DNA of 64,000 bases from Planctomycetota bacterium (GTDB lineage Bacteria > Planctomycetota > UBA11346): NCBI GenBank assembly GCA_031426335.1, contig JANPLC010000111.1:2384-66383 (forward strand), given 5' to 3'. This document shows, piece by piece, positions 1 through 64,000 of the stretch; positions within the stretch are counted from its first letter, which is position 1, and every line of letters starts with the position of its first letter. Made by a program: the position numbers and the translations under genes. The notes under the pieces were generated by a model. That model was not told where the DNA came from, ran no database searches, and saw only the letters and a list, made by a program, of their open reading frames with translations.

Positions 1-276
1 ACGTTTTACAATCCGCAGGAGCATCTGGAATTCGACTGGCTCCAACAACCGGAGGATTACCGGAAAGGCTTGGTGACGTTGATTGAAGAGGGGTTGCGTC
101 ACGACGATGATTTGATCCAGCAATGGTTTGGCGCTGACGACGTTCTCACATTGTTGCGTGCGGCAAAAACTTGGGACGAAATGTTGATGGCTGTCGAGGC
201 CATCTGTGGTGCCCACGAATCTGAATCCAGCGTTCGGAATTACGTCGAAACGGTTCTGGGAAAATCCGATCCCTGA
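1..276 (+). CDS. 3' end of a gene that starts upstream of the window (partial CDS, hypothetical protein)
   Basis: The frame of ORF 70..276 stays open back to nt 1 (TFYNPQEHLEFDWLQQPEDYRKGL...); stop at 274-276. I recognise no family. Confidence 0.35.
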   Translation, partial: TFYNPQEHLEFDWLQQPEDYRKGLVTLIEEGLRHDDDLIQQWFGADDVLTLLRAAKTWDEMLMAVEAICGAHESESSVRNYVETVLGKSDP

Positions 277-306
277 GACGCGTGAGGTTGTAGGTCAGTT
301 CTCGGG

Positions 307-1320
307 TTACCCAAACGCCGCGCGCAACACGTGATCCCCGCCCGGCCCGCGGCTGTTGATCATGCGCAGCACCGCCGCGTCGAGCGCTTCGTCGCCCAGG
401 TGTAGGCAGTCGCGCAGGTACTCGCCGTCGCCGAGAAACATCGGCCACACCTGCTTCATCGCCTTCGGGTCGAAACTGCCGAGCACGGTTTCCAGTTTCG
501 CTAGGCGCTCGCCGCCTTCGGGCAGATCCGCATCCGCACCGGCATAGAGGAAAAGAATGCGGCTGGCGGCCGGCACCGACAGCGGATGGCGCACGTCCTT
601 GCCGCTGATGCCGCATACCAGGCCGTAGAGGAATGACGGGCGCTGGTAATCGAACAAGGAATGCAGCGTGATCTGCACGTACTCCGCACCGCCGCGATCT
701 TCGGCCAAGCGGATGAAGAGTTTGTCGCCAAGCGCCTCGCATGAGCCGTGGTAGCTGTAGTGCACGCGGCCGGCGTCGCGCACCTGCATGGTCGCCTGCG
801 CGCCCTGGATGCGGATCAGGCTGCGTTGGATGCGACCGTCGTTGAGGAACGAACACGAGTACGTCAGCCACCAGCCGTCGTGGAAACCCTGGTCGGTGCG
901 GTAACGGCCGTACTCCTGCGCCAGTTGTTCGCGATGATCGCGCGCCTGCACGGCTTGCGCTTCGGTCGAGGCTAAGCGCTCGCGGATCTCCGGCGGCGTC
1001 TGCGCCAACAGCGCGAGGTCGATGAACTGTCGGCGCAACTCGGCGTCGAGGCGCAGCGCATCGGCCCAGCGTGCGAGCTGCTTCGCGTTCGGTTGCCGCG
1101 TGCCGGTGCGGATGCGCGACAAGGTCGAGGCGCTGACCTTCACCGTGCGCGCGAAGTCGGCCATGGTCACGCCCTGACGGCGTACCAGGGAAGCCAGCAG
1201 GTCGCCAAAGGTCGCGTCGTCGAGCATCGCTGTGAGGGTACTCCGCTTGCCGCTGTCCGGCAACGGCGGCCGAGGGAAATCCCCGGCACTGTGCGGCGCG
1301 CCGACGTGAACGTACGGCAT
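307..1320 (-). CDS. XRE-family helix-turn-helix transcriptional regulator with a C-terminal domain of unknown function
   Basis: 337-aa ORF. N-terminal HTH signature TMADFARTVKVSASTLSRIRTGTRQPNAKQLARWADAL. Divergent from the membrane-protein gene at 1464. The overlapping ORF 146..871 is judged spurious. Confidence 0.6.
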   Translation of the reverse strand: MPYVHVGAPHSAGDFPRPPLPDSGKRSTLTAMLDDATFGDLLASLVRRQGVTMADFARTVKVSASTLSRIRTGTRQPNAKQLARWADALRLDAELRRQFIDLALLAQTPPEIRERLASTEAQAVQARDHREQLAQEYGRYRTDQGFHDGWWLTYSCSFLNDGRIQRSLIRIQGAQATMQVRDAGRVHYSYHGSCEALGDKLFIRLAEDRGGAEYVQITLHSLFDYQRPSFLYGLVCGISGKDVRHPLSVPAASRILFLYAGADADLPEGGERLAKLETVLGSFDPKAMKQVWPMFLGDGEYLRDCLHLGDEALDAAVLRMINSRGPGGDHVLRAAFG

Positions 1321-1463
1321 TTACCGAGTCTGGTAGCGCTTCCTGGCCCTGCGTGGCAATAAATTGCCAAAAACGCGCACGCCGTACCAGCTACGCCTCA
1401 CATTCGGGCATGGCTGACGAACGACCCTGGGGCTACCTTTCAGCCAAGCAGGCGGAGGTTGCC

Positions 1464-3230
1464 ATGACTGATCACGAACCCACCCCGGTCCACACCACCA
1501 TCGATCCGCAGGCGCTCGATCCGGTGCCACCGCCGCCACTGAAGCCGAGCGACCCGCGACGCAGTACCACGCACGTGATGCGCCACGGCAAGCCGCTGCC
1601 TGGGCAGTCGGCCTTCCTCGCCTGGCCGGCGGCGTCGAGCATGGTGTTCCTGCTCAGCGCCGCGTGCCTGCTGGGCGGCGCGTGGACGGTGTTTTCCGCC
1701 CTGGGCATCGATCCGGACCAGGTGCACGAACGCCTGGGCATGATCGGCACCGTGCACCTCTACGAACTCGCCCTGGTCGGTGTCGCGCTGCTGCTGTGCC
1801 GTTTCCAGCGCGGGAATCCCGATGCCATCGGACCGGTGATCCTCGGTGCGTGTTTCCTGGTCGGTTCGGCGGTCACGCTCGACTTGGTGTCGATCGACCG
1901 TCCCTGGTGGACGCTGGTGGTCGGCGCGATCGGTCTGGCGGCCGCCGTCGGCAAGGCCCGGGTGTTGGCTCGTGTCGGAGGTGGTTCCAGCAACGGCTTG
2001 CTGCTGCTGGTCCTGGCGGCGCTGGTGGCGTGGAACCTGCTGTGGCCGGGGGTGATGGGGTTGTACCTGCACTACAGCAAAAGCGGTCTGGTCGGCGCCG
2101 CGTGGTGGATGCCCGGCTGGATCGTGGTGCTGCTCGCCACCGCGCTGCTAGTGATCGGGATCGTCCGTGATGATGGCGTCGGCATCGAACGCCTGCGGCC
2201 GTTCCTGCGTCGTTCCAGCCTGCGCTGGGTACTGGGGATGGCGATCGCCGGCTGTTCCGCGCTGCACCTGCTGGTGCTCGGTTACGTCCACAGCCTCGAC
2301 GTGACCCTCGGTGAGATCCTGCCGGTGATCGCGTTACTGTGCCTGGGTGCGGTCGACTTGCGGCACCGTGCGGCCGGACGCGCGCCTGCGCTCGATCAGG
2401 CGCTGTTGGTGATCCCGGCCATTCTGGCGCTGATAGCGGTCCTGCGGCAGGAACACGGCGTGTTGTCGAATCCGCATGCCACTGGCGCAATGTTCACTCC
2501 GGCTTTGGTAATGGCCGGTTATGCGGCGGCACTGTCGTGCCTGGGACGTCATCGCGCGCAGGAAGACTGGCGCTGGATCGCCGGCGGATCCGCCGCGGTG
2601 GGCGTGTTGCTGTGGGGCGCAGGCGCCAACCTGGCCAGCTTCAATTGGGCCATGACCACGCTCGCCGTCACCCTTGGGCTGACCGTACGTGCCTGGCAAC
2701 GCAATGATCCGGAGGCCTTCGCCAAATTCCTCACCGCCTCCGCCACCATCCTGCTCATCCATCCGCAAGCGATCTTCTGGCAGGTGGACCACGGTATCTC
2801 GCCCATTGGCAGCCTGCTGACGGTGGCCGGGAGCATCGTGCTGAGTGTGGCGTTGACCTGGTCCGCTCCGCGCCCAGCGGTTCCGCGTCTGGCGCTGTGG
2901 TTGCTGACCGCCGGCATGCTGGCGCTGTGTGGTGGAAAAGGCGCGACGTCAGCGCCGGCCGTCGTCGCAGCGGTGCTGCTGCTGGCAGTGCACGCCGGGA
3001 CCTGGTGGCGACTGCGCGACAACTGGTGCCTGGGATCGCTGGTGCTGCCCATGGCTGCGCTGATGCCGGTGCTGATGCCGGTCAACAAGGGATGGCTCGC
3101 AGTGTGGGCCGCGTTCCTGCTGCTGGCGGCCGGAGTCGCGGTCAGTCGTGCACGGGTGATGACGATGCGGGGACGCCGGAGCGCAGACACTTCCCGACTC
3201 ACCATGGATGATGTGGTCGAGGTGTCGTGA
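1464..3230 (+). CDS. polytopic integral membrane protein (about 14+ predicted TM helices), function unknown
   Basis: Long ORF 1353..3230. In-frame ATG at 1464 is preceded by GGAGG (1455-1459), so it is preferred as the start. The protein is dominated by hydrophobic helices (LLLVLAALVAWNLLWPGVMGLYL etc.). Confidence 0.55.
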   Translation: MTDHEPTPVHTTIDPQALDPVPPPPLKPSDPRRSTTHVMRHGKPLPGQSAFLAWPAASSMVFLLSAACLLGGAWTVFSALGIDPDQVHERLGMIGTVHLYELALVGVALLLCRFQRGNPDAIGPVILGACFLVGSAVTLDLVSIDRPWWTLVVGAIGLAAAVGKARVLARVGGGSSNGLLLLVLAALVAWNLLWPGVMGLYLHYSKSGLVGAAWWMPGWIVVLLATALLVIGIVRDDGVGIERLRPFLRRSSLRWVLGMAIAGCSALHLLVLGYVHSLDVTLGEILPVIALLCLGAVDLRHRAAGRAPALDQALLVIPAILALIAVLRQEHGVLSNPHATGAMFTPALVMAGYAAALSCLGRHRAQEDWRWIAGGSAAVGVLLWGAGANLASFNWAMTTLAVTLGLTVRAWQRNDPEAFAKFLTASATILLIHPQAIFWQVDHGISPIGSLLTVAGSIVLSVALTWSAPRPAVPRLALWLLTAGMLALCGGKGATSAPAVVAAVLLLAVHAGTWWRLRDNWCLGSLVLPMAALMPVLMPVNKGWLAVWAAFLLLAAGVAVSRARVMTMRGRRSADTSRLTMDDVVEVS

Positions 3231-3303
3231 CGAATCCCACCAGCAGAAGAGCTGCACAATTACGTACTCAGGATAGCGCCGGCAACTTCCGGATGAGTCC
3301 TGT

Positions 3304-3660
3304 GTGTATATGCGGATGCAGACAGGAACTGAGTCCGTGAAGTACAAGTTGTATTACTTCGGCGCCGTTCTGTTTGGTGTGATCACCGGCCTTAATTTGC
3401 TCCTAGATCTTGGCGTCATGAATGTGGTTATCTGTGGTCCTGGTCCCAGTTACTACATCATTCGCGACCTGAAGGAGGCCATAATCACCGCGACGCTCGG
3501 CGTCATCCACCTCTGGCTGGTCTATTGCTGGGCTATCCGCAATTACCGCAGTGAGGGGATTTTTGGTTTCATGCCGACGATGGCCATCTTGGCTTTGTCT
3601 TTTATCGCCATGGCCAGCGTGATGAGATATGTCGTCATGATCGTTGTGGCGTGCTCATGA
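3304..3660 (+). CDS. small hydrophobic membrane protein encoded in a local low-GC islet
   Basis: 118-aa ORF with 3-4 predicted TM segments. The surrounding ~420 bp (3240..3660) is clearly more AT-rich than the flanks. Start is uncertain (ATG 3304 or GTG 3337). Confidence 0.4.
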   Translation: MYMRMQTGTESVKYKLYYFGAVLFGVITGLNLLLDLGVMNVVICGPGPSYYIIRDLKEAIITATLGVIHLWLVYCWAIRNYRSEGIFGFMPTMAILALSFIAMASVMRYVVMIVVACS

Positions 3661-3705
3661 ATCAGCTCCTGGCGCACTCCCAATCCGATTTTCTGATGCA
3701 TGACT

Positions 3706-3993
3706 TCAGTGCCGCAGCGCATTCTCGAACGACGACTCCACCATCGCCTTCAGCGAGGCGCTCCACGCTTCGCTCAGCGGGCCGTCGGGACGGACGACGA
3801 TGAAACATTCGGCTTCGTGCAGCAAGCGAGTGAGGGTTTCTTCGTCGCCGACATGACAACGCCGGCTGAGGTAACGCTTGAGCGTCAGCTCGGTGGTGCC
3901 GGCGGCCAGCGCCCACTCGCGCATGGTGAAGCCACGCAGCTCCATCAGCGGAGCGAAGCGGCGGACCTCGTTGAGCAGGTGGGCGCTGAGCAT
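3706..3993 (-). CDS. small HTH-like DNA-binding protein (about 96 aa)
   Basis: C-terminal part of ORF 3706..4407. The internal ATG at 3991-3993 (minus strand) gives MLSAHLLNEVRRFAPLMELRGFTMREWALAAGTTELTLKRYLSRR, which is HTH-like. The Arg-rich N-terminal extension of the long ORF overlaps the neighbouring gene and is rejected. Confidence 0.35.
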   Translation of the reverse strand: MLSAHLLNEVRRFAPLMELRGFTMREWALAAGTTELTLKRYLSRRCHVGDEETLTRLLHEAECFIVVRPDGPLSEAWSASLKAMVESSFENALRH

Positions 3994-4133
3994 GGGATTA
4001 TCCTCGCGTCCTGCCGGGAGGGCAGGGCTGGCGATCCTAGGTCGCCGCGTCGAGGTGGGAACCACGTGTGCAGGGCTGCTGCCACGCGGGCGAGTGGGAC
4101 ACGGTGTCGAAAACCAACGGTAAACGAACGGAT

Positions 4134-5114
4134 TCACTTCGCCGGTTCGGGTTCCGCTGGCGTTTTGGCTGGCTCTGCCGGTTCCGCCGGCTCTTCGATC
4201 ACTTCGATCACCGGCTCCGGTTCGCTGCCTTTGCGCATCGCCGTCCAACTGGTCGGACGATCGACCTTGTCGGTGACGCGGGCGTTGAAGCCGAGGTCGT
4301 TGTCGCCCAGGGTGAAGCTGAAGCCGCCTTGCTGCGTGCCCTGGCCGGTCCATTTGCCGACCACGTGACGGCCTTTGACGTCGCCGGAGAGCGAGCCGTC
4401 CTTCCACGTGCCCTTCACCACCGCGCCGTCCTGGGTCAGCGTCAGTTCACCCCACTCCTGATCACTGCACAGCCAGGTGCCGATCCACGGTTCGTACTTC
4501 GCCGTCATCATCTGCTCGACGGTATCCTTGAAGCGTTTCTCCCACGCCCACTTGGTCGGGCCGATGGTGACCTTCACCTGCGTCAGGATGGCTTTGCGCA
4601 GCACCACCGTCGGCGGGTCGTCAGGGTCGAGCGACAGTTGTTTCGCCAGCTGGAGCTGATCGCGCAGGATGACGAAGCGCTGGCGTTCGAAGGTGGCTGC
4701 CTGGTCCTCGCCTGACGGCGGCATGGCCTTGGCGTCCCCACCGGACTCTGCCGCCAGGCGGGCCTTGTCGCGCGCGGCGACCTGTTCACGCAGAGCCTTG
4801 TCGGCGGCCTGCTCCGCCGGCGTCATCGCGCGTTTGCGCGCGAAGAGGTTCTTGAGCTTCGCTGATTTGGCGTCGATGCGCCGGGCGAAGGCGATGGCCT
4901 GCTCGCGCAGCTCCAGTTCGAGTGAGCCGCCCTTGTTGTCACCACCGGCGCTGGCGAACTCCACCAGTTGGTCGATGTGGGTGGCCTTGAGCTTTTCCCA
5001 GGTGTCCGCCGTCGGCGGTGCGACGTAGGCGGGCGGTGCTGGCGGGGCATCGCCGGCGATCAGCACCACGGCCAGCAGGCCGAGGGCAAGCGGACGAAGA
5101 ATGGGCATCGTCAT
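4134..5114 (-). CDS. secreted hypothetical protein (signal peptide; C-terminal EPAEPAEPAKTPAEPEPAK low-complexity tail)
   Basis: ORF 4134..5228. The internal start MTMPILRPLALGLLAVVLIAG at 5114 gives a classic signal peptide. The rest is hydrophilic with a coiled-coil-like region. Confidence 0.5.
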   Translation of the reverse strand: MTMPILRPLALGLLAVVLIAGDAPPAPPAYVAPPTADTWEKLKATHIDQLVEFASAGGDNKGGSLELELREQAIAFARRIDAKSAKLKNLFARKRAMTPAEQAADKALREQVAARDKARLAAESGGDAKAMPPSGEDQAATFERQRFVILRDQLQLAKQLSLDPDDPPTVVLRKAILTQVKVTIGPTKWAWEKRFKDTVEQMMTAKYEPWIGTWLCSDQEWGELTLTQDGAVVKGTWKDGSLSGDVKGRHVVGKWTGQGTQQGGFSFTLGDNDLGFNARVTDKVDRPTSWTAMRKGSEPEPVIEVIEEPAEPAEPAKTPAEPEPAK

Positions 5115-5276
5115 GGCAGAGCCTCCAGCGGTATCCCGAACGACGCCGTATCTGCCGACTTCCGGACCGCAGACCAGTGGCGGACGGCCTAGGCGTTCTG
5201 GGCCATATGATTGGGTAGCCTTTCCCATTCAGCCCGAGGGCAGGACGAAGGTTGACCCACGTGGGAAAGCACTCAA

Positions 5277-5582
5277 GTGGGCCGAAAGAATCCCATGTAC
5301 GATCTGTTTTCGGTATTCTATGTGTTCCTGGGGATTCCCGTGATCCTGGCGTTTGTTTTCGGTCGCTGGGTACAGCACACGGGATGGATGATCCTGCTGT
5401 GGCTGTCAGTGAGCTGGTGGTGGTTGATCTTTTTGTTTGGCGCGGGGAACGCACCGACCAACGTCAAGGAGCTGGCTATTTGGATAGCGGGCTGCTTAGT
5501 GAGCGCCGTGATCACTGCGGGACCGCTCGCCCTTGGCCGGTGGCGGCGAAACCGTTGGCGCCAGGGCGTGGACAAGATCTGA
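5277..5582 (+). CDS. small membrane protein (Trp-rich TM segments)
   Basis: 101-aa ORF with hydrophobic segments VFYVFLGIPVILAFVF and MILLWLSVSWWWLIFLF. Convergent with the malic enzyme gene. Confidence 0.35.
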   Translation: MGRKNPMYDLFSVFYVFLGIPVILAFVFGRWVQHTGWMILLWLSVSWWWLIFLFGAGNAPTNVKELAIWIAGCLVSAVITAGPLALGRWRRNRWRQGVDKI

Positions 5583-5613
5583 CTTTTGGCGACAGCCCGG
5601 AGAGGGATCAAAA

Positions 5614-6951
5614 CTACTTGGACTTCGCGTCCTCGCGTTTGTAGGCGTCGGTCGCCGCGGCGATCACCGCGGTGTGGACCTCGGGGTGCAATGGGCTGGG
5701 CACCAGTTCGTCCGGACCGGCGAGCGAACTGATCGCGCGCGCCGCGGCGATCTTCATCGCTGGCGTGATGGCCTTGCGCCGGCCATCGAGGGCGGCGCGG
5801 AACAGGCCGGGATACGCCAGGGCATTGTTGACGCTCTTGCCGTCGGCGGCGTAGGCGGCGCCGGCGTCGAGCGCTTCTTCCGGGAAGATCTCCGGGATCG
5901 GATTCGACAGCGACAAGATGATCTGGCCTTTCTGGATCATCTCCGGCTTGATCAGGCCGACCACGCCGGTGGTGGCGATGACGATGTCGGCGCGCTTCAT
6001 CGCGTCTTCGAGCGTCGCGATGTCGCCGCCGACGTTTTCCAGGCGCGCGCAGGCAGAGTCGTTGCGATCGACGCCCAGGACCCGGAAGCCGGCCTGGATC
6101 AGCAGCTTGGCGATGCCGAAGCCCGCCGCGCCGAGACCGATCTGAGCGCAGACCAGATCGCGACGGCCGTCACGGTTGGTGTGGCGCAGCGCGGTCAGCA
6201 CCGCCGCCAACAACACCGTCGCCGTGCCGTGCTGGTCGTCATGCATCACCGGCTTGGGGATGCGCCGGATGAGTTCGTCTTCGATACGAAAACAGTCCGG
6301 CATGCGGATGTCTTCCAGATGGATGCCCGCGAAGGTCGGCGCGACGCGCACGACGGTTTCGATGAACTCCGCGGGATCCTTGGTGTCGACCAGGATCGGC
6401 ACCGCGCTGATGCCGACGAACTGGTCATAGATCACCGCCTTGCCTTCCATCACCGGCATGCCGGCGACCGGCCCGATGTCGCCCAGGCCGAGCACACGCG
6501 TGCCGTTGGTGAAGATGCCGACACTGTTGCCGATGCCGGTCAGTTCGAGCGCCTTGGCCGGATCCCGTTGGATGGCGCGGCAGACGCGCGCCACGCCTGG
6601 CGTGTAGATGTAGCGCAGGTCGGACAGCAGCTTGATGTCCTGTTTGCGCCCACAGTGGATCTTGCCGCCTTGATGACGGGCGAAGACCAGATCACAGGTC
6701 TCGACCACTTCGGCTTCGGTGTTGGCGCGGATGGCAGCCAGCACCTGCGTCAGGTGATCGTCGTCGTACACCGAGATGGTGATCTCGCGGATGCTGTGGT
6801 AGGGCGAGATGCTGCGCGTGGTGAGGTCGCCGACGAGGGCGCCGACTTCGCCAATGGCGGACAGTAGCTTACCCAGCGCACCCGCGCGGTGCGGGTTACG
6901 CACCACCAGCACGATGTCTTGATCTGGGAAACGTGGACGTTTGGGATCCAT
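5614..6951 (-). CDS. NAD(P)-dependent malic enzyme with an N-terminal ACT-like regulatory domain
   Basis: Conserved malic-enzyme motifs are present ([61 protein letters not shown]). Preferred start is MDPKRPRF (ATG at 6949-6951, minus strand); the 87-codon upstream extension in the ORF track is unlikely to be translated. Confidence 0.85.
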
Positions 6952-7109
6952 GGCTGCTCCGGCGTGCTCAGCGAACCCTAGGAGTGCCGCGAGAGTCGCC
7001 AAGCGTGTTGGCCAGCGCAGATGACCGGTAGCGGCACGTCCAGTGCCACATGATGAAGCGGTTGTGAGGATCTGCTCATGCCTGCGATCGGCTTCAACGC
7101 CAGCTGCAC

Positions 7110-7418
7110 CTATTCGGGTTGTCCCGATTCCTGATCGGACTGGCGGTCCTTCGGTCGTGCGTGCGTGGCGATGACGAACCACACGGCACAAGCACTGAGT
7201 CCGCCGAGCCACACCAGCAACGATCCGGTAGTGCCAAGAAACGCGGCGGCACGATCGAGTGAGCGTTCGCGACGACCGGCCGCGTCATGATCCTTTATCT
7301 CTCCGGCTTCGAGCTCACGTGCCTTGCTGAACAACAGCCAGCCGAACACCAACACCAGGAAGGCGACCAGCAACGGGCGACCGACTGACGAGTCGCGCAG
7401 GTACTTCATCCACGACAT
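7110..7418 (-). CDS. small two-TM membrane protein, distal gene of the symporter operon
   Basis: 102-aa ORF 25 nt downstream of the SSS transporter gene on the same strand, with two hydrophobic helices. Confidence 0.4.
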   Translation of the reverse strand: MSWMKYLRDSSVGRPLLVAFLVLVFGWLLFSKARELEAGEIKDHDAAGRRERSLDRAAAFLGTTGSLLVWLGGLSACAVWFVIATHARPKDRQSDQESGQPE

Positions 7419-7442
7419 GGGAACCTCCGTCGGATCGTCGGA

Positions 7443-9359
7443 TCAGGTGGTCGTTGTCGCCGGCTTGCGCGTCATCAACGACACCACGATCAGCACGAGG
7501 AAGCCCAGCGGTACGGTAACAATGGCGGGTTGACTGAACGGCACGATGGCATTGGCCGCGGCGTCGGTGGCAGTGAAGTTGTAGACGTACTGGAGCGCTT
7601 CTTTGCTGCCGAGCACCCAGCCGAGCGACACCACCATGCCAATGAAGATCGCCCAGGTGATGCCCTGTTTGGTGGTGCCCTTCCAGAACAGCAACATTAC
7701 CAACGACGGCAGATTGGCCGACGCCGCGATGTTGAAGGCCCAGCCGACCAGGAAGTTGACGTTCATCTTTTCAAAGACGATGCCGAGCAGAATGGCGATG
7801 ATGCCAACTACCACCGCGGCCAGCTTCGCGACGTGTACTTGGCGTTCGTCACCCAGGTCAATCTTGAAGACGTTGGTCACCAAGTCGTGCGCCACCGCGC
7901 CGCTCGCCGCCATGATCAGCCCGCTGACGGTGCCGAGCACGGTGGTGAAGGCGACGGCGGAAATCACCGCGAACAGCAGCTCATTGAAGCCCTTCGCCAA
8001 CAGCGGCGCCGACATGTTGCTGTTGGTCGGATCAAGCGTGCCGCCGGTCATCGCACCCAGGCCGAGGTACAGCGTCAGTACGTAGAAGAAGCCGATCGCG
8101 GCGATGCCCATGATGGTGCTCTTACGCGCGCTGACTTGATCCTTCACCGTGTAGTAACGAATCAGGATGTGCGGCAGCGACGCGGTGCCCAGGAACAGTG
8201 CCAGCATCAGCGACAGGAAGTCGATCTTCGCCACCGTGCTGTCGCTGCGCAGACCGGCGAAGGTCGGTGATCCGCCGGCGGTCAGGATATCCGCGCCCTT
8301 GGTCGGCGACTGGTAATAAATCGTGGTGCCGTCGATGGTCGCGCTCTTCCACAAGATGATCTCGCTCTCCTGGAACACGCGAAAGAACTCGAACGGGCCG
8401 AGCGGGCCGGTCTCTTCTTTGCCATTCGGGAGTTTGGACACCGTGCCGATGGGATGCAGGTCGTTCGTGGCTGACGACGGCTTGCCGTTTTTCAGCACTA
8501 CGCCGTCAGCGCCCTTGGAAACGGTCTGGGTTTCCGACAGCAGTTCGACTCCTTCGACACCAGCGGGATCCTTGCCGGCCTTACGCCACACCTGCACGGT
8601 GCCATCAGCGGCTTTCACCCGCACGAAGGGTTTGTCTTTCCAGCCGCCGTCCTCCGGCAGCACCGTCACGCCGTCGGCCTTCAGCACCTGCTCGGCGGGT
8701 TTAACCGCGAAACGGTGGGCCTTGGCGTCACCTGGCGTGGTGTCGAAACCACGGAACAGAATCATGATGGTCATCAGCGTGCATAGCCCGACCAGCAGAC
8801 CGCCCTTGATGAACTGCACCCAGGTGGTCGAGACCATGCCGGCAGTGGCGACGATGACGATCACCACGCTGCCAACGGCGGTCACGCCCATCCAGTGGTC
8901 CCAGCCGAGCAGCGGTTTGATCAACGCGCCGGCGCCGACCATCTGCGGGATAAGGTAAAAAATCGACACCACGAGCGTGCTGATCGCCGCCGCTAGTTTG
9001 ATGCCGCGCGAATTGAACTTGTTGTCGAGCGCATCGGCAAAGGTGTAGCGCCCCAGCCGCTTCATCGGTTCGGCGATGACAAACAACGCGACGATCCAAC
9101 CAGCAAGGTAACCGATCGAATAAAGAAATCCGTCGTAGCCATAGAACGCAATCATGCCGCAGATGCCCAGGAACGACGCAGCGGACAGGTAGTCGCCGGC
9201 AAAGGCGATGCCGTTGACCCACCACGGCACGCTGCCGCCGGCCGCGAAGAAGCCTTTCGCTGACTTGGCCTTGGCCCCCATGTAAAAACTGATGCCGACG
9301 ACGATGCCGACGAAGGCCAAAAAAATCGCGAGTGAGAGTGGCGACGAAGTGTAGTTCAT
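7443..9359 (-). CDS. sodium:solute symporter (SSS) family transporter, VC_2705-like subtype, with a ~170-aa extracytoplasmic insertion
   Basis: 638-aa polytopic protein with SSS-family motifs (GGSVPWWVNGIAFAGDYLSAASFLG, SLPHILIRYYT). Its start is 2 nt from the stop of the upstream DUF4212 gene. Confidence 0.85.
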   Translation of the reverse strand: MNYTSSPLSLAIFLAFVGIVVGISFYMGAKAKSAKGFFAAGGSVPWWVNGIAFAGDYLSAASFLGICGMIAFYGYDGFLYSIGYLAGWIVALFVIAEPMKRLGRYTFADALDNKFNSRGIKLAAAISTLVVSIFYLIPQMVGAGALIKPLLGWDHWMGVTAVGSVVIVIVATAGMVSTTWVQFIKGGLLVGLCTLMTIMILFRGFDTTPGDAKAHRFAVKPAEQVLKADGVTVLPEDGGWKDKPFVRVKAADGTVQVWRKAGKDPAGVEGVELLSETQTVSKGADGVVLKNGKPSSATNDLHPIGTVSKLPNGKEETGPLGPFEFFRVFQESEIILWKSATIDGTTIYYQSPTKGADILTAGGSPTFAGLRSDSTVAKIDFLSLMLALFLGTASLPHILIRYYTVKDQVSARKSTIMGIAAIGFFYVLTLYLGLGAMTGGTLDPTNSNMSAPLLAKGFNELLFAVISAVAFTTVLGTVSGLIMAASGAVAHDLVTNVFKIDLGDERQVHVAKLAAVVVGIIAILLGIVFEKMNVNFLVGWAFNIAASANLPSLVMLLFWKGTTKQGITWAIFIGMVVSLGWVLGSKEALQYVYNFTATDAAANAIVPFSQPAIVTVPLGFLVLIVVSLMTRKPATTTT

Positions 9360-9360
9360 C

Positions 9361-9639
9361 TCAAGCCGCCTTCGTCACGTCGGCGCCGGGCTGTTTCGCC
9401 AAGAACAAATAGACGATCGCCAAGATCATCGCCGCCGCGATCAGGCCGAAGCCGTAGAGGATCGCCAAGTTGACGCCGCCAAAAGGCTGCGACTTCATCA
9501 CCGCCGGAGCAAAGGTGCTGAGTCCCATGAAGCCGGCATAGAGCGCGCAGTAGACCACAAACAACATCAGCCCCAGGCGCGTGTTGAACGCGACGAGCTC
9601 GGGATGCTCATCTTCGCGAACGTTTTCGTGGTCATGCAT
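9361..9639 (-). CDS. DUF4212-type small membrane protein (putative solute symporter small subunit)
   Basis: 92 aa with two TM helices. The DUF4212 + SSS transporter pairing is an established conserved gene pair. Confidence 0.7.
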   Translation of the reverse strand: MHDHENVREDEHPELVAFNTRLGLMLFVVYCALYAGFMGLSTFAPAVMKSQPFGGVNLAILYGFGLIAAAMILAIVYLFLAKQPGADVTKAA

Positions 9640-9777
9640 GGGTCGCTCCTCGGCACTGTACCGGGCGGGGTCATAGGCGGACGCCCAACAACGGACAACC
9701 GCCGTCTGCCAGATGCGGTTCCGGCATGTGCGTCATGCGTTCGACTCCCCAGGAATCACGCATACCTGGGGTGGTCT

Positions 9778-11193
9778 TCAGGGTCGGGACAAGGCAGCTG
9801 GAATTTGGATCTCCAGACTTCCACCCCCGTGCGTGAGCGGATCGCTCACCGCCGGCCGGCCGAACGCCACCGACCACGAACGGACCAGGGCCGCGTCGGC
9901 GAAATCTGGCACTGGTGTGCCCGGGTCGATCGACAGGCGGAAACGGTCGTCGGCCAAGCGCTCATAGCGTAGGGCCACCAAGTCGTCGACCGCCGCCAGG
10001 GAGTGCGGGCCAAAGCGCGCCAGCAGCTCGGCCTCGTCCGCTGGCAAGCCGAGACGCGGGGAGTCGGTCACCAGGCGAACCGCCAAGCGCTCGATGCGGT
10101 GGCTGGCAGTGGTTTTCACCGCGGTGCTGGCACACATGAGCAGGTTAGGAAGACTAATGCGGGCGATGACGAACTGCATCCGCTGGTCAAGGGTGGCTGA
10201 GATCGGGTCCAACCGCTCACGCCGCAGCCGAGCCGATGTATGCGCTTGGACCTCGGCGATGGTGGCACAATCCAGCATCCCGGTAGCCCACATCCAAGTT
10301 CCGCCAACGATTTGGAGGGGCGTCCAGGGATCGCCACTGATGCCGGCAGGATCGGACGAGAACGCAGCGGTGCTCCACGACATCGTCAGGCACGTTCGCG
10401 CCCACAGATCGTTGAACACCGCGCGTTCTGTCTCGAAAGCGGCAGCGATCCCGTCGTACGCGGCTGGCACTTCCGCCGCCCAAGCGACTCGCAAGTCATC
10501 CGGAAGACGGCCCTGGAGTGCGATCGTGCGATAAGCCTGATCGCGATGATCTTGGATGCTGATCAGGTTCATGCTGTCGATCAGCGACAGCGGTTGTCGG
10601 AAGCGTCGGACGAGACGATCCAGATCCAGCAATGCCGGGCGTGGGTCTATGGCAATCGCCGCTTCGTGAACCAGCCACTGGGCCAAAGTACGTGAAGCCA
10701 AAAAATCGTAGTTGGCACGTGAAAAGATGGCACTGGACTCCTCCATGGTGCGTTTTTCCGGAGGAGCCAATTCATGGATGAACCCAGCAAATCCGATGCG
10801 AAGCACGTCATTGATAAGTAAATCGCGCGCGGATTGCATGGTGCCGCGCAAATCTTCGATCGGCCGTCGCTGATCCGCTGGCAAGTCCTCATGGCCAGAG
10901 GCGAAACGGTTCCAGCTATTGTATGAGAATTTCGTATCGGGGTAGGTCGGAACGGCGTCGGCCCAGCGGCGCCACTGATCCTGAAGGTCTTTTCCCGGTG
11001 GAGTCAGTGTGGCCAGCAGGTCATCGATAGTGACGGGCTTGCCCGCCGCACGCAGATCCACGGTCATGTCGGCGTACCGTTGTTCACCGCTCAAGCGCAT
11101 GCCCAACGCCACGGCGACGATGATCAACAGCAGGACTACCACCATCAACAGCAGCCAATGCCACCAGCGCATATGAAAGCGTATGACGGACAT
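9778..11193 (-). CDS. membrane-anchored hypothetical protein (N-terminal TM, large soluble domain), partner of the upstream AAA+ ATPase
   Basis: ~471 aa. N-terminal TM WWHWLLLMVVVLLLIIVAVALG. The ATG at 11191-11193 shares one nucleotide with the TGA of the upstream ATPase gene (TGATG), indicating translational coupling. I recognise no family. Confidence 0.55.
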   Translation of the reverse strand: MSVIRFHMRWWHWLLLMVVVLLLIIVAVALGMRLSGEQRYADMTVDLRAAGKPVTIDDLLATLTPPGKDLQDQWRRWADAVPTYPDTKFSYNSWNRFASGHEDLPADQRRPIEDLRGTMQSARDLLINDVLRIGFAGFIHELAPPEKRTMEESSAIFSRANYDFLASRTLAQWLVHEAAIAIDPRPALLDLDRLVRRFRQPLSLIDSMNLISIQDHRDQAYRTIALQGRLPDDLRVAWAAEVPAAYDGIAAAFETERAVFNDLWARTCLTMSWSTAAFSSDPAGISGDPWTPLQIVGGTWMWATGMLDCATIAEVQAHTSARLRRERLDPISATLDQRMQFVIARISLPNLLMCASTAVKTTASHRIERLAVRLVTDSPRLGLPADEAELLARFGPHSLAAVDDLVALRYERLADDRFRLSIDPGTPVPDFADAALVRSWSVAFGRPAVSDPLTHGGGSLEIQIPAALSRP

Positions 11194-12689
11194 CACCCAC
11201 CCTCCGGATTATCGGCAAAGCGGCAGCGCTCACGCGCCCAGGCGCGCAGGGCGTTGATGCGTTCGCGCATCAGCAGGCTGATCGGGGCGCTGTCGTCCAA
11301 GGCTTGCAGGACGTCGTGCGTGGTCATCGGCCGCTTGTTCGCCGCGGCATGCAGGACGCTGGTGACGATGGCGGCCTCGATGTCGGCGCCGGTGCAGCCC
11401 TGCGATGCGCTGGCGAGGGCGTCGAGGTCAAAGCCCGTGATGTCGACCTTGCGCCGGACCAAGTGCAGGCGAGCGATCTCGCGGCGCACCGCCAACGTCG
11501 GCAGATCGACGAAAAATATTTCGTCGAAGCGGCCTTTGCGCAGCAGCTCGGGCGGCAGCGCTTCGATGTTGTTGGCGGTGGCGACCATGAACACTGGCGC
11601 GGCGCGTTCCTGCATCCACGTCAGCAAGCAGCCGAACATGCGCTGCGACAGACCGCCATCAGTCGATTGCGAGGCGGCCGAGGCGAAGGCCTTCTCGATC
11701 TCGTCGACCCACAACACCGCTGGCGCCATGGCCTCGGCTTGTTGCAGCGCCTCACGCAAACGTCGTTCGCTCTCACCGACGTACTGATTGTAAAGACTGC
11801 CGACATCCAGGCGCAACAACGGACGATTCCACGTGTGCGCGATGGTGCGGGCACACAGACTTTTGCCGGAGCCAGGCACGCCGAGCAGCAGGACGCCTCG
11901 CGGTGCATCAAGGCCGGCGCTGGGTGGCGCGTCGAAGGCGGCACGCCGGAGGACCAGCCACTGCTTGAGCTTTTCGGCCCCCGCGATGTCGGCCTGTCCC
12001 AGCGACACGACTTCGAGTAACGAACCACGACCAAGAAACTTGGCGCGCGCGGCACCGAGTCGTTCGACATCGGCCGCGTCAAAACGATCGTCGGCCATCG
12101 CATCGGCAACCAGTCGACGCACTTGGCTACGCGACAGGCCACGCATCGCCCGCACCGCCGCGCGGATGTAGTCTTGCGACAGATCGACGGTGATCGGCTT
12201 GTCCTTCTTCAGCTGTTCGATGGTGGCGCGCAGAATGCCGAAGATCTCTTGATCATCCGGCAGCGCGGGCACGAACGGAACCGCCTCGCGCATGATGATG
12301 TCCGGCAGGTGGAGGTGATGATCGAGCAGCACCACCGTATTGCCGAGCGTGGACGCCCGCGACACCAGTTCGCGCAGGGCGCGCAGCACCAGCTCGTTGC
12401 CCAGGTGCGGGCCAAGATCGAGCAGCAGGAACACCCGATTGGCGCCGGCCTGCCAGCACCAGCGCAGCCCCGCCGCCGGTTGTTCGGTGCCGCTTAGCGC
12501 GCCGTGGTCGGTGTCGAACACGCCTTCATAGATCCCCCGCACATGCGTCCAGGTGGTGACCTGTCGCGCGTTATCGAGCGCCGCACCGACGACCGCCTCG
12601 ACTGAACGATCTTCATCGCTGGTGCTGATGGTAATCAGCGGGTGACGGGCGCGTAAGAGCAGAGCGAAACGTTCGCGATCGGAGGGCAT
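11193..12689 (-). CDS. AAA+ ATPase (classic-clade AAA domain) with a ~250-aa N-terminal domain of unknown function
   Basis: Walker A GVPGSGKS, Walker B VLWVDEIEKA, second region of homology ATANNIEALPPELLRKGRFDEIFF. Preferred start is MPSDRERF (ATG at 12687-12689, minus strand). Confidence 0.8.
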   Translation of the reverse strand: MPSDRERFALLLRARHPLITISTSDEDRSVEAVVGAALDNARQVTTWTHVRGIYEGVFDTDHGALSGTEQPAAGLRWCWQAGANRVFLLLDLGPHLGNELVLRALRELVSRASTLGNTVVLLDHHLHLPDIIMREAVPFVPALPDDQEIFGILRATIEQLKKDKPITVDLSQDYIRAAVRAMRGLSRSQVRRLVADAMADDRFDAADVERLGAARAKFLGRGSLLEVVSLGQADIAGAEKLKQWLVLRRAAFDAPPSAGLDAPRGVLLLGVPGSGKSLCARTIAHTWNRPLLRLDVGSLYNQYVGESERRLREALQQAEAMAPAVLWVDEIEKAFASAASQSTDGGLSQRMFGCLLTWMQERAAPVFMVATANNIEALPPELLRKGRFDEIFFVDLPTLAVRREIARLHLVRRKVDITGFDLDALASASQGCTGADIEAAIVTSVLHAAANKRPMTTHDVLQALDDSAPISLLMRERINALRAWARERCRFADNPEGG

Positions 12690-12774
12690 GACCGACGATC
12701 CCAGATCGCTGGTGATGGGCAAGGTGCGGCCACAGCACTTGTCCGCTCCGCGTCGGTGTCGGCTGGGGTTCTCC

Positions 12775-12836
12775 GTGGCACGGGCGTCCCGCCCGTGGTC
12801 GAGGACGTGCAACCACGGGCGAGACGCCCGTGCCAC
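12775..12836. promoter_or_regulatory. 62-nt near-perfect hairpin / palindromic element in the divergent promoter region
   Basis: GTGGCACGGGCGTC (12775-12788) pairs with GACGCCCGTGCCAC (12823-12836). An inner stem CCCGTGGT (12792-12799) pairs with ACCACGGG (12812-12819). It lies between the ATPase start (12689, minus) and the nucleotidase-like gene start (12929, plus). Confidence 0.4.
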
Positions 12837-12928
12837 GCTGCATGCCAGCATCACCGGGCGATCGAACGTGGTACGCGGAACCACGTTCAGGAGCTTTGCA
12901 CGCCGTGCCGCGGCCAGAGGATGCCCCC

Positions 12929-13891
12929 ATGCCCGCCCCGCACCTGACCATCGCCGTCGCATCTAGCGCGGTCTTCGACCTGGGTGCCGCCGACGCGATC
13001 TTCCGCTCCGAGGGCCGCGAGGCCTACCGCGCCTACCAACGCGAACACGAAGCCGACATCCTCGCCCCAGGCGTGGCCTTCCCTTTCGTCCGTCGACTGC
13101 TGACAGTCAATCGCTCCGACCCGCGCAATCCGCTGGTCGAGGTGGTGCTGATCTCGCGCAACGATCCCGACACCGGCGTGCGCGTGCGCAATTCGCTCGA
13201 CCACCATGGCCTCGGCATCAGCCGCACGGTGTTCACCGGCGGTCGTGCGCCGTGGCCGTACATCGACTCGTTCGAGGCCAGCCTGTTTCTTTCCGGCAAC
13301 CGTGAGGACGTCGCCGAAGCGATCTCCCTCGGACTGCCCGCCGGCATGGTCATGCCCGGCTTGGTCGCCGATGACGGTGATGAGGAACTCCGCCTCGGCT
13401 TCGACTTCGACGGCGTGCTGGCGGACGATGCCGGCGAACGTTTCTACAAGGAACAGGGCCTCGCGCGTTTCCACGCCAACGAACGCGCCAACGCCGGCTC
13501 ACCGCTCTCGCCCGGTCCGCTGCAACGCCTGCTGACGCAAGTCGCCGCGGTGCAGGCCGCCGAACGTGCACGCCAAGCGAAGGACGCCGCCCACAAACCG
13601 CTGATCCGCACCGCCATCATCACTGCCCGCAGCGCCCCGGCTGATCGCCGTGTGATCGCCTCGCTGCGCGAATGGGGCGTCACCGTCGACGAAGCGTTCT
13701 TCATTGGCGACTTGCCGAAAAACAAAGTGCTGAGCGCCTTCCGGCCGCACCTGTTCTTCGATGACAAGCCGGAAAACGCTCGTCTGGCGTCCGAGACCGC
13801 GCCGTCGGTGCATGTGCCGTTTGGGGTGACGAATGATCGGATGGGTCCGGAGGTCCGGAGGTCCGGAAGTCCGGAAGTCGGGCAATCCTGA
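12929..13891 (+). CDS. HAD-superfamily hydrolase, 5'-nucleotidase-like (PF06189-like)
   Basis: DxD motif FDFDGVLADD and C-terminal FFDDKPEN. Preferred start is MPAPHLTIAV at 12929. The 3' end runs into a tandem octamer repeat. Confidence 0.55.
   Translation: MPAPHLTIAVASSAVFDLGAADAIFRSEGREAYRAYQREHEADILAPGVAFPFVRRLLTVNRSDPRNPLVEVVLISRNDPDTGVRVRNSLDHHGLGISRTVFTGGRAPWPYIDSFEASLFLSGNREDVAEAISLGLPAGMVMPGLVADDGDEELRLGFDFDGVLADDAGERFYKEQGLARFHANERANAGSPLSPGPLQRLLTQVAAVQAAERARQAKDAAHKPLIRTAIITARSAPADRRVIASLREWGVTVDEAFFIGDLPKNKVLSAFRPHLFFDDKPENARLASETAPSVHVPFGVTNDRMGPEVRRSGSPEVGQS
13845..13886. repeat. tandem 8-mer repeat (GGTCCGGA/AGTCCGGA x5)
   Basis: ggtccggaggtccggaggtccggaagtccggaagtcgggc. It is followed at 13900-13928 by three copies of cttggacgc-like units. 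A related motif cccggaggtccggagccgga occurs at 18874-18893. Confidence 0.5.
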
Positions 13892-14001
13892 GTCAGCGGT
13901 TGGACGCACTTGGACGCGCTTGGACCGCTGTCAGGGAAAGGCAGGCGTTTGTCAGAAATAGGTGGGGGATCCCGCGTAGATAGGTCACCAGAGAACCACC
14001 T

Positions 14002-16110
14002 ATGCCGGCATTCACTCGTTGGTCTCTTACTCCCTTCGCTTTCTGGCGGCGTCTTCGCGCCTCTGCTTGCCCGTCGGCCCTTTTTCTTCTGGCGCTGGCG
14101 ATCACTCCGGTGGCCGCCCAAACCGCTCAGGATTCGGCGTGGCAACCGGAGGCCGAGGCCCGGCTCAAGGCGATCTACGAACGCGGGGAGTTTCGCTCCC
14201 CGAAATTCCAGGCGCGATGGCTACCCGATAGTTCGGGATACACGGTCGAAGAACGTGAGCCAGGGAAAGACCAACCGATCAGGGTCACGTATCAGGTTCG
14301 CACCGGCGAACGTGTCGCAGGTAAACCTGACGAGCAACAACCAGCTGCTCGTGAGTCGCTGCGTTCGCCGGATGGCTCACGCGTGCTGGAATTTCACGAG
14401 CGCAATCTCTTCGTGCGCGATGCCGCGAGCGGGCAGCGTGTGCAACTGACGACGCGCGCGGCTGAACGAGACATTTCGTATCATGATCCGGTGTGGAGTC
14501 CCGATGGACGGCGCGTCGTCTTCACTGAATCCGATGCCACGAACGTGCGGCAACGGCCGGTGCTTGATGACAGTGATCCGTCGTATCCCAAGGTTCAGCG
14601 TCATCGCTTTGCGCGCGTCGGCGAGGTCATCGATGCCCTACGCGTGGGCGTCGTTGATGCCGATGGCAAGAACCTCACGTGGTTGCCGTTGCCGTCACCG
14701 GAAGAAGGTTTTTATCTCGGTGATGTCGCGTGGGCAGGAAACTCGGAGGAAGTGCTGATCGAACAACTCAGCCGCTTCCGCAACCGTCGCGATTTCTTCC
14801 TGGTCAAGACCGCTGACGAACCGAAACGGATCTTCCACGAAGAGAACGCTGCGTGGACGGATGCGAGCCAAGGGAAGAACGCTGGCCTAGTCTGGATACG
14901 CGGCGGGCAGGCCTTTGTGGTGGTGAACGAAACGGATGGCTGGCGCCATGCGCATGTCTGGTCGCGCGAGGGCAAGCCGATGGCGGTGCTCACCCCAGGC
15001 GCGTACGATCTGATTGATCGGGCAGTGATCGATGAGGCTGGCGGCTGGTACTACTTCTACGCTTCGCCGGAAAACGCCACGCAGAAGAACCTGTACCGGG
15101 TACCCCTCAATGGATCCGGCACGCTAGAACGGATTACGCCTGCTGACCAACCCGGCACGCACCACTACGATTTTTCACCGGATGCCAAGTGGGCCATTCA
15201 TACGTACTCCACGCTGGACTCGCCGCCGCTGGTGGAATTGGTCGAGCTCCCTGGGCATCGAGTTGTTCGCGTGCTGCAGGACAACCGCAAGCTCCGCGAG
15301 AAGATGAAGGGCGTCATTGCGCATCCAGCGGAATTTTTGCAGCTCACTATTGCCGGCGGAATTTCAATGGACGCTTGGATGCTCAAGCCGAAGGACTTCG
15401 ATCCGGCGAAAAAATACCCGGTATTCATTTACGTTTACGGTGAACCCCATTCGCAGACGGTACTGAACGAGTGGGGAGCGGCCCAGGTCGACTTCCATCG
15501 GGTGATTGCCGATCTGGGCTATCTGGTGGTGTCGATCGACAACCGTGGCACGCCCGCGCCGAAAGGTGCCGCGTGGCGCCGAGCGAACTTCGGCAGCCTG
15601 GGACCGCTCTCGACCGAGGAACAAGAAGCGGGCCTCAAGGAATTGGGTCGGATGCGTCCCTACGTGGACCTGTCTCGTGTCGGCATCTGGGGCTGGAGCG
15701 GTGGTGGCTCCAACACGCTCAACGCGCTGTTCCGTAAGCCTGACTCCTATCACGTGGGCATTGCCGTGGTGCCCAAGCCACAGCCGCACTTGTACAACGC
15801 CTGGTTCCAGGAAATTTTCATGCGCACGCGGGAAGTGAATCCCGACGGCTACCAACGCGCCGCCGCGATCAACTACGCCGACGGCCTGAAGGGGAAGCTG
15901 CTGATCATCACGGGATCGGGCGAAACGAATACGCACATCCAGATCATCGAAGGACTGGTCGACCGGCTGGTCGAACTCGGTAAGCCGTTTGATTACATGG
16001 TCTATCCCAACCGCGACCATGGCTTACGCGAAGGCAAGGGCACCGCGGTCCACGTCCGCATGCTGATTGCCCGCTACCTCATGGAACATCTTCCCGCTGG
16101 GGCGCGCTAG
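14002..16110 (+). CDS. S9-family serine peptidase (dipeptidyl-peptidase IV-like N-terminal beta-propeller + prolyl oligopeptidase catalytic domain)
   Basis: Signal peptide. DPP-IV-like propeller motifs (VWSPDGRRVVF). Catalytic nucleophile motif GWSGGG, and C-terminal Asp/His region (MVYPNRDHGL). Confidence 0.85.
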   Translation: MPAFTRWSLTPFAFWRRLRASACPSALFLLALAITPVAAQTAQDSAWQPEAEARLKAIYERGEFRSPKFQARWLPDSSGYTVEEREPGKDQPIRVTYQVRTGERVAGKPDEQQPAARESLRSPDGSRVLEFHERNLFVRDAASGQRVQLTTRAAERDISYHDPVWSPDGRRVVFTESDATNVRQRPVLDDSDPSYPKVQRHRFARVGEVIDALRVGVVDADGKNLTWLPLPSPEEGFYLGDVAWAGNSEEVLIEQLSRFRNRRDFFLVKTADEPKRIFHEENAAWTDASQGKNAGLVWIRGGQAFVVVNETDGWRHAHVWSREGKPMAVLTPGAYDLIDRAVIDEAGGWYYFYASPENATQKNLYRVPLNGSGTLERITPADQPGTHHYDFSPDAKWAIHTYSTLDSPPLVELVELPGHRVVRVLQDNRKLREKMKGVIAHPAEFLQLTIAGGISMDAWMLKPKDFDPAKKYPVFIYVYGEPHSQTVLNEWGAAQVDFHRVIADLGYLVVSIDNRGTPAPKGAAWRRANFGSLGPLSTEEQEAGLKELGRMRPYVDLSRVGIWGWSGGGSNTLNALFRKPDSYHVGIAVVPKPQPHLYNAWFQEIFMRTREVNPDGYQRAAAINYADGLKGKLLIITGSGETNTHIQIIEGLVDRLVELGKPFDYMVYPNRDHGLREGKGTAVHVRMLIARYLMEHLPAGAR

Positions 16111-16228
16111 CTTGCGAGGAGGCCAACGTCGAGGGCTGCTGCCGGTATCTTGAGCACCAGCAACGCAGGCCCCCTAGCCAGGTCGCATTGACGCATACAA
16201 CGCTTTTACTCCAGCAAGGAAAAACATC

Positions 16229-17374
16229 GTGGCGATGAAATCATTATCAGCACTTGGATCGACGGTGCGTTGCCGAGCCAACGTCTTCGCCGTGCTGGCC
16301 TTTTCGGTCAGTGCGTTGGTAAGCACAGTGGCTGCGGAAGAACAAGAAATCACCATTGGTACGTTGCACGGAAAGATGAAATACGACGTCGATTCATTTC
16401 AGGTGAAGCCCGGAGTCACGGTCCGCCTGACGCTGAAAAACGGCGACGAGATGCAGCACAATTTGCTGATCCTCACGCCCGGTGAAGGCAAGCCACTGGA
16501 GATTGCACAGAAAGCCTGGGCGCTGGGAGCGGACGCGGTGAAGAAGGCCTTTGTCCCGGATGGCCCGGACGTGCTCTTCCACACCCGGGTAGTCGATCCG
16601 CAGCAGTCGGACACCATCACCTTCGTCGCGCCTGACAAAGAGGCTGATTATCCGTACGTCTGTACCTTGCCTGGGCACGCCTTCTCCATGAAGGGAGTGA
16701 TGCGTGTCAGTAAGGTTTCCGCGCCGCCCGTGAAGGCGGTCGCAGAGAAAGGCGACGGCAAAGCAAAAATTCATCTGCATGTCATGGATGAGCCGTTGGT
16801 AATCCGCGCTTTTGTCGACGGAGGTCCGGCGCGGTCCATTTCGGTCGGCCTGCCGGTTGGGATCAATTATCTTTTTGATGCCGAGACTTGTTACGTGCGC
16901 TTTGGCTGGACCGGAATGTTTCTCGACGTTGGCCCCAATCTTGGCGTGGGTGCCGGCGACCGTGGCGGTTCGTGGTGCAAGATTCTTGGTGATAAATTTG
17001 AACTGGGAGACTCAGGCTTCCCGCTCAGCCTGGGCGCGCGCGATGTGAAACACGTGGTGAAGTTCGCCGGTTACCGCGTGCGGGGGAAAGACGTGCCGCA
17101 GTTCTTTTTCACCGTCGACGGTCTGGCCGTGACGCAAACCATCCAGGCAGCGACGGATGGCGTGGGCATCCAGTCCGAATTCGAGTTCGAGCGCGACCCA
17201 GGGAAGGTGTTCTTTTACGTTTCGCCGCATGGCTTGGAGCTGTCGTCCTCGGCGGGCACCTGGCACTCAGGACGGCTGGAAGTCCCAGCAGGCGCCGCCA
17301 AAAAGTTTAGTGTTACGATCATCCGGCAACCCAAAGAAGGCCGGAAACCGAAATCCGCGACGGTGACCCCATGA
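16229..17374 (+). CDS. secreted cupredoxin (azurin/plastocyanin-like) domain protein with a C-terminal extension
   Basis: Signal peptide. Type-1 copper-site-like motif YPYVCTLPGHAFSMKGVMRV with an upstream His (EMQHNLLIL). Confidence 0.7.
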   Translation: MAMKSLSALGSTVRCRANVFAVLAFSVSALVSTVAAEEQEITIGTLHGKMKYDVDSFQVKPGVTVRLTLKNGDEMQHNLLILTPGEGKPLEIAQKAWALGADAVKKAFVPDGPDVLFHTRVVDPQQSDTITFVAPDKEADYPYVCTLPGHAFSMKGVMRVSKVSAPPVKAVAEKGDGKAKIHLHVMDEPLVIRAFVDGGPARSISVGLPVGINYLFDAETCYVRFGWTGMFLDVGPNLGVGAGDRGGSWCKILGDKFELGDSGFPLSLGARDVKHVVKFAGYRVRGKDVPQFFFTVDGLAVTQTIQAATDGVGIQSEFEFERDPGKVFFYVSPHGLELSSSAGTWHSGRLEVPAGAAKKFSVTIIRQPKEGRKPKSATVTP

Positions 17375-18858
17375 AACCCTCCCTCTGCTTGCTCGCCATC
17401 TCGCTTGGTCTGACCGCCGTCGCGAACGCCGCACAACCCACCCCGAAGCCCGCTAGTTTGCCCGCCGGCTACGTGCTCGACACCATTGAAATTCCTGCGC
17501 ATATCACCCTCGGCGTGGGCGGACTCGCGTTCACGCCCAAGGGCGACCTGCTGATCTGCACCCGCGAGGGCGACGTGTGGCGGCATCGCGCTGGCGACTG
17601 GTCGCGTTTCGCCCAGGGACTGCACGAGCCACTCGGACTCTCAGTCGATCCGAAGAATGGCGACGTCTGGGTGATGCAGCGACCGGAGTTGACCAAACTC
17701 ATCGACGAAGACAGCGACGGAAAAGTTGATGTCTATCGGACCGTCAACGCGGATTGGGGACTCAGCGACAACTACCACGAATATGCCTTCGGGCCGGTTC
17801 GCGATGCGCAGGGGAACTTTTACGGCACCTTGAACACTTCTTTGAGCTGGCAGGGCTGGGCTCGGAGCGATCGCTGGGACATTGGTCGCGTGCATGACAG
17901 CAAGATGGGCCGCGCGGCACCGTACCGCGGCTGGTGTTTTCAGATAACGCCGGCGGGGAAGTTTGTTCCGTTTGCATCCGGACTGCGTTCACCTGCCGGC
18001 ATCGGGATCAATAAAAGCGGCGAGCTCTTTTACACCGATAATCAAGGCGACTGGAACTGCACGTCCAGTTTGCATCACGTGGTCAAGGGTCGCTTCTACG
18101 GGCATCCGTCCTCACTCATGGATCATCCAGACTTCGCGGGTAAAAACCTCAATCGCATCAGCGAAGCAGAGTTCGACCAACTGCGGCAGCGCCCAGCGCT
18201 CTACCTTCCGCATGGCGAACTCTCGAATTCCCCAGGCGAACCCACCTTCAACGAAACGGGAGGTAAGTTCGGGCCATTCGACAATCACGTATTCATTGGC
18301 GATCAAACCAAATCCAACGTCATGCGCGCCGTGCTGGAACGGGTCGGCGGAGAATACCAGGGCGTGGTCTTTGATTTTGCCGATCCGCTGCAATGCGGCG
18401 TGATTCGCAACTGTTTCGCCAGCGATGGCAGCCTGTGGATCGGTCAAACCGGACGCGGCTGGCGCTCCGTAGGAGAGAAGATCTTCGGCCTGCAGCGCAT
18501 CCGCTGGGACGGCAAGACCATCCCGATGGAGATGCATGCGGTCAGCTTAACCAAGACCGGCTTTCGCATCCAGTTCACCAAGACCGTCAATCGTGAAGCC
18601 GCTGGCAATCCGATGAATTATGCCATCAAGCACTGGGGCTATATTTATCAGGCCGAATACGGTTCGCCCAAAGTGGGATTGACCGACGTCATCCCCACCG
18701 CAGTGAAGCTCTCGGCTGATAATCTGTCCGTCGAGTTGGAGCTGCCATTGGTAAAAGAGCGGGTCTATCAACTGACGCTTCGCACCATCACGGGTGAAGA
18801 CGGCACCCCGATGACGAATGCAACGGGTTACTATACGCTCAATCGGCTGCGTGAATGA
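17371..18858 (+). CDS. secreted PQQ-dependent sugar dehydrogenase-like beta-propeller protein
   Basis: Signal peptide MKPSLCLLAISLGLTAVANA. Its start overlaps the stop of the cupredoxin gene (ATGA at 17371-17374). Propeller-like repeats GDLLICTREGDVWRH, GDVWVMQR, GELFYTDNQGDW; this gene pairing with a cupredoxin is common. Confidence 0.55.
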   Translation: MKPSLCLLAISLGLTAVANAAQPTPKPASLPAGYVLDTIEIPAHITLGVGGLAFTPKGDLLICTREGDVWRHRAGDWSRFAQGLHEPLGLSVDPKNGDVWVMQRPELTKLIDEDSDGKVDVYRTVNADWGLSDNYHEYAFGPVRDAQGNFYGTLNTSLSWQGWARSDRWDIGRVHDSKMGRAAPYRGWCFQITPAGKFVPFASGLRSPAGIGINKSGELFYTDNQGDWNCTSSLHHVVKGRFYGHPSSLMDHPDFAGKNLNRISEAEFDQLRQRPALYLPHGELSNSPGEPTFNETGGKFGPFDNHVFIGDQTKSNVMRAVLERVGGEYQGVVFDFADPLQCGVIRNCFASDGSLWIGQTGRGWRSVGEKIFGLQRIRWDGKTIPMEMHAVSLTKTGFRIQFTKTVNREAAGNPMNYAIKHWGYIYQAEYGSPKVGLTDVIPTAVKLSADNLSVELELPLVKERVYQLTLRTITGEDGTPMTNATGYYTLNRLRE

Positions 18859-18912
18859 CCGGCGTGCGCGTGCGGAAGCCCGGAGGTCCGGAGCCGGAAT
18901 CCAACGTCGCGC

Positions 18913-19932
18913 TCACCCACCAGCTCCCAGGTCGATCACCGCACCGCCACCGATGACGTCTTGGTACTGGTAACCGGGAATGACCTGCCCATTCCCCGCC
19001 GTGCCATCGTAAGGGCCGGTCGCCAGCACGCTGCCCGACACCACACCCTGCACATCGACTCGCAGACGAGCAGGGAACGCACCCGGCACCACACTCCAGG
19101 TGGTGGTGCGCGAAACACCGGCGTTCACCGTGCCCAACGCCACGGTGGAGGCCCCTTCGACGGTCCATCCCGCTGGCACGTTCAACGTCACCTGCGCCTG
19201 CGATGCCGGGAACTGCGTCGCGCTGAACGGCGCCGGGCACGGATAGGTGCTGACGGCACGCACGCTGAGCAACTGCTTGGTGCGCGACGTGCTGAGCGCC
19301 ACGCGCCACGGCACGTAGATTGCGCCCCAGTGTGGCGTGGTGGTGCCGTAGCCGGTGTAGGTCCAGCAGGTCTCGACGTCAGCGTAACTGAACGGCTGGA
19401 AACCGGCCGCATCCTGCTCGCCTTTCAGTTCACGTCCCCAGGGATCAGCGAACCACATGATCCGCGTGGAGTCGTCGTAGCCCATCGCCACGCGGTAGTG
19501 CCCACCGGCCGAGTTGGCGGTGAACTGCATGAGAAACAACACCGGAATATCCTGGCGGATGAGTGCCTTCACCTGCGGCAACCACGAGGTCGCCTGCGCA
19601 TGCGCCAGCACCGCCAGGCCGAGCGCGCGCTGCGGATAACCGCCAAGCGGCGCCACGCTGCCGGTTCGTCCTTGGGCGGAGCTGAGCGCGCTGAAATGCC
19701 CCGCGCGGATCAGGTCGCCGACGGCGGTGCCGTTCGAGGTCAGCCGCACCACCGCCGCGACCTCATCGTACGCGGCCTGCGGCCCGGCGTAATCGAGCAG
19801 CATCTTCGCTGACGCCGGCCCGCAGCTATACGCGTTCGGTTGCGTAAACGGCGTAGCCATGGTGATGCGATAGGAGGACGGTTCGGCCGCAGCGAGACCG
19901 AAGACGACCAGGAAGAGGAGGCAGGTGCGCAT
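18913..19932 (-). CDS. secreted C39-like (papain-fold) cysteine peptidase domain protein
   Basis: Signal peptide. Cys motif YSCGPASAKMLLDY and His motif GGHYRVAMGYDD, typical of the Peptidase_C39-like family. C-terminal beta-rich extension. Confidence 0.6.
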   Translation of the reverse strand: MRTCLLFLVVFGLAAAEPSSYRITMATPFTQPNAYSCGPASAKMLLDYAGPQAAYDEVAAVVRLTSNGTAVGDLIRAGHFSALSSAQGRTGSVAPLGGYPQRALGLAVLAHAQATSWLPQVKALIRQDIPVLFLMQFTANSAGGHYRVAMGYDDSTRIMWFADPWGRELKGEQDAAGFQPFSYADVETCWTYTGYGTTTPHWGAIYVPWRVALSTSRTKQLLSVRAVSTYPCPAPFSATQFPASQAQVTLNVPAGWTVEGASTVALGTVNAGVSRTTTWSVVPGAFPARLRVDVQGVVSGSVLATGPYDGTAGNGQVIPGYQYQDVIGGGAVIDLGAGG

Positions 19933-20013
19933 GGCTGATCCCTAGACGACGGCGGGGTGAAGGCCAGTCGCAGGTTCGCGTGCTGTGCAGCGCGCGAGCG
20001 CGTGTGGCGAAAT

Positions 20014-21435
20014 TCAGCTCGGCTGACTACGATGAATGACTTGCGTGACCGCACCGGACAGCTGATCCACCACCCGGTCGATATCTTCGGTGGTGGTGGT
20101 GAGCGGCGGAAATAGGTAACTGGTATCTCCGAGTGGCCGCAGCAACGCCCCGCGCTCCACCGCCGCGCGGAATACCTGCCACCCGGTGCGCTTGGACGGA
20201 TCAAGCACCGAACCATCCGCCGCGCGCAGGTCCACCGCTGCTATCATACCGACACCGCGGACGTTGGCGAAACAACGATGCTCAACGGCCAGCTGAGCCA
20301 ATCCCTGACGCAGAAGCGGTCCGTTGCGTGCGACCTGGCCGAGCACGTCCTCGCTGGCGTAGACATCGAGCGCCGCGATGGCCACCGCGACGGCGAGCGC
20401 ATTGCCGGCGTAGGTGTTTGAGTGCAGGAACGCGCGGCGATCGCGCCACTCGGCGAGGAAGTTGTCGTACAGCGCGTCGGTGGTCAGCACGGTGGCGAGC
20501 GGCAGGAAGCCACCGGTAAGTCCCTTCGACAGCACCGCCAGATCCGGCAGCACGTCGAGGCCAGCGAGGTGCGACGCGAGCATCGCGCCACAGCGGCCCA
20601 TGCCGGCGGCAATCTCATCGGCGATCAGCAGCACGTCGTGAGCGTCGGCCCAGGCACGCAGACGACGCAGCAGATCCGGAGAATAGAGCAGCATGCCGCC
20701 GGCGCCTTGCAGCACCGGTTCGTAAACGATCGCGGCAAGAGTGTCGGCTTCGGCGTCGAGCTGCTCCTGGATCGCCGGCCATTCTGGCGACGCGTCCATC
20801 CAACGCGCATCTTCCGGGCCACTGCGGTACGGCAGCGGTCCGAGCTGCGTGCAGGCAAACAGCAGCGGCGCGAAGGTGTCCTTGTAAAGGCCACAGTCAC
20901 CGACGCTGAGCGCGCCAATGGTCTCGCCGTGGTAACCGTTCTGAAACGCGGCGAAACGCGTGCGCTTGGCGTGGCCGCGTTGCGTCTGAGCCTGGAGCGC
21001 GAGTTTGAGTGCGACTTCCACCGCAGTCGAACCGTTATCGGCGAAGAACACTTTGCCGAAGTGTCCAGGCTGGCGCCCGCGTGGCGCGTCGTTGCGCCAG
21101 AAGGTTGGCGGCAATCCGTTGGCCGCCGCCAACAGCCGTTCGCAGAAGGTCACCACCTGGTCATTGGTGGTGTTGGCGAGGATGACGTGCTCAAAGCGAG
21201 CGGCCTGCGCCGTCAGCGCCGCGGTCAGGCGCGGATGGCCGTGGCCAAGGCTTTTGCACCACCAGGAACTGATGGCGTCGAAAATGCGCCGACCATCAGC
21301 AAGCGTCAGCCAGCCACCGCTGGCCGAGACGATCTCAAGCGGTGGGAACACGTCATGGTCAGACATCTGGGTACAGGGATGCCACACCACCGCATCGTCA
21401 CGCCGTACCAACTCCGAGCGCAGGTCTGACCGCAT
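20014..21435 (-). CDS. bioA: adenosylmethionine-8-amino-7-oxononanoate aminotransferase
   Basis: Hallmark BioA N-terminus VVWHPCTQM...SSWWCKSLGHGHP. PLP-fold motifs DEIAAGMGRCG and the SKGLTGG lysine region. Confidence 0.85.
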   Translation of the reverse strand: MRSDLRSELVRRDDAVVWHPCTQMSDHDVFPPLEIVSASGGWLTLADGRRIFDAISSWWCKSLGHGHPRLTAALTAQAARFEHVILANTTNDQVVTFCERLLAAANGLPPTFWRNDAPRGRQPGHFGKVFFADNGSTAVEVALKLALQAQTQRGHAKRTRFAAFQNGYHGETIGALSVGDCGLYKDTFAPLLFACTQLGPLPYRSGPEDARWMDASPEWPAIQEQLDAEADTLAAIVYEPVLQGAGGMLLYSPDLLRRLRAWADAHDVLLIADEIAAGMGRCGAMLASHLAGLDVLPDLAVLSKGLTGGFLPLATVLTTDALYDNFLAEWRDRRAFLHSNTYAGNALAVAVAIAALDVYASEDVLGQVARNGPLLRQGLAQLAVEHRCFANVRGVGMIAAVDLRAADGSVLDPSKRTGWQVFRAAVERGALLRPLGDTSYLFPPLTTTTEDIDRVVDQLSGAVTQVIHRSQPS

Positions 21436-21561
21436 AGTCTGCTACGCTCAGTCGATTAGGACGAGGAGCAACCGGGCGGTGGCCCAACTACCGATTCGTG
21501 AGCGCCAACGGCGCGACGTGAAGGGAGCCCAGGGCATCGCCCGGGCATCGCCCTGGGTCAT

Positions 21562-21990
21562 TCAGCAGCGCAGATTCAGGCTATGCCCGCGATTGCCTTC
21601 GGGGATCGAAGTCACATTGGCGTGTTCATCGGGAACCGCCTCCCAGCCTTCGCGCAGAGTGCGCATGATCGGCAACAGGGCCGCGAGTTGGGCCTCGTTC
21701 TTCTTCAGGCTGCCTTCGCTGATCTGATAGATGATGAAGGCGTAGAGGTCGCGCAGCTGGTGCGCCAATTCACCGCCGGCCTCGAAGTTGAGGGTCGCCA
21801 TGAGTTCGATGAAGATGTCGCGCGCTTTGCGGCATTGCACGATCGCTTCTTCGCCCTTGTTGGCCTTGATCGCCTCACGGGCGTTGCCGATGAAGCGTTC
21901 CGCGCCGAGGTACAATCGCACGATCAATTCGCGTTGCGACACCGTCTCGACTTCAGCGGAACGGTAAGCGGCCTGGGCGGTTTGGTTCAT
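21562..21990 (-). CDS. fliS: flagellin-specific export chaperone FliS
   Basis: 142 aa. AAYRSAEVETVSQRELIVRLYLGAERFI matches the FliS N-terminal consensus. Located downstream of fliD as in canonical flaG-fliD-fliS operons. Confidence 0.8.
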   Translation of the reverse strand: MNQTAQAAYRSAEVETVSQRELIVRLYLGAERFIGNAREAIKANKGEEAIVQCRKARDIFIELMATLNFEAGGELAHQLRDLYAFIIYQISEGSLKKNEAQLAALLPIMRTLREGWEAVPDEHANVTSIPEGNRGHSLNLRC

Positions 21991-22078
21991 GGTGTTCTCC
22001 CGACGCTCGCAGTATCGGCCGCGACTGCCGCGGGTTGAGGCCCCGTTATCGCCAAGTGCCGCGGTTCCTTAAGGTGGC

Positions 22079-24070
22079 TCACGACTCTCTCGGCGTCAAC
22101 GACTTCACGAAGTTTGTCATCGCCGTGCCCTGGGAATTGAACTGCGCGATCATGCGTTCCATCGACTGGAACTGGCGTTCGTAGCGTTCGCGGCGTTTGG
22201 TCAGCGTGAGGTCGGCTTTGGTGATCTGACTGGTCGCGTCGATGATGTTCTTGCTCAGGTTCTTGTCGATCGAGCTGATCGTGCCGATCGAGTTGTCGGT
22301 CAGACGGGTGAAACGTTCGCCGATCTGTTGGCCGATGCCCTTGTGGGCGGTGACGCTGGCGCCACTGAGCGCAGCCGTGGCGGTGATATTGAGCGACAAA
22401 CCTTCCGCGTCGCTGCCGACGGCACCACCGAGGAGCCGTCCGTTGCCAGCCCCGGCAACACCGTTGATGGTGCCGGCCACATCGATGCCAGTGACGTTCT
22501 GTGGGGTCAGCCCCAGCGCGGTGAGCGCGGTCGAGTCGCCACGGATCTGGATGTTCTGAGTGCGGCCATAACGCTCGCTGTGGATGTCCAGACGGTTGCT
22601 CGCGAGCGACACCACCAGCTTTTCATTGGTCGGCGACAACACCGCGTTGAACGAACTCTGCAGCTGAGTGGCCAGCTCCGCCCGGGTGTAGGTGCCGTTG
22701 GTCAGTGTCAGCGTCACGGCGCGGCCATTGACCGACATCCCCAGGGTGTTGTTGCTGTTGGTGATCACCGTCGACGCTGCCAGGGCCGTGCTGCTGAGCA
22801 CCGCCTGCACGGCCGGTTGGGTGATGTTGACGGAGAAAGGACCGGCGACCTTGGTCTTGTCGGTGAGGTTGCTGAACTGCACCGACTGCTCGGTCGAGGT
22901 GCCGGTGTTCATGAACAGCTTGCGCACGCCCTCTGAATTGTCGGCCAGTGCCTTGTCCAGCTTGGTCTGATCGACGACCAGCGTACCATCGGTGCGCTTG
23001 AGGGTGATGCCAATGGCAGCCAGACTGTTGAGCGACGACGGCAGACCCGACACGCTGCCGGTCAGCGCGCGGGTGATCTGGCCCATGCCGGCCACCAAGT
23101 TCGCCTGACTGATGAGGACGCCGGCGGTCTTGGTTGCCGGATCGAATCCAGCGTTGGCCTTGAGGTAGGTGGTCGCCGCATTGAAGCTCTCGACGAATTT
23201 CTTGATGCCGTCCTTCGCCGCGGTCGGATCAGCGGTGACGCCGATGGTGATGGCGTTGGCCACGGTGCGCGCTTCCAGCGTCACCCCGGGAACGATCTCG
23301 CTGAAGGTGTTGCTGGCCTGGGTCACGGTGATGGCGCCGCCACCGGAACCGATCCGCACCTCGGCATCACTCGCCGCGGCCAGGGTCGACATACCGGTGA
23401 AGAGCGAGGCCATGCCGCCAGTACCGCTCACCAGAATATCGTTGGCGGCGCCGGTCTTGCCGCCGTTGAGCACCAGACGGAAGGGCGATCCGCTGCCGTC
23501 GTTGATCACCGAAGCGGTGATGCCAGTACCAGCATTGTTGATCGCCGAGGCGACATCGGTGAGGCTGCCACCGGCGCTGAAGGTGAGCTGGGTCGCCGCG
23601 GCATCGCCGACCTGGAGCGACAGCGTGCCGCTAGCAAAGGCGGTTTCGGCCGACGCTTGGCCCACGGTCGCGAGTTGATGGGAACGCGCCACTTTCACCA
23701 CGTCGAGCGTATAGGAACCGGGCACAGCGCTGCTGGCGGTGGTAGTGATCGCCAGGGCGTCGGTGTTGCTACTGGTGGAGGTGCGGCTCTGAAAGGTCGA
23801 CGCGCGTTTGAGCGTGCCCAGGTCGAGCTGGGCCGACAACATCCGCGTATTGAAGGTGCGCACCGCTTCGCGGCGTGCCTCGTACAGCGCCTTGTTGCGT
23901 TCGAGCAGCCGGGTGGTCGCACGATCGGCATTGATGAAGGCGTCGATGATGTCCGACGATTGGATACCAGAAACCAGCCCATTCACCTTGGGACGGGTGC
24001 TGGAGCTGGTCGTGGACGAGTTGTTCGTGGACGAGTTGGTCGTCGAGCCGGTCGCTTCTACCATGGACAA
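22079..24070 (-). CDS. fliD: flagellar filament cap protein FliD (hook-associated protein 2)
   Basis: 663 aa. N-terminal GLVSGIQSSDIIDAFINADR and C-terminal AQFNSQGTAMTNFVKSL correspond to the conserved FliD termini. There is an S/T/N-rich low-complexity N-terminal tract. Confidence 0.85.
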   Translation of the reverse strand: MSMVEATGSTTNSSTNNSSTTSSSTRPKVNGLVSGIQSSDIIDAFINADRATTRLLERNKALYEARREAVRTFNTRMLSAQLDLGTLKRASTFQSRTSTSSNTDALAITTTASSAVPGSYTLDVVKVARSHQLATVGQASAETAFASGTLSLQVGDAAATQLTFSAGGSLTDVASAINNAGTGITASVINDGSGSPFRLVLNGGKTGAANDILVSGTGGMASLFTGMSTLAAASDAEVRIGSGGGAITVTQASNTFSEIVPGVTLEARTVANAITIGVTADPTAAKDGIKKFVESFNAATTYLKANAGFDPATKTAGVLISQANLVAGMGQITRALTGSVSGLPSSLNSLAAIGITLKRTDGTLVVDQTKLDKALADNSEGVRKLFMNTGTSTEQSVQFSNLTDKTKVAGPFSVNITQPAVQAVLSSTALAASTVITNSNNTLGMSVNGRAVTLTLTNGTYTRAELATQLQSSFNAVLSPTNEKLVVSLASNRLDIHSERYGRTQNIQIRGDSTALTALGLTPQNVTGIDVAGTINGVAGAGNGRLLGGAVGSDAEGLSLNITATAALSGASVTAHKGIGQQIGERFTRLTDNSIGTISSIDKNLSKNIIDATSQITKADLTLTKRRERYERQFQSMERMIAQFNSQGTAMTNFVKSLTPRES

Positions 24071-24107
24071 CTCACTGGCAGCGAGTGGGAACGGGACAGT
24101 GAAAGCG

Positions 24108-24473
24108 TTACGCGGTTTTGTCGATGAACATGCCGATGAAGTCCTGCAGGCGTGCGTGCAGTTCCATCACTTCCTTTGAGGGGATCTGTTTGATCACCTC
24201 GCCGGTCTGCTGGTCGGTGACGCGCATGAAGGCCTGGTCGCTGTCGTGGTCGATATCCATCGACAGGCGACGGGAACTGGCGGCCTCGACCACCTGCTTC
24301 AACTGCGCGGCGGCAGCATGCAGGTGGTCGGAACTCACTGGCAGCTGCCCATTGGCGGCGGCCTGGCCCTGTTGCGTCTGGGCGACCTGGACCTGCGCTT
24401 GACGGTCGGCCGTGTTGGCTGGCCGGATGTAGTCGCCCACTTGGGTGGCGATCTGGGCGTCGATGCGGCTCAT
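24108..24473 (-). CDS. flaG: flagellar protein FlaG
   Basis: C-terminal MDIDHDSDQAFMRVTDQQTGEVIKQIPSKEVMELHARLQDFIGMFIDK matches the FlaG family. Preferred start is MSRIDAQIA (ATG 24471-24473, minus strand). Located immediately upstream of fliD. Confidence 0.7.
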   Translation of the reverse strand: MSRIDAQIATQVGDYIRPANTADRQAQVQVAQTQQGQAAANGQLPVSSDHLHAAAAQLKQVVEAASSRRLSMDIDHDSDQAFMRVTDQQTGEVIKQIPSKEVMELHARLQDFIGMFIDKTA

Positions 24474-24863
24474 GGGCGACCTGCCTCCTTGGGGGCGTGG
24501 TACCCCCAACACGCAGCATCGGTGGGCTGGGCCTGGCGCTTGAGGGAAATCTGGCTTGGGCTTGCTGGCCGACTCCGCCACCGCCCAGATGATTAGCCAT
24601 AAAGATTTCTTTGATAGGCGGTTGTGTCATGTCCGTCGGTCCTCCCCCTGGGACTCAGAACGCAAACCTTTGGCCAATGGTTTCCGGCGTCCGCGAAATC
24701 GGGGGTTGCCGCGGTCCGCAGCCGGTTCGTCGCGGTTCGTCACCTAGCGGGATTTCCCTCAAGCGCCCAGAACCCCTGCCGTCACTGACCCCCAGACCGT
24801 CATATGCGGTTCGCGGTACGGATACCGCTCTCGGCTCCCAACCAACACCCCACGGAGGAAATC

Positions 24864-27344
24864 ATGGGCCTGCGCATCAATCACAATATCTCAGCAATCA
24901 ACGGGCATCGCCAGTTGATGAAAAACGAAAGCATGATGGCCAAGTCGCTCGAGCGCTTGTCCAGCGGCCTCAAAATCAACCGCGCTGCCGACGACGCCGC
25001 TGGACTCGTCATCAGCGAACAGATGCGTGCGCAGATCTCAGGTCTGAAGCAAGGTATCGATAACAGCGAGACCGCGATCTCGATGGTGCAGACCACCGAA
25101 GGTGCGCTCGACGAAGTGAACACGCTGCTGACCAAGGCACGTGAACTCGTCCTGCATGCCGCCAACGAAGGCGCCAACGACGTCAATCAGCTCACCGCTG
25201 ACCAGACTGAGCTCGACAACGTCATCCAGTCGATCACCCGCATCAGCGATGTGACCCAGTTCGGTACCAAGAAGCTGCTCGATGGTAACCTGAACGGTGC
25301 CACGAGTCTCGCCTCCTCCATCTCGCACGTCAAAGTTGGCAACCTGGCCAACAACCCCGCAATTAATGCTGGCCTGATGTCACTCAATGTGACGGCCGCG
25401 ACTAAGGAAGCGATTACCCTCAAGGGTGGTTCTTCGACCGACACCTACATCTTCAACGCGGCGGTCACCGGTGTGAACCTCGGTAGCGCCTCGGTGAACT
25501 CGGGCGTGTCGGTGTCGCTCACCCTTGGCAGCGATACGGTTGCGCTCGTCACCACCGGTACGATGACCGCATCAACCCTGGCTAGCGCGCTCGATACCCT
25601 GGCTAACCAGTACGGTTTCGATGTCGCCTCGGTCAGCGGTGAAATCAAGGTCACCCGCCAGAACTTCGGCTCCACGGACTTCGTGTCGAATATCAGCTTC
25701 TCACGTGCGGGAAGCGCGGCTGTCGCGGGTAGCGCTGAGAACGTCACGGCAACCCTCGAGGTCACCAGCCCGTCGACCAGCTCCGGCGCTGCCGCCGTAC
25801 TGTTCAACGAGTCCATCGGTGGCGTCTCCGGCATCCAGGAGACCAACACCCTGGCCAAGAGTGGCACCCGCTTCACCTACAACATCAGCACGGCCACCGG
25901 CGGGGCTTACTCCGCGACCGTGACCGGTGCGGCCAACGCCACCGTTGCCAGCATCTTGTCGGGCCTGCAGACCTCGATCCAGGGTCAGGCTGGTTTCTCT
26001 GGCGCTTCGTTGACCCTCGCGGGCAGCACCGGTGCCGGTGAGATCAAGTTCAATCTCGCCCGTGGCGACGACACGATCGCCACTGACTTCAACTTCTCGC
26101 TGGCGATCGACTTCGACAACTCTGCCGCCATCCAATCAGAAGTCGAAGTGCTGTCGCTGACGGGTGCGACCTTCAACGTCGGTACCGGCCCAACCTTCAA
26201 CGATGGCACCGGTGCTGTGGCTGGTTCAGCCATCGCCACGGGCACGGTCATGTCGTCCGGCAATGCCATCAACCTGACGGTCAACGGCCAAACGGTGACC
26301 TTTACCGCCGGTGCCGGCGGCCAGAGCATGACTGGTATCGCTGATGGCCTGGAAACTGCCGTGCAGGCTCTGGGAGGCGGCCTCTCAGGCGTCCAGGTCG
26401 AATACCTAGCGGCTGGTGTGAGCCTCACGGGACTCACCAACTACCAGGGTGCAACCGGCGCGGTCACACCCAGTGCGGGCTTCGTACTGTGGAATTCGGA
26501 CGGCACGAGCTTCTCAGTGTCGCTGACGGTCGACCAGACGCAGGGCACTGACGTGGCCATCTCGTCGGTCCAGACCCAGACTGGTGCGGAAGCGGGCGCC
26601 ACGCTCGACCTCACGACCACAGCTCAGGTAAGCAGCGGCAACACCGCCACCAGCGGTGCCGTATCGGGCACTGCGGTGGCCAGCACGACCAGCGGTTCGG
26701 TGGTCAGCAGTGGCCTCGATGCCACCGCGACCATGACCTCGTCCAACGGGGTGGTCCTGAACCTGAAGCAGTCGGCGATCAATGCCGACGGCACCGTCAG
26801 CATGACGCTGACCACGGGCATGAACGACATCGGTTACAAGGATTTCAAGGCCGAGCTCTCCTCGACCTTGCTGTCCGCCGGTGGTGCGACCAACTTCACC
26901 CTGACCCAGGGTGCGGTGTTCCAGGTCGGTGCGAACGCCCTGCAGCAAGTGGCCTTCACGGTCGACGACATCTCGTCCGATGAACTCGGTCGTGGTGCCA
27001 GCTCGTCCTTGGCGAGCCTGGAAGATATGCTCAGCACCAAGGAAGGTGCTCTGCTCAATGGTCTCAGCACGGAAGCTCTGGCGGTCATCGACTCGGCCAT
27101 CGATCAGGTCACCAACCTGCGCGGGCGCCTTGGCGCCTTCCAGGCCAATGCCCTGGAAAGTGGTCTGAACAGCCTGCGGGTGTCCTATGAGAACCTGACG
27201 GCTGCCGAGTCGACCATCCGCGACGTCGACTTCGCCGAGGAATCGGCGAACTTCACCCGGAATCAGATCCTGGTGCAGGCGTCGACCTCGATGCTGGCGC
27301 AAGCCAATCAGATGCCTCAGAACGTGCTGAAGCTTCTCGGCTGA
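24864..27344 (+). CDS. fliC: flagellin, giant variant (~826 aa) with a very large Thr/Ser/Gly/Ala-rich central hypervariable domain
   Basis: Conserved D0/D1 N-terminus MGLRINHNISAINGHRQL...RAADDAAGLVISEQMRAQISGL and C-terminus LRGRLGAFQANALESGLNSLRVSYENLTAAESTIRDVDFAEESANFTRNQILVQASTSMLAQANQMPQNVLKLL. GGAGGA RBS at 24855-24860. Followed by a rho-independent terminator. Confidence 0.9.
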   Translation: MGLRINHNISAINGHRQLMKNESMMAKSLERLSSGLKINRAADDAAGLVISEQMRAQISGLKQGIDNSETAISMVQTTEGALDEVNTLLTKARELVLHAANEGANDVNQLTADQTELDNVIQSITRISDVTQFGTKKLLDGNLNGATSLASSISHVKVGNLANNPAINAGLMSLNVTAATKEAITLKGGSSTDTYIFNAAVTGVNLGSASVNSGVSVSLTLGSDTVALVTTGTMTASTLASALDTLANQYGFDVASVSGEIKVTRQNFGSTDFVSNISFSRAGSAAVAGSAENVTATLEVTSPSTSSGAAAVLFNESIGGVSGIQETNTLAKSGTRFTYNISTATGGAYSATVTGAANATVASILSGLQTSIQGQAGFSGASLTLAGSTGAGEIKFNLARGDDTIATDFNFSLAIDFDNSAAIQSEVEVLSLTGATFNVGTGPTFNDGTGAVAGSAIATGTVMSSGNAINLTVNGQTVTFTAGAGGQSMTGIADGLETAVQALGGGLSGVQVEYLAAGVSLTGLTNYQGATGAVTPSAGFVLWNSDGTSFSVSLTVDQTQGTDVAISSVQTQTGAEAGATLDLTTTAQVSSGNTATSGAVSGTAVASTTSGSVVSSGLDATATMTSSNGVVLNLKQSAINADGTVSMTLTTGMNDIGYKDFKAELSSTLLSAGGATNFTLTQGAVFQVGANALQQVAFTVDDISSDELGRGASSSLASLEDMLSTKEGALLNGLSTEALAVIDSAIDQVTNLRGRLGAFQANALESGLNSLRVSYENLTAAESTIRDVDFAEESANFTRNQILVQASTSMLAQANQMPQNVLKLLG

Positions 27345-27375
27345 TCACGGACGACAATCAGGTCACGAATGACCA

Positions 27376-27409
27376 CCCCCGGTGCTTTTGGCACCGGGGG
27401 TTTTGTCGT
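27376..27409 (+). terminator. rho-independent terminator downstream of the first flagellin gene
   Basis: CCCCCGGTGC-TTTT-GCACCGGGGG perfect 10-bp GC stem followed by TTTTGTCGTTTAT, 32 nt after the stop. Confidence 0.65.
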
Positions 27410-27754
27410 TTATGGGCCGCGAGCCGTGCGGCGTGCGGCGTGCGGCGTTTTGCGAGATCGTCGCGTGCGGTGTTTTCCCATGCGGATGACGGGGCCGAAC
27501 AGCGGTTCGCGGCGTGAGCCGCGAGAACCGGGTGGTCATCCGGCGTTTGCTCGAGTGCTCTGCGGACCTCGCCACCATCGCCGCAAAGCCTTGTGAAAAT
27601 TGCAGCTGGATGAACCGAGTGGCGTGCGGTCGGTCGTCAACGCCGCACGTCGCACCCCGCACTCCGCACCGTGGCAAGCCCTTTTGGCACGCCGCGAGCG
27701 TTGGTGCTCCCAAGGCTCTTCACCGAGCTGGAGTTCCCAACACGCGAGGTTCCC

Positions 27755-30238
27755 ATGTCCCTGCGCATCAATCACAACATCTCGGCCATCAATGGCCATA
27801 ATATGATGTTACGTAATGACGCCGCGCTGTCGAAGTCGCTTGAGCGACTGTCCAGCGGCATGCGCATCAACCGTGCGGCGGATGACGCCGCCGGCCTGGT
27901 GATCAGCGAGCAAATGCGCGCGCAGATCGCCGGCCTGGGACAAGCGATCGACAACAGCGAAACCGCGGTGTCCTTCGTGCAGACCACGGAAGGTGCACTC
28001 GACGAAATCAACTCACTGCTGATCAAGGCGCGCGAACTCGCCCTGCACGCGGGCAACACCGGCGTCAACGACGAGAGCCAGCTCTACGCCGACCAAACCG
28101 AACTCGACAACCTCATCGAGTCGATCACGCGCATCAGCACCAACACCCAGTTCGGCACCAAACGCATCCTCGATGGTGGCCTGAGTGGCGCGAGCAACTT
28201 CGGCACCGGTCTGGATCGCGTGCGCGTGGGCAACCTCGCCAACAATCCTGCGATCGACATCGGTCCGGTCACGCTCCAGATCAATCCCGGCGCCAGCGAG
28301 GCGATGACCCTGATCGGCTCCAACGCCACCGACAACTACGTCTTCAGCGGCGCCGTCACTGGCGTCACGCTGGGCACCAGCCGCGTGAACGCGGGCGTGT
28401 CGGTGACGCTGTCGATCGACGATCAAGTGGTCGCCTACGTGACGACTGGCTTGCAGGACGCCACCACCGTGGCGGCACGCCTCGATGCCTTGGCTCAGCC
28501 ACTGGGTTTCAGCGTCGCGGCCAATGCCAACGGTGAAATGGACGTGACGCGCCTCGCCGTCGGTTCGCAAGACTTCACGGCACGAGTGGCCTTTACCCGC
28601 GGGGCGATCCAGCAGGTGGCTGGCCAGAACGAAACCGTCACCGCCACGATCGAAGTGACGACGCCATCCACGGCGGCAGACGCTGCGGGCGCGATGTTCA
28701 GCGGTATTACCAGTCTTTCCGAGGTGCAGACCTCCACCACGGTCAGCAGTGGCACGACCTTCAGCTACGTGCTTCAGAGCGCTACTGGTGGGTCGTTCAG
28801 CGGTGCGGTGGTGGTGGCTTCGGGAACCGCCTTATCGTCGGTGCTCACCAGTCTTGAGGCCGCCATTCAAGCGCACACGACGTTCAGCGGTGCGGCGCTG
28901 ACCTACGACGGCAGCACCAGCAGCGACGGCCTGCGCTTCAGCCTGGCTCGTGGCTTCGACGACATCGCCACCGATTTCAACTTCTCGCTTACTGTCGACT
29001 ACCAGAACAACGCCGTCACCAATTCGCAGGTCAACGTCGTCGACATCGCGGCAGCAACCTTCGCCACCGGTAGCGACGCGACGTTCCTGACCGGTGCCGG
29101 CGGTACGGAAGTCCAAGGTGCGGCCATGGTCGGCACCACCTACCTGCAGAGCGGCAACGCGATCAACCTGACCATCGGCGGCAACACCCTGGTCTTCACC
29201 GGTGCTCGCGACCTCGACACCATCGCCAGTGCGATGCAGACGCAGTTCAACGCCCTGGGCGGAGACTTCGCCAACGTACGCGTGGCCTTCGCTACCGGTG
29301 CCGTGGACCTGAGCGGCTTTGCCGGCATGGCCAACCAGACTGGCGCCACCGCCGGTGGGTTCCGCGGTTTTGTGGTCTTCACCACTGACGGTTCGGACCT
29401 GGCGGTTTCGCTCGCGGTCGACCAGTCGCAGGGCACGGACGTCCTGCTGGGTGATGCCGAGCTGGCAGCTGGTGCGAATGCCGGCTCGACACTCGACTTG
29501 ACCACCACCGCGCAGGTGCGCGATGACAATCAGGTGGCCCAGGCAGCGCATGTGGCCTCGACCGTCGCGAGTGTCAGCGGCAACGTGGTGGTCACCAGCG
29601 GTGTTGATGTCACCGCGACGATGACCTCCAGCAATGGCGTGATCTTGGACCTGGTCAGCACCAGCAACCTGGTCAGCAGCGGCTCTACCCTGGTGCTCAC
29701 TCCGGCAATGGAGGCACTCGGCTACAACGGCTTCAGCGCTGACATCGACCAAACCCTCACCACGGCCGGTGGCGTGACGACCTTTGACCTCGACGAGGGC
29801 GCGGTGTTCCAGGTCGGCCCGAACGCCGGTCAACGCGTCGGGGTGGTGATCGACAGCGTCGCGGCCACCGAACTCGGTCGTAATGTGGAGGACGGCGGGC
29901 CGTTGCGCAGCCTCAACGATCTCCACACCGATCAGCAGGGTGCGTTGTTCAACGGCCTGACGGTCGAAGCGCTGGCGGTGATTGACTCGACCATCAACGA
30001 GGTCACCACCTTACGCGGCCTGCTCGGTGCGCTCCAATCCAACACGCTGGAAAGCGGCTTGAACAGCTTGCGTACCTCGTTCGAGAATCTGACCTCTGCC
30101 GAATCGACCATCCGCGATGTCGACTTCGCTGAGGAGTCCTCGAACTTCACGCGCAACCAGATCCTGGTGCAATCCGCCACCGCGATGTTGGCCCAGGCCA
30201 ACCAGTTGCCGCAGAACGTGCTCAAGCTCCTGCAGTAA
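27755..30238 (+). CDS. fliC: flagellin, second giant paralogue (~827 aa) with a divergent central domain
   Basis: N-terminus MSLRINHNISAINGHNMMLRND...RAADDAAGLVISEQMRAQIAGL. C-terminus LRGLLGALQSNTLESGLNSLRTSFENLTSAESTIRDVDFAEESSNFTRNQILVQSATAMLAQANQLPQNVLKLLQ. The central ~550 aa differs from the first copy but shares short motifs (NLANNPAI, GAVFQVG). Confidence 0.9.
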   Translation: MSLRINHNISAINGHNMMLRNDAALSKSLERLSSGMRINRAADDAAGLVISEQMRAQIAGLGQAIDNSETAVSFVQTTEGALDEINSLLIKARELALHAGNTGVNDESQLYADQTELDNLIESITRISTNTQFGTKRILDGGLSGASNFGTGLDRVRVGNLANNPAIDIGPVTLQINPGASEAMTLIGSNATDNYVFSGAVTGVTLGTSRVNAGVSVTLSIDDQVVAYVTTGLQDATTVAARLDALAQPLGFSVAANANGEMDVTRLAVGSQDFTARVAFTRGAIQQVAGQNETVTATIEVTTPSTAADAAGAMFSGITSLSEVQTSTTVSSGTTFSYVLQSATGGSFSGAVVVASGTALSSVLTSLEAAIQAHTTFSGAALTYDGSTSSDGLRFSLARGFDDIATDFNFSLTVDYQNNAVTNSQVNVVDIAAATFATGSDATFLTGAGGTEVQGAAMVGTTYLQSGNAINLTIGGNTLVFTGARDLDTIASAMQTQFNALGGDFANVRVAFATGAVDLSGFAGMANQTGATAGGFRGFVVFTTDGSDLAVSLAVDQSQGTDVLLGDAELAAGANAGSTLDLTTTAQVRDDNQVAQAAHVASTVASVSGNVVVTSGVDVTATMTSSNGVILDLVSTSNLVSSGSTLVLTPAMEALGYNGFSADIDQTLTTAGGVTTFDLDEGAVFQVGPNAGQRVGVVIDSVAATELGRNVEDGGPLRSLNDLHTDQQGALFNGLTVEALAVIDSTINEVTTLRGLLGALQSNTLESGLNSLRTSFENLTSAESTIRDVDFAEESSNFTRNQILVQSATAMLAQANQLPQNVLKLLQ

Positions 30239-30312
30239 TGCCTGGGTGACTCGTCCTGGGATGCGCCGGGAATCCGGGGTATCCTCCAGTCCTCGTCCTC
30301 GGAGCCATCCTC

Positions 30313-32187
30313 ATGACATCTGTGCAGACCCCGCTTGCGGGCGGAGTACCCGCCCTGTCCAGTAACGGCAGAACTGCGAATCAAGGGTCGCGCGCCATGA
30401 ACGACATGCCGTCCGCACAACGGTATCAGCAAGCCCGGGTCATGTTGCAGCAACAGGCCCCGGTGATCGCCCAGGCACTACCGGAACAGTGGCCAGCGAG
30501 CGTCCCCACGTTGCCTCAGCGACCCACACTCGACGCGGCCCGGTTGGCCACCAGTACGCTCAACGAAGGCCTGTTGCTCATCGGTCTTGGCGACGGCTCA
30601 ATCCTGCAATTCCTGCGCGGCGATGCGAACGGCCGCTCCAAGCTGGTGCATGTCCTGGTGCTCATGCCGGAGATCCCGCATTTCGCCCACCTGCTCGGGA
30701 TCGTCGATCTGCCGCTGCTGTTCAAGGAATTGCACCTGAGCCTGCACCTGGTGTTGAACGCCAACGAACTGGGCTCGGTCATCAGCCGGGCCTTCACCAA
30801 CCACGGCCAGATCGCCCGTCTGGCGGGGACCCGCACGGTCGACACCCATGCGTTGGCGCCCAACGCCGAGCGCATGCGCGACGAGATTCACCCAGCGATC
30901 GGCAAGTTGCTGCTGGAGCGGTACGACTGCCTGGGCAACGACGTCTACGACACTTTTCTGGGGGCCAAACACGCGCTGATGCATGGTCGCAAGATCATCA
31001 CCCAGCCGCGTTCGAGCGACTACGCCTACCGCTATGCCGGCAAGTCCGCCCTGTGTATCGCCAGTGGTCCGAGCGTCAGCGCGCACTACGAGCGCATCCG
31101 TGAGATCCAACACGAACACGTGATCATCTGTGCCGACTCCATCCTTGGCGGTCTGTTGAAAAACGGCATTGAGCCGGACTTCGTCTGCATGGTCGAACGT
31201 CCAGATGTCATGCACGCTTTGATCGACGGACACGCCGAACAATGCCGCACGGTGATTTTCGCTTTGCCAGTGGTGCATCCCACCAGCGTCATTCCGTTCG
31301 GCGAACGGGTGGCCTGGTTCTGGAACGCCGACGATCTCTATCCCTGGCTCGACGCGAACGAGCCACGTTTGTCGAGCGGACGTTCGGCCGGCACCATCAC
31401 CGCGTCGGTCGCGGGCCTGCTGGGGATCAAGGAGGCTTGGCTGCTCGGCCATGATCTGGCCTACCGCAACGACGGACAGAGCCATGGCGTGGGCACCGCA
31501 CCGTTGGCAGTGGAATCGCAAGCCGAATGGGCGAAGGACCTCTCGCGCACCTCTGCTAATTACCACAAACGTCTGATCGACACGCCGAAGAACGGCGGAG
31601 GCTACCTCCAGACCACCGGCGTGTGGGAAATCTTCCGCTCGGACATCGAAGGCATCATCCAGTCGTATCAGGGCCGCACGACCTTCATCAACGTCAATGC
31701 TGCGGATGAGGTCGGCGCGGTCATCAAGGGCACCACGGCCGGCGGCTTGCCGTTGGCGACGGGCGTAGCGCTGGAGAAATCCCATCCCCAACGTGCCTGG
31801 AATGAAACGCAGTGGGAAACCTACCGCTCGCGTGGCCGGCAACTGCTCGCCGACTTCGCTACCGTCCAGGAGCGGTTCAAGGAATACGATCTGGAGTTAG
31901 CGACCTGGCGGCCGTTGTCACATGATCGCGAAGCGGTCGAGTCGATGGGCAAGAAGATCGACCTTGGCACCATCGTCAGCCCGGAAAATGCCGCGTGGTT
32001 CACCTACGTCTTCCGCGCAGCGTTGCGCAACCTGATGGTCAAACTGCACCACAACACCTTCGTGCGCACCATGGCGGAACGGAACTGGAACCAGGTGCAG
32101 ATCATGCGTCTCTACCTGCACTCCGTGCCCAGCCTTATCGAGCGCCTGCGTCCCGAATTGGAACTGGCGCTCAAGGAGTTCACATGA
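30313..32187 (+). CDS. motility-associated factor (Maf, DUF115/MptE-like) family protein, putative flagellin nonulosonic-acid glycosyltransferase
   Basis: 624 aa. Central region YRYAGKSALCIASGPSVSAHYERIREIQHEHVIICADSILGGLLKNGIEPDFVCMVER resembles the DUF115 core of Maf proteins. Position immediately downstream of the flagellin genes. Start is uncertain (30313 or 30397). Confidence 0.6.
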   Translation: MTSVQTPLAGGVPALSSNGRTANQGSRAMNDMPSAQRYQQARVMLQQQAPVIAQALPEQWPASVPTLPQRPTLDAARLATSTLNEGLLLIGLGDGSILQFLRGDANGRSKLVHVLVLMPEIPHFAHLLGIVDLPLLFKELHLSLHLVLNANELGSVISRAFTNHGQIARLAGTRTVDTHALAPNAERMRDEIHPAIGKLLLERYDCLGNDVYDTFLGAKHALMHGRKIITQPRSSDYAYRYAGKSALCIASGPSVSAHYERIREIQHEHVIICADSILGGLLKNGIEPDFVCMVERPDVMHALIDGHAEQCRTVIFALPVVHPTSVIPFGERVAWFWNADDLYPWLDANEPRLSSGRSAGTITASVAGLLGIKEAWLLGHDLAYRNDGQSHGVGTAPLAVESQAEWAKDLSRTSANYHKRLIDTPKNGGGYLQTTGVWEIFRSDIEGIIQSYQGRTTFINVNAADEVGAVIKGTTAGGLPLATGVALEKSHPQRAWNETQWETYRSRGRQLLADFATVQERFKEYDLELATWRPLSHDREAVESMGKKIDLGTIVSPENAAWFTYVFRAALRNLMVKLHHNTFVRTMAERNWNQVQIMRLYLHSVPSLIERLRPELELALKEFT

Positions 32188-33314
32188 GCGACGAAGCCCT
32201 GGATCGCTTCCGCGCCTTCCTTGCCACGCGAAGCACGACGGGCGCCACCGAGCGCGACCTGCTGCTCCATGAGATGGGCGCGACCATCAATCGTCATCGA
32301 CTGACCGGACGCGAAGAAGGCATGCATGCCTTCAACACCACGCAACTGTGCGAGTTGGTGCTCGGTCAACGAGCGTGGTCGAGAGATCAACCGTTCGTCA
32401 CTGGCTTGATGCTCAGCGCCCTGGTTGATGGCGAATTCGAGATCTACGACAAAGCCAAGAGCGAAGGACTATTGCCGACGACCTGGACTTGGAGCGCTTG
32501 GGCGGAGGGCTTCGCTGGCGAGGAGGGTGATCTGCGGCGTCTTATGGGTTCCATCCCGGCGGTACGGGAACGTTGTGGTGCCGCGTGCTTGGCAGTACGC
32601 GGGAATCCAGCGGTGGTGGGCAGCGCGCTGCTGGGCGACTTCTGCAACGTTCACATGGCCAAGGTCTACCATCGACTGCTGCGCGTCGGCCTCGCCGGGC
32701 CCAGGGGTTCGGAGATTGCTGATCATGAACTCAGCCGTCTGGCAGGCTGCCTGGAAGTATTGTTCGCCGAGGACACTGACGCGACACTCGCTGCGTTGGT
32801 GCAGTCCAGCAGCATCGATCATCCGGAGATCCTCGTCGCGGCCTTCAAAGATGCCGCCGGCGACCTGACCCGTACCGCCATTGCCCAGCGTCACCTGGAG
32901 CGGAACCGTCCGCTCGAAGCGCTTTCCCTGGTGCAAGACCTGCGCTTCCTCTCTCCAGCTTACGACCAAGCGATCCTCATCGCCGCACTCGCGGCACTTG
33001 AATGCGGCAAGTTTGAAAAGGCCGAGTTCTATAGCCGCAGCATCGCGAACGAGGATACCCGCCTCAAGATCGTCACGCGCATTGCCCAGGGCAATGGCGA
33101 TACCGGGGTCGAACTGGATGCGCTGACCCGTCTCTATGAGCGCAGTCCGCAGGATGCCCAGATCTTCGTGATGCTGATCAACGTGCTGCGACGCATCGGA
33201 CAGACCGCGTTGGCGTTCGCACTATGTGCCGAGGCGCAGGAACGTTTTCACAACGACCCCATGATTGCCCGCATCATTCGTCCGATCCTGGCGCAGGGCC
33301 CCGGGGGCACCTGA
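32184..33314 (+). CDS. hypothetical protein with TPR-like C-terminal helices, translationally coupled to maf
   Basis: ATGA overlap at 32184-32187 with the maf stop. 377 aa. I recognise no family. Confidence 0.5.
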   Translation: MSDEALDRFRAFLATRSTTGATERDLLLHEMGATINRHRLTGREEGMHAFNTTQLCELVLGQRAWSRDQPFVTGLMLSALVDGEFEIYDKAKSEGLLPTTWTWSAWAEGFAGEEGDLRRLMGSIPAVRERCGAACLAVRGNPAVVGSALLGDFCNVHMAKVYHRLLRVGLAGPRGSEIADHELSRLAGCLEVLFAEDTDATLAALVQSSSIDHPEILVAAFKDAAGDLTRTAIAQRHLERNRPLEALSLVQDLRFLSPAYDQAILIAALAALECGKFEKAEFYSRSIANEDTRLKIVTRIAQGNGDTGVELDALTRLYERSPQDAQIFVMLINVLRRIGQTALAFALCAEAQERFHNDPMIARIIRPILAQGPGGT

Positions 33315-33326
33315 GCCAACGCGGAT

Positions 33327-34373
33327 TCAGTGCGCTGATTGGTGCGCGCTGGCGTATTCTTCGGGCAGTCCGATGTCGCTCCAGGGTTCCTGCATGTGGT
33401 AGGCGCCGACGCGCTTGCCACTCTGCAAGCAGCCGTTGAGCAGCTCAGTGATGGGATACATACGCCCCTTGGGGATGAGCGGGATCAACTCGGGATTCAG
33501 CACGTAGATGCCGGCGTTGATGCGGTAATTGAGCTTTGGTTTCTCGACCAACTTGACGATGCGCGACTCTTTCACCTCGGCCACGCCGAAGGGGACCTGC
33601 ACCGCGTGTTCACGCAGGCCCATGGTCGCGGCGTACTCCCCACTGCGATGGAAGGCCAACAGCCGCCCGACATGGATGCGGGTCAATAGGTCGCCGTTCA
33701 TCACCAGCAGCGGATGAGTTGGGACCTCCGGCACCAAGGAGATCGGACCTCCCGTGCCGAGCGGAGTATCTTCGCGCTCATGCAGGTAATCGATGCGGCA
33801 CTGGAAGTCCGAGCCATCGCCGAAATGGTCCTGGATCATGCGTGCGAGGTAGTTCACCGAGATGAAGATGCGGCGCACGCCGTGGCCCACCAGCAGTCGT
33901 ACGATATGTTCAAGGATCGGCCGATCGCCGATCGGCAGCATGGGTTTGGGAATGCCCTTGGTCAGTTCGCCCAGGCGTTCGCCTTTGCCGCCGGCCATGA
34001 CCACTGCCCACGAATCGCAGCGCGAGCCCATCAGCGCCATTTTCAGCGTGTGCAGATCGCGCAGGACCCCTTTGTCATCGACCACCGGCAAACAGGCGAA
34101 ACCGTTGGCGACCATGAACTGCAACGCATCGGTGCGCGACAGGTCCGGACTGACGGTGGTGAATTTCGGGTTGGCAATGGCGCTGATGCGTTCAGACAGT
34201 GGAACACCGCGCAGGATTGCCCGGCGGATGTCGCCATCGGTGGCCATCGCGATCAGCTTCTGCCCAGGACCGCAGACCATCGCCACTGACAGACCGGAAG
34301 AATCGATCACCCGCATGGCGTCCAGGATAGAGGCCTCTGGCGCGACGATGAGGTCATGGAGATCAGTGGCCAT
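33327..34373 (-). CDS. tandem-CBS-domain sugar-phosphate nucleotidyltransferase (PtmE-like)
   Basis: Two N-terminal CBS domains, then the nucleotidyltransferase signature VVMAGGKGERLGELTKGIPKPMLPIG. This architecture is known from nonulosonate (legionaminic acid) precursor pathways. Confidence 0.75.
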   Translation of the reverse strand: MATDLHDLIVAPEASILDAMRVIDSSGLSVAMVCGPGQKLIAMATDGDIRRAILRGVPLSERISAIANPKFTTVSPDLSRTDALQFMVANGFACLPVVDDKGVLRDLHTLKMALMGSRCDSWAVVMAGGKGERLGELTKGIPKPMLPIGDRPILEHIVRLLVGHGVRRIFISVNYLARMIQDHFGDGSDFQCRIDYLHEREDTPLGTGGPISLVPEVPTHPLLVMNGDLLTRIHVGRLLAFHRSGEYAATMGLREHAVQVPFGVAEVKESRIVKLVEKPKLNYRINAGIYVLNPELIPLIPKGRMYPITELLNGCLQSGKRVGAYHMQEPWSDIGLPEEYASAHQSAH

Positions 34374-34376
34374 GGC

Positions 34377-35072
34377 TCAGGCTCCCGGCTTGCGACAGAC
34401 CACTACCCACAACTCGATCAGGTGCAGTTGATTGCCCATGGTGTAGGAATTACGCTCGATGGAGTGGTCGGTGAAACCGGCGTAGACGCGGTCCACATCA
34501 GCGTGGCTGAGAAAGTGGATGTAGCCCACGTTGCCCAGCGGCCCTTCAGAAATGTTGCGCATCGAGCCCGGATCCTCGCCCGGCTGCCCCAGACCGTACC
34601 CCCAGGTACGCTCGGTGAAGTTCAGCGAGATGAACATCCCACCGGGCTTCAGCACTCGTTTCACTTCGGCCGCACAGGAGAGCATCGAACGCATGGGATT
34701 CGCGCAGAGCGAAGCGTTGTCGAGCACCGCGTCAAAGCTCGCATCGTCCCACGGTAAGCGCTGGGTGAAGTCGCCGACCTGGAGATCGGCGGTGAGGTTC
34801 TCGCTGGTCAGACGCGCGCGGTTCTGCGCGATACCACTCGGCGAGCCGTCGATGGCCGCGACGCTGAAACCTTCGCGGGCGAGGAACCAGGTGTTGGCGC
34901 CAGGTCCACTGCCAAGATCGAGCACGCGCACCGCTTTGCGGTCGGGCACGCGGCTGAACTTGCGCATGATCTCACGAATCACCGGCTCGGGCGGATACTT
35001 GCCCCAGGCGCGGGAGGCGAAGATCGCCTCCCAGGTGGGATCCCAACTGGCGCTCGCGTTCGTGGTGTTCAT
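34377..35072 (-). CDS. class I SAM-dependent methyltransferase
   Basis: Motif I VLDLGSGPGANTWFLAREG and motif II/post-I region. Embedded in the sugar operon. Confidence 0.7.
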   Translation of the reverse strand: MNTTNASASWDPTWEAIFASRAWGKYPPEPVIREIMRKFSRVPDRKAVRVLDLGSGPGANTWFLAREGFSVAAIDGSPSGIAQNRARLTSENLTADLQVGDFTQRLPWDDASFDAVLDNASLCANPMRSMLSCAAEVKRVLKPGGMFISLNFTERTWGYGLGQPGEDPGSMRNISEGPLGNVGYIHFLSHADVDRVYAGFTDHSIERNSYTMGNQLHLIELWVVVCRKPGA

Positions 35073-36127
35073 GTGCGGTTCTCCATGGCGATGGGTTGGC
35101 GGTAGGCCTGGAACCAGGCTGGCGTGCGGCCACTGCGGCTGCGCCAGTCGTTGATCAGGCGTTCATGTCGTGCGGCATCACATATCAGACCCGCAACGCG
35201 AAAATGTGAGCGGCCGCGACCGATGCGGCGTTTGAACTGCAGCAGGCTGTCATCGTCTGCGACGCTCATGCCGCCACCGAGGTGGATGCCGGCCAGGCCT
35301 CGCGTGGCGGCATGATCGGCCATCGCCTCGAACAGCAGATTGCCGGCAGCATTGTGCACGTCGCCCTGACGAGCGCTAAGGTGGTAATGGCCATACCGCG
35401 GCCCACACATCAGCAGTGCCTGTGCCACCGCCACGCCGCCAGCATCGATCACCGACACCAGCGCGAGGTCGTCGCCCAATCCGGCCGCGAGTCTGGTGTA
35501 GTAAGTGTCGTTGAAGCGGTACGCCGATCCGGCGGACAAGCGCTCCATGGTCTGATCGTAGAGCGCGCGGAAGGACCGCAGCACTTCGCTGGTTGGTGCG
35601 ATGCTGATCGTCGAGTTGAAACCCAAGCGGCGGGCGCGGTTCACCTGCGAGCGATGATTAGCGCAGTCGCCACCAGCAAACGCCTGCGTTCGTCCATCGG
35701 TGAGCGGGATCCAGGCGGTAGGATGGGGTGCGCCGATCAGGAGATGAGCTAAGGCCGCATAGTCGGCGAACGGATTCAACCGCAGGAAGAGGTTGACGAT
35801 GCCGCGCGCTGCGAGCGTGTCGGCAAGGAGCGGCCAGCATGTGGCGACTTCACCACGCGTCAGCAGGCCGGGATAACCATAGGGGCTCTCAGCATCGTAA
35901 CCCTCGCCCTCGGGCAGTCGCCGTGGCAGCAAGGGGACCGCCATTTCTCCGGCGGGGGTGCGCACGTGCACCAACAGGGCGTCATCACCTGCCGCCGCGT
36001 GAACGTAGCCATGCTGCGCGTACACATCCACGCCGTCGAAGCTGCTGAGGACGCCATTCCAGCGTTCGCTGCCCGCCGAGATCGTGGTGATCTCCACCTG
36101 GCTCACGTCTTCACCAAGAGGTTCCAC
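35069..36127 (-). CDS. FemAB-like / GNAT-fold acyltransferase domain protein
   Basis: 352 aa. Its stop overlaps the methyltransferase start (35069-35072). Weak resemblance to Acetyltransf_6/FemAB-type N-acyltransferases. It may substitute for the N-acetyltransferase step of the pathway. The 5' end overlaps neuC by 25 nt, so the true start may be internal. Confidence 0.45.
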   Translation of the reverse strand: MEPLGEDVSQVEITTISAGSERWNGVLSSFDGVDVYAQHGYVHAAAGDDALLVHVRTPAGEMAVPLLPRRLPEGEGYDAESPYGYPGLLTRGEVATCWPLLADTLAARGIVNLFLRLNPFADYAALAHLLIGAPHPTAWIPLTDGRTQAFAGGDCANHRSQVNRARRLGFNSTISIAPTSEVLRSFRALYDQTMERLSAGSAYRFNDTYYTRLAAGLGDDLALVSVIDAGGVAVAQALLMCGPRYGHYHLSARQGDVHNAAGNLLFEAMADHAATRGLAGIHLGGGMSVADDDSLLQFKRRIGRGRSHFRVAGLICDAARHERLINDWRSRSGRTPAWFQAYRQPIAMENRT

Positions 36128-37227
36128 GCGGGATCGCGCGAGCGCAGGTTGGCCGCCAGATGGTCGAGGATGCGCGGGATCGCATGGCCGTCGCCATACG
36201 GATTATCGAATTGTCGCCCCGCATGCCGAAGAGCGTGTGCCTGCGTGATGGCGTTGCGCAACGAGTCGACCGTCGGCGTACGGCAATCGATCACGCTCGT
36301 GCCCATCTTCCGGCCAAGTTGACGGGTCCCGAGGTTCACGGTGGGTGTGCCGAGGCTCGGTGCCTCGATCAATCCGGCGCTCGAATTGCCGATCATCACG
36401 CCACAGAATGCAATCAGGCTGCGGAAGGCGCGACTGCCCAGCGACGCGAGCAGATGGCAGCGCGGCAGGCGACGGGCGAGCTCCGACCAGCAAGCGTGAA
36501 TGCGCTCGCTGCCCGGATCGCCGTTGGGACTGGAGAAAAAGAGGTGACCTGGCCACTGCGCAGCAACGGCGGCGATGGCCCCGAGGATGGTTTCCAGCTC
36601 GGCCGGATCGCGCGTGATCGGATGCACGGCGACACACAGATCGCCAACTCCTGGCTTCGCACCGGTCAGTTGTTCCAACTCGCCAGCAGACAACCGTGGT
36701 TCGGTCAGGAGCGTGTCGATGCCGGGATCGCCGGTGGCCAGCACGCGCCGGGGTTCTTCCTTCAGGTCGTCGACCAGTCGGTTGCCGGCACCTTCATGCG
36801 TCGGGTAGTGGAGATGAGCGAGGCGCGTCACCGCGTCACGGACTACATCATCAATCGCACCCTGGGTTTTTTCACCACCCGAGCAGTGCGCCAACGCCAA
36901 GTTCGCTACGGTGGCCACGTGAGCGACCTCCAGCAGTTCGTGGCGATCACCGATCACCAGCACGGCCTCGATGGCATGCTCTTCCAGCAGCGCGAGCAAA
37001 GCTCGCTGATGCACGTGTCCGACCGAGCTGTCGGAGGCCGGCAGTCGTCGACTGTCGAGTCCGAGGAGTTCGTCAGCGTTCGGTGTTCCGGCAGGAAGGT
37101 GCTGGCCGGTGATGACCGTGACGCAGGCGAAGCGAGCATCCGCCTGGGCCGCACGCGCGAGTGGCGCGACGAAGCCAAAATCGCTGCGCGAGGTGCTGAC
37201 CATGACGATGCGGATGGGCTCGCTCAT
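36103..37227 (-). CDS. neuC: UDP-N-acetylglucosamine 2-epimerase (hydrolysing), NeuC/LegG-like
   Basis: 374 aa. N-terminus IRIVMVSTSRSDFG and the GT-B epimerase fold motifs. The 4-nt overlap with the upstream neuA-neuB fusion gene suggests translational coupling. Confidence 0.75.
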   Translation of the reverse strand: MSEPIRIVMVSTSRSDFGFVAPLARAAQADARFACVTVITGQHLPAGTPNADELLGLDSRRLPASDSSVGHVHQRALLALLEEHAIEAVLVIGDRHELLEVAHVATVANLALAHCSGGEKTQGAIDDVVRDAVTRLAHLHYPTHEGAGNRLVDDLKEEPRRVLATGDPGIDTLLTEPRLSAGELEQLTGAKPGVGDLCVAVHPITRDPAELETILGAIAAVAAQWPGHLFFSSPNGDPGSERIHACWSELARRLPRCHLLASLGSRAFRSLIAFCGVMIGNSSAGLIEAPSLGTPTVNLGTRQLGRKMGTSVIDCRTPTVDSLRNAITQAHALRHAGRQFDNPYGDGHAIPRILDHLAANLRSRDPAWNLLVKT

Positions 37228-38966
37228 ACGAGATCCGCTTCGTCGATCGCTTCGCCGGCGGCGCGGGCGCGTTTCAGGCGTCGTCCGACCACGTCGTAGA
37301 AATTCGACACCGCAAGTCCGCGTTCAGCGCGCAGCGCGTCGAGTGCGGAAACATCGAGCGTACTGCCCGCCGCAAGATCACGTGCCGCATGCAGACGTTT
37401 GCGTACCACGGCACGCGTCGCGAGTTCGTGGGTGCGCGGTTCCTTGCGGCCGTCGCCGAGGGCGCGTTGCGCACCGCGCACCAACGCGATCTGACGCGCG
37501 AACTCGTCCGGATCCAAGCTCGCTGCATGATCAGGGCCCGGACGACTACGATCACGTGTCAGATGTTTTTCCCACAACGGCAGCCCGACGCCAACGGCAG
37601 CGAGGGCCGCTTCGGGACCCGGACAATGATCCGACAATCCGACCGGCACACCGAACGCCGCGCGCAGCGTGGCGATGGCGCGCACGTTCATGTCGTCGAG
37701 TTTGGCCGGGTACGCGCTGACCGCGTGGAACAGGGCGACGGGGCAGTTTCCTTGCGAATGCAACGCAGCGAGCGCAGCGGAGACCTCAGGCAGGGTGCCC
37801 ATGCCGGTCGACAACAATACCGGTAGACCGAGGGCACCGATCTGCGCTAGGTACGGCAGGTTGTCGAGTTCGGCGGAGCCGATCTTGATTGCTGGAATGC
37901 CGAGTTTTACCAGCAAGCGTGCGCTGACGATCTCGTCCGGCGTGCTGAGGAAGAGGATGCCGCGTTCGCGCGCATGGGCCGCGAGTTCCGCCCACGCAGA
38001 GTCCGGCAGTTCCAGGCGCTTGAGCATGGTGAACTGGTCGTCGTGCGTGCCGTCCTGCTCGCGCTGGTACTCGGCCTTGGGTGCGCCCGGGCGACAGATC
38101 AATTCCGTGCGCCAGGTTTGAAACTTCACCGCATCCGCGCCGATCTCCGCAGCCGCATCCACCATCCGATGCGCTTCAGTAACGTCGCCGTCGTGATTGA
38201 CGCCAGCCTCGGCGATGATGAAGCAACGCTCGCCATCGGCGATGCGTCGATCACCGATGTGGACTGCCGGTGCGGTGGTGGACAGCAGCGCATCGGCTAC
38301 CGCCAGTTCGTGTTCGTGGTCGATGTCCACCGCCAAGCGCGGATCGAGTGGCACCCCACGCGTGCGTCCGGGTTGCACTAGCGGACGGCTGGCGAGCACA
38401 TCACCCGCCGACACCACGTAGACCGCGCCGGCCTCACGCACGACGGGTGGCAGATCCTGGCGTCTGGTGGTGGCATGTTCCGGCAGCAATGGCACCAGTC
38501 GACCGTCCGCGTCGAGGCGATGACACCATGCTGGATGATGGTCGGGCGCGCAGACGCTCTCCACCGGATCGCCATGGCGCAGGAACAGTCGCACCGCATC
38601 AACCACATGCTCCGTCGGCGTCAGCGGCGAGGTCGCCTGCATCAGCACCACCGGACGTGGATCGCTGGCAGCAATTCCCAACGTCCGCAGCGCATGGCGC
38701 ATGACATCGTCGCTGCTGCTGGCGTCACCTGCGAGTGTTGCCGGTCGGACGAAGGGCGTTTCCCCACCCCAGCGCCGCCCTTCGGCGAGGATCTCCTCGT
38801 CGTCGGAGTCCACGATCACCCGACCGCCGCCGAGCTGGGCACACGCTGCGCGCGCGGTGCGCACCGCGCGTCCGATCAGGCTGATGCCGCCGACGGTGCG
38901 CAGATTCTTGCGCGGGATACCCTTCGAACCGCCTCGTGCGGGAATGATGATGAGTGGCTCGCTCAC
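37224..38966 (-). CDS. bifunctional fusion: N-terminal CMP-nonulosonate cytidylyltransferase (NeuA-like) + C-terminal nonulosonate/sialic acid synthase (NeuB-like, with SAF domain)
   Basis: N-terminus LIIIPARGGSKGIPRKNL (NeuA/KdsB-type cytidylyltransferase). Middle CFIIAEAGVNHDGDV...DAVKFQT (NeuB TIM-barrel). C-terminal SAF-like GSTLDVSALDALR. A single 580-aa ORF. Confidence 0.8.
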   Translation of the reverse strand: MSEPLIIIPARGGSKGIPRKNLRTVGGISLIGRAVRTARAACAQLGGGRVIVDSDDEEILAEGRRWGGETPFVRPATLAGDASSSDDVMRHALRTLGIAASDPRPVVLMQATSPLTPTEHVVDAVRLFLRHGDPVESVCAPDHHPAWCHRLDADGRLVPLLPEHATTRRQDLPPVVREAGAVYVVSAGDVLASRPLVQPGRTRGVPLDPRLAVDIDHEHELAVADALLSTTAPAVHIGDRRIADGERCFIIAEAGVNHDGDVTEAHRMVDAAAEIGADAVKFQTWRTELICRPGAPKAEYQREQDGTHDDQFTMLKRLELPDSAWAELAAHARERGILFLSTPDEIVSARLLVKLGIPAIKIGSAELDNLPYLAQIGALGLPVLLSTGMGTLPEVSAALAALHSQGNCPVALFHAVSAYPAKLDDMNVRAIATLRAAFGVPVGLSDHCPGPEAALAAVGVGLPLWEKHLTRDRSRPGPDHAASLDPDEFARQIALVRGAQRALGDGRKEPRTHELATRAVVRKRLHAARDLAAGSTLDVSALDALRAERGLAVSNFYDVVGRRLKRARAAGEAIDEADLV

Positions 38967-40261
38967 ATCTTCCCGTCAAGGCTCTTGCCGGTTTCGCGGT
39001 GGATGAAGCCGGGGACGACGGCAGCGAGGGCCAGCGCCAACTCGGCCTTGCTCGGGATGTCGTTGGCGGAGCGGCAGCGCACGGCGCGATAAATGGTCTG
39101 GAGCAGGTGGCGGAGCGGCGCGAGGTCCACGGCGTGCGGCGCGGGGATGGTCGCGAGGTGGGTAAAGCCGTTCGCATGCGCGCTTTCCTGCTCACCGCGT
39201 GCGACAAATTCTTCGATCTCTTTCTCGCCACTGGTGTCAGAGGTGGTGACCAGCACGGGATAGCGTTTCTGCGCCAGCTCGCCGGCGACGCTGGCCAAGG
39301 CCTTGGCGGGATCGCGGTAATGTGACGGTGTCAGTCCCAGGTCGCGCAGGGTCGCATCGGCGATGTCGATGAACGAGGCCATGTCCTTGGCCGGATCCAA
39401 ACGTGGGATCACCACGTGGCTGTGTGGCGTGGCAGCGCCGGCGAGCAGACAGAGCTGACCGGCTTCACGTGGCGTGACGAGGTAGCGGCGGATGTCCCCA
39501 GGAGCAGCCAGCGGCTGTTGTTTCTCGATGCGCTGCAAGAAGGCCCACGGCAGGCTGCCATCGCTGAAGGCGACGTTGGCGAAACGCGCGGTGGTGACGT
39601 GAGTCAGGCGTGGCAAAACTTGCGCCGGTTCCTGCGGCCACGCGATCGCTTCATCGTTCTGCGTGTGCGCCCACAACAGGATCTCCATCGCGCGCTTGGA
39701 CGCGCCCATGATCCCGACCGGGTTGGCGGCCTTGTCGGTGGAGACGAAGAAAACCCGCGCGTGCGCGTTGCGCTGACGCCGCCGCAAGCAGCACAGGAAA
39801 AAATGCGCCTTGAGCAGATTCACTTCCAACAGGCGCACGGTCGAGAAATGATCGCGCTCCGAGCGCACGTGCTTCAGCGCAGCGAACGAGAACACCACGT
39901 CGAACGGCGCCTGTTCATCGAGAAAGATTCCGGTGAGCGGCGTGCCGTAGTCGAGTGGCTGAACGATCAACTCACCGGTGAAGGGCGTGGGCAGATTGCG
40001 GATCGAGCGCACCAACTCGGCCAGGTTGTTCTCATTCGGATCGAGCACCGCCACCGCCGCGGGCTTGGTGACCTTCAGCATCTCGATCAACGTCGCTGAG
40101 CCGATCGACCCGGCAGCGCCGACCAGCAGCACACGTTTGCCGTCGAGCAGGGATTTCAGCTCGCCGGTGGCCTTGGCCACATCGCTGGCGAACAGGCTGT
40201 CATGCCGGCCAGTGACCGCCTGGGCGATGCGTTCGATGCGGGGCGTCAGGCAGAGGGGCAC
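38963..40261 (-). CDS. NAD-dependent nucleotide-sugar 4,6-dehydratase/epimerase (CapD/PglF/PseB/LegB-like), first gene of the nonulosonate operon
   Basis: Rossmann motif VLLVGAAGSIGSA and the short-chain dehydratase fold. Its stop overlaps the neuA-neuB start (38963-38966). Confidence 0.7.
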   Translation of the reverse strand: MPLCLTPRIERIAQAVTGRHDSLFASDVAKATGELKSLLDGKRVLLVGAAGSIGSATLIEMLKVTKPAAVAVLDPNENNLAELVRSIRNLPTPFTGELIVQPLDYGTPLTGIFLDEQAPFDVVFSFAALKHVRSERDHFSTVRLLEVNLLKAHFFLCCLRRRQRNAHARVFFVSTDKAANPVGIMGASKRAMEILLWAHTQNDEAIAWPQEPAQVLPRLTHVTTARFANVAFSDGSLPWAFLQRIEKQQPLAAPGDIRRYLVTPREAGQLCLLAGAATPHSHVVIPRLDPAKDMASFIDIADATLRDLGLTPSHYRDPAKALASVAGELAQKRYPVLVTTSDTSGEKEIEEFVARGEQESAHANGFTHLATIPAPHAVDLAPLRHLLQTIYRAVRCRSANDIPSKAELALALAAVVPGFIHRETGKSLDGKM

Positions 40262-40542
40262 AGGTCCATCCTTGGGTCAGTGCGGGGAAACCGAGGGAAG
40301 GTACCCCACAGTGGTGAGGTTTGCCACGCACGGAGCCTTTGGACAGGCGTCGGTGTGGCAAAGTCCCCCATCGGGTGAGGCAGTCCTGACCGTGGTGTCA
40401 TATACGCAACAGTTGTGCCGAGAGGGTGTTGGGCGGTTTCGGGTGTCCGAGCAGCCGGCCCTCGGACCGTGGCCTCCGGGCCGCCCGGGTCGGTTCTCCC
40501 GTCACCTCCGTCCATGCGAAGAGGCCAATGATCGCCCCAGCG

Positions 40543-40646
40543 ACGTTTCCTGGGATCGCCGAGTTGAACTCGGCCGGGGCAATCGGTGTTCCAAGGTTTA
40601 ATCACGACCCACCTGCCGAGTGCAACTCGGCGATCCCAGGAAACGT
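40543..40646. promoter_or_regulatory. pair of 31-nt inverted arms, each containing a CCGAGT-N3-ACTCGG palindrome, in an ~850-bp non-coding leader
   Basis: ACGTTTCCTGGGATCGCCGAGTTGAACTCGG (40543-40573) and CCGAGTGCAACTCGGCGATCCCAGGAAACGT (40616-40646) are reverse complements (30/31). They lie between the divergent sugar operon (start 40261, minus) and moxR (start 41111, plus). Confidence 0.4.
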
Positions 40647-41110
40647 GGCGAGTGATCAGTGGTGGAATGAGGGAAGCGAAAGTCCCAGGAACCACGGCGA
40701 AAGACCGGCCCGGAGGGCCGCGGTCCGTGTGTGTGGAGCAACCGGCGGCTGCTCTGACAACACCTGAGGTGTTACCTCATCGATCCGCTCGCATACCGGG
40801 ATGGTGACGCAGCGCCGCTCCAACGCGCGCGGCGATCACCGGTATCACCACCCGCACGAACACCATTCCTGGTGTTGCGGTGTCGCAGTCCGGCGGAACT
40901 ATCCGCCGCCATGCTCGGTCATTTTTACGGCCAAATTTCTATACCCGTTAACGCTGCGCATCTACTTATCATCACCGCAGCTTGCGTGTCCTAAGACTGA
41001 GCAACGAACTTGTCACAGCCCCACCAACCAACCGTTTCGCCGTGCGTGCCTGATGGCCGAGGTCACCTCGTCACCATCGGATGCACCTGAAGATCACCCG
41101 GGAGTTCACC

Positions 41111-42166
41111 ATGTCAGGCAATGCCGCACAACCCGCCGCCGCTACCAACGACAAGGAACTTGTCGCCCAAGCGCAGCAGGCTTTCGAGAACATCCGCGGC
41201 GAATTGGCCAAGGTCATCGTCGGTCAGGACCAAGCGATCGAAGAGCTAATCATCGCGATCTTCGCGCGTGGTCACTGCATGCTCGAAGGTGTGCCTGGTC
41301 TGGCCAAGACCTTGCTCATCTCGACGCTCGCCAAAGCGCTGCACCTGACGTTCAAACGTGTGCAGTTCACGCCTGACTTGATGCCCTCTGACATCGTCGG
41401 CACCGAAGTGCTGCAAGAAGATCCCGTCACCAAGGCGCGCATCTTCAAGTTCCTCAAAGGCCCGATCTTCGCCAACATCGTGCTGGCCGACGAAATCAAC
41501 CGTACGCCGCCAAAAACCCAGGCCGCGCTGCTTGAAGCGATGCAGGAGAAGAAGGTCTCCATCGGCAACGAGGAATACAAACTCGACCAGCCGTTCTTCG
41601 TCCTCGCGACCCAGAACCCCATCGACCAGGAAGGCACCTACCCGCTTCCTGAAGCCCAGCTCGACCGCTTCTTGTTCAAGATCTTCGTCGGTTACCCGAC
41701 GGATGAGGAAGAACTGGAAGTCATGCGCCGCGTTGCCAGCCCGGCGATGGCCAGCGCCGAGAAGAGCGTGAAGCAGGTTTTGAACGGCGAGCAGATCCAG
41801 GCCTTCCAACAGCTCGTGCTGCGCATCCCGGTCGCTGACCACGTGCTGCACTACGCCAAGGCGCTGGTGCGCTCGACCCGTCCGAAAGAAGAGGGCGCGC
41901 CGGATTTCATCAAGGAATGGATCTCGTGGGGCGCCGGCCCGCGCGCGTCGATCAACCTGATCCTCGCCGCCAAGGCGCGCGCCGTCTTGTACGGCCAGTT
42001 CCACGTCACCTGCGAAGACATCGATGCGGTCGCCAAGCCGGTGCTGCGCCATCGTATCGCCTGCAGCTACACCGCGACGGCGGAAGACATCACCACCGAA
42101 CACGTGGTGGAGAAACTCATCGAGTCGATTCCCAAGGACGAGAAGAAGCCGGTCGCGCGGAAGTAA
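41111..42166 (+). CDS. moxR: MoxR-family AAA+ ATPase
   Basis: Walker A LEGVPGLAKT, Walker B IVLADEINRTPPKTQAALLEAMQE, and the MoxR-typical length (~350 aa). Preferred start is MSGNAAQP at 41111. Confidence 0.9.
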   Translation: MSGNAAQPAAATNDKELVAQAQQAFENIRGELAKVIVGQDQAIEELIIAIFARGHCMLEGVPGLAKTLLISTLAKALHLTFKRVQFTPDLMPSDIVGTEVLQEDPVTKARIFKFLKGPIFANIVLADEINRTPPKTQAALLEAMQEKKVSIGNEEYKLDQPFFVLATQNPIDQEGTYPLPEAQLDRFLFKIFVGYPTDEEELEVMRRVASPAMASAEKSVKQVLNGEQIQAFQQLVLRIPVADHVLHYAKALVRSTRPKEEGAPDFIKEWISWGAGPRASINLILAAKARAVLYGQFHVTCEDIDAVAKPVLRHRIACSYTATAEDITTEHVVEKLIESIPKDEKKPVARK

Positions 42167-42233
42167 GGTTCTGATGAGCAAATCGCGGTAAACGCCGCGG
42201 TTTCCTGTCCGCCCTCACCAGCCCGGTCTGCCC

Positions 42234-43163
42234 ATGCCCTCCACTTACCTCGATCCCCAGGTCCTCGCCAAGGTCGGCAAACTCGACCTTAAGGCGAAGT
42301 ACGTCGTCGAGGGCTTCATCTCTGGCATGCACAAGAGCCCGTTCAAAGGCTTCAGTGTCGAGTTCGCGCAGCACCGCGGCTATGTTCCTGGGGATGACCT
42401 CAAGCACCTCGACTGGAAGGTCTACGCCAAGAGCGAGCGCTTGAACATCAAGCAGTACGAGGCCGAGACCAACCTCGTCACCACGCTGCTGCTGGATGCC
42501 AGCGAATCGATGGCCTATACGTCGCCCAATCGCAAGGGCGAGGCGAGTGCCAAGCTCGAATACGCCAAACTCATCGTCGCCGCGCTGAGCTACATCGTGC
42601 TCGGCCAGAGCGACGCGGTCGCGCTCGGCATCTTCGACGAAGAACTGCGCGAGTTCATTCCGCGTTCGACGCGCAAGGTGCATCTCAATCGTATCTGCGC
42701 CGCGTTGGAAAACATCGAGCCGCAGAACAAGACTGGCGTCGGCGACGTGCTGCACACCGTCGCCCAGCGCGTCGGTCGCCGTGGCATCACGGTCATCATC
42801 AGTGACCTGTTCGATAAGATCGAAGACATCCTCTCCGGCATCCAGCACCTGCGCCACGACGGCCACGAGGTCATCGTGCTGCATCTGCTCGACAAAGATG
42901 AGCTGACCTTTCCTTTCGAAGGCCTCGTGCAGTTCAAAGGCCTGGAATACGCCAATCAGGTGTTGTGCCAGCCACGCATGGTGAAGAAGGCCTACCTGGA
43001 AGAACTTCACAAGTTCCTCACCAAGATGAAGGCGATGTGCACCCGCAACGGCGTCGACTACGTGCAGGTCTCGACCGACACGCCGGTCGACATCGTGTTG
43101 TCGGCCTACCTCATCGGTCGTGAACGTGCGCTGATGTCCGGCGGACGTGGAGCGGGTCGCTGA
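42234..43163 (+). CDS. DUF58 domain protein (VWA-like, MoxR partner)
   Basis: 309 aa with DUF58 hallmarks (HRGYVPGDDLKHLDWKVYAKSERLNIKQYE). The canonical gene following moxR. Confidence 0.8.
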   Translation: MPSTYLDPQVLAKVGKLDLKAKYVVEGFISGMHKSPFKGFSVEFAQHRGYVPGDDLKHLDWKVYAKSERLNIKQYEAETNLVTTLLLDASESMAYTSPNRKGEASAKLEYAKLIVAALSYIVLGQSDAVALGIFDEELREFIPRSTRKVHLNRICAALENIEPQNKTGVGDVLHTVAQRVGRRGITVIISDLFDKIEDILSGIQHLRHDGHEVIVLHLLDKDELTFPFEGLVQFKGLEYANQVLCQPRMVKKAYLEELHKFLTKMKAMCTRNGVDYVQVSTDTPVDIVLSAYLIGRERALMSGGRGAGR

Positions 43164-45457
43164 TGGGCTTCCTCAATCTCCTGCTCGCCGGCTTCGCCGG
43201 TGCGGCCGCCATTCCGATCATCATCCACCTGCTCAACCAGCGCCGCTTCAAGGTGGTGGTGTGGGCGGCGATGGACTTCCTGCTCGCGACCATCGAGAAA
43301 AACTCGCGCCGGCTGCAGCTCCAGGATTTGATCCTAATGTTGCTGCGCGCTTTCGCGCTGGTGTTCCTCGCGCTCGCCCTCGCCCGTCCGACGCTGACCC
43401 CGGGTGGTCTGGACATGCTTGGTCGTCAGGGCGAAACCGCTGCGGTGATCGTGCTCGACAACTCGCTGTCGATGGGCCACCGCACCGGCAACGAATCACG
43501 CTTCGACGCGGCCAAACGCGCGGCGCTCGCCATCGTCGACCACTTGCCCAAGGGCGCTGGCGCCGCGCTGGTGCTGATGAGCGATGTGGCGGTGGATGAA
43601 ATTCCCGAACCGAGCCACGACGCGGCCTTTGTTCGCGCTGCTATTCAAGACGCGGTGTTGTCCGACGGCGGCACCGATGTCGCGGGCGGCATCAACAAGG
43701 CCTGGAGCATCCTCAAGGATACGAAAGCCCTGGCGAAAGAGGTCTACGTCGTCAGCGACATGCAGGGCAATGCCTGGCCCGCTTCCGGCGACGCCGGCTG
43801 GACCACCTTGTCGAACGAATTGACTGCGGCTAAGCCGGCGGTGCGCCTTTACTTGGCCAACGTCAGCGATGGCGCTGACAGCAACCTCAGCATCGCTGCG
43901 CTCATGCCGGTCGATGAACAAGTATCGACCGAAAGCGACGCGGCTTTTGTCGCCACGCTGCAGAACCACGGCGGCGGCGCAGCCACCAACGTCACCGTCG
44001 AACTGCTGGTCGGCGCGCCCGATGCGCCGCTCAACGAACCCCTGCGCGTCGCTGCCAGTGTGGTGGTCGACAAAGTCGACGGCACCGCACAAGTGCGCTT
44101 GGAAACCCGTTTCGCTGGCGGCGGTGATTACCGTATCGCCGTACGCGCTGCGCCCGACCGCCTGCCCGCTGACGACACGCGCTCGCTCGCGCTGCCGGTG
44201 GTCGAACGCATCAAGGTGCTGGTGATCGACGGCCAGCCGGGTGATGGCGGGACGTTCAATGGTGCTGGCGACTTCCTCAAAGCCGCGCTCAGCCCACGTG
44301 ATCCCAACGATGAAGCCAACAAAGCCCTGATCGACACCGAGGTCATCACCGTTGCTCAGCTCGGCGAACGCAGCCTACGCGATTACCAAGCGGTGATCCT
44401 TGCCAACGTCGCGGATCTGCCGACCGGACTGGTCGAAGGGCTCAAAACCTACGTCAAAGCGGAAGGCCGCGGCCTGATCATCTTCGGCGGCGACAACGTC
44501 TCGTCGGTGCGTTACAACCAACTGCTCGGCGGCAAAGAGGGCCTGCTCCCAGGTCTGCTCGCCGCGCGTCAGGTCGAACCTGATGTCGCGCCGAGCGGTG
44601 AGGAACCCGGCTTCGGCTTCGCCACCACCGACCTCGGCCATCCGGTGGTGAGTTTCTTCTCCGACAAGGATTCCCAACCGTTCCTCGCCGCGCCGCGTTT
44701 CACCCGCGCGCTCGGAATCGACATCGACACCAAAGACCTCGCGACGCTTGATCCCAAAGCCAAGACCAAACCCGACGACGTCCTCGGTGACAACAAAGTG
44801 AACATCGTCGCCAAGTTCACCGGCGGTCAGCCAGCGATCGCTGAACGTCTTGCCGGTCGCGGCCGCGTGCTGCTGTTCGCCTGCACGGCTGATCGCGACT
44901 GGGGCGACCTGCCACTGCGTCCGGCATTCTTGATGCTCGCGCGCCGCGCGGTGCAGCACGTCGCCGAAGGCCATCGCCAGCCGCGCACGCTGCAAGTAAA
45001 CGACCCGCTGGTTGAACTGGTCGGCATCAAAGCCGCTGGTGCGCAGGTCACCGTGCGCGATCCGCGTGGTGGTGCGCGTACCGTCGCCGCGGTGCCGACG
45101 CCCGCTGGCGATCTGGCGCGCATCGACTTCGCTGACACGCGTTTCTCTGGCTTTTACCACCTGAGCCGCGCGGCTGGCACGGGTGTCGGAAACAACGGCG
45201 ATGCCACCATCAGCAGCATCTACGCGGCCAATCCACCGCGTGGTGAAAGCAATCTCGACGCGCTCGACGAAGCCGGCGTGCGCGCGCTCTATCCCACCCT
45301 CGACTTCACCTGGCTCGATGGCCGTGGCGAGGTGGCTGCGGCCATCGACGGCAAACGGGTCGGGCGGGAGATCTGGCCCTTGTTGTTCATCCTCGCCTGC
45401 GCCTGCCTCATCGCTGAATCCGTCCTGGCCTTGCGCTGGGCCCCGAAGGGAGGCTGA
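43163..45457 (+). CDS. BatA-like protein: N-terminal aerotolerance-regulator BatA_N membrane domain + VWA domain + large C-terminal extension
   Basis: N-terminus MGFLNLLLAGFAGAAAIPIIIHLLNQRRFKVVVW matches the BatA_N consensus. MIDAS DNSLSMG. The 1-nt overlap (TGATG) with the DUF58 stop. Confidence 0.7.
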   Translation: MGFLNLLLAGFAGAAAIPIIIHLLNQRRFKVVVWAAMDFLLATIEKNSRRLQLQDLILMLLRAFALVFLALALARPTLTPGGLDMLGRQGETAAVIVLDNSLSMGHRTGNESRFDAAKRAALAIVDHLPKGAGAALVLMSDVAVDEIPEPSHDAAFVRAAIQDAVLSDGGTDVAGGINKAWSILKDTKALAKEVYVVSDMQGNAWPASGDAGWTTLSNELTAAKPAVRLYLANVSDGADSNLSIAALMPVDEQVSTESDAAFVATLQNHGGGAATNVTVELLVGAPDAPLNEPLRVAASVVVDKVDGTAQVRLETRFAGGGDYRIAVRAAPDRLPADDTRSLALPVVERIKVLVIDGQPGDGGTFNGAGDFLKAALSPRDPNDEANKALIDTEVITVAQLGERSLRDYQAVILANVADLPTGLVEGLKTYVKAEGRGLIIFGGDNVSSVRYNQLLGGKEGLLPGLLAARQVEPDVAPSGEEPGFGFATTDLGHPVVSFFSDKDSQPFLAAPRFTRALGIDIDTKDLATLDPKAKTKPDDVLGDNKVNIVAKFTGGQPAIAERLAGRGRVLLFACTADRDWGDLPLRPAFLMLARRAVQHVAEGHRQPRTLQVNDPLVELVGIKAAGAQVTVRDPRGGARTVAAVPTPAGDLARIDFADTRFSGFYHLSRAAGTGVGNNGDATISSIYAANPPRGESNLDALDEAGVRALYPTLDFTWLDGRGEVAAAIDGKRVGREIWPLLFILACACLIAESVLALRWAPKGG

Positions 45458-45459
45458 TC

Positions 45460-47841
45460 ATGGACCTCCTCCTGTGGTTGTTCACCTTCCAATCCGCCGG
45501 TGGTGGCGACACCACGATCGTCTGGCCGCCAACGCTGCCGAACGTCGCGACCCCGCTGATGAAGTTATTGTTCATCGGCTTGGCGATCGCGATTGCCGTG
45601 GTGGTATTCCAACTCTACCGCCGTGAGCCGGACTACGTCGCGCAGAAGCGCAAACGCATCCTTGCGACGCTGCGCATGCTCGCGGGCTTTGTCCTGCTCT
45701 TCATCTGCACTGGCGCTTTCCTGGAAGTGCAGCACCGCGAAGAAACCAAAGGCACGCTCGTGCTGCTGGTCGACCAGTCGCAATCGATGGGCATCATCGA
45801 TCGCAAGGGCGATGCCGGCGCCGACGCCGCGCTGGAAAAGGTCATCGGCATTGCGCCCGAGAAGGTCACCCGCAGCGAACAAGTGCAACGCGCTCTCGCC
45901 AACGAACAGGTGGCCTTCCTCAAGGAACTCTCCGAATCGTTTACCGTCGAAGCCTACACCTTCGGCCAGGCTGCCCAGATCAGCGCGCTTGAGCTAGCGA
46001 CTGACGATCCCGCCGGCCCGTTGGCCAAACTCGCCAAGCCCACCGATCCCGCGACGCAGCTCGGCGGCGCTTTGCGCGATACCGCGCGCCGGCTCAAGGG
46101 CCGCAAGATCGATGGTGTTGTGGTGTTCAGCGACGGTGGTTGGAACCGCGGTGAAGAACCGCTGCCCGCCGCCGAAGACCTCAACGCTCCGGTGTTCACC
46201 GTCGGCGTCGGTCAGCCGCGCACGCGTGACATCGCCGTGACGTTTGTCTCGTGCGAGGACGTGGTCTTCAAGGGTGATGCGTTCGCCTTGACCGTACGCG
46301 TGCGTTCGAGCGGCTTCTCTGGCACCACCGCCCGCTTAGTCATACGCCAAGGCGATGACGTGGTGCGCGAGATGGCGCTTGAACTCGACGACAGCAGCGA
46401 GCGTACCCACACCGTGGCAGTGACGCCGCGTGACGCTGGCACCTATACTTTCAGTGCTGAAGTGGAGCCGCTCGCCGACGAACTCTCGGCCGACAACAAC
46501 AAACGCGACCGCCCAGGCGTCACCGTGGTCGACAAGAAAATCCGCGTGCTGCTGGTGGAAGATTCGCCACGTTGGGAGACCCGCTTCCTCACGTCGATCC
46601 TCGAAGCCGACAAGACCCGTATCGAAGCGAGCTTCCTCTTGCGCCAAGCTGACGAACGCCTCGCGACGATCGATCGTCGCCACCTCCGCGCCTTCCCGGC
46701 GCTGCCGGCGGATCTGCGCAGTTACGACGTGGTGGTGTTCGGCAACATCGGCGTGGAGTTCTTCACTCAGGAAGAGCTGAAGAACCTCGCCAACTTCGTG
46801 CAGATGGAGGGCGGTGGCGTGTTGTTCATCGCTGGCCGCAATCGCCTGCCGGATGCGTATGAAGGTTCACCGCTCGCTGACTTGCTGCCGGTGGAGATTG
46901 AAAACCAGCCGAGCTACAGCGTCGACGATGAACTCGCGCGCACGCTGAAAACCGGCTTCCGCATGCAGTTGACCGCCGAAGGTAAACGCTCGTCGCTCAC
47001 CCGTCTTGCTCCGGAAGCGCGCGAGAACGACCTGATGTGGGAGAAATCCGACCTGATGTTCTGGCGCTATCCCGCCACGCGCCTGAAGTCGGGCGCCACC
47101 GCGCTCGCCACCATCGGCGCCACCGGCACTGGCCGTGGCCAGGAAGGCGAACCCGTCATCGCCATGCAGCGCTATGGCAAAGGCCAAGTGATCTGGATGG
47201 GCACCGATGAAACGTGGCGCTGGCGCTCCAAGCCAGGCCCGGAAGCGCACCGCCGTTTCTGGGGCCAGCTGATCGGCTCGCTGTCGCAGGCGCACCTGCT
47301 GGGCAAGACCAACCGCGTGCAGCTCGAAACCGACAAGTCGGAATACGTCATCGGCGATCGCGCGGCGATCACCGCACGCCTGCTCGACCAGGACTTCAAC
47401 CGCCGAGTCGACGATCAGGTCACCGCCATCGTCGAACGTGGTGCGCTGGGCAAAGAAGAGGTCGTGCTCGCCGCGGTGAAGGATCAGCCGGGTACCTTCC
47501 AGGGCGAGTTCGTCCCAGGCACCGCCGGCGAATACCGCCTAGTCATCAAGGACGAGGAAGACGAAGCCGAGCGCCTGTTCACCGCCGTTGCTCCACGCAT
47601 TGAGTTCGATGATCCGGGCATGCGCGCCGAACTGCTGACGCAGATCGCCAACGCCACCAAGGGCCGTTACGCCACCCTCGCGGATCTCGCCGACCTCAAG
47701 AAGGATCTCGCTGCGCAGGAACACGTCGCTGAACCACGACGTGAGGAACGTGCGTTGTGGAACGCGCCTGGCGTCATGATCTTGATCACTCTGCTGCTCG
47801 GACTTGAGTGGTTCTTCCGCAAGCGCTGGGACCTCCTATGA
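45460..47841 (+). CDS. membrane protein with VWA (MIDAS DQSQSMG) and a GATase1-like/ThuA-like domain (BatB-like analogue), C-terminal TM anchor
   Basis: 793 aa. N-terminal TMs and a C-terminal TM GVMILITLLLGLEWFF. Starts 3 nt after the previous stop. Confidence 0.55.
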   Translation: MDLLLWLFTFQSAGGGDTTIVWPPTLPNVATPLMKLLFIGLAIAIAVVVFQLYRREPDYVAQKRKRILATLRMLAGFVLLFICTGAFLEVQHREETKGTLVLLVDQSQSMGIIDRKGDAGADAALEKVIGIAPEKVTRSEQVQRALANEQVAFLKELSESFTVEAYTFGQAAQISALELATDDPAGPLAKLAKPTDPATQLGGALRDTARRLKGRKIDGVVVFSDGGWNRGEEPLPAAEDLNAPVFTVGVGQPRTRDIAVTFVSCEDVVFKGDAFALTVRVRSSGFSGTTARLVIRQGDDVVREMALELDDSSERTHTVAVTPRDAGTYTFSAEVEPLADELSADNNKRDRPGVTVVDKKIRVLLVEDSPRWETRFLTSILEADKTRIEASFLLRQADERLATIDRRHLRAFPALPADLRSYDVVVFGNIGVEFFTQEELKNLANFVQMEGGGVLFIAGRNRLPDAYEGSPLADLLPVEIENQPSYSVDDELARTLKTGFRMQLTAEGKRSSLTRLAPEARENDLMWEKSDLMFWRYPATRLKSGATALATIGATGTGRGQEGEPVIAMQRYGKGQVIWMGTDETWRWRSKPGPEAHRRFWGQLIGSLSQAHLLGKTNRVQLETDKSEYVIGDRAAITARLLDQDFNRRVDDQVTAIVERGALGKEEVVLAAVKDQPGTFQGEFVPGTAGEYRLVIKDEEDEAERLFTAVAPRIEFDDPGMRAELLTQIANATKGRYATLADLADLKKDLAAQEHVAEPRREERALWNAPGVMILITLLLGLEWFFRKRWDLL

Positions 47842-49586
47842 GCCGCGACATCCTCCTCCAGAAAATCGACGAAGTCCGCAGCCGGCAGCGCTCAGTCGCC
47901 ATCGGCCAGGGCGTCGCGCGCATTGTGCTCGCAGTCATCGGCCTGGTGCTGGCGTTCTTCTTGGTCGACTGGCTGATCCTGGCCAAGTCGACTCCCGGTT
48001 CCGGCGACCGTCTCGCGCGCGGCATCCTGGTGGCGGCGATGCTCGCCACGCTCGGCTGGGTGGTGTGGCGTTCGCTCATCCGCGTGCTGTTGCATGCCCC
48101 CGACGACGACGAGGTCGCACTCAAGGTCGAACGTGGCCATCCGGAATTGCGTGGCCGACTGATTTCGACCATCCAATTGCGCCGCAGCAGCACCGCCGGT
48201 GGTTCCAAGGAGCTGATCGCGGCGCTCGAACAGGACACTGTCTCTTTCGTCGGCGCCAAACATTTCACTGACATCATCGACTTGGCCCTGCTGAAGAAGG
48301 TCGCCCTGTGGGCGAGCGGCGTGATTTTGCTGTCCGTCGCGCTCGGCGCGTGGCGCAGTGACTTCACTGCCGCCATCTTTGCGCGTCTGGCCCTGACCGA
48401 GGCCGCCTATCCGACTGCGGCGAAAATCGTTGAGGTCTCCCCAGGCATCACCACCGCGCGCGGCGAACCGTTCACCATCCGCATCAAGTTGGATCCCACC
48501 GGCACGCTGCCGGAGAAAGCCAGCGCCACCATCCGCGACCTCTCGCCCGATGGTGCAGGCCGTAGCACCGAACTGACGCTGACCCGCGAAAGCCCCACGT
48601 CAGTCGAATACGTCGGCACCATCGATCAGGTGCTGAGCGATCTGGAGTTTCGTCCCGCAGCACACGACGCCTTGTGGCCAGTTTACGAGAAGATCATCGC
48701 GGTCGATCGTCCGGCAATCAAAGCGCTCGCGCTCGCCTACCGCTTCCCCGAGTACCTGAACAAGAAACCTGAAAACTCTGCCGTCGGCGACATCCGCGCA
48801 CCTGAGGGCAGCCACGTCACCATCACCGCGCGCTTCAACCGCCCGGTGATCTCGGCGAAACTCATCACGCGCAATGATCAGAAAGAAGAAAAGCCGCTCG
48901 ACCTGATGCTGCAAGAAGGCGGCGCGAGTGCCTCCATTGATCTGCCGATTCTGACTGACGGGTCGTGGAAGCTGCTCCTGCGCACCGCCGACCTCTTCGA
49001 CAACAAGAACCCCATCGACTATGTCATCGACGCGGTCGCCGACCGCGCGCCGACCGCGAAAATCTCCTTTCCCGCGCAGGATAAAACCGTCACGCGGTTC
49101 GCTCGCTGGCCGATCCGCTTCGCTGCGCGGGACGACCACGGTGTCGCCAAGGGTCGCTTGAAGTACGTCATCAGTACCGCTGACGAAGCCCTCGCCGGCA
49201 CTGGTGCCTTCACCGTCGACACCCAACCGACCAACGCAAAGAGCCTCGACCTCGCTGGTCTGGTCCAGGGCCAACCGCGTCCGGAAGCCGGCGGCGAAGT
49301 GGTCTTCGACCTGCGCACGCTCGGCCTGACTGGCGACTGCCGCATCACCTACTGGATCGAGGTGGAAGACGGCAAGACTCCGTCGCCGAACAAGGGCATC
49401 AGCCCGACGTACGTCTTCACCGTGGTCGAAGCCGCCGTGTTGGAGGAGATGCTCGAACGCGACCGCAACTCGCTGATCGACAGCCTCAAGACCATCCGCA
49501 CCAAGCAGAAGGACGGCCGCGACGGCGTCGACACTCTGCGCCGCGAACTCCAGGACGCTCCGGCTCCAGCGCCGGCCCCGAAGTAG
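47838..49586 (+). CDS. membrane protein with N-terminal TM hairpin and large extracytoplasmic domain (hypothetical)
   Basis: ATGA overlap with the upstream gene at 47838-47841. TMs IVLAVIGLVLAFFLVDWLIL and GILVAAMLATLGWVVW. Confidence 0.5.
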   Translation: MSRDILLQKIDEVRSRQRSVAIGQGVARIVLAVIGLVLAFFLVDWLILAKSTPGSGDRLARGILVAAMLATLGWVVWRSLIRVLLHAPDDDEVALKVERGHPELRGRLISTIQLRRSSTAGGSKELIAALEQDTVSFVGAKHFTDIIDLALLKKVALWASGVILLSVALGAWRSDFTAAIFARLALTEAAYPTAAKIVEVSPGITTARGEPFTIRIKLDPTGTLPEKASATIRDLSPDGAGRSTELTLTRESPTSVEYVGTIDQVLSDLEFRPAAHDALWPVYEKIIAVDRPAIKALALAYRFPEYLNKKPENSAVGDIRAPEGSHVTITARFNRPVISAKLITRNDQKEEKPLDLMLQEGGASASIDLPILTDGSWKLLLRTADLFDNKNPIDYVIDAVADRAPTAKISFPAQDKTVTRFARWPIRFAARDDHGVAKGRLKYVISTADEALAGTGAFTVDTQPTNAKSLDLAGLVQGQPRPEAGGEVVFDLRTLGLTGDCRITYWIEVEDGKTPSPNKGISPTYVFTVVEAAVLEEMLERDRNSLIDSLKTIRTKQKDGRDGVDTLRRELQDAPAPAPAPK

Positions 49587-49813
49587 AACCGCCGATCGAA
49601 CCACACGGACTCAAAGGGCGACGACATGACAGCAGAACAACACCCGCCATCGTCTATTTGAACCCATGTGTGCTGCCTCAGGTCTAGTCCTGGGCCTTTT
49701 CCTCTGCACCCTGTGCGTCTTTTTCGGTTAACTCTCCGCCTTCTGCTCCGCCTCGCCGATCGTCAGTAACAACCGCCGCTCCCGGCCGTTACCCATTTCC
49801 CGAGGGTCCACCT

Positions 49814-51619
49814 ATGCGCCGCATCTCCAGCCCATTGCTCGTCCTCATCGCCTGTTCGATGGCCGTTCAGGCTGCCGATCAGACGACCAACCGCGCCGTG
49901 CGCCAAGAGGAGGGCCGCCAGAAGGGCCTGACCACGCAGACTTCGGCGACCGGCCGTGAGGTCTCCGGCCTGATCGACGAGTACCGTTTCAACGGACTCG
50001 GCGACGAGAACAAACTCAAGGTCCTCGACAAACTCCAGAAGGACTTGGTGCGCCTGACCGACGCCAACGTCGCTGGCGTGCAGGCGGGGGAAGACTCAAC
50101 CACCATGCCGTGGGTCACTACGCGTCTGAACGCGGCACGTCAGCTGCAGAACCTCGTCGAACTGCGCAAAGAACTGATGGCCGCCAGCACCGGGCAGGAC
50201 CACGTCATCGTCCAGATCGACAAGCTGCTCAAGCAGATGCAGGAACAATTCGGCAAGCAGCTCAAGACAGACCTCGGCGAAGTCATCCAGGAGCAACAGC
50301 GCCTGAAGGACGCCACCGAGAAGCTCGCCGAGAAGACCCTCGGTGAGAAGACCGAAAAACTCTCGGCGGAACAGAAGCAGGACCTGGAGAAAACCAGCGA
50401 CCAGCAAGAAGCGTTGGAAGAACAGGTCAAGGAAGCGATCGAGGAACTGAAGGAGCAGGCCAAGGACCAGAGCCAGCCCGAGCAGGCCAAGAGCGCCAAA
50501 GAAGCACTGGAGAAACTCCAGGATCCCAAAGTCCAAGAAGCGATCGAAGAAGCAGCGAAGGACATCAAAGACAATCAATTAGCGCAGGCGCAGGAAGCGC
50601 AGCAGCAAGTGCTCGATGCGCTGAAGGAAGCGCAGCAGGAACTCGCGCAGAGCGACGCTGCCGACAGCCAGCCACAGGATCCTTCCGCCGCCGAACTCGA
50701 ACAGCAGCTCGCGCAGCTGGAGAACATCGCCGAACAGCAGCAGCAACTCCTCGACAAGACCAACGCGCTCGACGCCCAGAGCACCCCGCAAGAATTCAAT
50801 CAGCTCCAGGCCCAGCAGGCTGAACTCCAAAGCCAGACAGCTGAATTGGCGAAGGACATGCAGTCGGCCGCTCAGCAGGCCCAGCAGCAGGCCCTGGAAA
50901 AGCAGCAGGCCGCCCAGCAGGCGCAGCAGCAGGCCCAGCAGAATCCCACCGCCGCCAATAAAGAGGCTGCTCAGCAGGCCCAGCAAGAGGCCAGCCAAGC
51001 GCAGGATGCCGCTGCCGAACAAGCGCAAGGCGCATCACCTGAGGTCCAGGAGGCGCAAGCCGCTGCTGACCAAGCGCAGGCCGCCGCCGAACAGGCCCAG
51101 CAGCAGGGCCAGGGTGAGCAGGCGCAGCAAGCACAGGCCGCCGCCGAACAGGCCCAGCAGCAGGCGCTCGCGGCGATGGCCAACAGCGCTTCCCAACAAG
51201 CCCAGCAAGCGATGCAGGCGGCTCAGCAGGACCTCGGCCAAATGGCCGAATCGCCCGCGGCGCAGGACATGCAGGCCGCGCTCGCCGCACTCGCCCAGAT
51301 GCAGGCCAGCATGCAGGAAGCCCTGAGCCAAAAGACCGGCAAACCAAAGCCCGGTAAGGGCAAGTCGGAGTCGGAAGAGCCGCCGCAACTGGTCGTGCAG
51401 AGCGAGTCGCAGACCGACAAGCCGAAGGAAGCGAAGGAACTGGGAGCCGATCTGCAGAACGGCGAAAAACGCGAACCCGCTGGCCCCGCAGCGTGGCAGG
51501 TCGGTCTGCCGCCAAAGGAACGTGAAGCGCTCAGCGCCGCGCAGAAGGACAAGTTCCCGACGCGTTACGAACGTCAGCTCGCGCTGTATTACCAGAACCT
51601 CGCCTCTGGCAGCAAGTGA
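49814..51619 (+). CDS. secreted Gln/Ala/Glu-rich coiled-coil protein (low complexity)
   Basis: Signal peptide MRRISSPLLVLIACSMAVQA. About 400 aa of heptad-like QQAQQ/EQAQ repeats. Followed directly by the next operon gene, with stop/start overlap at 51616-51619. Confidence 0.6.
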   Translation: MRRISSPLLVLIACSMAVQAADQTTNRAVRQEEGRQKGLTTQTSATGREVSGLIDEYRFNGLGDENKLKVLDKLQKDLVRLTDANVAGVQAGEDSTTMPWVTTRLNAARQLQNLVELRKELMAASTGQDHVIVQIDKLLKQMQEQFGKQLKTDLGEVIQEQQRLKDATEKLAEKTLGEKTEKLSAEQKQDLEKTSDQQEALEEQVKEAIEELKEQAKDQSQPEQAKSAKEALEKLQDPKVQEAIEEAAKDIKDNQLAQAQEAQQQVLDALKEAQQELAQSDAADSQPQDPSAAELEQQLAQLENIAEQQQQLLDKTNALDAQSTPQEFNQLQAQQAELQSQTAELAKDMQSAAQQAQQQALEKQQAAQQAQQQAQQNPTAANKEAAQQAQQEASQAQDAAAEQAQGASPEVQEAQAAADQAQAAAEQAQQQGQGEQAQQAQAAAEQAQQQALAAMANSASQQAQQAMQAAQQDLGQMAESPAAQDMQAALAALAQMQASMQEALSQKTGKPKPGKGKSESEEPPQLVVQSESQTDKPKEAKELGADLQNGEKREPAGPAAWQVGLPPKEREALSAAQKDKFPTRYERQLALYYQNLASGSK

Positions 51620-52689
51620 ACGACATGCGCGCAACCGCTGGTGTCCGGACGTGGTTTAGCCGTGCCTTGTTTGCTGTAGTACTTTCGACGTTCGTCAGCA
51701 CGGGCATGGCGGCTGATACGAGCGTCGACCAAATCGAAATCAGCCCCGCTGCCGCTAACGCCAGCAAGAAGGGCCTCGCGTGGTTGGCCAACACCCAGCG
51801 CGAAGACGGTTCGTGGGGCAGCAGCTACGGCTCGACCACTGGCATCGTCGGCGCATGCGCACTGGCGTTCATGAGCGCTGGCCATGTGCCTGGCTCGGGT
51901 GAACACGGCGTCAACACCGCGCGGGCGCTGAACTTCCTGATCAGTTGCGCCCAACCGAGTGGCCTGCTCTACAAGAACGGCATGCAGGGCGCGCCAATGT
52001 ACCACCACGCACTCGCGACGCTCGCGCTCGCCGAAGGCTGGGGCATGACGCAGGATCCCAAGATCCGCGACACGGTGAAACGTGCGATCGAACTGATCAT
52101 TGCGACGCAGAATCAAAAAGGCGGTTGGCGTTATCAGCCGCGCGTGGCCGACGATGACCTCTCGGTCACGGTGATGATGTTGATGGCGCTGCGGGCGGCG
52201 AAGGACGCCGGCATCGTGGTGCCAAAGGAAACCATCGACCTCGGCATCGAATACGTGAAGAACTGCCACAACGGCAAAGACAGCGGCAAAGACGGCGGCT
52301 TCGGTTACACCCCAGGTGGTCCGTCCGGCTTTGGCCGTACCGGTGCCGGCGTGTTGTCACTCCAGGTCGCGGGAAATTACCGCGCCAAGGAAGTGAAAGA
52401 AGGTGTCGAGTACATGATGTCGCACCAACCGGTCGGCACGTTGCCGGCGGAGAAGGAACACTATTTCTACGGCCAGTACTACGCCGCCATGGGCATCTAT
52501 CAGGCGCAGAGCGCCGGCGAATGGGGCCGTGCGGCGTGGAACAAATGGTATCCCGCCATCACCAAAGAACTGATCACCACCCAGCAACCGGACGGTCGTT
52601 GGAGCGGTGGTTTCGATCAGTACCCGACCGCGATGGCGATCCTGGTGCTCGACATCCCGTACCGTTACCTGCCGATCTATCAGCGATGA
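51616..52689 (+). CDS. secreted prenyltransferase/squalene-oxidase-repeat (alpha-alpha toroid, terpene-cyclase-like) domain protein
   Basis: Signal peptide. Repeated GxWG motifs (DGSWGSS, QKGGWRYQ, GGFGYTP, DGRWSGG) typical of the SQHop_cyclase/prenyltransferase repeat. Start is GTG 51616 or ATG 51625. Confidence 0.6.
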   Translation: MNDMRATAGVRTWFSRALFAVVLSTFVSTGMAADTSVDQIEISPAAANASKKGLAWLANTQREDGSWGSSYGSTTGIVGACALAFMSAGHVPGSGEHGVNTARALNFLISCAQPSGLLYKNGMQGAPMYHHALATLALAEGWGMTQDPKIRDTVKRAIELIIATQNQKGGWRYQPRVADDDLSVTVMMLMALRAAKDAGIVVPKETIDLGIEYVKNCHNGKDSGKDGGFGYTPGGPSGFGRTGAGVLSLQVAGNYRAKEVKEGVEYMMSHQPVGTLPAEKEHYFYGQYYAAMGIYQAQSAGEWGRAAWNKWYPAITKELITTQQPDGRWSGGFDQYPTAMAILVLDIPYRYLPIYQR

Positions 52690-53831
52690 ATTCCTGGCGG
52701 GTGTCGCTCCTCTTGAGCGCCTGCCTGACGGCGCCGCTCATCGCTGCGGATGCCAACGTCCTCGCTGGCGACGGCACACAGCAGAAAGGCGCCATCACCA
52801 GCGATGGCCGCACGCTGACCGTCGCTGGTGCCAGCGTTGCACTTGAACGTTTGGTTGCTGCGCGTTTCGCCAGCACCGTCGCCAATGAAGTCGATCAAGG
52901 CGTCGTGCTCGCCGATGGCGACGTAGTTGCCGGCGTGGTGTTGTCGGTGCAGAACAACCAGCTGGAACTGGCGAGCGATCGTTTCGGCACGCGTTCGCTG
53001 CCGCTGACCGCCGTCGCCGGCATGATCCTGGCGCCGCAATCGCTCACCACCCTCGCGCGGCTTGGCGATGAGCCCGCCGGTGGGCGCTTCCTCAACGGTG
53101 ATCGTCTGGCCGGCAGCGTAGCCTTCCTCAATCCTGCCGCCGCCGGCATCAACACTGGCAAACGCATCGTCGAGCTGCCGCGCGAGCGCTTGGCGCTGGT
53201 GCGCACTGGCACCGCCATCACCGCCGTCAGCACCACGGTGCAGCGTGTGCGTCTGATCACCGGCGAACGTCTGAGCGGCGCGCTGACGAAACTCGATGGC
53301 ACGACGCTAACGCTGAAACACGCCGCGCTCGGCGACCTCACCATTCCGCTCGCGTTGGTCGCATCGTTGTGGAGCGACGGCGGCGCGTTGACCTCGTTGA
53401 CCACCCTGCCGGCCACCGTCACGCAGGCCGGGTTCCTTGGCCCCGCAGCCCTGCCGCGTGCGAATGGTGCCGGCAATGATGGCCCGTTGCCCGTGCTCGG
53501 CAGCACCGCGGAGCAGGTTTTGCGCGTGCAGGCGCGCTGCTCGCTGACCTACACGCTCGACGGCACCAGCGACGTGTTGGTGGCTGAGATCGCGCTCGAT
53601 CCACGCGCCATCGGCCACGGCGATGCGACGGTGCGTGTTCTTGGTGACGGAAAGATGCTGGCCGAGGTCGCGCTCGCCGACGGCAAAGCTCACCTGCTCA
53701 ACGTCGTGCTCACCGGCGTACGCACCCTGGTGCTGCAGACCGAGACCGGTCCCGATGGCGTCACCACCGGCGACTTGGTCACCTGGTCGTGGCCGATGCT
53801 GGTGCGCGGCGCGCCGACGGCCGCACGCTGA
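52686..53831 (+). CDS. secreted hypothetical protein (beta-rich)
   Basis: ATGA overlap with the upstream stop (52686-52689). Signal peptide MNSWRVSLLLSACLTAPLIAADA. I recognise no family. Confidence 0.5.
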   Translation: MNSWRVSLLLSACLTAPLIAADANVLAGDGTQQKGAITSDGRTLTVAGASVALERLVAARFASTVANEVDQGVVLADGDVVAGVVLSVQNNQLELASDRFGTRSLPLTAVAGMILAPQSLTTLARLGDEPAGGRFLNGDRLAGSVAFLNPAAAGINTGKRIVELPRERLALVRTGTAITAVSTTVQRVRLITGERLSGALTKLDGTTLTLKHAALGDLTIPLALVASLWSDGGALTSLTTLPATVTQAGFLGPAALPRANGAGNDGPLPVLGSTAEQVLRVQARCSLTYTLDGTSDVLVAEIALDPRAIGHGDATVRVLGDGKMLAEVALADGKAHLLNVVLTGVRTLVLQTETGPDGVTTGDLVTWSWPMLVRGAPTAAR

Positions 53832-53907
53832 CTGACCCGGGCCTTGCGTCGCTGCGGGGCTGGGTGCGGATGGGTTCACATCTTTTTTCTCTCTGCGGGA
53901 TGCTTCC

Positions 53908-56900
53908 ATGAAACCGTTCGCACTGCTGCTCGTCCTGTTGTGCTCGTTGCCGCTGACCGCGGCCGATCTGGTGTGGCCGGCCACGCACACTGGTGATCAG
54001 CCGCCCGCGGGCTGGGAGATCCAGACGGGTGAAGGTGCGAGCCTCCGTTTTGCCGCTGGTGATCTGGTGATCCAGGCGCTGCCGCACCGTCATGCGTTGG
54101 TGTCGCGCGAGCTGGGCATCGACGGCAGCGATGCCAAACCGTTGGTGATCACGGCTTTGGTTGCGGCGGACAACGCCCGTGCCCTCGGCGGCCTGCCAAC
54201 CGCCATCGCCTTGTGGTGGGATGCGGAAAACGCGGTGCAAATCGGGCTTTCGGGTGGACAGATCGAAGCCGTCGAACATTGGGATGCGAGCCGGCGACGC
54301 GGCTGGGCGCAGTGGATTGCCGGCGGGACCGTCGGTCGCGCCAGCACCGAACAGCCTCTCTATGTCAACGAAGCTCCGGCGCACGTGCGCTTGGTGGTCA
54401 GCAGCAATGATGTCGCGGCAGCGATCAGCGCCGACGGAGTGAACTGGCGCGTGTTGGCCACGCTGCCCCGCGTCGGCACGCCGCTGGCCAAAACGCCGGT
54501 ACGGTTGGTGGTCGGCCGTGGACACGTCGGCGACGACAAGGAAAAACGCCGTCCGGCACTGGCGAACGACCTGCGCGATATCGGCGTCAAGGAAGCGCTC
54601 ACGACGCGCGTAGCCGATCTCACGATCACCAACGGTGCGGCGGCTCTGCCACGTGCGCGCTTGGTGGCCAAAGCCACTGGCTTCGAGGATCTGCGCGAAG
54701 CCGACCTCGACGCGACCACCGTCGCGCAGTGGCACCTGCTCGGACCGCTACCGCCGTCGGACAAAGCCTACGGCATCGAAGAGGCGCGTGATCTCAGCGG
54801 CGGTTTGCCGTTAATCGCCGGTCAGGACGTGCGCTGGAAACCGTACGTCGGAGAAAGTCCGGCAGATCGCCGGACGTTCAGCCTCAAACGCGCGGTGAAA
54901 TCCGAACGCGAACACCAAGTGCTCTACGCTGCCACCATCATCACTTGCGAGGCTCCGCGTTACGAACGCGTGTGGTTCGATGGCGCGCGCGCCGCGACAC
55001 TGTTCGTCAATGGTCGTCAGATCGCCGAGAAACGCATGAGCTGGGAATCCGACATCGTCGCCGACCGCTACGTCGCCACGGTGCGTTTGGCGGCGGGTCA
55101 GAACCTGCTGCTGATTCGTTTGAAGGCGGCACACGACGGACAGTGCCGTTTGGCGCTGCGCCACGAAGCCGCCACGCCGCTGCAACGCATCGCTGACCTG
55201 ACGCAGGCGATCGCTGCGTATGGTATGGATGGTGACGCCTGCGTCGCCGCGTGGTTGGAGATCAGCCAGTGGTGGGAAGTGCTCGGCCAACGTCGTCTGG
55301 CGACAGAAGCGCTGGGCCGTGGTCTGGAGCGCGAAGGCCTTACCGGCACGCAGTTGGATGCGCTGTCGTTCGCCCGCGCGCGCCTGCACGGTGAACTACG
55401 CGATGAAAAAGCGGTGCTCGCCGATATCGAGGAACTCGCCAAGCGCCGCCTGCTGGGCGAGGACGGCGATCGTCCGACCACGCGCCTCAATCTGGTGCGC
55501 CTGTGGGAACGCATGGGCTTTCCGGATCGTGCGCTTGGCGCTGCTGAAGAGTTGATCAAGGACACCACCATCGATGCGAGCACGTTGTCCGAGGCCGGTC
55601 TGGAACGCGCGCGCCTGCGCGTGCTGCTCAAACAAGAAGCTCCCATCCCAGGCGAACTGCGCGCCATCGCCGCGCGGCTGCCGGCGTCCGATCCGCTCGC
55701 CTTCGAACTGCACCTGGCGGCGCTGCGCCGTGATCGCGACGCCGCTGCGGCGCTTGCCGTCGCCGTCAACGATCGTGCGCGTCAGGCGCGGGTGTTCGCG
55801 GTGCAAGCCGCGCTCGCCGAAGAAAAAAATGACGCCGCCGGCCGCGTCGCTGCGCTGCGCAAGTTGATCACCGTCAGCGACGGCGAGTCGACCTGGGAAA
55901 GTTTACAGAGTGAACTCGCCGAGGCCCTCGCGCCCAGCGACCGCGCCGGCGCCATCAGTGCGTACAAAGCCGCGCTCGACCGTGCGCCCGCCGCTGCCCA
56001 TCCCCTGGTGGTCGCTGCGCGCAAAATTGCGGAAGCCGCCACCGGCGATGCGGCACTCGGGAAGTGGCGCGCAGCTGCAGCCCAGGCCGCACTCGCCGAT
56101 AGCGAGGCTGGCGCCCGTCTGCTGACGGACGCGCTTAAAACGCCCGCCAACTTGCCGACCGGCGATGGCGAGGCGCTGACCGCACCAGTGATCACCGACT
56201 TCCACGTCATCGGTCCGTTCGCCAATCCGGATTTCATCGCCTACAGCAAACCGCCGGTGAATCCTGAAAAGATCGATTTGAACAATCAGGTGCAGGGCAA
56301 ACGTTGGACTCGTCCCGGCAAGGAAGCCTACCGCGACGGCATTTTGAATCTGAGTGCGCTCTACAACGCGAACGACAGCGTCGCCTTTGCTTACCGTGCC
56401 ATCGCCGTTGCAGTGGCGGGTGACGGCGAACTGCTGCTCGGCTCCGACGACGGCCTGACGGTGTGGTTCAACGGGCAGAAGGTGCACGAAGACCGCGACA
56501 ACCGCGGAGTACAGCCAGGTCAGATCCGCATTCCGGTGAAATTCACCGCCGGCACCAATCGCATCCTGTGCATGGTCCAGAACGGCAACGGCGACTGGGG
56601 TCTGCACCTGCGCATCGGCGGCGCCGCCACCGGCAGCCGTGGACTGGCCGAGATCCTGGCGATGCTCGAACAAGATGCGCGTCGTCCGCGTGCGGCCGAG
56701 GCGCTGTTGGAAATGGTAGGCGGCGAGGTCGGCTCCGACCGCGGCGAAGATGCCACCGCGCTGTCGCGCCTTGGTCTACGTGCACTCAGCGATGCGCCGG
56801 TAGCGCAGGCCGCGATGGTCCGCCGACTGATCGATGAACGCCGCGACCGTCCGCGTCTGCTCAAAGACGCGAGCGGTCCGGTGCGGTGGTTGTTGTCGGC

Positions 56901-59900
56901 CAGCGAACGTCGCAGCTTTGTCGGCCGTGACGATTTGGTGCGCACGTTGCCACCGCTGGCTGCGCGCCAATTGCTCGATGCCGGTGATACCGCCGGCGCT
57001 GCCACCGTGCTGACGCGCCAGATCGGCACCAGCCTGGACGCCGACGTGCGCCGCACCGCCAACCTGGCGTTGGCGGATCTCTACCGTCTGGCGGGTTACC
57101 CGCAGGAAGCCGGCGAACGGTACAAGCGTCTGGAGCAACGCCCGGACCTCAGCGATGATCAACGTCAGGCGCTGCGCGATGGCCTGCAACGCGTGCGTGG
57201 TGCGCGCGCCGACGGCGCGGCCTTTCCGGTGTCGCTCGATGCCAACACCTTGATCGCCACCGGCGATCGTGCGCTGAGCGGCGGTGACGCCGCGCGGGCG
57301 CTGCGTTCCTACCAGCGCGCCATTGATCAGTACGGTGACGCGTTGCTCAAGCGCGATGAACGCACGTTGGTCGGCGTCGCCGCGCTGGTCGGCGAAAAGC
57401 TGCGTGGCCTTGATGCCGCTGGTCAAGAAGCCTACCGCAAACTCGCTGACCGTCGTGCTGACGAAGCACTCGCGCGTGCCGGTGGCGATCCCACCGCGCT
57501 CGGCGAAGTCGCCGTCGCGTATCCAGCAACTGGCGCTGCGGCGTCGGCGTTGCTGCGTATCGCCGACCTCGCACTCGAAGCTGGCCACGGCAACCGGGCA
57601 ACCGCCGCGCTCGCCGCGTTGTCCGCGGGCAGCGACCGCAAGCTGGGCGTGCAACTGGCCGCGCGACGCGCGTTCGCGCTGGAACTGACCGGTGAACGTG
57701 CTGGCGCCGAGGCCGCCTATGACGCGCTGGCCAAAGACTATGCCGACGTGCCGCTGATGATCGGCGGCGTCGAACGGCCGACGAAGCAATTTGTCGCTGA
57801 GCGCAAAGCGGCACTTGCCGCACGCACCGGACGCCAGGACTGGCCGACCGCCGGTGGTTCTTCCGCCCGCACTGGTCTGGGCCTGGGCACACCCGTCCCT
57901 GCCGCGCTGGTGAGCGAGACCATGCTGCCAGTGGCGTTGGCGCAGCAGGTCGCAGCGCATCGTTTCGCGCCGTCATCCTACCATCACTTGGCGCTGCAAC
58001 CGGCGGTGGTCGACGGCGTGGCTTACCTCGCCAGCGATGCCGGCCTGTACGCGGTGAACTTGAGTGACGGCACGCTGCGCTGGCGCGCCGATGTGGCACC
58101 GAGCGACGCGCCGGCGTTTGCCGGCAACTACGACGGCACGGTCAGCGTCGCCGACAGCTTGGTCGCTGCGCGCGTACGTCGAGGCGGTGCACGCGTGATC
58201 GAAGTGCGTGAAGCCAGCACCGGCGCACTGCGCTGGGCAAGCGCCACGCTGCTGGGTGCGAGCGACGCCATCAGTCCGCCGGCAGTGACCGACGGATTGG
58301 TCTACGTGGTGTTCAATGAACGCGACAACCGGTCGCGCAATACCCTCGCGGCCTTCGATCTGCGCGACGGTACGCTGCGTTGGCGGACGCCGTTGGCGGA
58401 CGGCGTCGCCAGCTTGGTGACCGCAGCGCAGCAGGAAATCGGCCTCGGCGAACACCTCGCCGCGCCGACCATTGCTGGCGGTGTGGTGTACGTCGCCACC
58501 GACATGGGTGGCGTGGTGGCGGCGGATGCGCTCACCGGCCGCGTCCACTGGGCCGCGACGTACCCGCGTTCCCGTCTTGATGCGGTGGCCAGTGCGCCGC
58601 TCATTCGGCGCCTGGCCAACCGCGCCCCGCGGGTAGTGGTGGCCGGTGAGACGCTCTACGTTGCACCGCGCGATACGCTCGCGCTGCTCGCCATCCGCCG
58701 CCTCGATGGCGCGGTGTGCTGGAGCCAAGCATTCAGCGATACACACGCGCTCATCGGTGTGGCTAGCGGCGCGCTCTACACTCAGGGTGATGGCATCACC
58801 TGCCTTGATGCGGCCACCGGTTCCGTGCGTTGGCGTTGGCGCAGCGGCACGCTGCACGGCGTGGCCGGACTTGGGATCGGACGGCTGTATGGCGCGACCA
58901 ACGAGGCTCTGGTCGAACTGGATGCGGCCGATGGTCGGATGGTTGGTCGACGGGCATGGAGCGAGTTCGCTCAGAGCGTACCGCTGGGCAACTTCATCGC
59001 GTTGAGTGACCGTCTGATAGCGGTGGGCGAAGACCGCGTCGTGGTGCTTGGCGCTGGTGACACCAAGACCGCCAAGCGGCAACAAATAGCACCACCCCCA
59101 ACCGCGACGCTCGGCACCACCGGTCTGCCGGCGGCACCGTTGACGCCGCCGTTGGCGCTGCGCTGGAACCTCAGCGCTGCGGGCGCGACGGCGCTGCACC
59201 GCGTCGGCAGTTCATTGTATGCGGACCTGGGTGATCGCCTGGTGCGCCTGGGTGACGACGGCGAACGTTTGGTGTGGTCGGGCGACAGCGCCGATGAGAT
59301 CGACGCGCTGGATACCGCTGGCGGCCTGCTGTTGTCGTTGCACGAACGCGCGCTGATCGCGCGTCGCGCGGATGACGGCCGTCTGGCCTGGACGCAGGCG
59401 CTGCCCATCGAAGACAGCGGCTTCACCCTTGATCGTGACGAAGAGCGCAAACCCAAGCGCCGTGGAGCGGTGCTACTGAGCGGCGACCAGTCGCTCGTCG
59501 CGCTCCGTCTCCTGGGCACCAACTCCGTGACGCTCTTCGATGCCGCCACCGGTAACCCGCGTGGACGTCTGAGCTATTCGGGAACGTTGGTCGCTTGCGA
59601 AGTGGCCGGTGGCCGCATCGTCGGCGTACGCCACACGGGCGAAAAACTCACCGTCGATGTGCGCACCATGCAGGGCGATGTGGTGTGGAGCGAGGAACTG
59701 AAAGCCCAAGTCCGCGAAGCGCGCCACGTGATCGCCGCTCTCGATGAAACGCGCACCACGTTGATCCTGGCGGGAGAACGCCTGACGGCGGCCATCGACG
59801 TGGGCGTCAAACCGGCAGTGCGTTGGGTGGAGACTCCGGAGATCGGCGAAGGGCCGAGCATCAGCTTCCTCAAGGACCGCATCGCGGTGTTCGCCCGCCG

Positions 59901-62900
59901 TCAGGGCCAGCAGTGGATGCTCCATCTTCTGGAAGCGACCACTGGCCGCCTGATCGCTTCCGTCGAGACGCAACGTCGCGATCGCCTAGAAGACGGTGAA
60001 AAGCCGATCTTCATCGGTGATCGTTGGATCTCGTTCGGCGAACAGAACGACCGCTTGTTGGTGATCTGCCGCGAACTCGCCACACCGGACAAAAAGCTGT
60101 GGAGCACCGACGTCGGCCACCGACATCAGAAGGGCTTGGTTGGAAGCGCAGTAGTCGGACAGACCTTGGTGCTGGTCAGCATCGATGAGGGACGGCGCTG
60201 CTCGTGGACTACCATCGAACTCAGCAATGGGCGCGTCAGCGGCACCGGTCGCGTCGATGGCATCGAACCCGCGGGACGCGAGGAACGCGTGGACGTAGCC
60301 GCGATCGGCAACCTGGTGGTGTGCGCGTCGAACCGCGGCGTGGTTGCGCTTGGCGGCCTGCCGCCGGCTGCCGATCCACTGAAAGCCGCGTTGGCAAAAC
60401 TGCGCCAGGGTGATGGCACGCCGACTGGTGATCTGCTACTGACGGTGCAGTCGCCGCCGGAAGCGCCGGCACTGGCGAGCGAAAAGCCGGTGCGTGTCGA
60501 TGGTCAGCTGAACGAGTGGAGCGGCGATGCCGCCATCGTGCTCGACCAGCGCCGTCAGGTGCGCGATTCAAACACGTGGAATGGTGCTGCGGATCTTTCG
60601 GCGCGCGCACGTGTGCAGTGGGATCCCGCGTACGTCTATGTCGCGCTGGAGGTCACCGACGATCGCTGGCAGCCCGCGGTCCCAGGCGCCAACCTCGACG
60701 ACGGCGACAGCGTGGTGCTTGGCATCGATCCCGATCCGACGCGCGACGGTGGCGAAGTGCAGCCCTTGGTGGTGTCGGTGGCGTTGGTGGATGGACGCAC
60801 GCGCATCGTGCAACGTTCCGGAACGGCCATCGGCCAGCTGAACGAAGACGATCAACCGGAAAACCGTGACGGCGAACAGCTGCATGCGCGCGTGATTCGC
60901 ACGGCGAACGGCTGGAGTGGCGAGATCGCGGTGCCATGGGCGATGCTGCGCGTCAATCCGAGCGAACGTCCAGGTTGGCGTACCGACCTGGGGCTCGGCC
61001 TGCTGGTCGTCGACCGCGACGGTGAGCGCAAACAAGCGATCGAATGGGGCGCCGGCTTGTCCGACCGCCTCAGCGATCGGCGCTTTGGCCGCGCCAAGTG
61101 CATCGACCTGACCGGCGAACGAATTGCTGGTTACCGCAAGTTCATCGACCTGCTTGGCGATCATCCCTATGCGTGGCGCTTCGCTCGCCGCATCGCCGCG
61201 ACGCACTTGGGTGTCGCTGGTCTACCTGGGCGCATCAGCGAGATCGAACGCTACGTCACCGCGCAGCCGCAGGCCGCGTCCACTGGGACGGCGCTCGCTG
61301 AGTTGGTGCGTCTGCGTCGCGCACTTGGTGATGAAGGTCCCGTCGCTGCGGTCGCGGCCTTTGCCGCCAAAGCCAAGGTCCCGCCGCGCCTCATCGGTGA
61401 TGGCGTTGGTCCGTCTGACAAAACCGGCAAACAAGGTCGGGCGCTGCGCCAGTGGGTGCGCATCGACGCGGAACGTCCGCCGCTCGAAGTGCTGATCCAG
61501 GTCCGCACCAAAGACAGCGACTGGAATCAACGCGCGTACTGGGGCCAGGATCTGATCCAATGGGGCGAGCCGCTGACGACACAACGCTGGCCGATGGGCC
61601 CGCTGCCCAAGCCTGGCACGTGGACCGCGTTGGTTATTCCGCTGGCAGCAATCGGGCTCGACGGCCGCGAGATCGACAATGTCAGTTTCAGCGTACACGG
61701 CGGTGACGTGAAATGGGGCGCGACCGAGTGGCTCGACGGCGAGAAGGTCACCACCTTGATCGATCCGGCGAAACCACCGCGCTTCGATCGCGGCGTGCAA
61801 GGCAGCGACACTGATGGCCGCAAGGCGCATGGTCTTGGCCCGCAAGGTGGCGAAGCGACGTTCCGTGTGGCCGACAACGGCGCGATCGCCGTCGATCTGC
61901 GTGGGCCGGCCGCGACGCAACCCGACCAGGCGCGCCTCCAGCGTTTCGCAGAAGCCGCGCGGTTGATCTCGCGCACCGATGAAGCGGTGGAAATGATGCA
62001 GTGGTCGGAGGCCATGCTCACCGGCGAAGGTGCCGCACGTGAACAGGCGCTGATCGCCCACTACCAAGCGTTCCTCGCCGCTGATCCGCAAACCCCGCAA
62101 GCCGCGCGTATGCTGACGCACCTGCGCCAGATGTTGGAGCAATGGACTGAGGGCAAGGACCCAGCGAAACGTGCCGCCGCGGTGACGCGCATCGGCACGC
62201 TGATGGACGACGTCAAGCTCTCGCGCGAACAACGGCGCGCGTTCCATGCTGGCTACGCCCCGGTGCTGATCGAATGGCGCGCCATCGGTTGGTTCGATCC
62301 GGGCAAGGGCGCTGCCAACCTGGGCGAAGCTCTGCCAGTCGAACGCGGGGCGCTCGATTTCTCGCAGTCTATCGCTCTCGGTGATGGACGCACGATCGGC
62401 TGGAAGGCCATCACCGGCGACTGGAACCGCGTGACCGCGGAAAAAATAAGCTCCAAGGAACGTGGTCGTTGGCCGGTGGTGTGTTTCGCCACCCGCATCG
62501 AAGTGCCGGCCGCCACCGAGGCCGTGCTCTACCTCGCTATCAATGGTCGCGCAGTCGCGCTGGTGAATGGCAAACGCCTCGGCGGCGTGGTCAGCGGCGA
62601 TGGTCACATGACACGCGACGCCATCGCGCTGCCGGTGAAGTTGGAGAAGGGGCTCAATGAGGTGCTGCTGAAACTGAGTGATCGCGAGGGCAACTCGCAG
62701 TTCATCTGCCGCTTCGCTGATCGTTCGGGAAAACCCATCGACGGCTTGGTGCCGCGTCTGCCACCGGATGTGGTGCGCGCGCACGTCGATGATGCGACCA
62801 CCGTGAAGCTGACGTTTTCCACCGCGGTGGATCCCGTCACTGCCGGCAACGTGGCCGCGTACGCACTCGACCGCGACGCCAAGGTCACCGCAGTCAAGGT

Positions 62901-63486
62901 CAGCAAAGAGAAAGACAAGGAGCCGCGTTCGGTGATTTTGACGGTGAGCCCGCTCAGCGGCTCGGCCGACTACACGCTGCGCATCACCGGCGTCACGGCG
63001 ACCAACGGCACGCCGACGGCCCCAGGAACGCGCGTGACGCTACGCCCCCCGAGCGCCGGCGATCGTGGTCTGCGCGCGGAGTTCTTCAGCGGTCGCGAGT
63101 TCACCGAACGCCTGACCGGACGCATCGATCCGATCGTCGACTTCGCCTGGGAGGACGGCGAACAACCCGATCCCGCCGTGCCGAGCGAGAGCTTCTGTGT
63201 GCGTTGGACTGGCTCGGTACAGATCTCCAAGGGTGGGCGCTGGAACTTCTTCGTCACCAGCGACGACGGCTGCCGCCTCTTCATCGACGGCAAGCAGATC
63301 ATCGATGCGTGGCGCGATCGCGCGCCTGAGGAATCTACCGGCACCACCGAACTGAAACACGGCAAACACGAGATCCGCCTGGAATATTTCCAAGGCGGCT
63401 CAGGGAAGGCGGCACACCTGGCATGGGAAGGCCCCGGCCAAGAGAAGGCGATCATCGCGGCGGAGTTCCTGACGCCGCCGAAGTGA
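53908..63486 (+). CDS. giant secreted multidomain protein (3192 aa): beta-sandwich repeats, TPR-like helical regions, PQQ-like beta-propeller, CBM9/DOMON-like module, Ig-like domain, C-terminal PA14 domain
   Basis: Single uninterrupted ORF with signal peptide MKPFALLLVLLCSLPLTAA.
- PQQ/BamB-like repeats (GLVYVVFNERDN...GTLRWRTPL; GGVVYVATDMGGVVAADALTGRVHWA).
- CBM9-like module (VDGQLNEWSGDAAIV...WDPAYVYVALEVTDD).
- PA14-like C-terminus (GLRAEFFSGREF...FCVRWTGSVQISKGGRWNFFVTSDDGCRLFIDGKQIIDAW).
- Three copies of a ~80-aa beta-sandwich unit. Confidence 0.8.
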   Translation: MKPFALLLVLLCSLPLTAADLVWPATHTGDQPPAGWEIQTGEGASLRFAAGDLVIQALPHRHALVSRELGIDGSDAKPLVITALVAADNARALGGLPTAIALWWDAENAVQIGLSGGQIEAVEHWDASRRRGWAQWIAGGTVGRASTEQPLYVNEAPAHVRLVVSSNDVAAAISADGVNWRVLATLPRVGTPLAKTPVRLVVGRGHVGDDKEKRRPALANDLRDIGVKEALTTRVADLTITNGAAALPRARLVAKATGFEDLREADLDATTVAQWHLLGPLPPSDKAYGIEEARDLSGGLPLIAGQDVRWKPYVGESPADRRTFSLKRAVKSEREHQVLYAATIITCEAPRYERVWFDGARAATLFVNGRQIAEKRMSWESDIVADRYVATVRLAAGQNLLLIRLKAAHDGQCRLALRHEAATPLQRIADLTQAIAAYGMDGDACVAAWLEISQWWEVLGQRRLATEALGRGLEREGLTGTQLDALSFARARLHGELRDEKAVLADIEELAKRRLLGEDGDRPTTRLNLVRLWERMGFPDRALGAAEELIKDTTIDASTLSEAGLERARLRVLLKQEAPIPGELRAIAARLPASDPLAFELHLAALRRDRDAAAALAVAVNDRARQARVFAVQAALAEEKNDAAGRVAALRKLITVSDGESTWESLQSELAEALAPSDRAGAISAYKAALDRAPAAAHPLVVAARKIAEAATGDAALGKWRAAAAQAALADSEAGARLLTDALKTPANLPTGDGEALTAPVITDFHVIGPFANPDFIAYSKPPVNPEKIDLNNQVQGKRWTRPGKEAYRDGILNLSALYNANDSVAFAYRAIAVAVAGDGELLLGSDDGLTVWFNGQKVHEDRDNRGVQPGQIRIPVKFTAGTNRILCMVQNGNGDWGLHLRIGGAATGSRGLAEILAMLEQDARRPRAAEALLEMVGGEVGSDRGEDATALSRLGLRALSDAPVAQAAMVRRLIDERRDRPRLLKDASGPVRWLLSASERRSFVGRDDLVRTLPPLAARQLLDAGDTAGAATVLTRQIGTSLDADVRRTANLALADLYRLAGYPQEAGERYKRLEQRPDLSDDQRQALRDGLQRVRGARADGAAFPVSLDANTLIATGDRALSGGDAARALRSYQRAIDQYGDALLKRDERTLVGVAALVGEKLRGLDAAGQEAYRKLADRRADEALARAGGDPTALGEVAVAYPATGAAASALLRIADLALEAGHGNRATAALAALSAGSDRKLGVQLAARRAFALELTGERAGAEAAYDALAKDYADVPLMIGGVERPTKQFVAERKAALAARTGRQDWPTAGGSSARTGLGLGTPVPAALVSETMLPVALAQQVAAHRFAPSSYHHLALQPAVVDGVAYLASDAGLYAVNLSDGTLRWRADVAPSDAPAFAGNYDGTVSVADSLVAARVRRGGARVIEVREASTGALRWASATLLGASDAISPPAVTDGLVYVVFNERDNRSRNTLAAFDLRDGTLRWRTPLADGVASLVTAAQQEIGLGEHLAAPTIAGGVVYVATDMGGVVAADALTGRVHWAATYPRSRLDAVASAPLIRRLANRAPRVVVAGETLYVAPRDTLALLAIRRLDGAVCWSQAFSDTHALIGVASGALYTQGDGITCLDAATGSVRWRWRSGTLHGVAGLGIGRLYGATNEALVELDAADGRMVGRRAWSEFAQSVPLGNFIALSDRLIAVGEDRVVVLGAGDTKTAKRQQIAPPPTATLGTTGLPAAPLTPPLALRWNLSAAGATALHRVGSSLYADLGDRLVRLGDDGERLVWSGDSADEIDALDTAGGLLLSLHERALIARRADDGRLAWTQALPIEDSGFTLDRDEERKPKRRGAVLLSGDQSLVALRLLGTNSVTLFDAATGNPRGRLSYSGTLVACEVAGGRIVGVRHTGEKLTVDVRTMQGDVVWSEELKAQVREARHVIAALDETRTTLILAGERLTAAIDVGVKPAVRWVETPEIGEGPSISFLKDRIAVFARRQGQQWMLHLLEATTGRLIASVETQRRDRLEDGEKPIFIGDRWISFGEQNDRLLVICRELATPDKKLWSTDVGHRHQKGLVGSAVVGQTLVLVSIDEGRRCSWTTIELSNGRVSGTGRVDGIEPAGREERVDVAAIGNLVVCASNRGVVALGGLPPAADPLKAALAKLRQGDGTPTGDLLLTVQSPPEAPALASEKPVRVDGQLNEWSGDAAIVLDQRRQVRDSNTWNGAADLSARARVQWDPAYVYVALEVTDDRWQPAVPGANLDDGDSVVLGIDPDPTRDGGEVQPLVVSVALVDGRTRIVQRSGTAIGQLNEDDQPENRDGEQLHARVIRTANGWSGEIAVPWAMLRVNPSERPGWRTDLGLGLLVVDRDGERKQAIEWGAGLSDRLSDRRFGRAKCIDLTGERIAGYRKFIDLLGDHPYAWRFARRIAATHLGVAGLPGRISEIERYVTAQPQAASTGTALAELVRLRRALGDEGPVAAVAAFAAKAKVPPRLIGDGVGPSDKTGKQGRALRQWVRIDAERPPLEVLIQVRTKDSDWNQRAYWGQDLIQWGEPLTTQRWPMGPLPKPGTWTALVIPLAAIGLDGREIDNVSFSVHGGDVKWGATEWLDGEKVTTLIDPAKPPRFDRGVQGSDTDGRKAHGLGPQGGEATFRVADNGAIAVDLRGPAATQPDQARLQRFAEAARLISRTDEAVEMMQWSEAMLTGEGAAREQALIAHYQAFLAADPQTPQAARMLTHLRQMLEQWTEGKDPAKRAAAVTRIGTLMDDVKLSREQRRAFHAGYAPVLIEWRAIGWFDPGKGAANLGEALPVERGALDFSQSIALGDGRTIGWKAITGDWNRVTAEKISSKERGRWPVVCFATRIEVPAATEAVLYLAINGRAVALVNGKRLGGVVSGDGHMTRDAIALPVKLEKGLNEVLLKLSDREGNSQFICRFADRSGKPIDGLVPRLPPDVVRAHVDDATTVKLTFSTAVDPVTAGNVAAYALDRDAKVTAVKVSKEKDKEPRSVILTVSPLSGSADYTLRITGVTATNGTPTAPGTRVTLRPPSAGDRGLRAEFFSGREFTERLTGRIDPIVDFAWEDGEQPDPAVPSESFCVRWTGSVQISKGGRWNFFVTSDDGCRLFIDGKQIIDAWRDRAPEESTGTTELKHGKHEIRLEYFQGGSGKAAHLAWEGPGQEKAIIAAEFLTPPK

Positions 63487-63502
63487 TTGCGGATCACCGT
63501 GG

Positions 63503-63637
63503 GGCGACTCGGTAACCGCAGAGACGCAGAGCACCGCAGAGGGCCGCAGAGCGCAGAAAACGGGTGGATAAAGCCGTCGAGTTTCGTCTCTGCGGCCCTC
63601 CTCTCACCTCTGCGTCTCTGCGGTTAACGAGTCGCTC
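63503..63637 (+). terminator. very long (~50-bp stem) imperfect hairpin immediately after the giant gene, probable operon terminator/structured element
   Basis: GGGCGACTCGGTAACCGCAGAGACGCAGAG...GGGCCGCAGAG (63503-63550) pairs with CTCTGCGGCCC...CTCTGCGTCTCTGCGGTTAACGAGTCGCTCC (63587-63637), with a 36-nt loop. It is followed by GATTTTGG. Confidence 0.45.
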
Positions 63638-63750
63638 CACGGCGATTTTGGTCAGGGGGTTCACTCTCCCCCGGCGTCTCGCCTGACCTCCCAGTAGCCC
63701 GCCGGGAACTCCGCCACACCATCCGCGCTTCACCCGTTGGGAAGTGCGCC

Positions 63751-64000
63751 ATGCCGATCATCAAAGCCGAAGAAGCCACCAAGGACTACGACGTCATCAT
63801 CGTCGGTTCCGGAGCCGGCGGCGGGCAGATGGCGTTCACGCTGACGCTCGCAGGCATCAAGTGCCTGATGCTGGAATCCGGCCGTGCATACGATCCCGTC
63901 GCGGAAACACCGATGTTTCAGCGTAACGATCAGGCGCCGCTGCTGGGCTCTGCGACGCCGGACAAACAATTTTTTGGTTTTCATGACGCCACCATCGATG
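63751..64000 (+). CDS. GMC-family FAD-dependent oxidoreductase, 5' part (continues beyond the window)
   Basis: Translation [44 protein letters not shown] has the GMC N-terminal FAD-binding GxGxxG motif. No stop within the window. Confidence 0.55.

Follow-up and report, generated by a model that had tools for sequence, protein, structure and literature searches.

Operons in which a MoxR ATPase is encoded together with DUF58 and VWA proteins are very widespread, and their clients are known in a few cases, namely PQQ-MDH, NO reductase, Rubisco and CO dehydrogenase. For the Bat/RL3499-type MoxR module we know of no client. In the MxaRSACKL system, a MoxR protein (MxaR), a DUF58-type VWA protein (MxaS) and membrane VWA proteins (MxaC and MxaL) are encoded with a periplasmic β-propeller client, and the set is jointly needed for Ca2+ insertion into the propeller of PQQ methanol dehydrogenase (PMC12276312). 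The Rhizobium MoxR protein RL3499 belongs to the MRP subfamily and is reportedly required for cell morphology and for an intact envelope/membrane (PMC3893208). BB0173 has its VWA domain in the periplasm (PMC5700661). MoxR-vWA-β-propeller ternary conflict systems contain an ATPase of the bpMoxR type, whose P-loop is often GxxxTAKS, and effector/EAD components (PMC7159879).

The planctomycete locus described here has a four-gene module of this general kind at the head of a chain of nine genes. The new part is the toroid together with the NPCBM/PA14 lectin-like protein or proteins. Literature searches returned nothing that combines MoxR, DUF58 and Planctomycetes, nor MoxR, prenyltransferase, PA14 and VWA.

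Gene layout and the core module

In the window (the whole stretch of 64,000 nucleotides that was analysed), nine plus-strand genes, called g1 to g9, are chained between positions 41111 and 63486. The genes and the two flanking hairpins are the following:

40540-40649: long hairpin upstream of moxR, different from the terminal one (dG -83.6, z -11)
41111-42166, plus strand: g1, MoxR-proper AAA+ ATPase, cytoplasmic (AAA_3 2.1e-63, 212 bits; AAA_lid_2 1.1e-16)
42234-43163, plus strand: g2, DUF58 (VWA-like) protein, cytoplasmic (DUF58 5.9e-40)
43163-45457, plus strand: g3, BatA_N double-TM anchor, periplasmic VWA, GATase1-like region and C-terminal TM
45460-47841, plus strand: g4, second membrane-anchored VWA protein (weak VWA and DUF7408/DUF4350 matches)
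47838-49586, plus strand: g5, N-terminal part of the split DUF4175 protein (PF13779 positions 200-391 of 825, 1.4e-11, above the gathering score)
49814-51619, plus strand: g6, C-terminal part of the split DUF4175 protein, Sec-exported, Q/A/E-rich (Q 19.5%, A 17.8%)
51616-52689, plus strand: g7, exported single-domain (alpha/alpha)6 toroid (Pfam SQHop_cyclase_C/N, Prenyltrans)
52686-53831, plus strand: g8, exported beta-rich protein with a C-terminal NPCBM domain (1.9e-11, residues 241-370)
53908-63486, plus strand: g9, Sec-exported giant of 3192 aa (PQQ_2 3e-23, PA14 3e-21, CBM9)
63493-63646, plus strand: long palindromic terminator-like hairpin, followed by UUUU (dG -113.6 kcal/mol, z -12)

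An earlier note on this DNA had described the same chain, and its overlaps and gaps agree with the open reading frames and the junction sequences. Overlaps of 1-4 nt are found at g2/g3 (TGATG, 43161-43165), g4/g5 (ATGA, 47838-47841), g6/g7 (GTGA, 51616-51619) and g7/g8 (ATGA, 52686-52689), while g4 begins at 45460, just past the end of g3 at 45457, and the DUF58 gene lies 67 nt beyond g1. For g7, an ATG at 51625 is as possible a start as the overlapping one. There are two internal gaps, 49587-49813 between g5 and g6 (227 bp) and 53832-53907 between g8 and g9. In orthologous loci the former shrinks to 10 bp (L005), and g8 and g9 overlap (L001). The 227-nt gap, which could hold a promoter, showed no sign of a structured element (z 0.24). 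The shared strand, the overlaps, the kept order and the closing of the gaps in orthologs point, indirectly, to a single operon from g1 to g9.

The moxR gene is preceded by a divergent intergenic region (40262-41110), with the genes farther upstream on the minus strand, and no sigma-70-like consensus was found in this region. The promoter and terminator consensus scans gave counts at or below the shuffle expectation, and the Rfam and tRNA scans gave no matches. The terminal hairpin has arms at 63493-63551 and 63588-63646. In one related locus (L057) its position 3' of g9 is conserved with the base pairs preserved, and another (L012) has a related palindrome within the cluster, between g7 and g8; the terminal hairpin belongs to a small palindromic repeat family. 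The "single massive hairpin" of the earlier note is real and very stable, but it is not confined to this one site, as the L012 copy shows, and a different long hairpin is present at 40540-40649.

The assignments made earlier for the first four genes (MoxR AAA+, DUF58, BatA_N with VWA, and a second VWA protein) agree with Pfam. The g1 protein has intact Walker A (GVPGLAKT) and Walker B (IVLADE) motifs and zero transmembrane segments. In g2 the MIDAS-type DxSxS motif (DASES) is kept in 13 aligned sequences (the window and 12 orthologs), and a DUF58 gene is next after moxR in all loci whose contig extends that far. The g3 protein matches BatA (2.8e-14), VWA_2 (3.3e-15) and TIGR02226 (3e-17), has TM segments at 6-24, 56-74 and ~733-761, and carries a conserved MIDAS motif (DNSLS). 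The g4 protein has two N-terminal TM segments and a C-terminal one, and its MIDAS motif (DQSQS) is kept in orthologs. Both g3 and g4 are long forms of 764-793 aa. All the elements of a MoxR-proper (MRP)/DUF58/VWA module are therefore present: the ATPase motifs, a DUF58 gene downstream, and a BatA_N protein with a MIDAS-bearing VWA domain.

The DUF4175 genes and the exported proteins

The g5 gene had been listed as an unassigned membrane protein, and this must be revised, since it matches DUF4175 and its orthologs carry the name "DUF4175 family protein". The protein comprises three TM helices, a conserved loop of ~70 residues, three Ig-like domains and a C-terminal helix; the loop is predicted to be cytoplasmic and the Ig-like domains periplasmic. 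In the AF2 model (pLDDT 83.9), the Foldseek matches are arrays of Ig/MG domains, which are generic and indicate no function. The g6 protein of the window matches PF13779 at positions 703-763 of 825 with an E-value of 0.03, and the C-termini of 6 of 15 g6 orthologs match the same family, the best at 3.4e-12. The ortholog alignment shows a conserved C-terminal motif, W-V-L-P-ERE-L...FP-RYE-L-YY-LA. Across the two genes, the order of the parts is collinear with the Pfam model, with an N-terminal TM region, a beta-rich middle, a low-complexity stretch and a conserved C-terminus, and fused g5+g6 proteins occur in three loci (L046, L050 and L033). On this sequence evidence, g5 and g6 together make up one DUF4175 protein that is split in two. 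Two proteins considered as distant g5 relatives (P0180 and P0181) were dropped, as their architecture differs (helical-tailed), and an apparent g6-g7 fusion ORF in L015 is an alternative-frame read-through. Literature searches on DUF4175 gave unrelated matches, A. baumannii AdvA apart. Of the five genes that the earlier note had set outside any Bat context, these two no longer belong there, as a fused DUF4175 gene joins MoxR-DUF58-BatA in other phyla.

The g7 protein is an alpha-toroid with squalene-cyclase repeats, as had been proposed; Pfam and AF2/Foldseek agree on this. The AF2 model (pLDDT 88.5) resembles single-domain SHC-like proteins, AprG, prenyltransferase beta subunits, GH76 and epimerases, at TM ~0.6 and 15% identity. 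These matches are generic, and the toroid fold points to no specific activity. The family is large (3436 matches among 8000 candidates scored), and an exact sequence look-up for g7 gave no identical record. In the alignment, an acidic patch is conserved as xDDDLS, in contrast to the DxDD of cyclases. Class II terpene cyclases are marked by a catalytic DxDD motif and protein prenyltransferases by a Zn-binding D/C/H site and an alpha-subunit partner, with isoprenoid substrates in the cytoplasm or membrane. Membership of g7 among these enzymes was rejected on the acidic patch, on sequence matches limited to short stretches of solved cyclases and prenyltransferases, on the single barrel with its signal peptide and on the generic structural matches.

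The description of g8 as a secreted beta-rich protein stands, with the addition of an NPCBM domain that it had lacked. This carbohydrate-binding-type domain is also called in the g8 orthologs, and a PDB sequence search with g8 found no relative.

The giant g9 contains jelly-roll/CBM35-like modules, helical repeats, a BamB/PQQ-like propeller at ~1360-1716, CBM9 at 2216-2387, Big_5 at 2959-3036 and PA14 at 3053-3190. The PA14 module matches that of C. thermocellum RsgI3 (2e-39). Of the PQQ-propeller/TPR/PA14 architecture proposed earlier, PQQ_2 and PA14 hold, and the TPR match is weak (TPR_7, E 0.035). The propeller best matches the BamB type (PQQ_2 3e-23, BamB structures 2e-7). A PQQ-dependent dehydrogenase was rejected: the match to TIGR03075 scores 34 bits where the cut-off is 480, and it covers positions 63-153 only. 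The orthologs of g9 range from 2345 to 3809 aa, and PA14 is missing from some.

It should be noted that g6-g9 carry signal peptides of the Sec type only, which makes the periplasm their default location. A domain search over the nine proteins found no secretin, T1SS/T2SS/T9SS, sortase, PEP-CTERM or outer-membrane anchor domain in the cluster. We therefore read the products as an envelope or periplasmic complex, and not as a demonstrated surface structure. The export or surface-anchoring role that had been suggested is accordingly not upheld.

Distribution and interpretation

The sample comprised 44 loci from genomes, with a handful more from metagenomes and plasmids. As far as the contigs reach, the g1-g8 order is intact in 21 of 21 species-level genome loci with a toroid identity of at least 54%, and in metagenome loci it is kept down to 46-47%. 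The giant gene is next after g8 in 16 of the 18 informative loci and is absent from two (L021 and L022), where g1-g8 remain. A reverse search from g9 homologs (30-100% identity) recovered the same cluster. The close carriers are all uncultured MAGs. The earlier note had named a lack of synteny as a ground for refuting its proposal. This check did not refute it: the toroid, Q/A-rich, beta-rich and giant genes were found to be syntenic with MoxR-DUF58-BatA in all related genomes examined. The linkage of the cluster is real, and no description of it was found in the searchable literature.

At larger distances, a DUF4175-like gene is directly upstream of the toroid gene in 15 of 24 loci (Gemmatales, Verrucomicrobiota and other MAGs), with toroid identities of 29-38%. 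The Gemmatales loci have no MoxR within 10 kb of this pair. An NPCBM-like/PA14 protein is encoded downstream of the toroid in four loci (L030, L046, L048 and L049), and Verrucomicrobiota-type variants have a PA14 protein of ~1060 aa where the giant would be. The order MoxR-DUF58-BatA-VWA2-DUF4175-toroid-PA14 recurs in Verrucomicrobiota and "Deltaproteobacteria" MAGs. Plasmid searches with DUF4175 returned Gemmatirosa alone.

We lean, with moderate confidence, towards one co-inherited operon with three layers that would form an envelope scaffold for carbohydrate-binding proteins. The first layer would be the broadly conserved module of MoxR-proper AAA+, DUF58, BatA_N-VWA and second membrane VWA proteins (g1-g4), the second the DUF4175 protein, of which one half (g5) is a membrane-anchored Ig array and the other (g6) is Q/A/E-rich and Sec-exported, and the third the Sec-exported (alpha/alpha)6 toroid, the NPCBM lectin-like protein and the giant multi-lectin/β-propeller protein (g7-g9). 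A MoxR hexamer and its DUF58 VWA adaptor would be located in the cytoplasm and act on the short loops that g3, g4 and g5, as inner-membrane proteins, expose to the cytoplasm; the MIDAS-bearing VWA domains and Ig-like arrays of these three proteins would be oriented to the periplasm. These domains, the long spacer of g6 and the toroid may jointly make up an envelope scaffold in which the carbohydrate-binding proteins g8 and g9 are held or matured; one candidate activity, purely by analogy with MxaRSACKL, is the loading of a divalent metal. The toroid, putatively translationally coupled to g6, would be the constant partner of DUF4175, and the giant a terminal client of particular lineages and not the machine's reason for existence. 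The proposed topology fits the hydropathy profile, the signal-peptide sequences and the TIGR02226 match of g3. Several observations weigh against this reading, namely the possible promoter between g5 and g6, the fact that g1-g4 function on their own in Rhizobium, the Gemmatirosa core that is without g7-g9, the Gemmatales pairs with no MoxR nearby, the two loci that lack g9, the uninformative toroid fold and the BamB-like nature of the g9 propeller.

The same genes could be two independent neighbours, with g1-g6 as an envelope-integrity module and g7-g9 as an unrelated periplasmic glycan-binding set that is adjacent through shared descent. This would suit the Gemmatirosa core, which is without g7-g9, the occurrence of g1-g4 alone in Rhizobium, the gaps that separate g5 from g6 and g8 from g9, and the two loci without g9. 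We nevertheless consider it unlikely. There are 4-nt overlaps at g6/g7 and g7/g8, the succession of a DUF4175-like gene and a toroid gene is seen in several phyla at identities (29-38%) too low for passive synteny, the seven-gene order recurs in two further groups of MAGs, and the whole cluster is recovered when the search starts from g9. The earlier note had taken the MoxR/VWA machinery to be dedicated to the maturation, export or surface anchoring of the giant, building a new cell-surface structure. The conserved place of the giant and the reverse test speak for this, MxaRSACKL shows that a MoxR/VWA set can serve one periplasmic propeller client, and PA14, CBM9 and NPCBM are lectin-type modules that suit an outward-facing binder. 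However, g1-g8 persist without g9, the Gemmatirosa core does without g7-g9, other phyla have the shorter PA14 protein instead, the giant itself varies in length and loses PA14 in some orthologs, and beyond Sec signal peptides the cluster showed no genes or domains for a secretion system, for sorting or for anchoring. The giant, specific to certain lineages, is a terminal module that the cluster can do without, and a machine dedicated to it appears quite improbable.

We have also considered a MoxR-vWA-centred conflict (defence) system of the β-propeller ternary type. Here the cluster does bring together MoxR, VWA and propeller-containing proteins, and g1 weakly matches the bpMoxR model (1.9e-12, 47 bits), but its match to classical AAA_3 reaches 212 bits and its P-loop is GVPGLAKT and not the GxxxTAKS variant (PMC7159879). 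Moreover, PADLOC gave zero matches among the nine proteins, no effector/EAD domains were found, the VWA proteins are membrane proteins of the BatA type, and the synteny is vertical and stable instead of patchy. A defence function is very improbable.

Returning to the three-layer operon, the cluster sets candidate partners (the split DUF4175 protein, the toroid and the lectin-like proteins) inside the operon, in an arrangement that recurs across phyla. The Bat-type module thereby gains partners that can be tested, and DUF4175 is placed in a genomic context for the first time. The DUF4175 and toroid genes also form a conserved pair in Planctomycetota and Verrucomicrobiota, for which no description was found in the searchable literature. 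Planctomycetes are reported to capture and take up whole polysaccharides. As a rather speculative extension, the cluster might encode an undescribed envelope-spanning machine of the PVC group, in which a MoxR/DUF58 motor in the cytoplasm would act by way of the BatA-type VWA proteins and DUF4175, the toroid would dock on the conserved C-terminal DUF4175 motif, and large periplasmic or surface glycan-capturing proteins would be assembled or metal-loaded. If true, such a machine could underlie this mode of polysaccharide capture and uptake.

Comparison with known systems

A one-to-one counterpart of g1-g4 is the "broadly conserved operon" of Rhizobium leguminosarum, of the RL3499-RL3502 type (MoxR/DUF58/BatA_N-DUF4159/GATase1-like), which has the identical order; the profile E-values are 4e-74, 1.6e-19, 5e-16 and 1.3e-18. 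The compared locus (L052) was taken as the RL3499-RL3502 ortholog from its gene content and not from locus tags. In contrast to the planctomycete cluster, the Rhizobium operon ends after four genes, without DUF4175, toroid, NPCBM or giant, and its third protein has a terminal DUF4159 that g3 lacks. Its fourth gene (RL3502) was considered as a DUF4175 gene and is GATase1-like instead, matching g4.

The Bacteroides aerotolerance (Bat) operon and its spirochaete homologs (Leptospira Bat; Borrelia BB0170-BB0176) share MoxR, DUF58, a BatA_N-anchored protein with a periplasmic VWA domain and a second VWA protein with the cluster (PMC5700661; PMC3557215). In contrast to Bat, g3 and g4 are long forms, with GATase1-like regions and C-terminal TM helices, and the cluster adds the DUF4175, toroid and lectin genes. 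No BatD family member and no separate TPR protein (BatC/BatE) was found among the nine proteins, the best TPR match being the TPR_7 one within g9.

Plasmid 1 of Gemmatirosa kalamazoonensis has the g1-g6 families, in the order VWA2 ... TPR protein, MoxR, DUF58, BatA and a fused DUF4175 protein of 1268 aa. The latter is encoded directly after BatA; its N-terminus matches g5 (29% identity) and its C-terminal part matches PF13779. The g4-like gene is displaced upstream, and MacB-type permeases follow in place of toroid, NPCBM and giant genes.

The ternary conflict systems likewise encode MoxR, VWA and propeller proteins together (PMC7159879), whereas the present cluster has a classical P-loop and AAA_3 domain, BatA-type membrane VWAs, no effector domains and no PADLOC match. 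The MoxR-vWA-YebA system of Zhang & Aravind 2012 is a different one.

The closest mechanistic precedent is MxaRSACKL, with which the cluster has in common MoxR, a DUF58-type VWA protein, membrane VWAs and a propeller protein. It differs in having no MxaF, MxaI, MxaJ or PQQ genes, and the DUF4175 protein and the toroid have no counterpart among the Mxa components named in PMC12276312. The propeller of g9, moreover, is BamB/PQQ_2-like and part of a lectin-rich protein, and not a demonstrated quinoprotein.

Architecture of the cluster

The cluster consists of nine plus-strand open reading frames, called g1 (moxR) to g9 (a giant of 3192 aa), that cover positions 41111-63486 of the window (G+C ca 63%). 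The ORFs and the sequence reproduce the chain described in the earlier note, with every junction exactly as it was given there.

Features of the cluster
g1, +: classical MoxR (AAA_3 at 2e-63; motifs GVPGLAKT and IVLADE)
g2, +: DUF58 protein (6e-40)
g3, +: BatA_N/TIGR02226 double-TM anchor plus VWA (Pfam and NCBIfam matches)
g4, +: second 2-TM VWA protein (DUF7408/DUF4350 region)
g2/g3 junction, +: overlap, TGATG
g3/g4 junction, +: 2-nt gap
g4/g5 junction, +: overlap, ATGA
g6/g7 junction, +: overlap, GTGA
g7/g8 junction, +: overlap, ATGA
g9 modules: CBM35/RhaB_D2-like jelly rolls; helical regions (TPR weakly supported); BamB/PQQ_2 propeller; CBM9; Big_5; PA14 (matches C. thermocellum RsgI3 PA14 at 2e-39)
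63493-63551 and 63588-63646, +: arms of the terminal hairpin (-113.6 kcal/mol, z -12), UUUU next

The genes are tightly coupled, with two internal gaps of 227 and 76 nt; an alternative g7 start is the ATG at 51625. Since the genes upstream of moxR (33327-40261) lie on the minus strand, moxR opens a divergent unit. Just upstream there is a flagellin-glycosylation-type island (24804-40261), which contains two unusually long plus-strand flagellins of ca 850 aa each (24804-27344 and 27671-30238), a Maf/MptE-like protein (30313-32187) and minus-strand nonulosonic-acid genes, namely a NeuB-cytidylyltransferase fusion, UDP-GlcNAc 2-epimerase, PseB-like Polysacc_synt_2, GNAT, methyltransferase and CBS-nucleotidyltransferase.

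The DxSxS MIDAS motif is kept across the orthologs of g2, g3 and g4. The positive-inside rule predicts a periplasmic location for most of g3, g4 and g5, a result that agrees with the TIGR02226 match on g3 and with the VWA domain of Borrelia BB0173, mapped experimentally to the periplasm (PMC5700661). Signal peptides, each ending A|AD, stand at the start of g6, g7, g8 and g9. The g7 protein, called the toroid, is predicted with confidence as a single (alpha/alpha)6 barrel (pLDDT 88.5). Its structural neighbours are generic only (TM ca 0.6, 15% identity), comprising single-domain SHC-like proteins, AprG, prenyltransferase beta subunits, GH76 and cellobiose epimerase, and no DxDD motif was found in it. 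The C-terminal end of g8 is an NPCBM domain (1.9e-11).

We now turn to g5 and g6. The former covers positions 200-391 of the 825 in the DUF4175 model (1.4e-11), and its AF2 model (pLDDT 83.9) has two TM helices, a helical insert with an invariant ERxHPELRGRLISTIQL-type motif, and a third TM helix, followed by three Ig/MG-like sandwiches and a terminal helix. The whole g6 has no Pfam match. Alignment of its orthologs reveals a conserved C-terminus, W.V.L.P.ERE.L....FP.RYE..L..YY..LA, and in 6 of 15 orthologs this end matches DUF4175 in its own C-terminal part (best 3.4e-12); for the window copy the E-value is 0.03 (positions 703-763). Both halves occur in one protein in a 'Deltaproteobacteria' MAG (1189 aa), Gemmatirosa (1268 aa) and Gemmatales (ca 1600 aa). 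Taken together, these matches indicate that g5 plus g6 is a split DUF4175 protein. The strong AT skew (+0.42) at 50001-52000, confined to g6, is due to its Q/A/E/K-rich coding sequence (Q 19.5%, A 17.8%).

The terminal hairpin

The massive hairpin noted earlier was also recovered, 3' of g9. A relative 81% identical carries a copy at the same place (L057, 2555-2722), in which the stem pairs are retained, compensatory changes included, and the element may well terminate or stabilise the transcript. An exact-pattern metagenome scan returned two stretches only. A related double-copy palindrome with the same CCGCAGAGACGCAGAGC... arms (dG -174) lies between g7 and g8 in locus L012 (10985-11225), and a single arm is found ca 2 kb from another MoxR-DUF58 pair (L056, 874-905). 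The window itself has two further long, near-perfect intergenic hairpins unrelated in sequence to this one, at 40540-40649 (-83.6 kcal/mol, z -11) and 12762-12849, and in the source genome palindromes of such length seem to be common between genes. The terminal hairpin is therefore one of a class of palindromes that lie between genes, not a device specific to this operon.

Conservation in close and distant loci

The toroid family is large (3436 matches among 8000 candidates scored). The whole nine-gene order recurs in three metagenome contigs, with toroids 46-65% identical. In the genome set (one genome per species, 44 loci, analysed by tblastn), order and strand are the same in 21 of 21 loci with toroid identity of at least 54%, as far as each contig reaches. 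The giant follows g8 in 16 of the 18 loci with enough downstream sequence; it is missing from L022, where LeuRS and other genes are present instead, and from L021, which has a second membrane toroid there. In the reverse search from g9, all full-length homologs with readable context, as distant as 30% identity (2524 aa), sit downstream of the other cluster genes, NPCBM and toroid included. The gaps of the window are not conserved: 10 bp separate g5 from g6 in L005, and in L001 g8 and g9 overlap. The orthologous cluster in L005 has a 23S_rRNA_IVP-family (four-helix-bundle) gene between moxR and DUF58 (820-1299).

The co-location extends across phyla. Among 24 distant loci, read by profile searches and Pfam, the order MoxR-DUF58-BatA-VWA2-DUF4175-toroid (VWA2 being the g4-like protein), followed by a ca 1060-aa NPCBM-like/PA14 protein, is found in L048 (Verrucomicrobiota MAG) and L046 ('Deltaproteobacteria' MAG), and L049, whose contig starts within the g4-like gene, has this order from there to the NPCBM-like part. 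In L048 a CotH kinase-family gene (14393-16159) comes after the PA14 protein. A DUF4175-like gene immediately precedes the toroid in 15 of the 24, Gemmatales included, where no MoxR was seen within 10 kb. In L033, L034, L041 and L042 (about 3800-11000), from Gemmatales and others, the gene directly before a toroid paralog encodes a DUF4175-like protein of ca 1600 aa, and MoxR, DUF58 and BatA were not detected within 10 kb; L033 has a TPR protein (1196 aa) upstream, as Gemmatirosa does. Other Planctomycetota MAGs have a paralogous compact cluster (L026, 2528-11097; L027-L029) of a MoxR 40% identical to g1, DUF58, a protein of 730-745 aa with a C-terminus of the g6 type, and a toroid paralog that shares 45-49% identity with g7.

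Possible function and known systems

Functional linkage within the cluster, as the earlier note proposed, is likely. Its further proposals, that the machinery is dedicated to the giant and assembles a surface structure, lack support; the cluster shows no sign of export past the inner membrane or of anchoring at the surface, and the surface-structure reading is thus speculation. MoxR and DUF58, both cytoplasmic, could work on those loops of g3, g4 and g5 that face the cytoplasm. A scaffold of periplasmic VWA and Ig arrays, together with the toroid and the long spacer of g6, would bind or mature the lectin-like proteins. A defence system was also considered and rejected, on the lack of PADLOC matches, the classical P-loop, and the absence from the cluster of features of ternary systems (PMC7159879).

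The best experimental precedent is MxaRSACKL, where the insertion of Ca2+ into the propeller of PQQ-MDH in the periplasm depends on MoxR, DUF58 and membrane VWA proteins together (PMC12276312). Rhizobium MoxR has been linked to envelope integrity and morphology (PMC3893208). The only experimentally studied DUF4175-annotated protein among the literature search results is AdvA, an essential cell-division protein of Acinetobacter baumannii, where the match lies in the N-terminal part, before the region tolerating transposon insertions (PMC7481262). In full-text searches, neither the extended cluster nor the pairing of DUF4175 with the toroid was found described.

Gemmatirosa kalamazoonensis shares MoxR-DUF58-BatA-fused DUF4175 and has a g4-like gene close by; unlike the window it has neither toroid nor giant. 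For the Rhizobium leguminosarum operon MoxR-DUF58-BatA_N/DUF4159-GATase1-like, the match is confined to g1-g4. Together with the distant-locus orders, these comparisons give three layers: a widespread module (g1-g4), a DUF4175 addition (g5/g6) and a toroid/lectin extension (g7-g8(-g9)). Of the novel links, the one between DUF4175 and the toroid persists most, and the element that varies most is g9. The components belong to known families, and the cluster is of the kind of the MoxR-DUF58-VWA envelope operons, with a putative function.

Follow-up and report, generated by a model that had tools for sequence, protein, structure and literature searches.

The locus considered here lies in a 64,000-nucleotide stretch of DNA from a Planctomycetota bacterium (the window) and comprises nine genes, all in the same orientation and with start/stop overlaps of 4 nt. 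The last of them encodes a protein of 3192 aa, which we call the giant. The genes, in their order, and the element that follows them are:

41081..42166, plus strand: MoxR-type AAA+ ATPase, gene 1 of the operon (Pfam AAA_3, E 2e-63; AAA_lid_2)
42234..43163, plus strand: DUF58 (VWA-like) protein (Pfam DUF58, E 6e-40)
43163..45457, plus strand: BatA-type protein, N-terminal double-transmembrane domain and VWA domain (Pfam BatA, VWA_2; NCBIfam TIGR02226)
45460..47841, plus strand: second VWA / DUF7408 / GATase1-like protein (Pfam; orthologous genes in L004 and L089)
47808-49586, plus strand: DUF4175 membrane protein (Pfam DUF4175)
49814-51619, plus strand: secreted Q/A/E-rich coiled-coil protein (from the translation)
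51616..52689, plus strand: secreted prenyltransferase/terpene-cyclase-like alpha/alpha-toroid (Pfam SQHop_cyclase_C/N, Prenyltrans; signal-like N-terminus)
52686..53831, plus strand: secreted NPCBM/NEW2-domain protein, 381 aa (Pfam NPCBM, E 3e-11)
53908..63486, plus strand: the giant
63493..63646, no strand: long imperfect hairpin with 59-nt arms, 85% complementary, and a 36-nt loop (repeat search)

The stop of the toroid gene overlaps the start of the NPCBM gene by 4 nt, and a 381-aa gene is called in L001. The AT skew is 0.42 at 50-52 kb, over the region of the coiled-coil gene, and flagellin genes are found near the giant locus. The hairpin stands directly 3' of the giant's stop codon, occurs as a single copy in the window, and is possibly an operon terminator or a mobile palindromic element.

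The giant is encoded by one uninterrupted reading frame with an ATG start and zero internal stops, and has a size of ~340 kDa. Its sole hydrophobic stretch (a 19-mer) falls within aa 3-24 and is signal-peptide-like, with a cleavage site between ..PLTA and AD; A18, A19, W23 and P24 of this region are invariant across the giant family, and AF2 places a helix of low confidence there. Read by eye, the N-terminus is of the signal-peptidase-I type and shows no lipoprotein signal. The giant is therefore predicted to be exported, with a single N-terminal signal peptide, which agrees with the description of a secreted protein in the earlier note. The AF2 models of the giant cover aa 1-1200 and aa 2100-3192, the latter being poor (pLDDT 54.6). 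The segments assigned along the chain are:

53908..53967, plus strand: Sec-type signal peptide, aa 1-20, MKPFALLLVLLCSLPLTA followed by AD (only hydrophobic 19-mer)
53968..54657, plus strand: ConA-like lectin/glucanase-fold beta-sandwich, aa ~21-250
54706..55167, plus strand: unit 1 (U1), galactose-binding-like jelly roll, aa ~267-420 (hhalign, Pfam, unit profile)
55177..56139, plus strand: helical solenoid 1, TPR-like, 18 helices, aa ~424-744 (AF2, pLDDT 75-90; Foldseek)
56176..56622, plus strand: unit 2 (U2), galactose-binding-like jelly roll, aa ~757-905 (hhalign)
56635..57912, plus strand: helical solenoid 2, TPR-like, aa ~910-1335 (AF2 helices up to aa 1200, where the model ends)
57925..59007, plus strand: beta-propeller 1, BamB/PQQ_2 type, aa ~1340-1700 (Pfam, NCBIfam)
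59008..60357, plus strand: beta-propeller 2, aa ~1701-2150 (hhalign, blade motifs, further PQQ_2 stretches)
60475..61077, plus strand: CBM9-like (DOMON-related) beta-sandwich, aa ~2190-2390 (Pfam CBM9_1)
61105..61407, plus strand: helical linker module Xa, six AF2 helices, aa ~2400-2500 (AF2, conservation)
61420..61743, plus strand: 'RAYWG' beta domain, ~105 aa, aa ~2505-2612 (HMMER scan)
61915..62259, plus strand: helical module Xc, aa ~2670-2784 (AF2 helices, model residues 575-705)
62260..62727, plus strand: unit 3 (U3), galactose-binding-like jelly roll, aa ~2785-2940 (hhalign)
62770..63027, plus strand: Ig-like domain, weak Big_5, aa ~2955-3040 (Pfam, AF2)
63064..63456, plus strand: PA14 domain, aa 3053-3183 (Pfam)

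We consider the three repeated units before the rest of the chain. A self-BLAST of the giant finds no internal repeats, and pairwise BLAST between the units is borderline (U1-U2, E 0.03; U2-U3, E 0.001; U1-U3, no match), so that profiles are needed to show their homology. With hhalign profiles built from 12 family members, all three pairs align with Prob 95.7-96.8 and E 3e-10 to 1e-8 over 141-151 columns, against Prob <20 for some 100 control pairs of other giant segments, the exceptions being propeller pieces (80-87) and U2-PA14 (63). By these profile comparisons the units are truly homologous. The earlier note had seen three similar units of ~80 aa and set a proper alignment of them as its test: the alignment is significant for every pair and the similarity holds, while the length does not, since each unit spans ~150 aa, opening with a W-x-x-x-G-P/W-F/L motif, and only the C-terminal halves had been marked. 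The type of fold is indicated by several matches. U1 (aa 336-421) reaches 26.3 bits against Pfam RhaB_D2/CBM_35 (cutoff 27; CBM_35 weak), and the unit profile matches the C-terminal jelly rolls of GH35 enzymes (3d3a, 6eon) at E 2e-7, and the GH2 sugar-binding domain, the sialate O-acetylesterase 7kmm and RhaB at E 4e-4 to 0.15; AF2 gives both U1 and U2 as beta-sandwiches. As judged from these matches, the units are galactose-binding-like jelly rolls of GH35/GH2 type. The U2 motifs D[FW][HY]VIGPF and G[ASC]DDGL[TV]VW occur in the genomes of ~76 other species, mostly PVC-superphylum and Armatimonadota MAGs, and the genome scan keyed on these motifs retrieves mostly unrelated proteins with that jelly roll.

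Between the units lie two helical regions, in which AF2 predicts paired-helix solenoids with at least 18 regular helices per solenoid region. The best Foldseek matches of the 1200-aa model are TPR scaffolds with low TM scores (0.1-0.28). The first of them is 9hmf_K, a periplasmic scaffold of the C. jejuni flagellar motor; with its very low TM score and generic TPR scaffolds dominating the matches, we take it as a sign of TPR-likeness only, despite the flagellin genes nearby. The TPR-like stretches of the earlier note are helical in the prediction; Pfam TPR models give no match to the giant at E<=1, and in the homologue P0144 the TPR matches are sub-threshold only. Solenoid 2 and propeller 1 together align with a Humisphaera TPR-PQQ protein (P0019, 1637 aa) over ~700 columns at E 5e-17.

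Propeller 1 holds three stretches of Pfam PQQ_2 (PF13360) at aa 1378-1642 (E 3e-23; 83.1 bits, passing the cutoff of 27.6), and the blade motif 'D/TG..RW' is repeated in it. Propeller 1 (P1) matches two pieces of propeller 2 (P2a and P2b) with hhalign Prob 86-87. A PQQ/BamB propeller had been proposed earlier at ~57990-59700; the type is right, but the region extends to aa ~2150 and holds two propellers. The NCBIfam BamB models score 54.5 bits (TIGR03300) and 47.9 bits (PRK11138) over aa 1360-1688, failing cutoffs of 285 and 423. We reject a BamB orthologue on these scores, far below the equivalog cutoffs, and on the 3192-aa length, the two propellers and the signal-peptidase-I type N-terminus.

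Downstream of the propellers, Pfam CBM9_1 (PF06452) passes its cutoff at aa 2216-2387 (27.1 bits against 23.4) and is precomputed on most homologues of the giant. The X region that follows is kept entire in distant giants, and its profile has no match among PDB sequences; the same holds for the profile of the N-terminal domain. The first module of the X region, Xa, lies in the confident part of the C-terminal AF2 model (pLDDT 66-89) and is highly conserved in sequence. The RAYWG domain, in which R-A-Y-W-G, G, P, G and W are invariant, has no match in Pfam, NCBIfam or PDB. A HMMER scan of 1.84 billion representatives returns 1843 matches to it, of which 1247 are at E<=1e-10; the domain is frequently found in tandem arrays with a period of ~165 aa, and the clusters bearing it come from several bacterial phyla and one eukaryote. 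With ~105-165 aa and more than 1,200 protein clusters, it deserves definition as a family.

In most of the distant family members the chain stops at U3, and the tail beyond it is variable. The Ig-like domain is an AF2 beta-sandwich (pLDDT ~80) with a Big_5 score of 18.8 bits at aa 2959-3036, under the cutoff of 23.6, and is missing in most distant relatives. The PA14 domain (PF07691) is clear (E 2.8e-21; 76.3 bits against a cutoff of 24) and accessory, being missing in P0012, P0060 and P0062 and N-terminal in P0109. For the CBM9-like and PA14 domains the Pfam ranges agree within a few codons with those first proposed, as does the weak, below-cutoff Big_5 match with the Ig-like range. No full-length family model for the giant is found, and the relatives carry generic source names ('PQQ-binding-like beta-propeller repeat protein', 'BamB', 'PA14 domain-containing protein'), in keeping with the earlier remark that the combination is not a described family. 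Four things go beyond what that note contained: the neighbouring operon, the ConA-like domain at the N-terminus, a second propeller, and RAYWG.

The next question is whether this architecture is peculiar to the gene in the window. By sequence comparison it is not: colinear relatives of ~3000 aa with 25-88% identity occur in dozens of protein clusters, only in Planctomycetota MAGs. A word-index search with a profile of the N-terminal 1340 aa gives only proteins that have a domain in common with it. Every segment of the giant is under purifying selection (dN/dS 0.08-0.31), and the constraint is strongest on the helical and X modules (0.08-0.10; solenoid 1, 0.087; solenoid 2, 0.099; X region, 0.081), which fits interaction surfaces better than linkers. 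The helical/propeller core is better conserved than the lectin ends. Uniform conservation together with the dN/dS values rules out a pseudogene or mis-assembly, and the giant is, on this evidence, a real, conserved protein of uncultured Planctomycetota.

The neighbourhood of the gene is conserved in part of the family. What characterises a Bat/MoxR-MRP operon, namely an AAA_3 MoxR, a DUF58 and a TIGR02226 BatA gene on the same strand, is found at this locus. A conserved operon with the giant at its end is seen in five lineages, and the giant alone in four others. L002 (59% identity), L089 (39%) and L004 (30%) share the order from BatA-VWA to toroid, NPCBM and giant, and in L003 (44%), where the contig breaks off at this point, nothing but the NPCBM gene can be seen beside the giant; in all four the NPCBM gene is directly upstream of the giant. 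Homologues of the NPCBM protein are found by word-index search only in the same clade, at an identity of at least 53%, and only where the giant occurs. The colinear relatives P0060, P0062, P0144 and P0186 (25-31% identity) have no adjoining Bat/MoxR genes, which shows that the giant can work without the module and that the linkage may be co-regulation only. One unlinked relative follows an AsmA/DUF748 gene and a TPR gene, an envelope-biogenesis setting.

Bat-type MoxR/VWA operons are widespread, but to our knowledge they have no established biochemical role, and we know of no established function of the planctomycetal Bat operon. A literature search on the operon in Planctomycetes, on DUF4175 and on the RAYWG motif gave nothing relevant. 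The BatA-type VWA domain of Borrelia BB0173 is periplasmic (PMC5700661), so that contact of such a domain with an exported partner is topologically possible. Leptospira Bat mutants are reported not to confirm the proposed oxidative-stress role (PMC3557215).

Combining this information, we arrive at a reading in which the giant is a Sec-exported, non-enzymatic, glycan-/protein-binding envelope scaffold of the periplasm or surface that has been recruited to a Bat-type MoxR/VWA module in this lineage; we judge the chances of this reading to be about even. By their family assignments, all detectable domains of the giant are binding or scaffold modules and, together with its place at the end of a Bat-type operon, this makes an envelope scaffold most likely rather than an enzyme. 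The analysis establishes the intactness of the gene, its export signal, the domain identities, the internal triplication, the purifying selection and the conserved synteny; glycan binding and a scaffold role, both proposed in the earlier note, are read from the domain families, and the localisation, the formation of a complex and the coupling to MoxR/VWA are inferred. The mature chain would run from the ConA-like sandwich through a jelly roll, a TPR-like solenoid, a second jelly roll and a second solenoid to the two BamB/PQQ_2-type propellers, and then through the CBM9-like domain, a helical module, the RAYWG domain and another helical module to the third jelly roll and the accessory Ig and PA14 tail. 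The ConA-like domain, the three jelly rolls, the CBM9-like domain and PA14 would hold the giant on a glycan polymer (an envelope polysaccharide, peptidoglycan or an external polysaccharide), and partner proteins would dock on the solenoids and propellers. The gene would be co-transcribed as the ninth and last of the operon, the cytoplasmic MoxR AAA+ chaperone would service the inner-membrane VWA and DUF4175 proteins, and these may anchor or assemble an extracytoplasmic complex whose large platform is the giant, with the small secreted toroid and NPCBM proteins. Such an arrangement would be analogous to that of the TPR proteins BatC and BatE in the Bat operons of Bacteroides and spirochaetes.

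While it is possible to see the giant as a free-standing surface adhesin or polysaccharide-capture protein, with lectin modules that bind environmental glycans in attachment or in capturing substrate, and a Bat neighbourhood that is incidental or reflects shared regulation, we hold this to be unlikely, if a serious contender. The four distant colinear homologues that are stand-alone genes speak for it, as do the PA14, CBM9-like, NPCBM-type and jelly-roll modules, which are typical of carbohydrate-active and adhesin proteins, and the shuffling of PA14 between termini across lineages, which is common in surface proteins. However, the toroid/NPCBM/Bat synteny, with its tightly spaced genes, still holds at 30-39% protein identity, the lectin ends are less conserved than the core, and Pfam, NCBIfam and hydrophobicity searches detect no cell-wall anchor, outer-membrane beta-barrel, type V or type IX secretion or sorting signal in the giant. 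A bolder version of the scaffold reading is doubtful: that the nine genes form an undescribed envelope-spanning machine, in which an inner-membrane MoxR/VWA/DUF4175 module assembles or powers the giant as a periplasmic lectin-TPR-double-propeller platform, along with the toroid and NPCBM proteins, and that RAYWG is separately a new, widespread extracellular domain family. If true, the machine could be a structural part of a planctomycetal polysaccharide-capture or envelope-biogenesis apparatus.

An enzymatic role, with the ConA-like domain as a GH16- or PL7-like glycanase/lyase or the propellers as a quinoprotein dehydrogenase, and with the other modules targeting the substrate, appears very improbable. 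The ConA-like fold is common to the N-terminal domain and to GH16 and PL7 enzymes, but the best structural matches of this domain are the non-catalytic GH43 C-terminal domain and a DUF1349-type sandwich, and its family-invariant residues, read by eye, hold no GH16 ExDxxE and no PL7 QIH or YFKAG motif. The weak quinoprotein matches fail their cutoffs (PF01011 PQQ, 25.6 bits against 26.7; TIGR03075 PQQ_enz_alc_DH, 34 against 480) and the propeller is nearer to the non-catalytic BamB/PQQ_2 type, on which grounds we reject a quinoprotein dehydrogenase; no catalytic family is found in the giant at E<=1 in Pfam or NCBIfam. Hardly credible is a MoxR-vWA-beta-propeller ternary conflict system with the giant as its propeller sensor or effector. 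Such systems have a bpMoxR-clade ATPase, a vWA protein with variable C-terminal effectors and a cytoplasmic propeller (Kaur, Burroughs, Iyer, Aravind 2020, PMC7159879). The operon does hold MoxR, VWA proteins and a propeller protein, and Pfam bpMoxR matches the ATPase with 47 bits, but AAA_3 is far better (212 bits), and the company of DUF58 and a BatA double-transmembrane VWA protein is that of a classical Bat/MRP operon. Among the domains of the VWA proteins are BatA, DUF58 and DUF7408 but no effectors; the propeller protein is predicted to be exported and made of lectin modules, it is under uniform purifying selection with no diversification, and its relatives occur without MoxR.

Under the envelope-scaffold reading, a Bat-type operon is tied to the giant, NPCBM and toroid genes across lineages diverged to 30% protein identity, and the synteny suggests that MoxR/VWA has an extracytoplasmic client or partner associated with glycans, for which it names concrete proteins. 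Giant mosaic genes are common in Planctomycetota, and if this giant is just another multi-lectin surface protein it is routine for the phylum. The organisation of the planctomycetal envelope and its polysaccharide handling are poorly understood, and the giant family is a candidate structural component.

Among the known systems nearest to the locus are the Bat/MoxR-MRP operons of Bacteroidota and spirochaetes (BatI/MoxR, DUF58, BatA, BatB, BatC, BatD, BatE), which have the same order of MoxR, DUF58 and BatA-type VWA genes, likewise followed by extracytoplasmic proteins rich in TPR-like structure. Where those operons have the small TPR proteins BatC and BatE, DUF4175, coiled-coil, toroid and NPCBM proteins and the 3192-aa giant are found here; no match to BatD is seen, and the giant has relatives outside any such operon. 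The propeller type is that of BamB (YfgL)/PQQ_2 proteins, including the planctomycetal P0019, but BamB is a lipoprotein of ~390 aa with a single 8-bladed propeller, whereas the giant has two propellers and six lectin-type modules. The three units resemble in profile the jelly rolls of GH35/GH2 enzymes, domain D2 of RhaB and CBM35, except that they are scattered along the chain without a catalytic TIM barrel and carry a PVC-typical N-terminal W-x-x-x-GPF motif; the same type is present in unrelated planctomycetal giants, e.g., the DUF7133/HEAT/cytochrome c protein of Limnoglobus roseus. With the giant PA14/CBM surface proteins of bacteria the protein shares its size, export signal, PA14/CBM modules, Ig-like spacer and domain shuffling. 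It differs from them in lacking a recognised anchoring or dedicated secretion domain, and in its core of two alpha-solenoids and two propellers, where the surface giants have long Ig, cadherin or RTX arrays.

We begin by considering the gene of the giant, which the earlier note had taken for one ORF encoding a secreted protein of 3192 aa. A single intact ORF is indeed found (53908..63486, + strand, ATG start, 3192 aa, uninterrupted), and the N-terminus of its product, MKPFALLLVLLCSLPLTAADL, reads as a Sec-type signal peptide with an A-x-A-like site. Inside this segment, residues 3-24 form the sole strongly hydrophobic 19-residue stretch; no membrane segment follows the signal peptide, and the mature protein has ~340 kDa and a pI of 6.5. 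A protein identical to the giant is recorded twice, in an NCBI contig of 78 kb and in a Logan assembly. Among 5.8 billion clustered proteins there are 11 full-length homologues at 43-88% identity, plus one at 30%, and conservation is even from end to end. Relative to an 83%-identical orthologue (locus L005), dN/dS is 0.14 overall and 0.08-0.31 per segment, with the lowest values (0.08-0.10) in the two helical solenoids, H1 and H2, and in the X region. The even conservation and low dN/dS therefore mark the gene as genuine and functional, and together with the second records they rule out an assembly or frame artefact.

Domains of the giant (aa positions)
~267-420, U1, homologous unit of ~150 aa
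~757-905, U2, homologous unit of ~150 aa
1378-1642, PQQ_2, best of three Pfam stretches, E 3e-23
2216-2387, CBM9_1, Pfam, 27.1 bits versus a gathering score of 23.4
~2505-2612 (window 61420-61743), RAYWG beta domain, also in proteins P0039, P0040, P0046, P0058 and P0117
~2785-2940, U3, homologous unit of ~150 aa
2959-3036, Big_5 (Ig), Pfam, sub-threshold
3053-3183, PA14, Pfam, E 3e-21

Self-BLAST of the giant finds no internal repeat, and pairwise BLAST of the extended units U1-U3 is marginal (U1-U2, E 0.03; U2-U3, E 0.001; U1-U3, without match). When unit profiles are cut from a 12-member family alignment and compared by hhalign, all three pairs match at Prob 95.7-96.8 and E 3e-10 to 1e-8 over 141-151 columns. 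The control is an all-against-all hhalign of 15 giant segments, in which every pair stays below Prob 20 save the propeller pieces (80-87) and U2 versus PA14 (63). The three similar units of ~80 aa that had been claimed are thus homologous by hhalign, although the true unit is ~150 aa and only the C-terminal halves had been noticed. The unit starts with W-x-x-x-G-P/W-F/L, and its conserved columns include W, NG, G-x-N, G and R. Its combined profile matches the C-terminal domains of GH35 beta-galactosidases (3d3a, 6eon; E 2e-7), the GH2 sugar-binding domain (E 4e-4 to 0.01), a sialate O-acetylesterase (7kmm) and rhamnosidase B; from these matches to solved jelly rolls, U1-U3 are predicted to be galactose-binding-domain-like jelly rolls. 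In Pfam, U1 is near threshold for RhaB_D2 (26.3 bits versus 27) and also for CBM_35. The U2 motifs occur in unrelated proteins of ~76 other species-representative genomes, mostly MAGs of the PVC superphylum and Armatimonadota (e.g., a 1720-aa DUF7133/HEAT/cytochrome c protein of Limnoglobus roseus), and the unit is, judged by sequence, a promiscuous module. One further protein (P0018, 1092 aa) combines Peptidase_S9, NPCBM and a U-type jelly roll, so NPCBM and jelly-roll modules co-occur in single enzymes elsewhere too.

The first helical region (aa 424-744) has 18 helices and the second, from aa 910 on, has at least 18; both are modelled as regular paired-helix solenoids, and their best Foldseek matches are TPR scaffolds such as IFT-A, Ski3 and Ctr9, at low TM. 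Pfam TPR models give no match on the giant, and a distant homologue has sub-threshold TPR matches only. The term "TPR-like", used in the earlier note, therefore describes the structure and assigns no family.

The claimed PQQ/BamB propeller is borne out by the PQQ_2 match, but a second one had been missed: the propeller pieces score Prob 80-87 against each other (hhalign), which makes aa 1700-2170 a second propeller. The BamB models of NCBIfam span aa 1360-1688 at 54 bits versus a cutoff of 285, and the quinoprotein dehydrogenase model reaches 34 bits versus a cutoff of 480; by these Pfam and NCBIfam scores the propellers are BamB/PQQ_2-like and non-catalytic. The coordinates proposed for CBM9, Ig and PA14 fall within a few codons of the Pfam matches, that of Ig being sub-threshold. 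For the N-terminal ConA-like domain Foldseek also recovers the 3mep and 3o12 sandwiches, and no GH16 or PL7 catalytic motif is found on reading its family-invariant residues.

Neither Pfam nor the PDB offers a sequence match for the X region (aa 2400-2785, from the CBM9-like domain to U3). Its profile, run exhaustively by HMMER against 1.84 billion representatives, returns 1843 matches, 1247 of them at E<=1e-10, in two classes: the RAYWG part alone and the whole X region. The first class covers profile positions about 105-207 only (giant aa ~2505-2612), often as a tandem array, which can reach 9 copies and repeats every ~165 aa, and has the invariant signature ...PP-x-E-x-M-x-Q...W-x-H-R-A-Y-W-G...G...R...G-x-L-P-x-x-G-x-W...L-x-x-P...G-L...F...G-G...W-D. 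The giant carries the C-terminal ~two-thirds of this domain (~105 aa versus ~165 aa in the full form). RAYWG is carried by "hypothetical proteins" from Verrucomicrobiota and Acidobacteriota and by one eukaryote protein (Paratrimastix); array proteins are labelled "hypothetical protein" in Verrucomicrobiota and S8 peptidase in Vicinamibacterales. The array repeats have no Pfam or NCBIfam match and no PDB relative. RAYWG is a widespread domain without a curated model, and its exposure here is new.

The second class leads to a wider family of the giant, with members of about 2500-3800 aa that are colinear with it by BLAST: P0038 at 39% identity (giant query 18-3188), P0060 and P0062 at 31% (query ~1-2950), and P0090, P0100, P0144, P0158, P0176 and P0053 in several colinear segments at 25-32%. 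To judge from these alignments, the family is broader than the word-indexed search had suggested; close full-length relatives are present in only 3 of 185,579 species-representative genomes, and the scanned isolates include no cultivable relative with the locus. Most of these colinear relatives stop at U3, and the Ig and PA14 tail is therefore accessory; PA14 is N-terminal, not C-terminal, in P0109, and P0012 (2524 aa) ends soon after the CBM9-like domain. Relatives to which their source gives a name are Planctomycetota MAG proteins, labelled "PQQ-binding-like beta-propeller repeat protein", "BamB" or "PA14 domain-containing protein". A stand-alone TPR-PQQ protein from Humisphaera, shorter than the giant, can be aligned to the junction of H2 and propeller 1 (E 5e-17, ~700 columns), which makes the core part of a broader planctomycetal TPR-propeller group. 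A 1.85-kb fragment 94% identical to the giant lies in a MAG labelled Myxococcales (L007, JANNWK010000436.1); it is probably a binning error and no real cross-phylum occurrence.

We turn our attention to the genes upstream of the giant, which form a Bat-type operon.

Operon genes (window positions, strand)
41081-42166, +, gene 1, MoxR AAA_3 ATPase
42234-43163, +, gene 2, DUF58
43163-45457, +, gene 3, BatA double-TM + VWA
45460-47841, +, gene 4, VWA/DUF7408/GATase1-like
47808-49586, +, gene 5, DUF4175 membrane protein
49814-51619, +, gene 6, secreted Q/A/E-rich coiled-coil protein
51616-52689, +, gene 7, secreted prenyltransferase/terpene-cyclase-like alpha/alpha-toroid protein
52686-53831, +, gene 8, secreted NPCBM protein
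63493-63646, directly after the giant's stop, imperfect palindrome/hairpin (59-nt arms, 85% complementary, 36-nt loop)

At several gene boundaries start and stop codons share 4 nt, and 76 nt separate the NPCBM gene from the giant. The coiled-coil protein (601 aa, low complexity, extremely Q/A/E-rich, ending ...YERQLALYYQNLA) causes an AT skew of 0.42; its gene and the preceding ORF look like a DUF4175-type protein split in two, and the same pair, ~600 aa each, is seen in loci L089, L002 and L004. The palindrome, rich in CGCAGAG repeats and occurring once within the window, could act as a terminator or else represent a small mobile element of palindromic type. Elsewhere in the window, two tandem giant flagellins (24804-27344 and 27671-30238, + strand; 846 and 855 aa) each have Flagellin_N and Flagellin_C ends around a ~600-aa central insert. 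Between them and the MoxR operon, 30313-32187 (+) and 33327-40261 (-) hold a Maf/MptE-like protein and a nonulosonic-acid biosynthesis cluster (NeuB fused to a CMP-transferase domain, UDP-GlcNAc 2-epimerase, Polysacc_synt_2, GNAT, methyltransferase, CBS-nucleotidyltransferase), a probable flagellin glycosylation island.

The order from BatA-VWA to toroid, NPCBM and giant is kept in L002 (59% orthologue), L089 (39% clade) and L004 (P0012, 30%). In a 44% relative the NPCBM gene lies directly upstream of the giant homologue, at the contig end, and homologues of the NPCBM protein are found in the giant's clade only. Four colinear relatives are without Bat linkage.

P0060, adjoins a divergent ABC-2 permease gene
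P0062, flanked by divergent genes, RNase III among them
P0144, AraC-like gene before, Laminin_G_3 gene after
P0186, L090 5151-9875 upstream: AsmA/DUF748 gene and 964-aa TPR/Peptidase_MA_2 gene

The neighbours of P0186 hint at a link of the family to outer-membrane or envelope biogenesis. Judged by these gene orders, the Bat linkage is old; one part of the family conserves it, yet it is not obligatory.

The next question is what the giant does. Its recognisable modules all bind or dock, nothing catalytic is detected and it is exported; it is therefore read as an extracytoplasmic scaffold, and the strong constraint on the solenoids and the X region is counted towards this. We give an even chance to a large glycan-holding, partner-organising scaffold that is the exported arm of a Bat-type MoxR/VWA envelope system. 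As many as six lectin-type modules would hold a glycan polymer, the solenoids and propellers would organise partner proteins, and in the window's lineage the giant would be the distal exported part of the system; we infer every functional step here, from glycan binding and localisation to interaction and MoxR dependence. The relatives unlinked to Bat genes favour the main rival, a multi-lectin surface or adhesion protein that stands by itself and owes its place in the operon to co-regulation only, a solution that we regard as rather unlikely. That the giant is an enzyme is improbable, given the quinoprotein score of 34/480 bits, an N domain without GH16/PL7 motif and no catalytic module detected. 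Least credible is a MoxR-vWA-propeller conflict system (PMC7159879), disfavoured by membership tests on its defining features.

Taken singly, the domains of the giant are of known kinds, the RAYWG module excepted. Exported proteins of giant size and mosaic build are common in Planctomycetota; what is new is the definition of a colinear ~3000-aa family and its recurrent joining to a Bat-type operon with toroid and NPCBM proteins. Classical bat loci of Bacteroides and spirochaetes encode TPR proteins. The role of the giant would be functionally analogous to theirs (PMC3557215, PMC5700661). Because the BatA-like VWA domain of Borrelia faces the periplasm (PMC5700661), a direct contact between the giant and a VWA protein would, by analogy, be topologically plausible.
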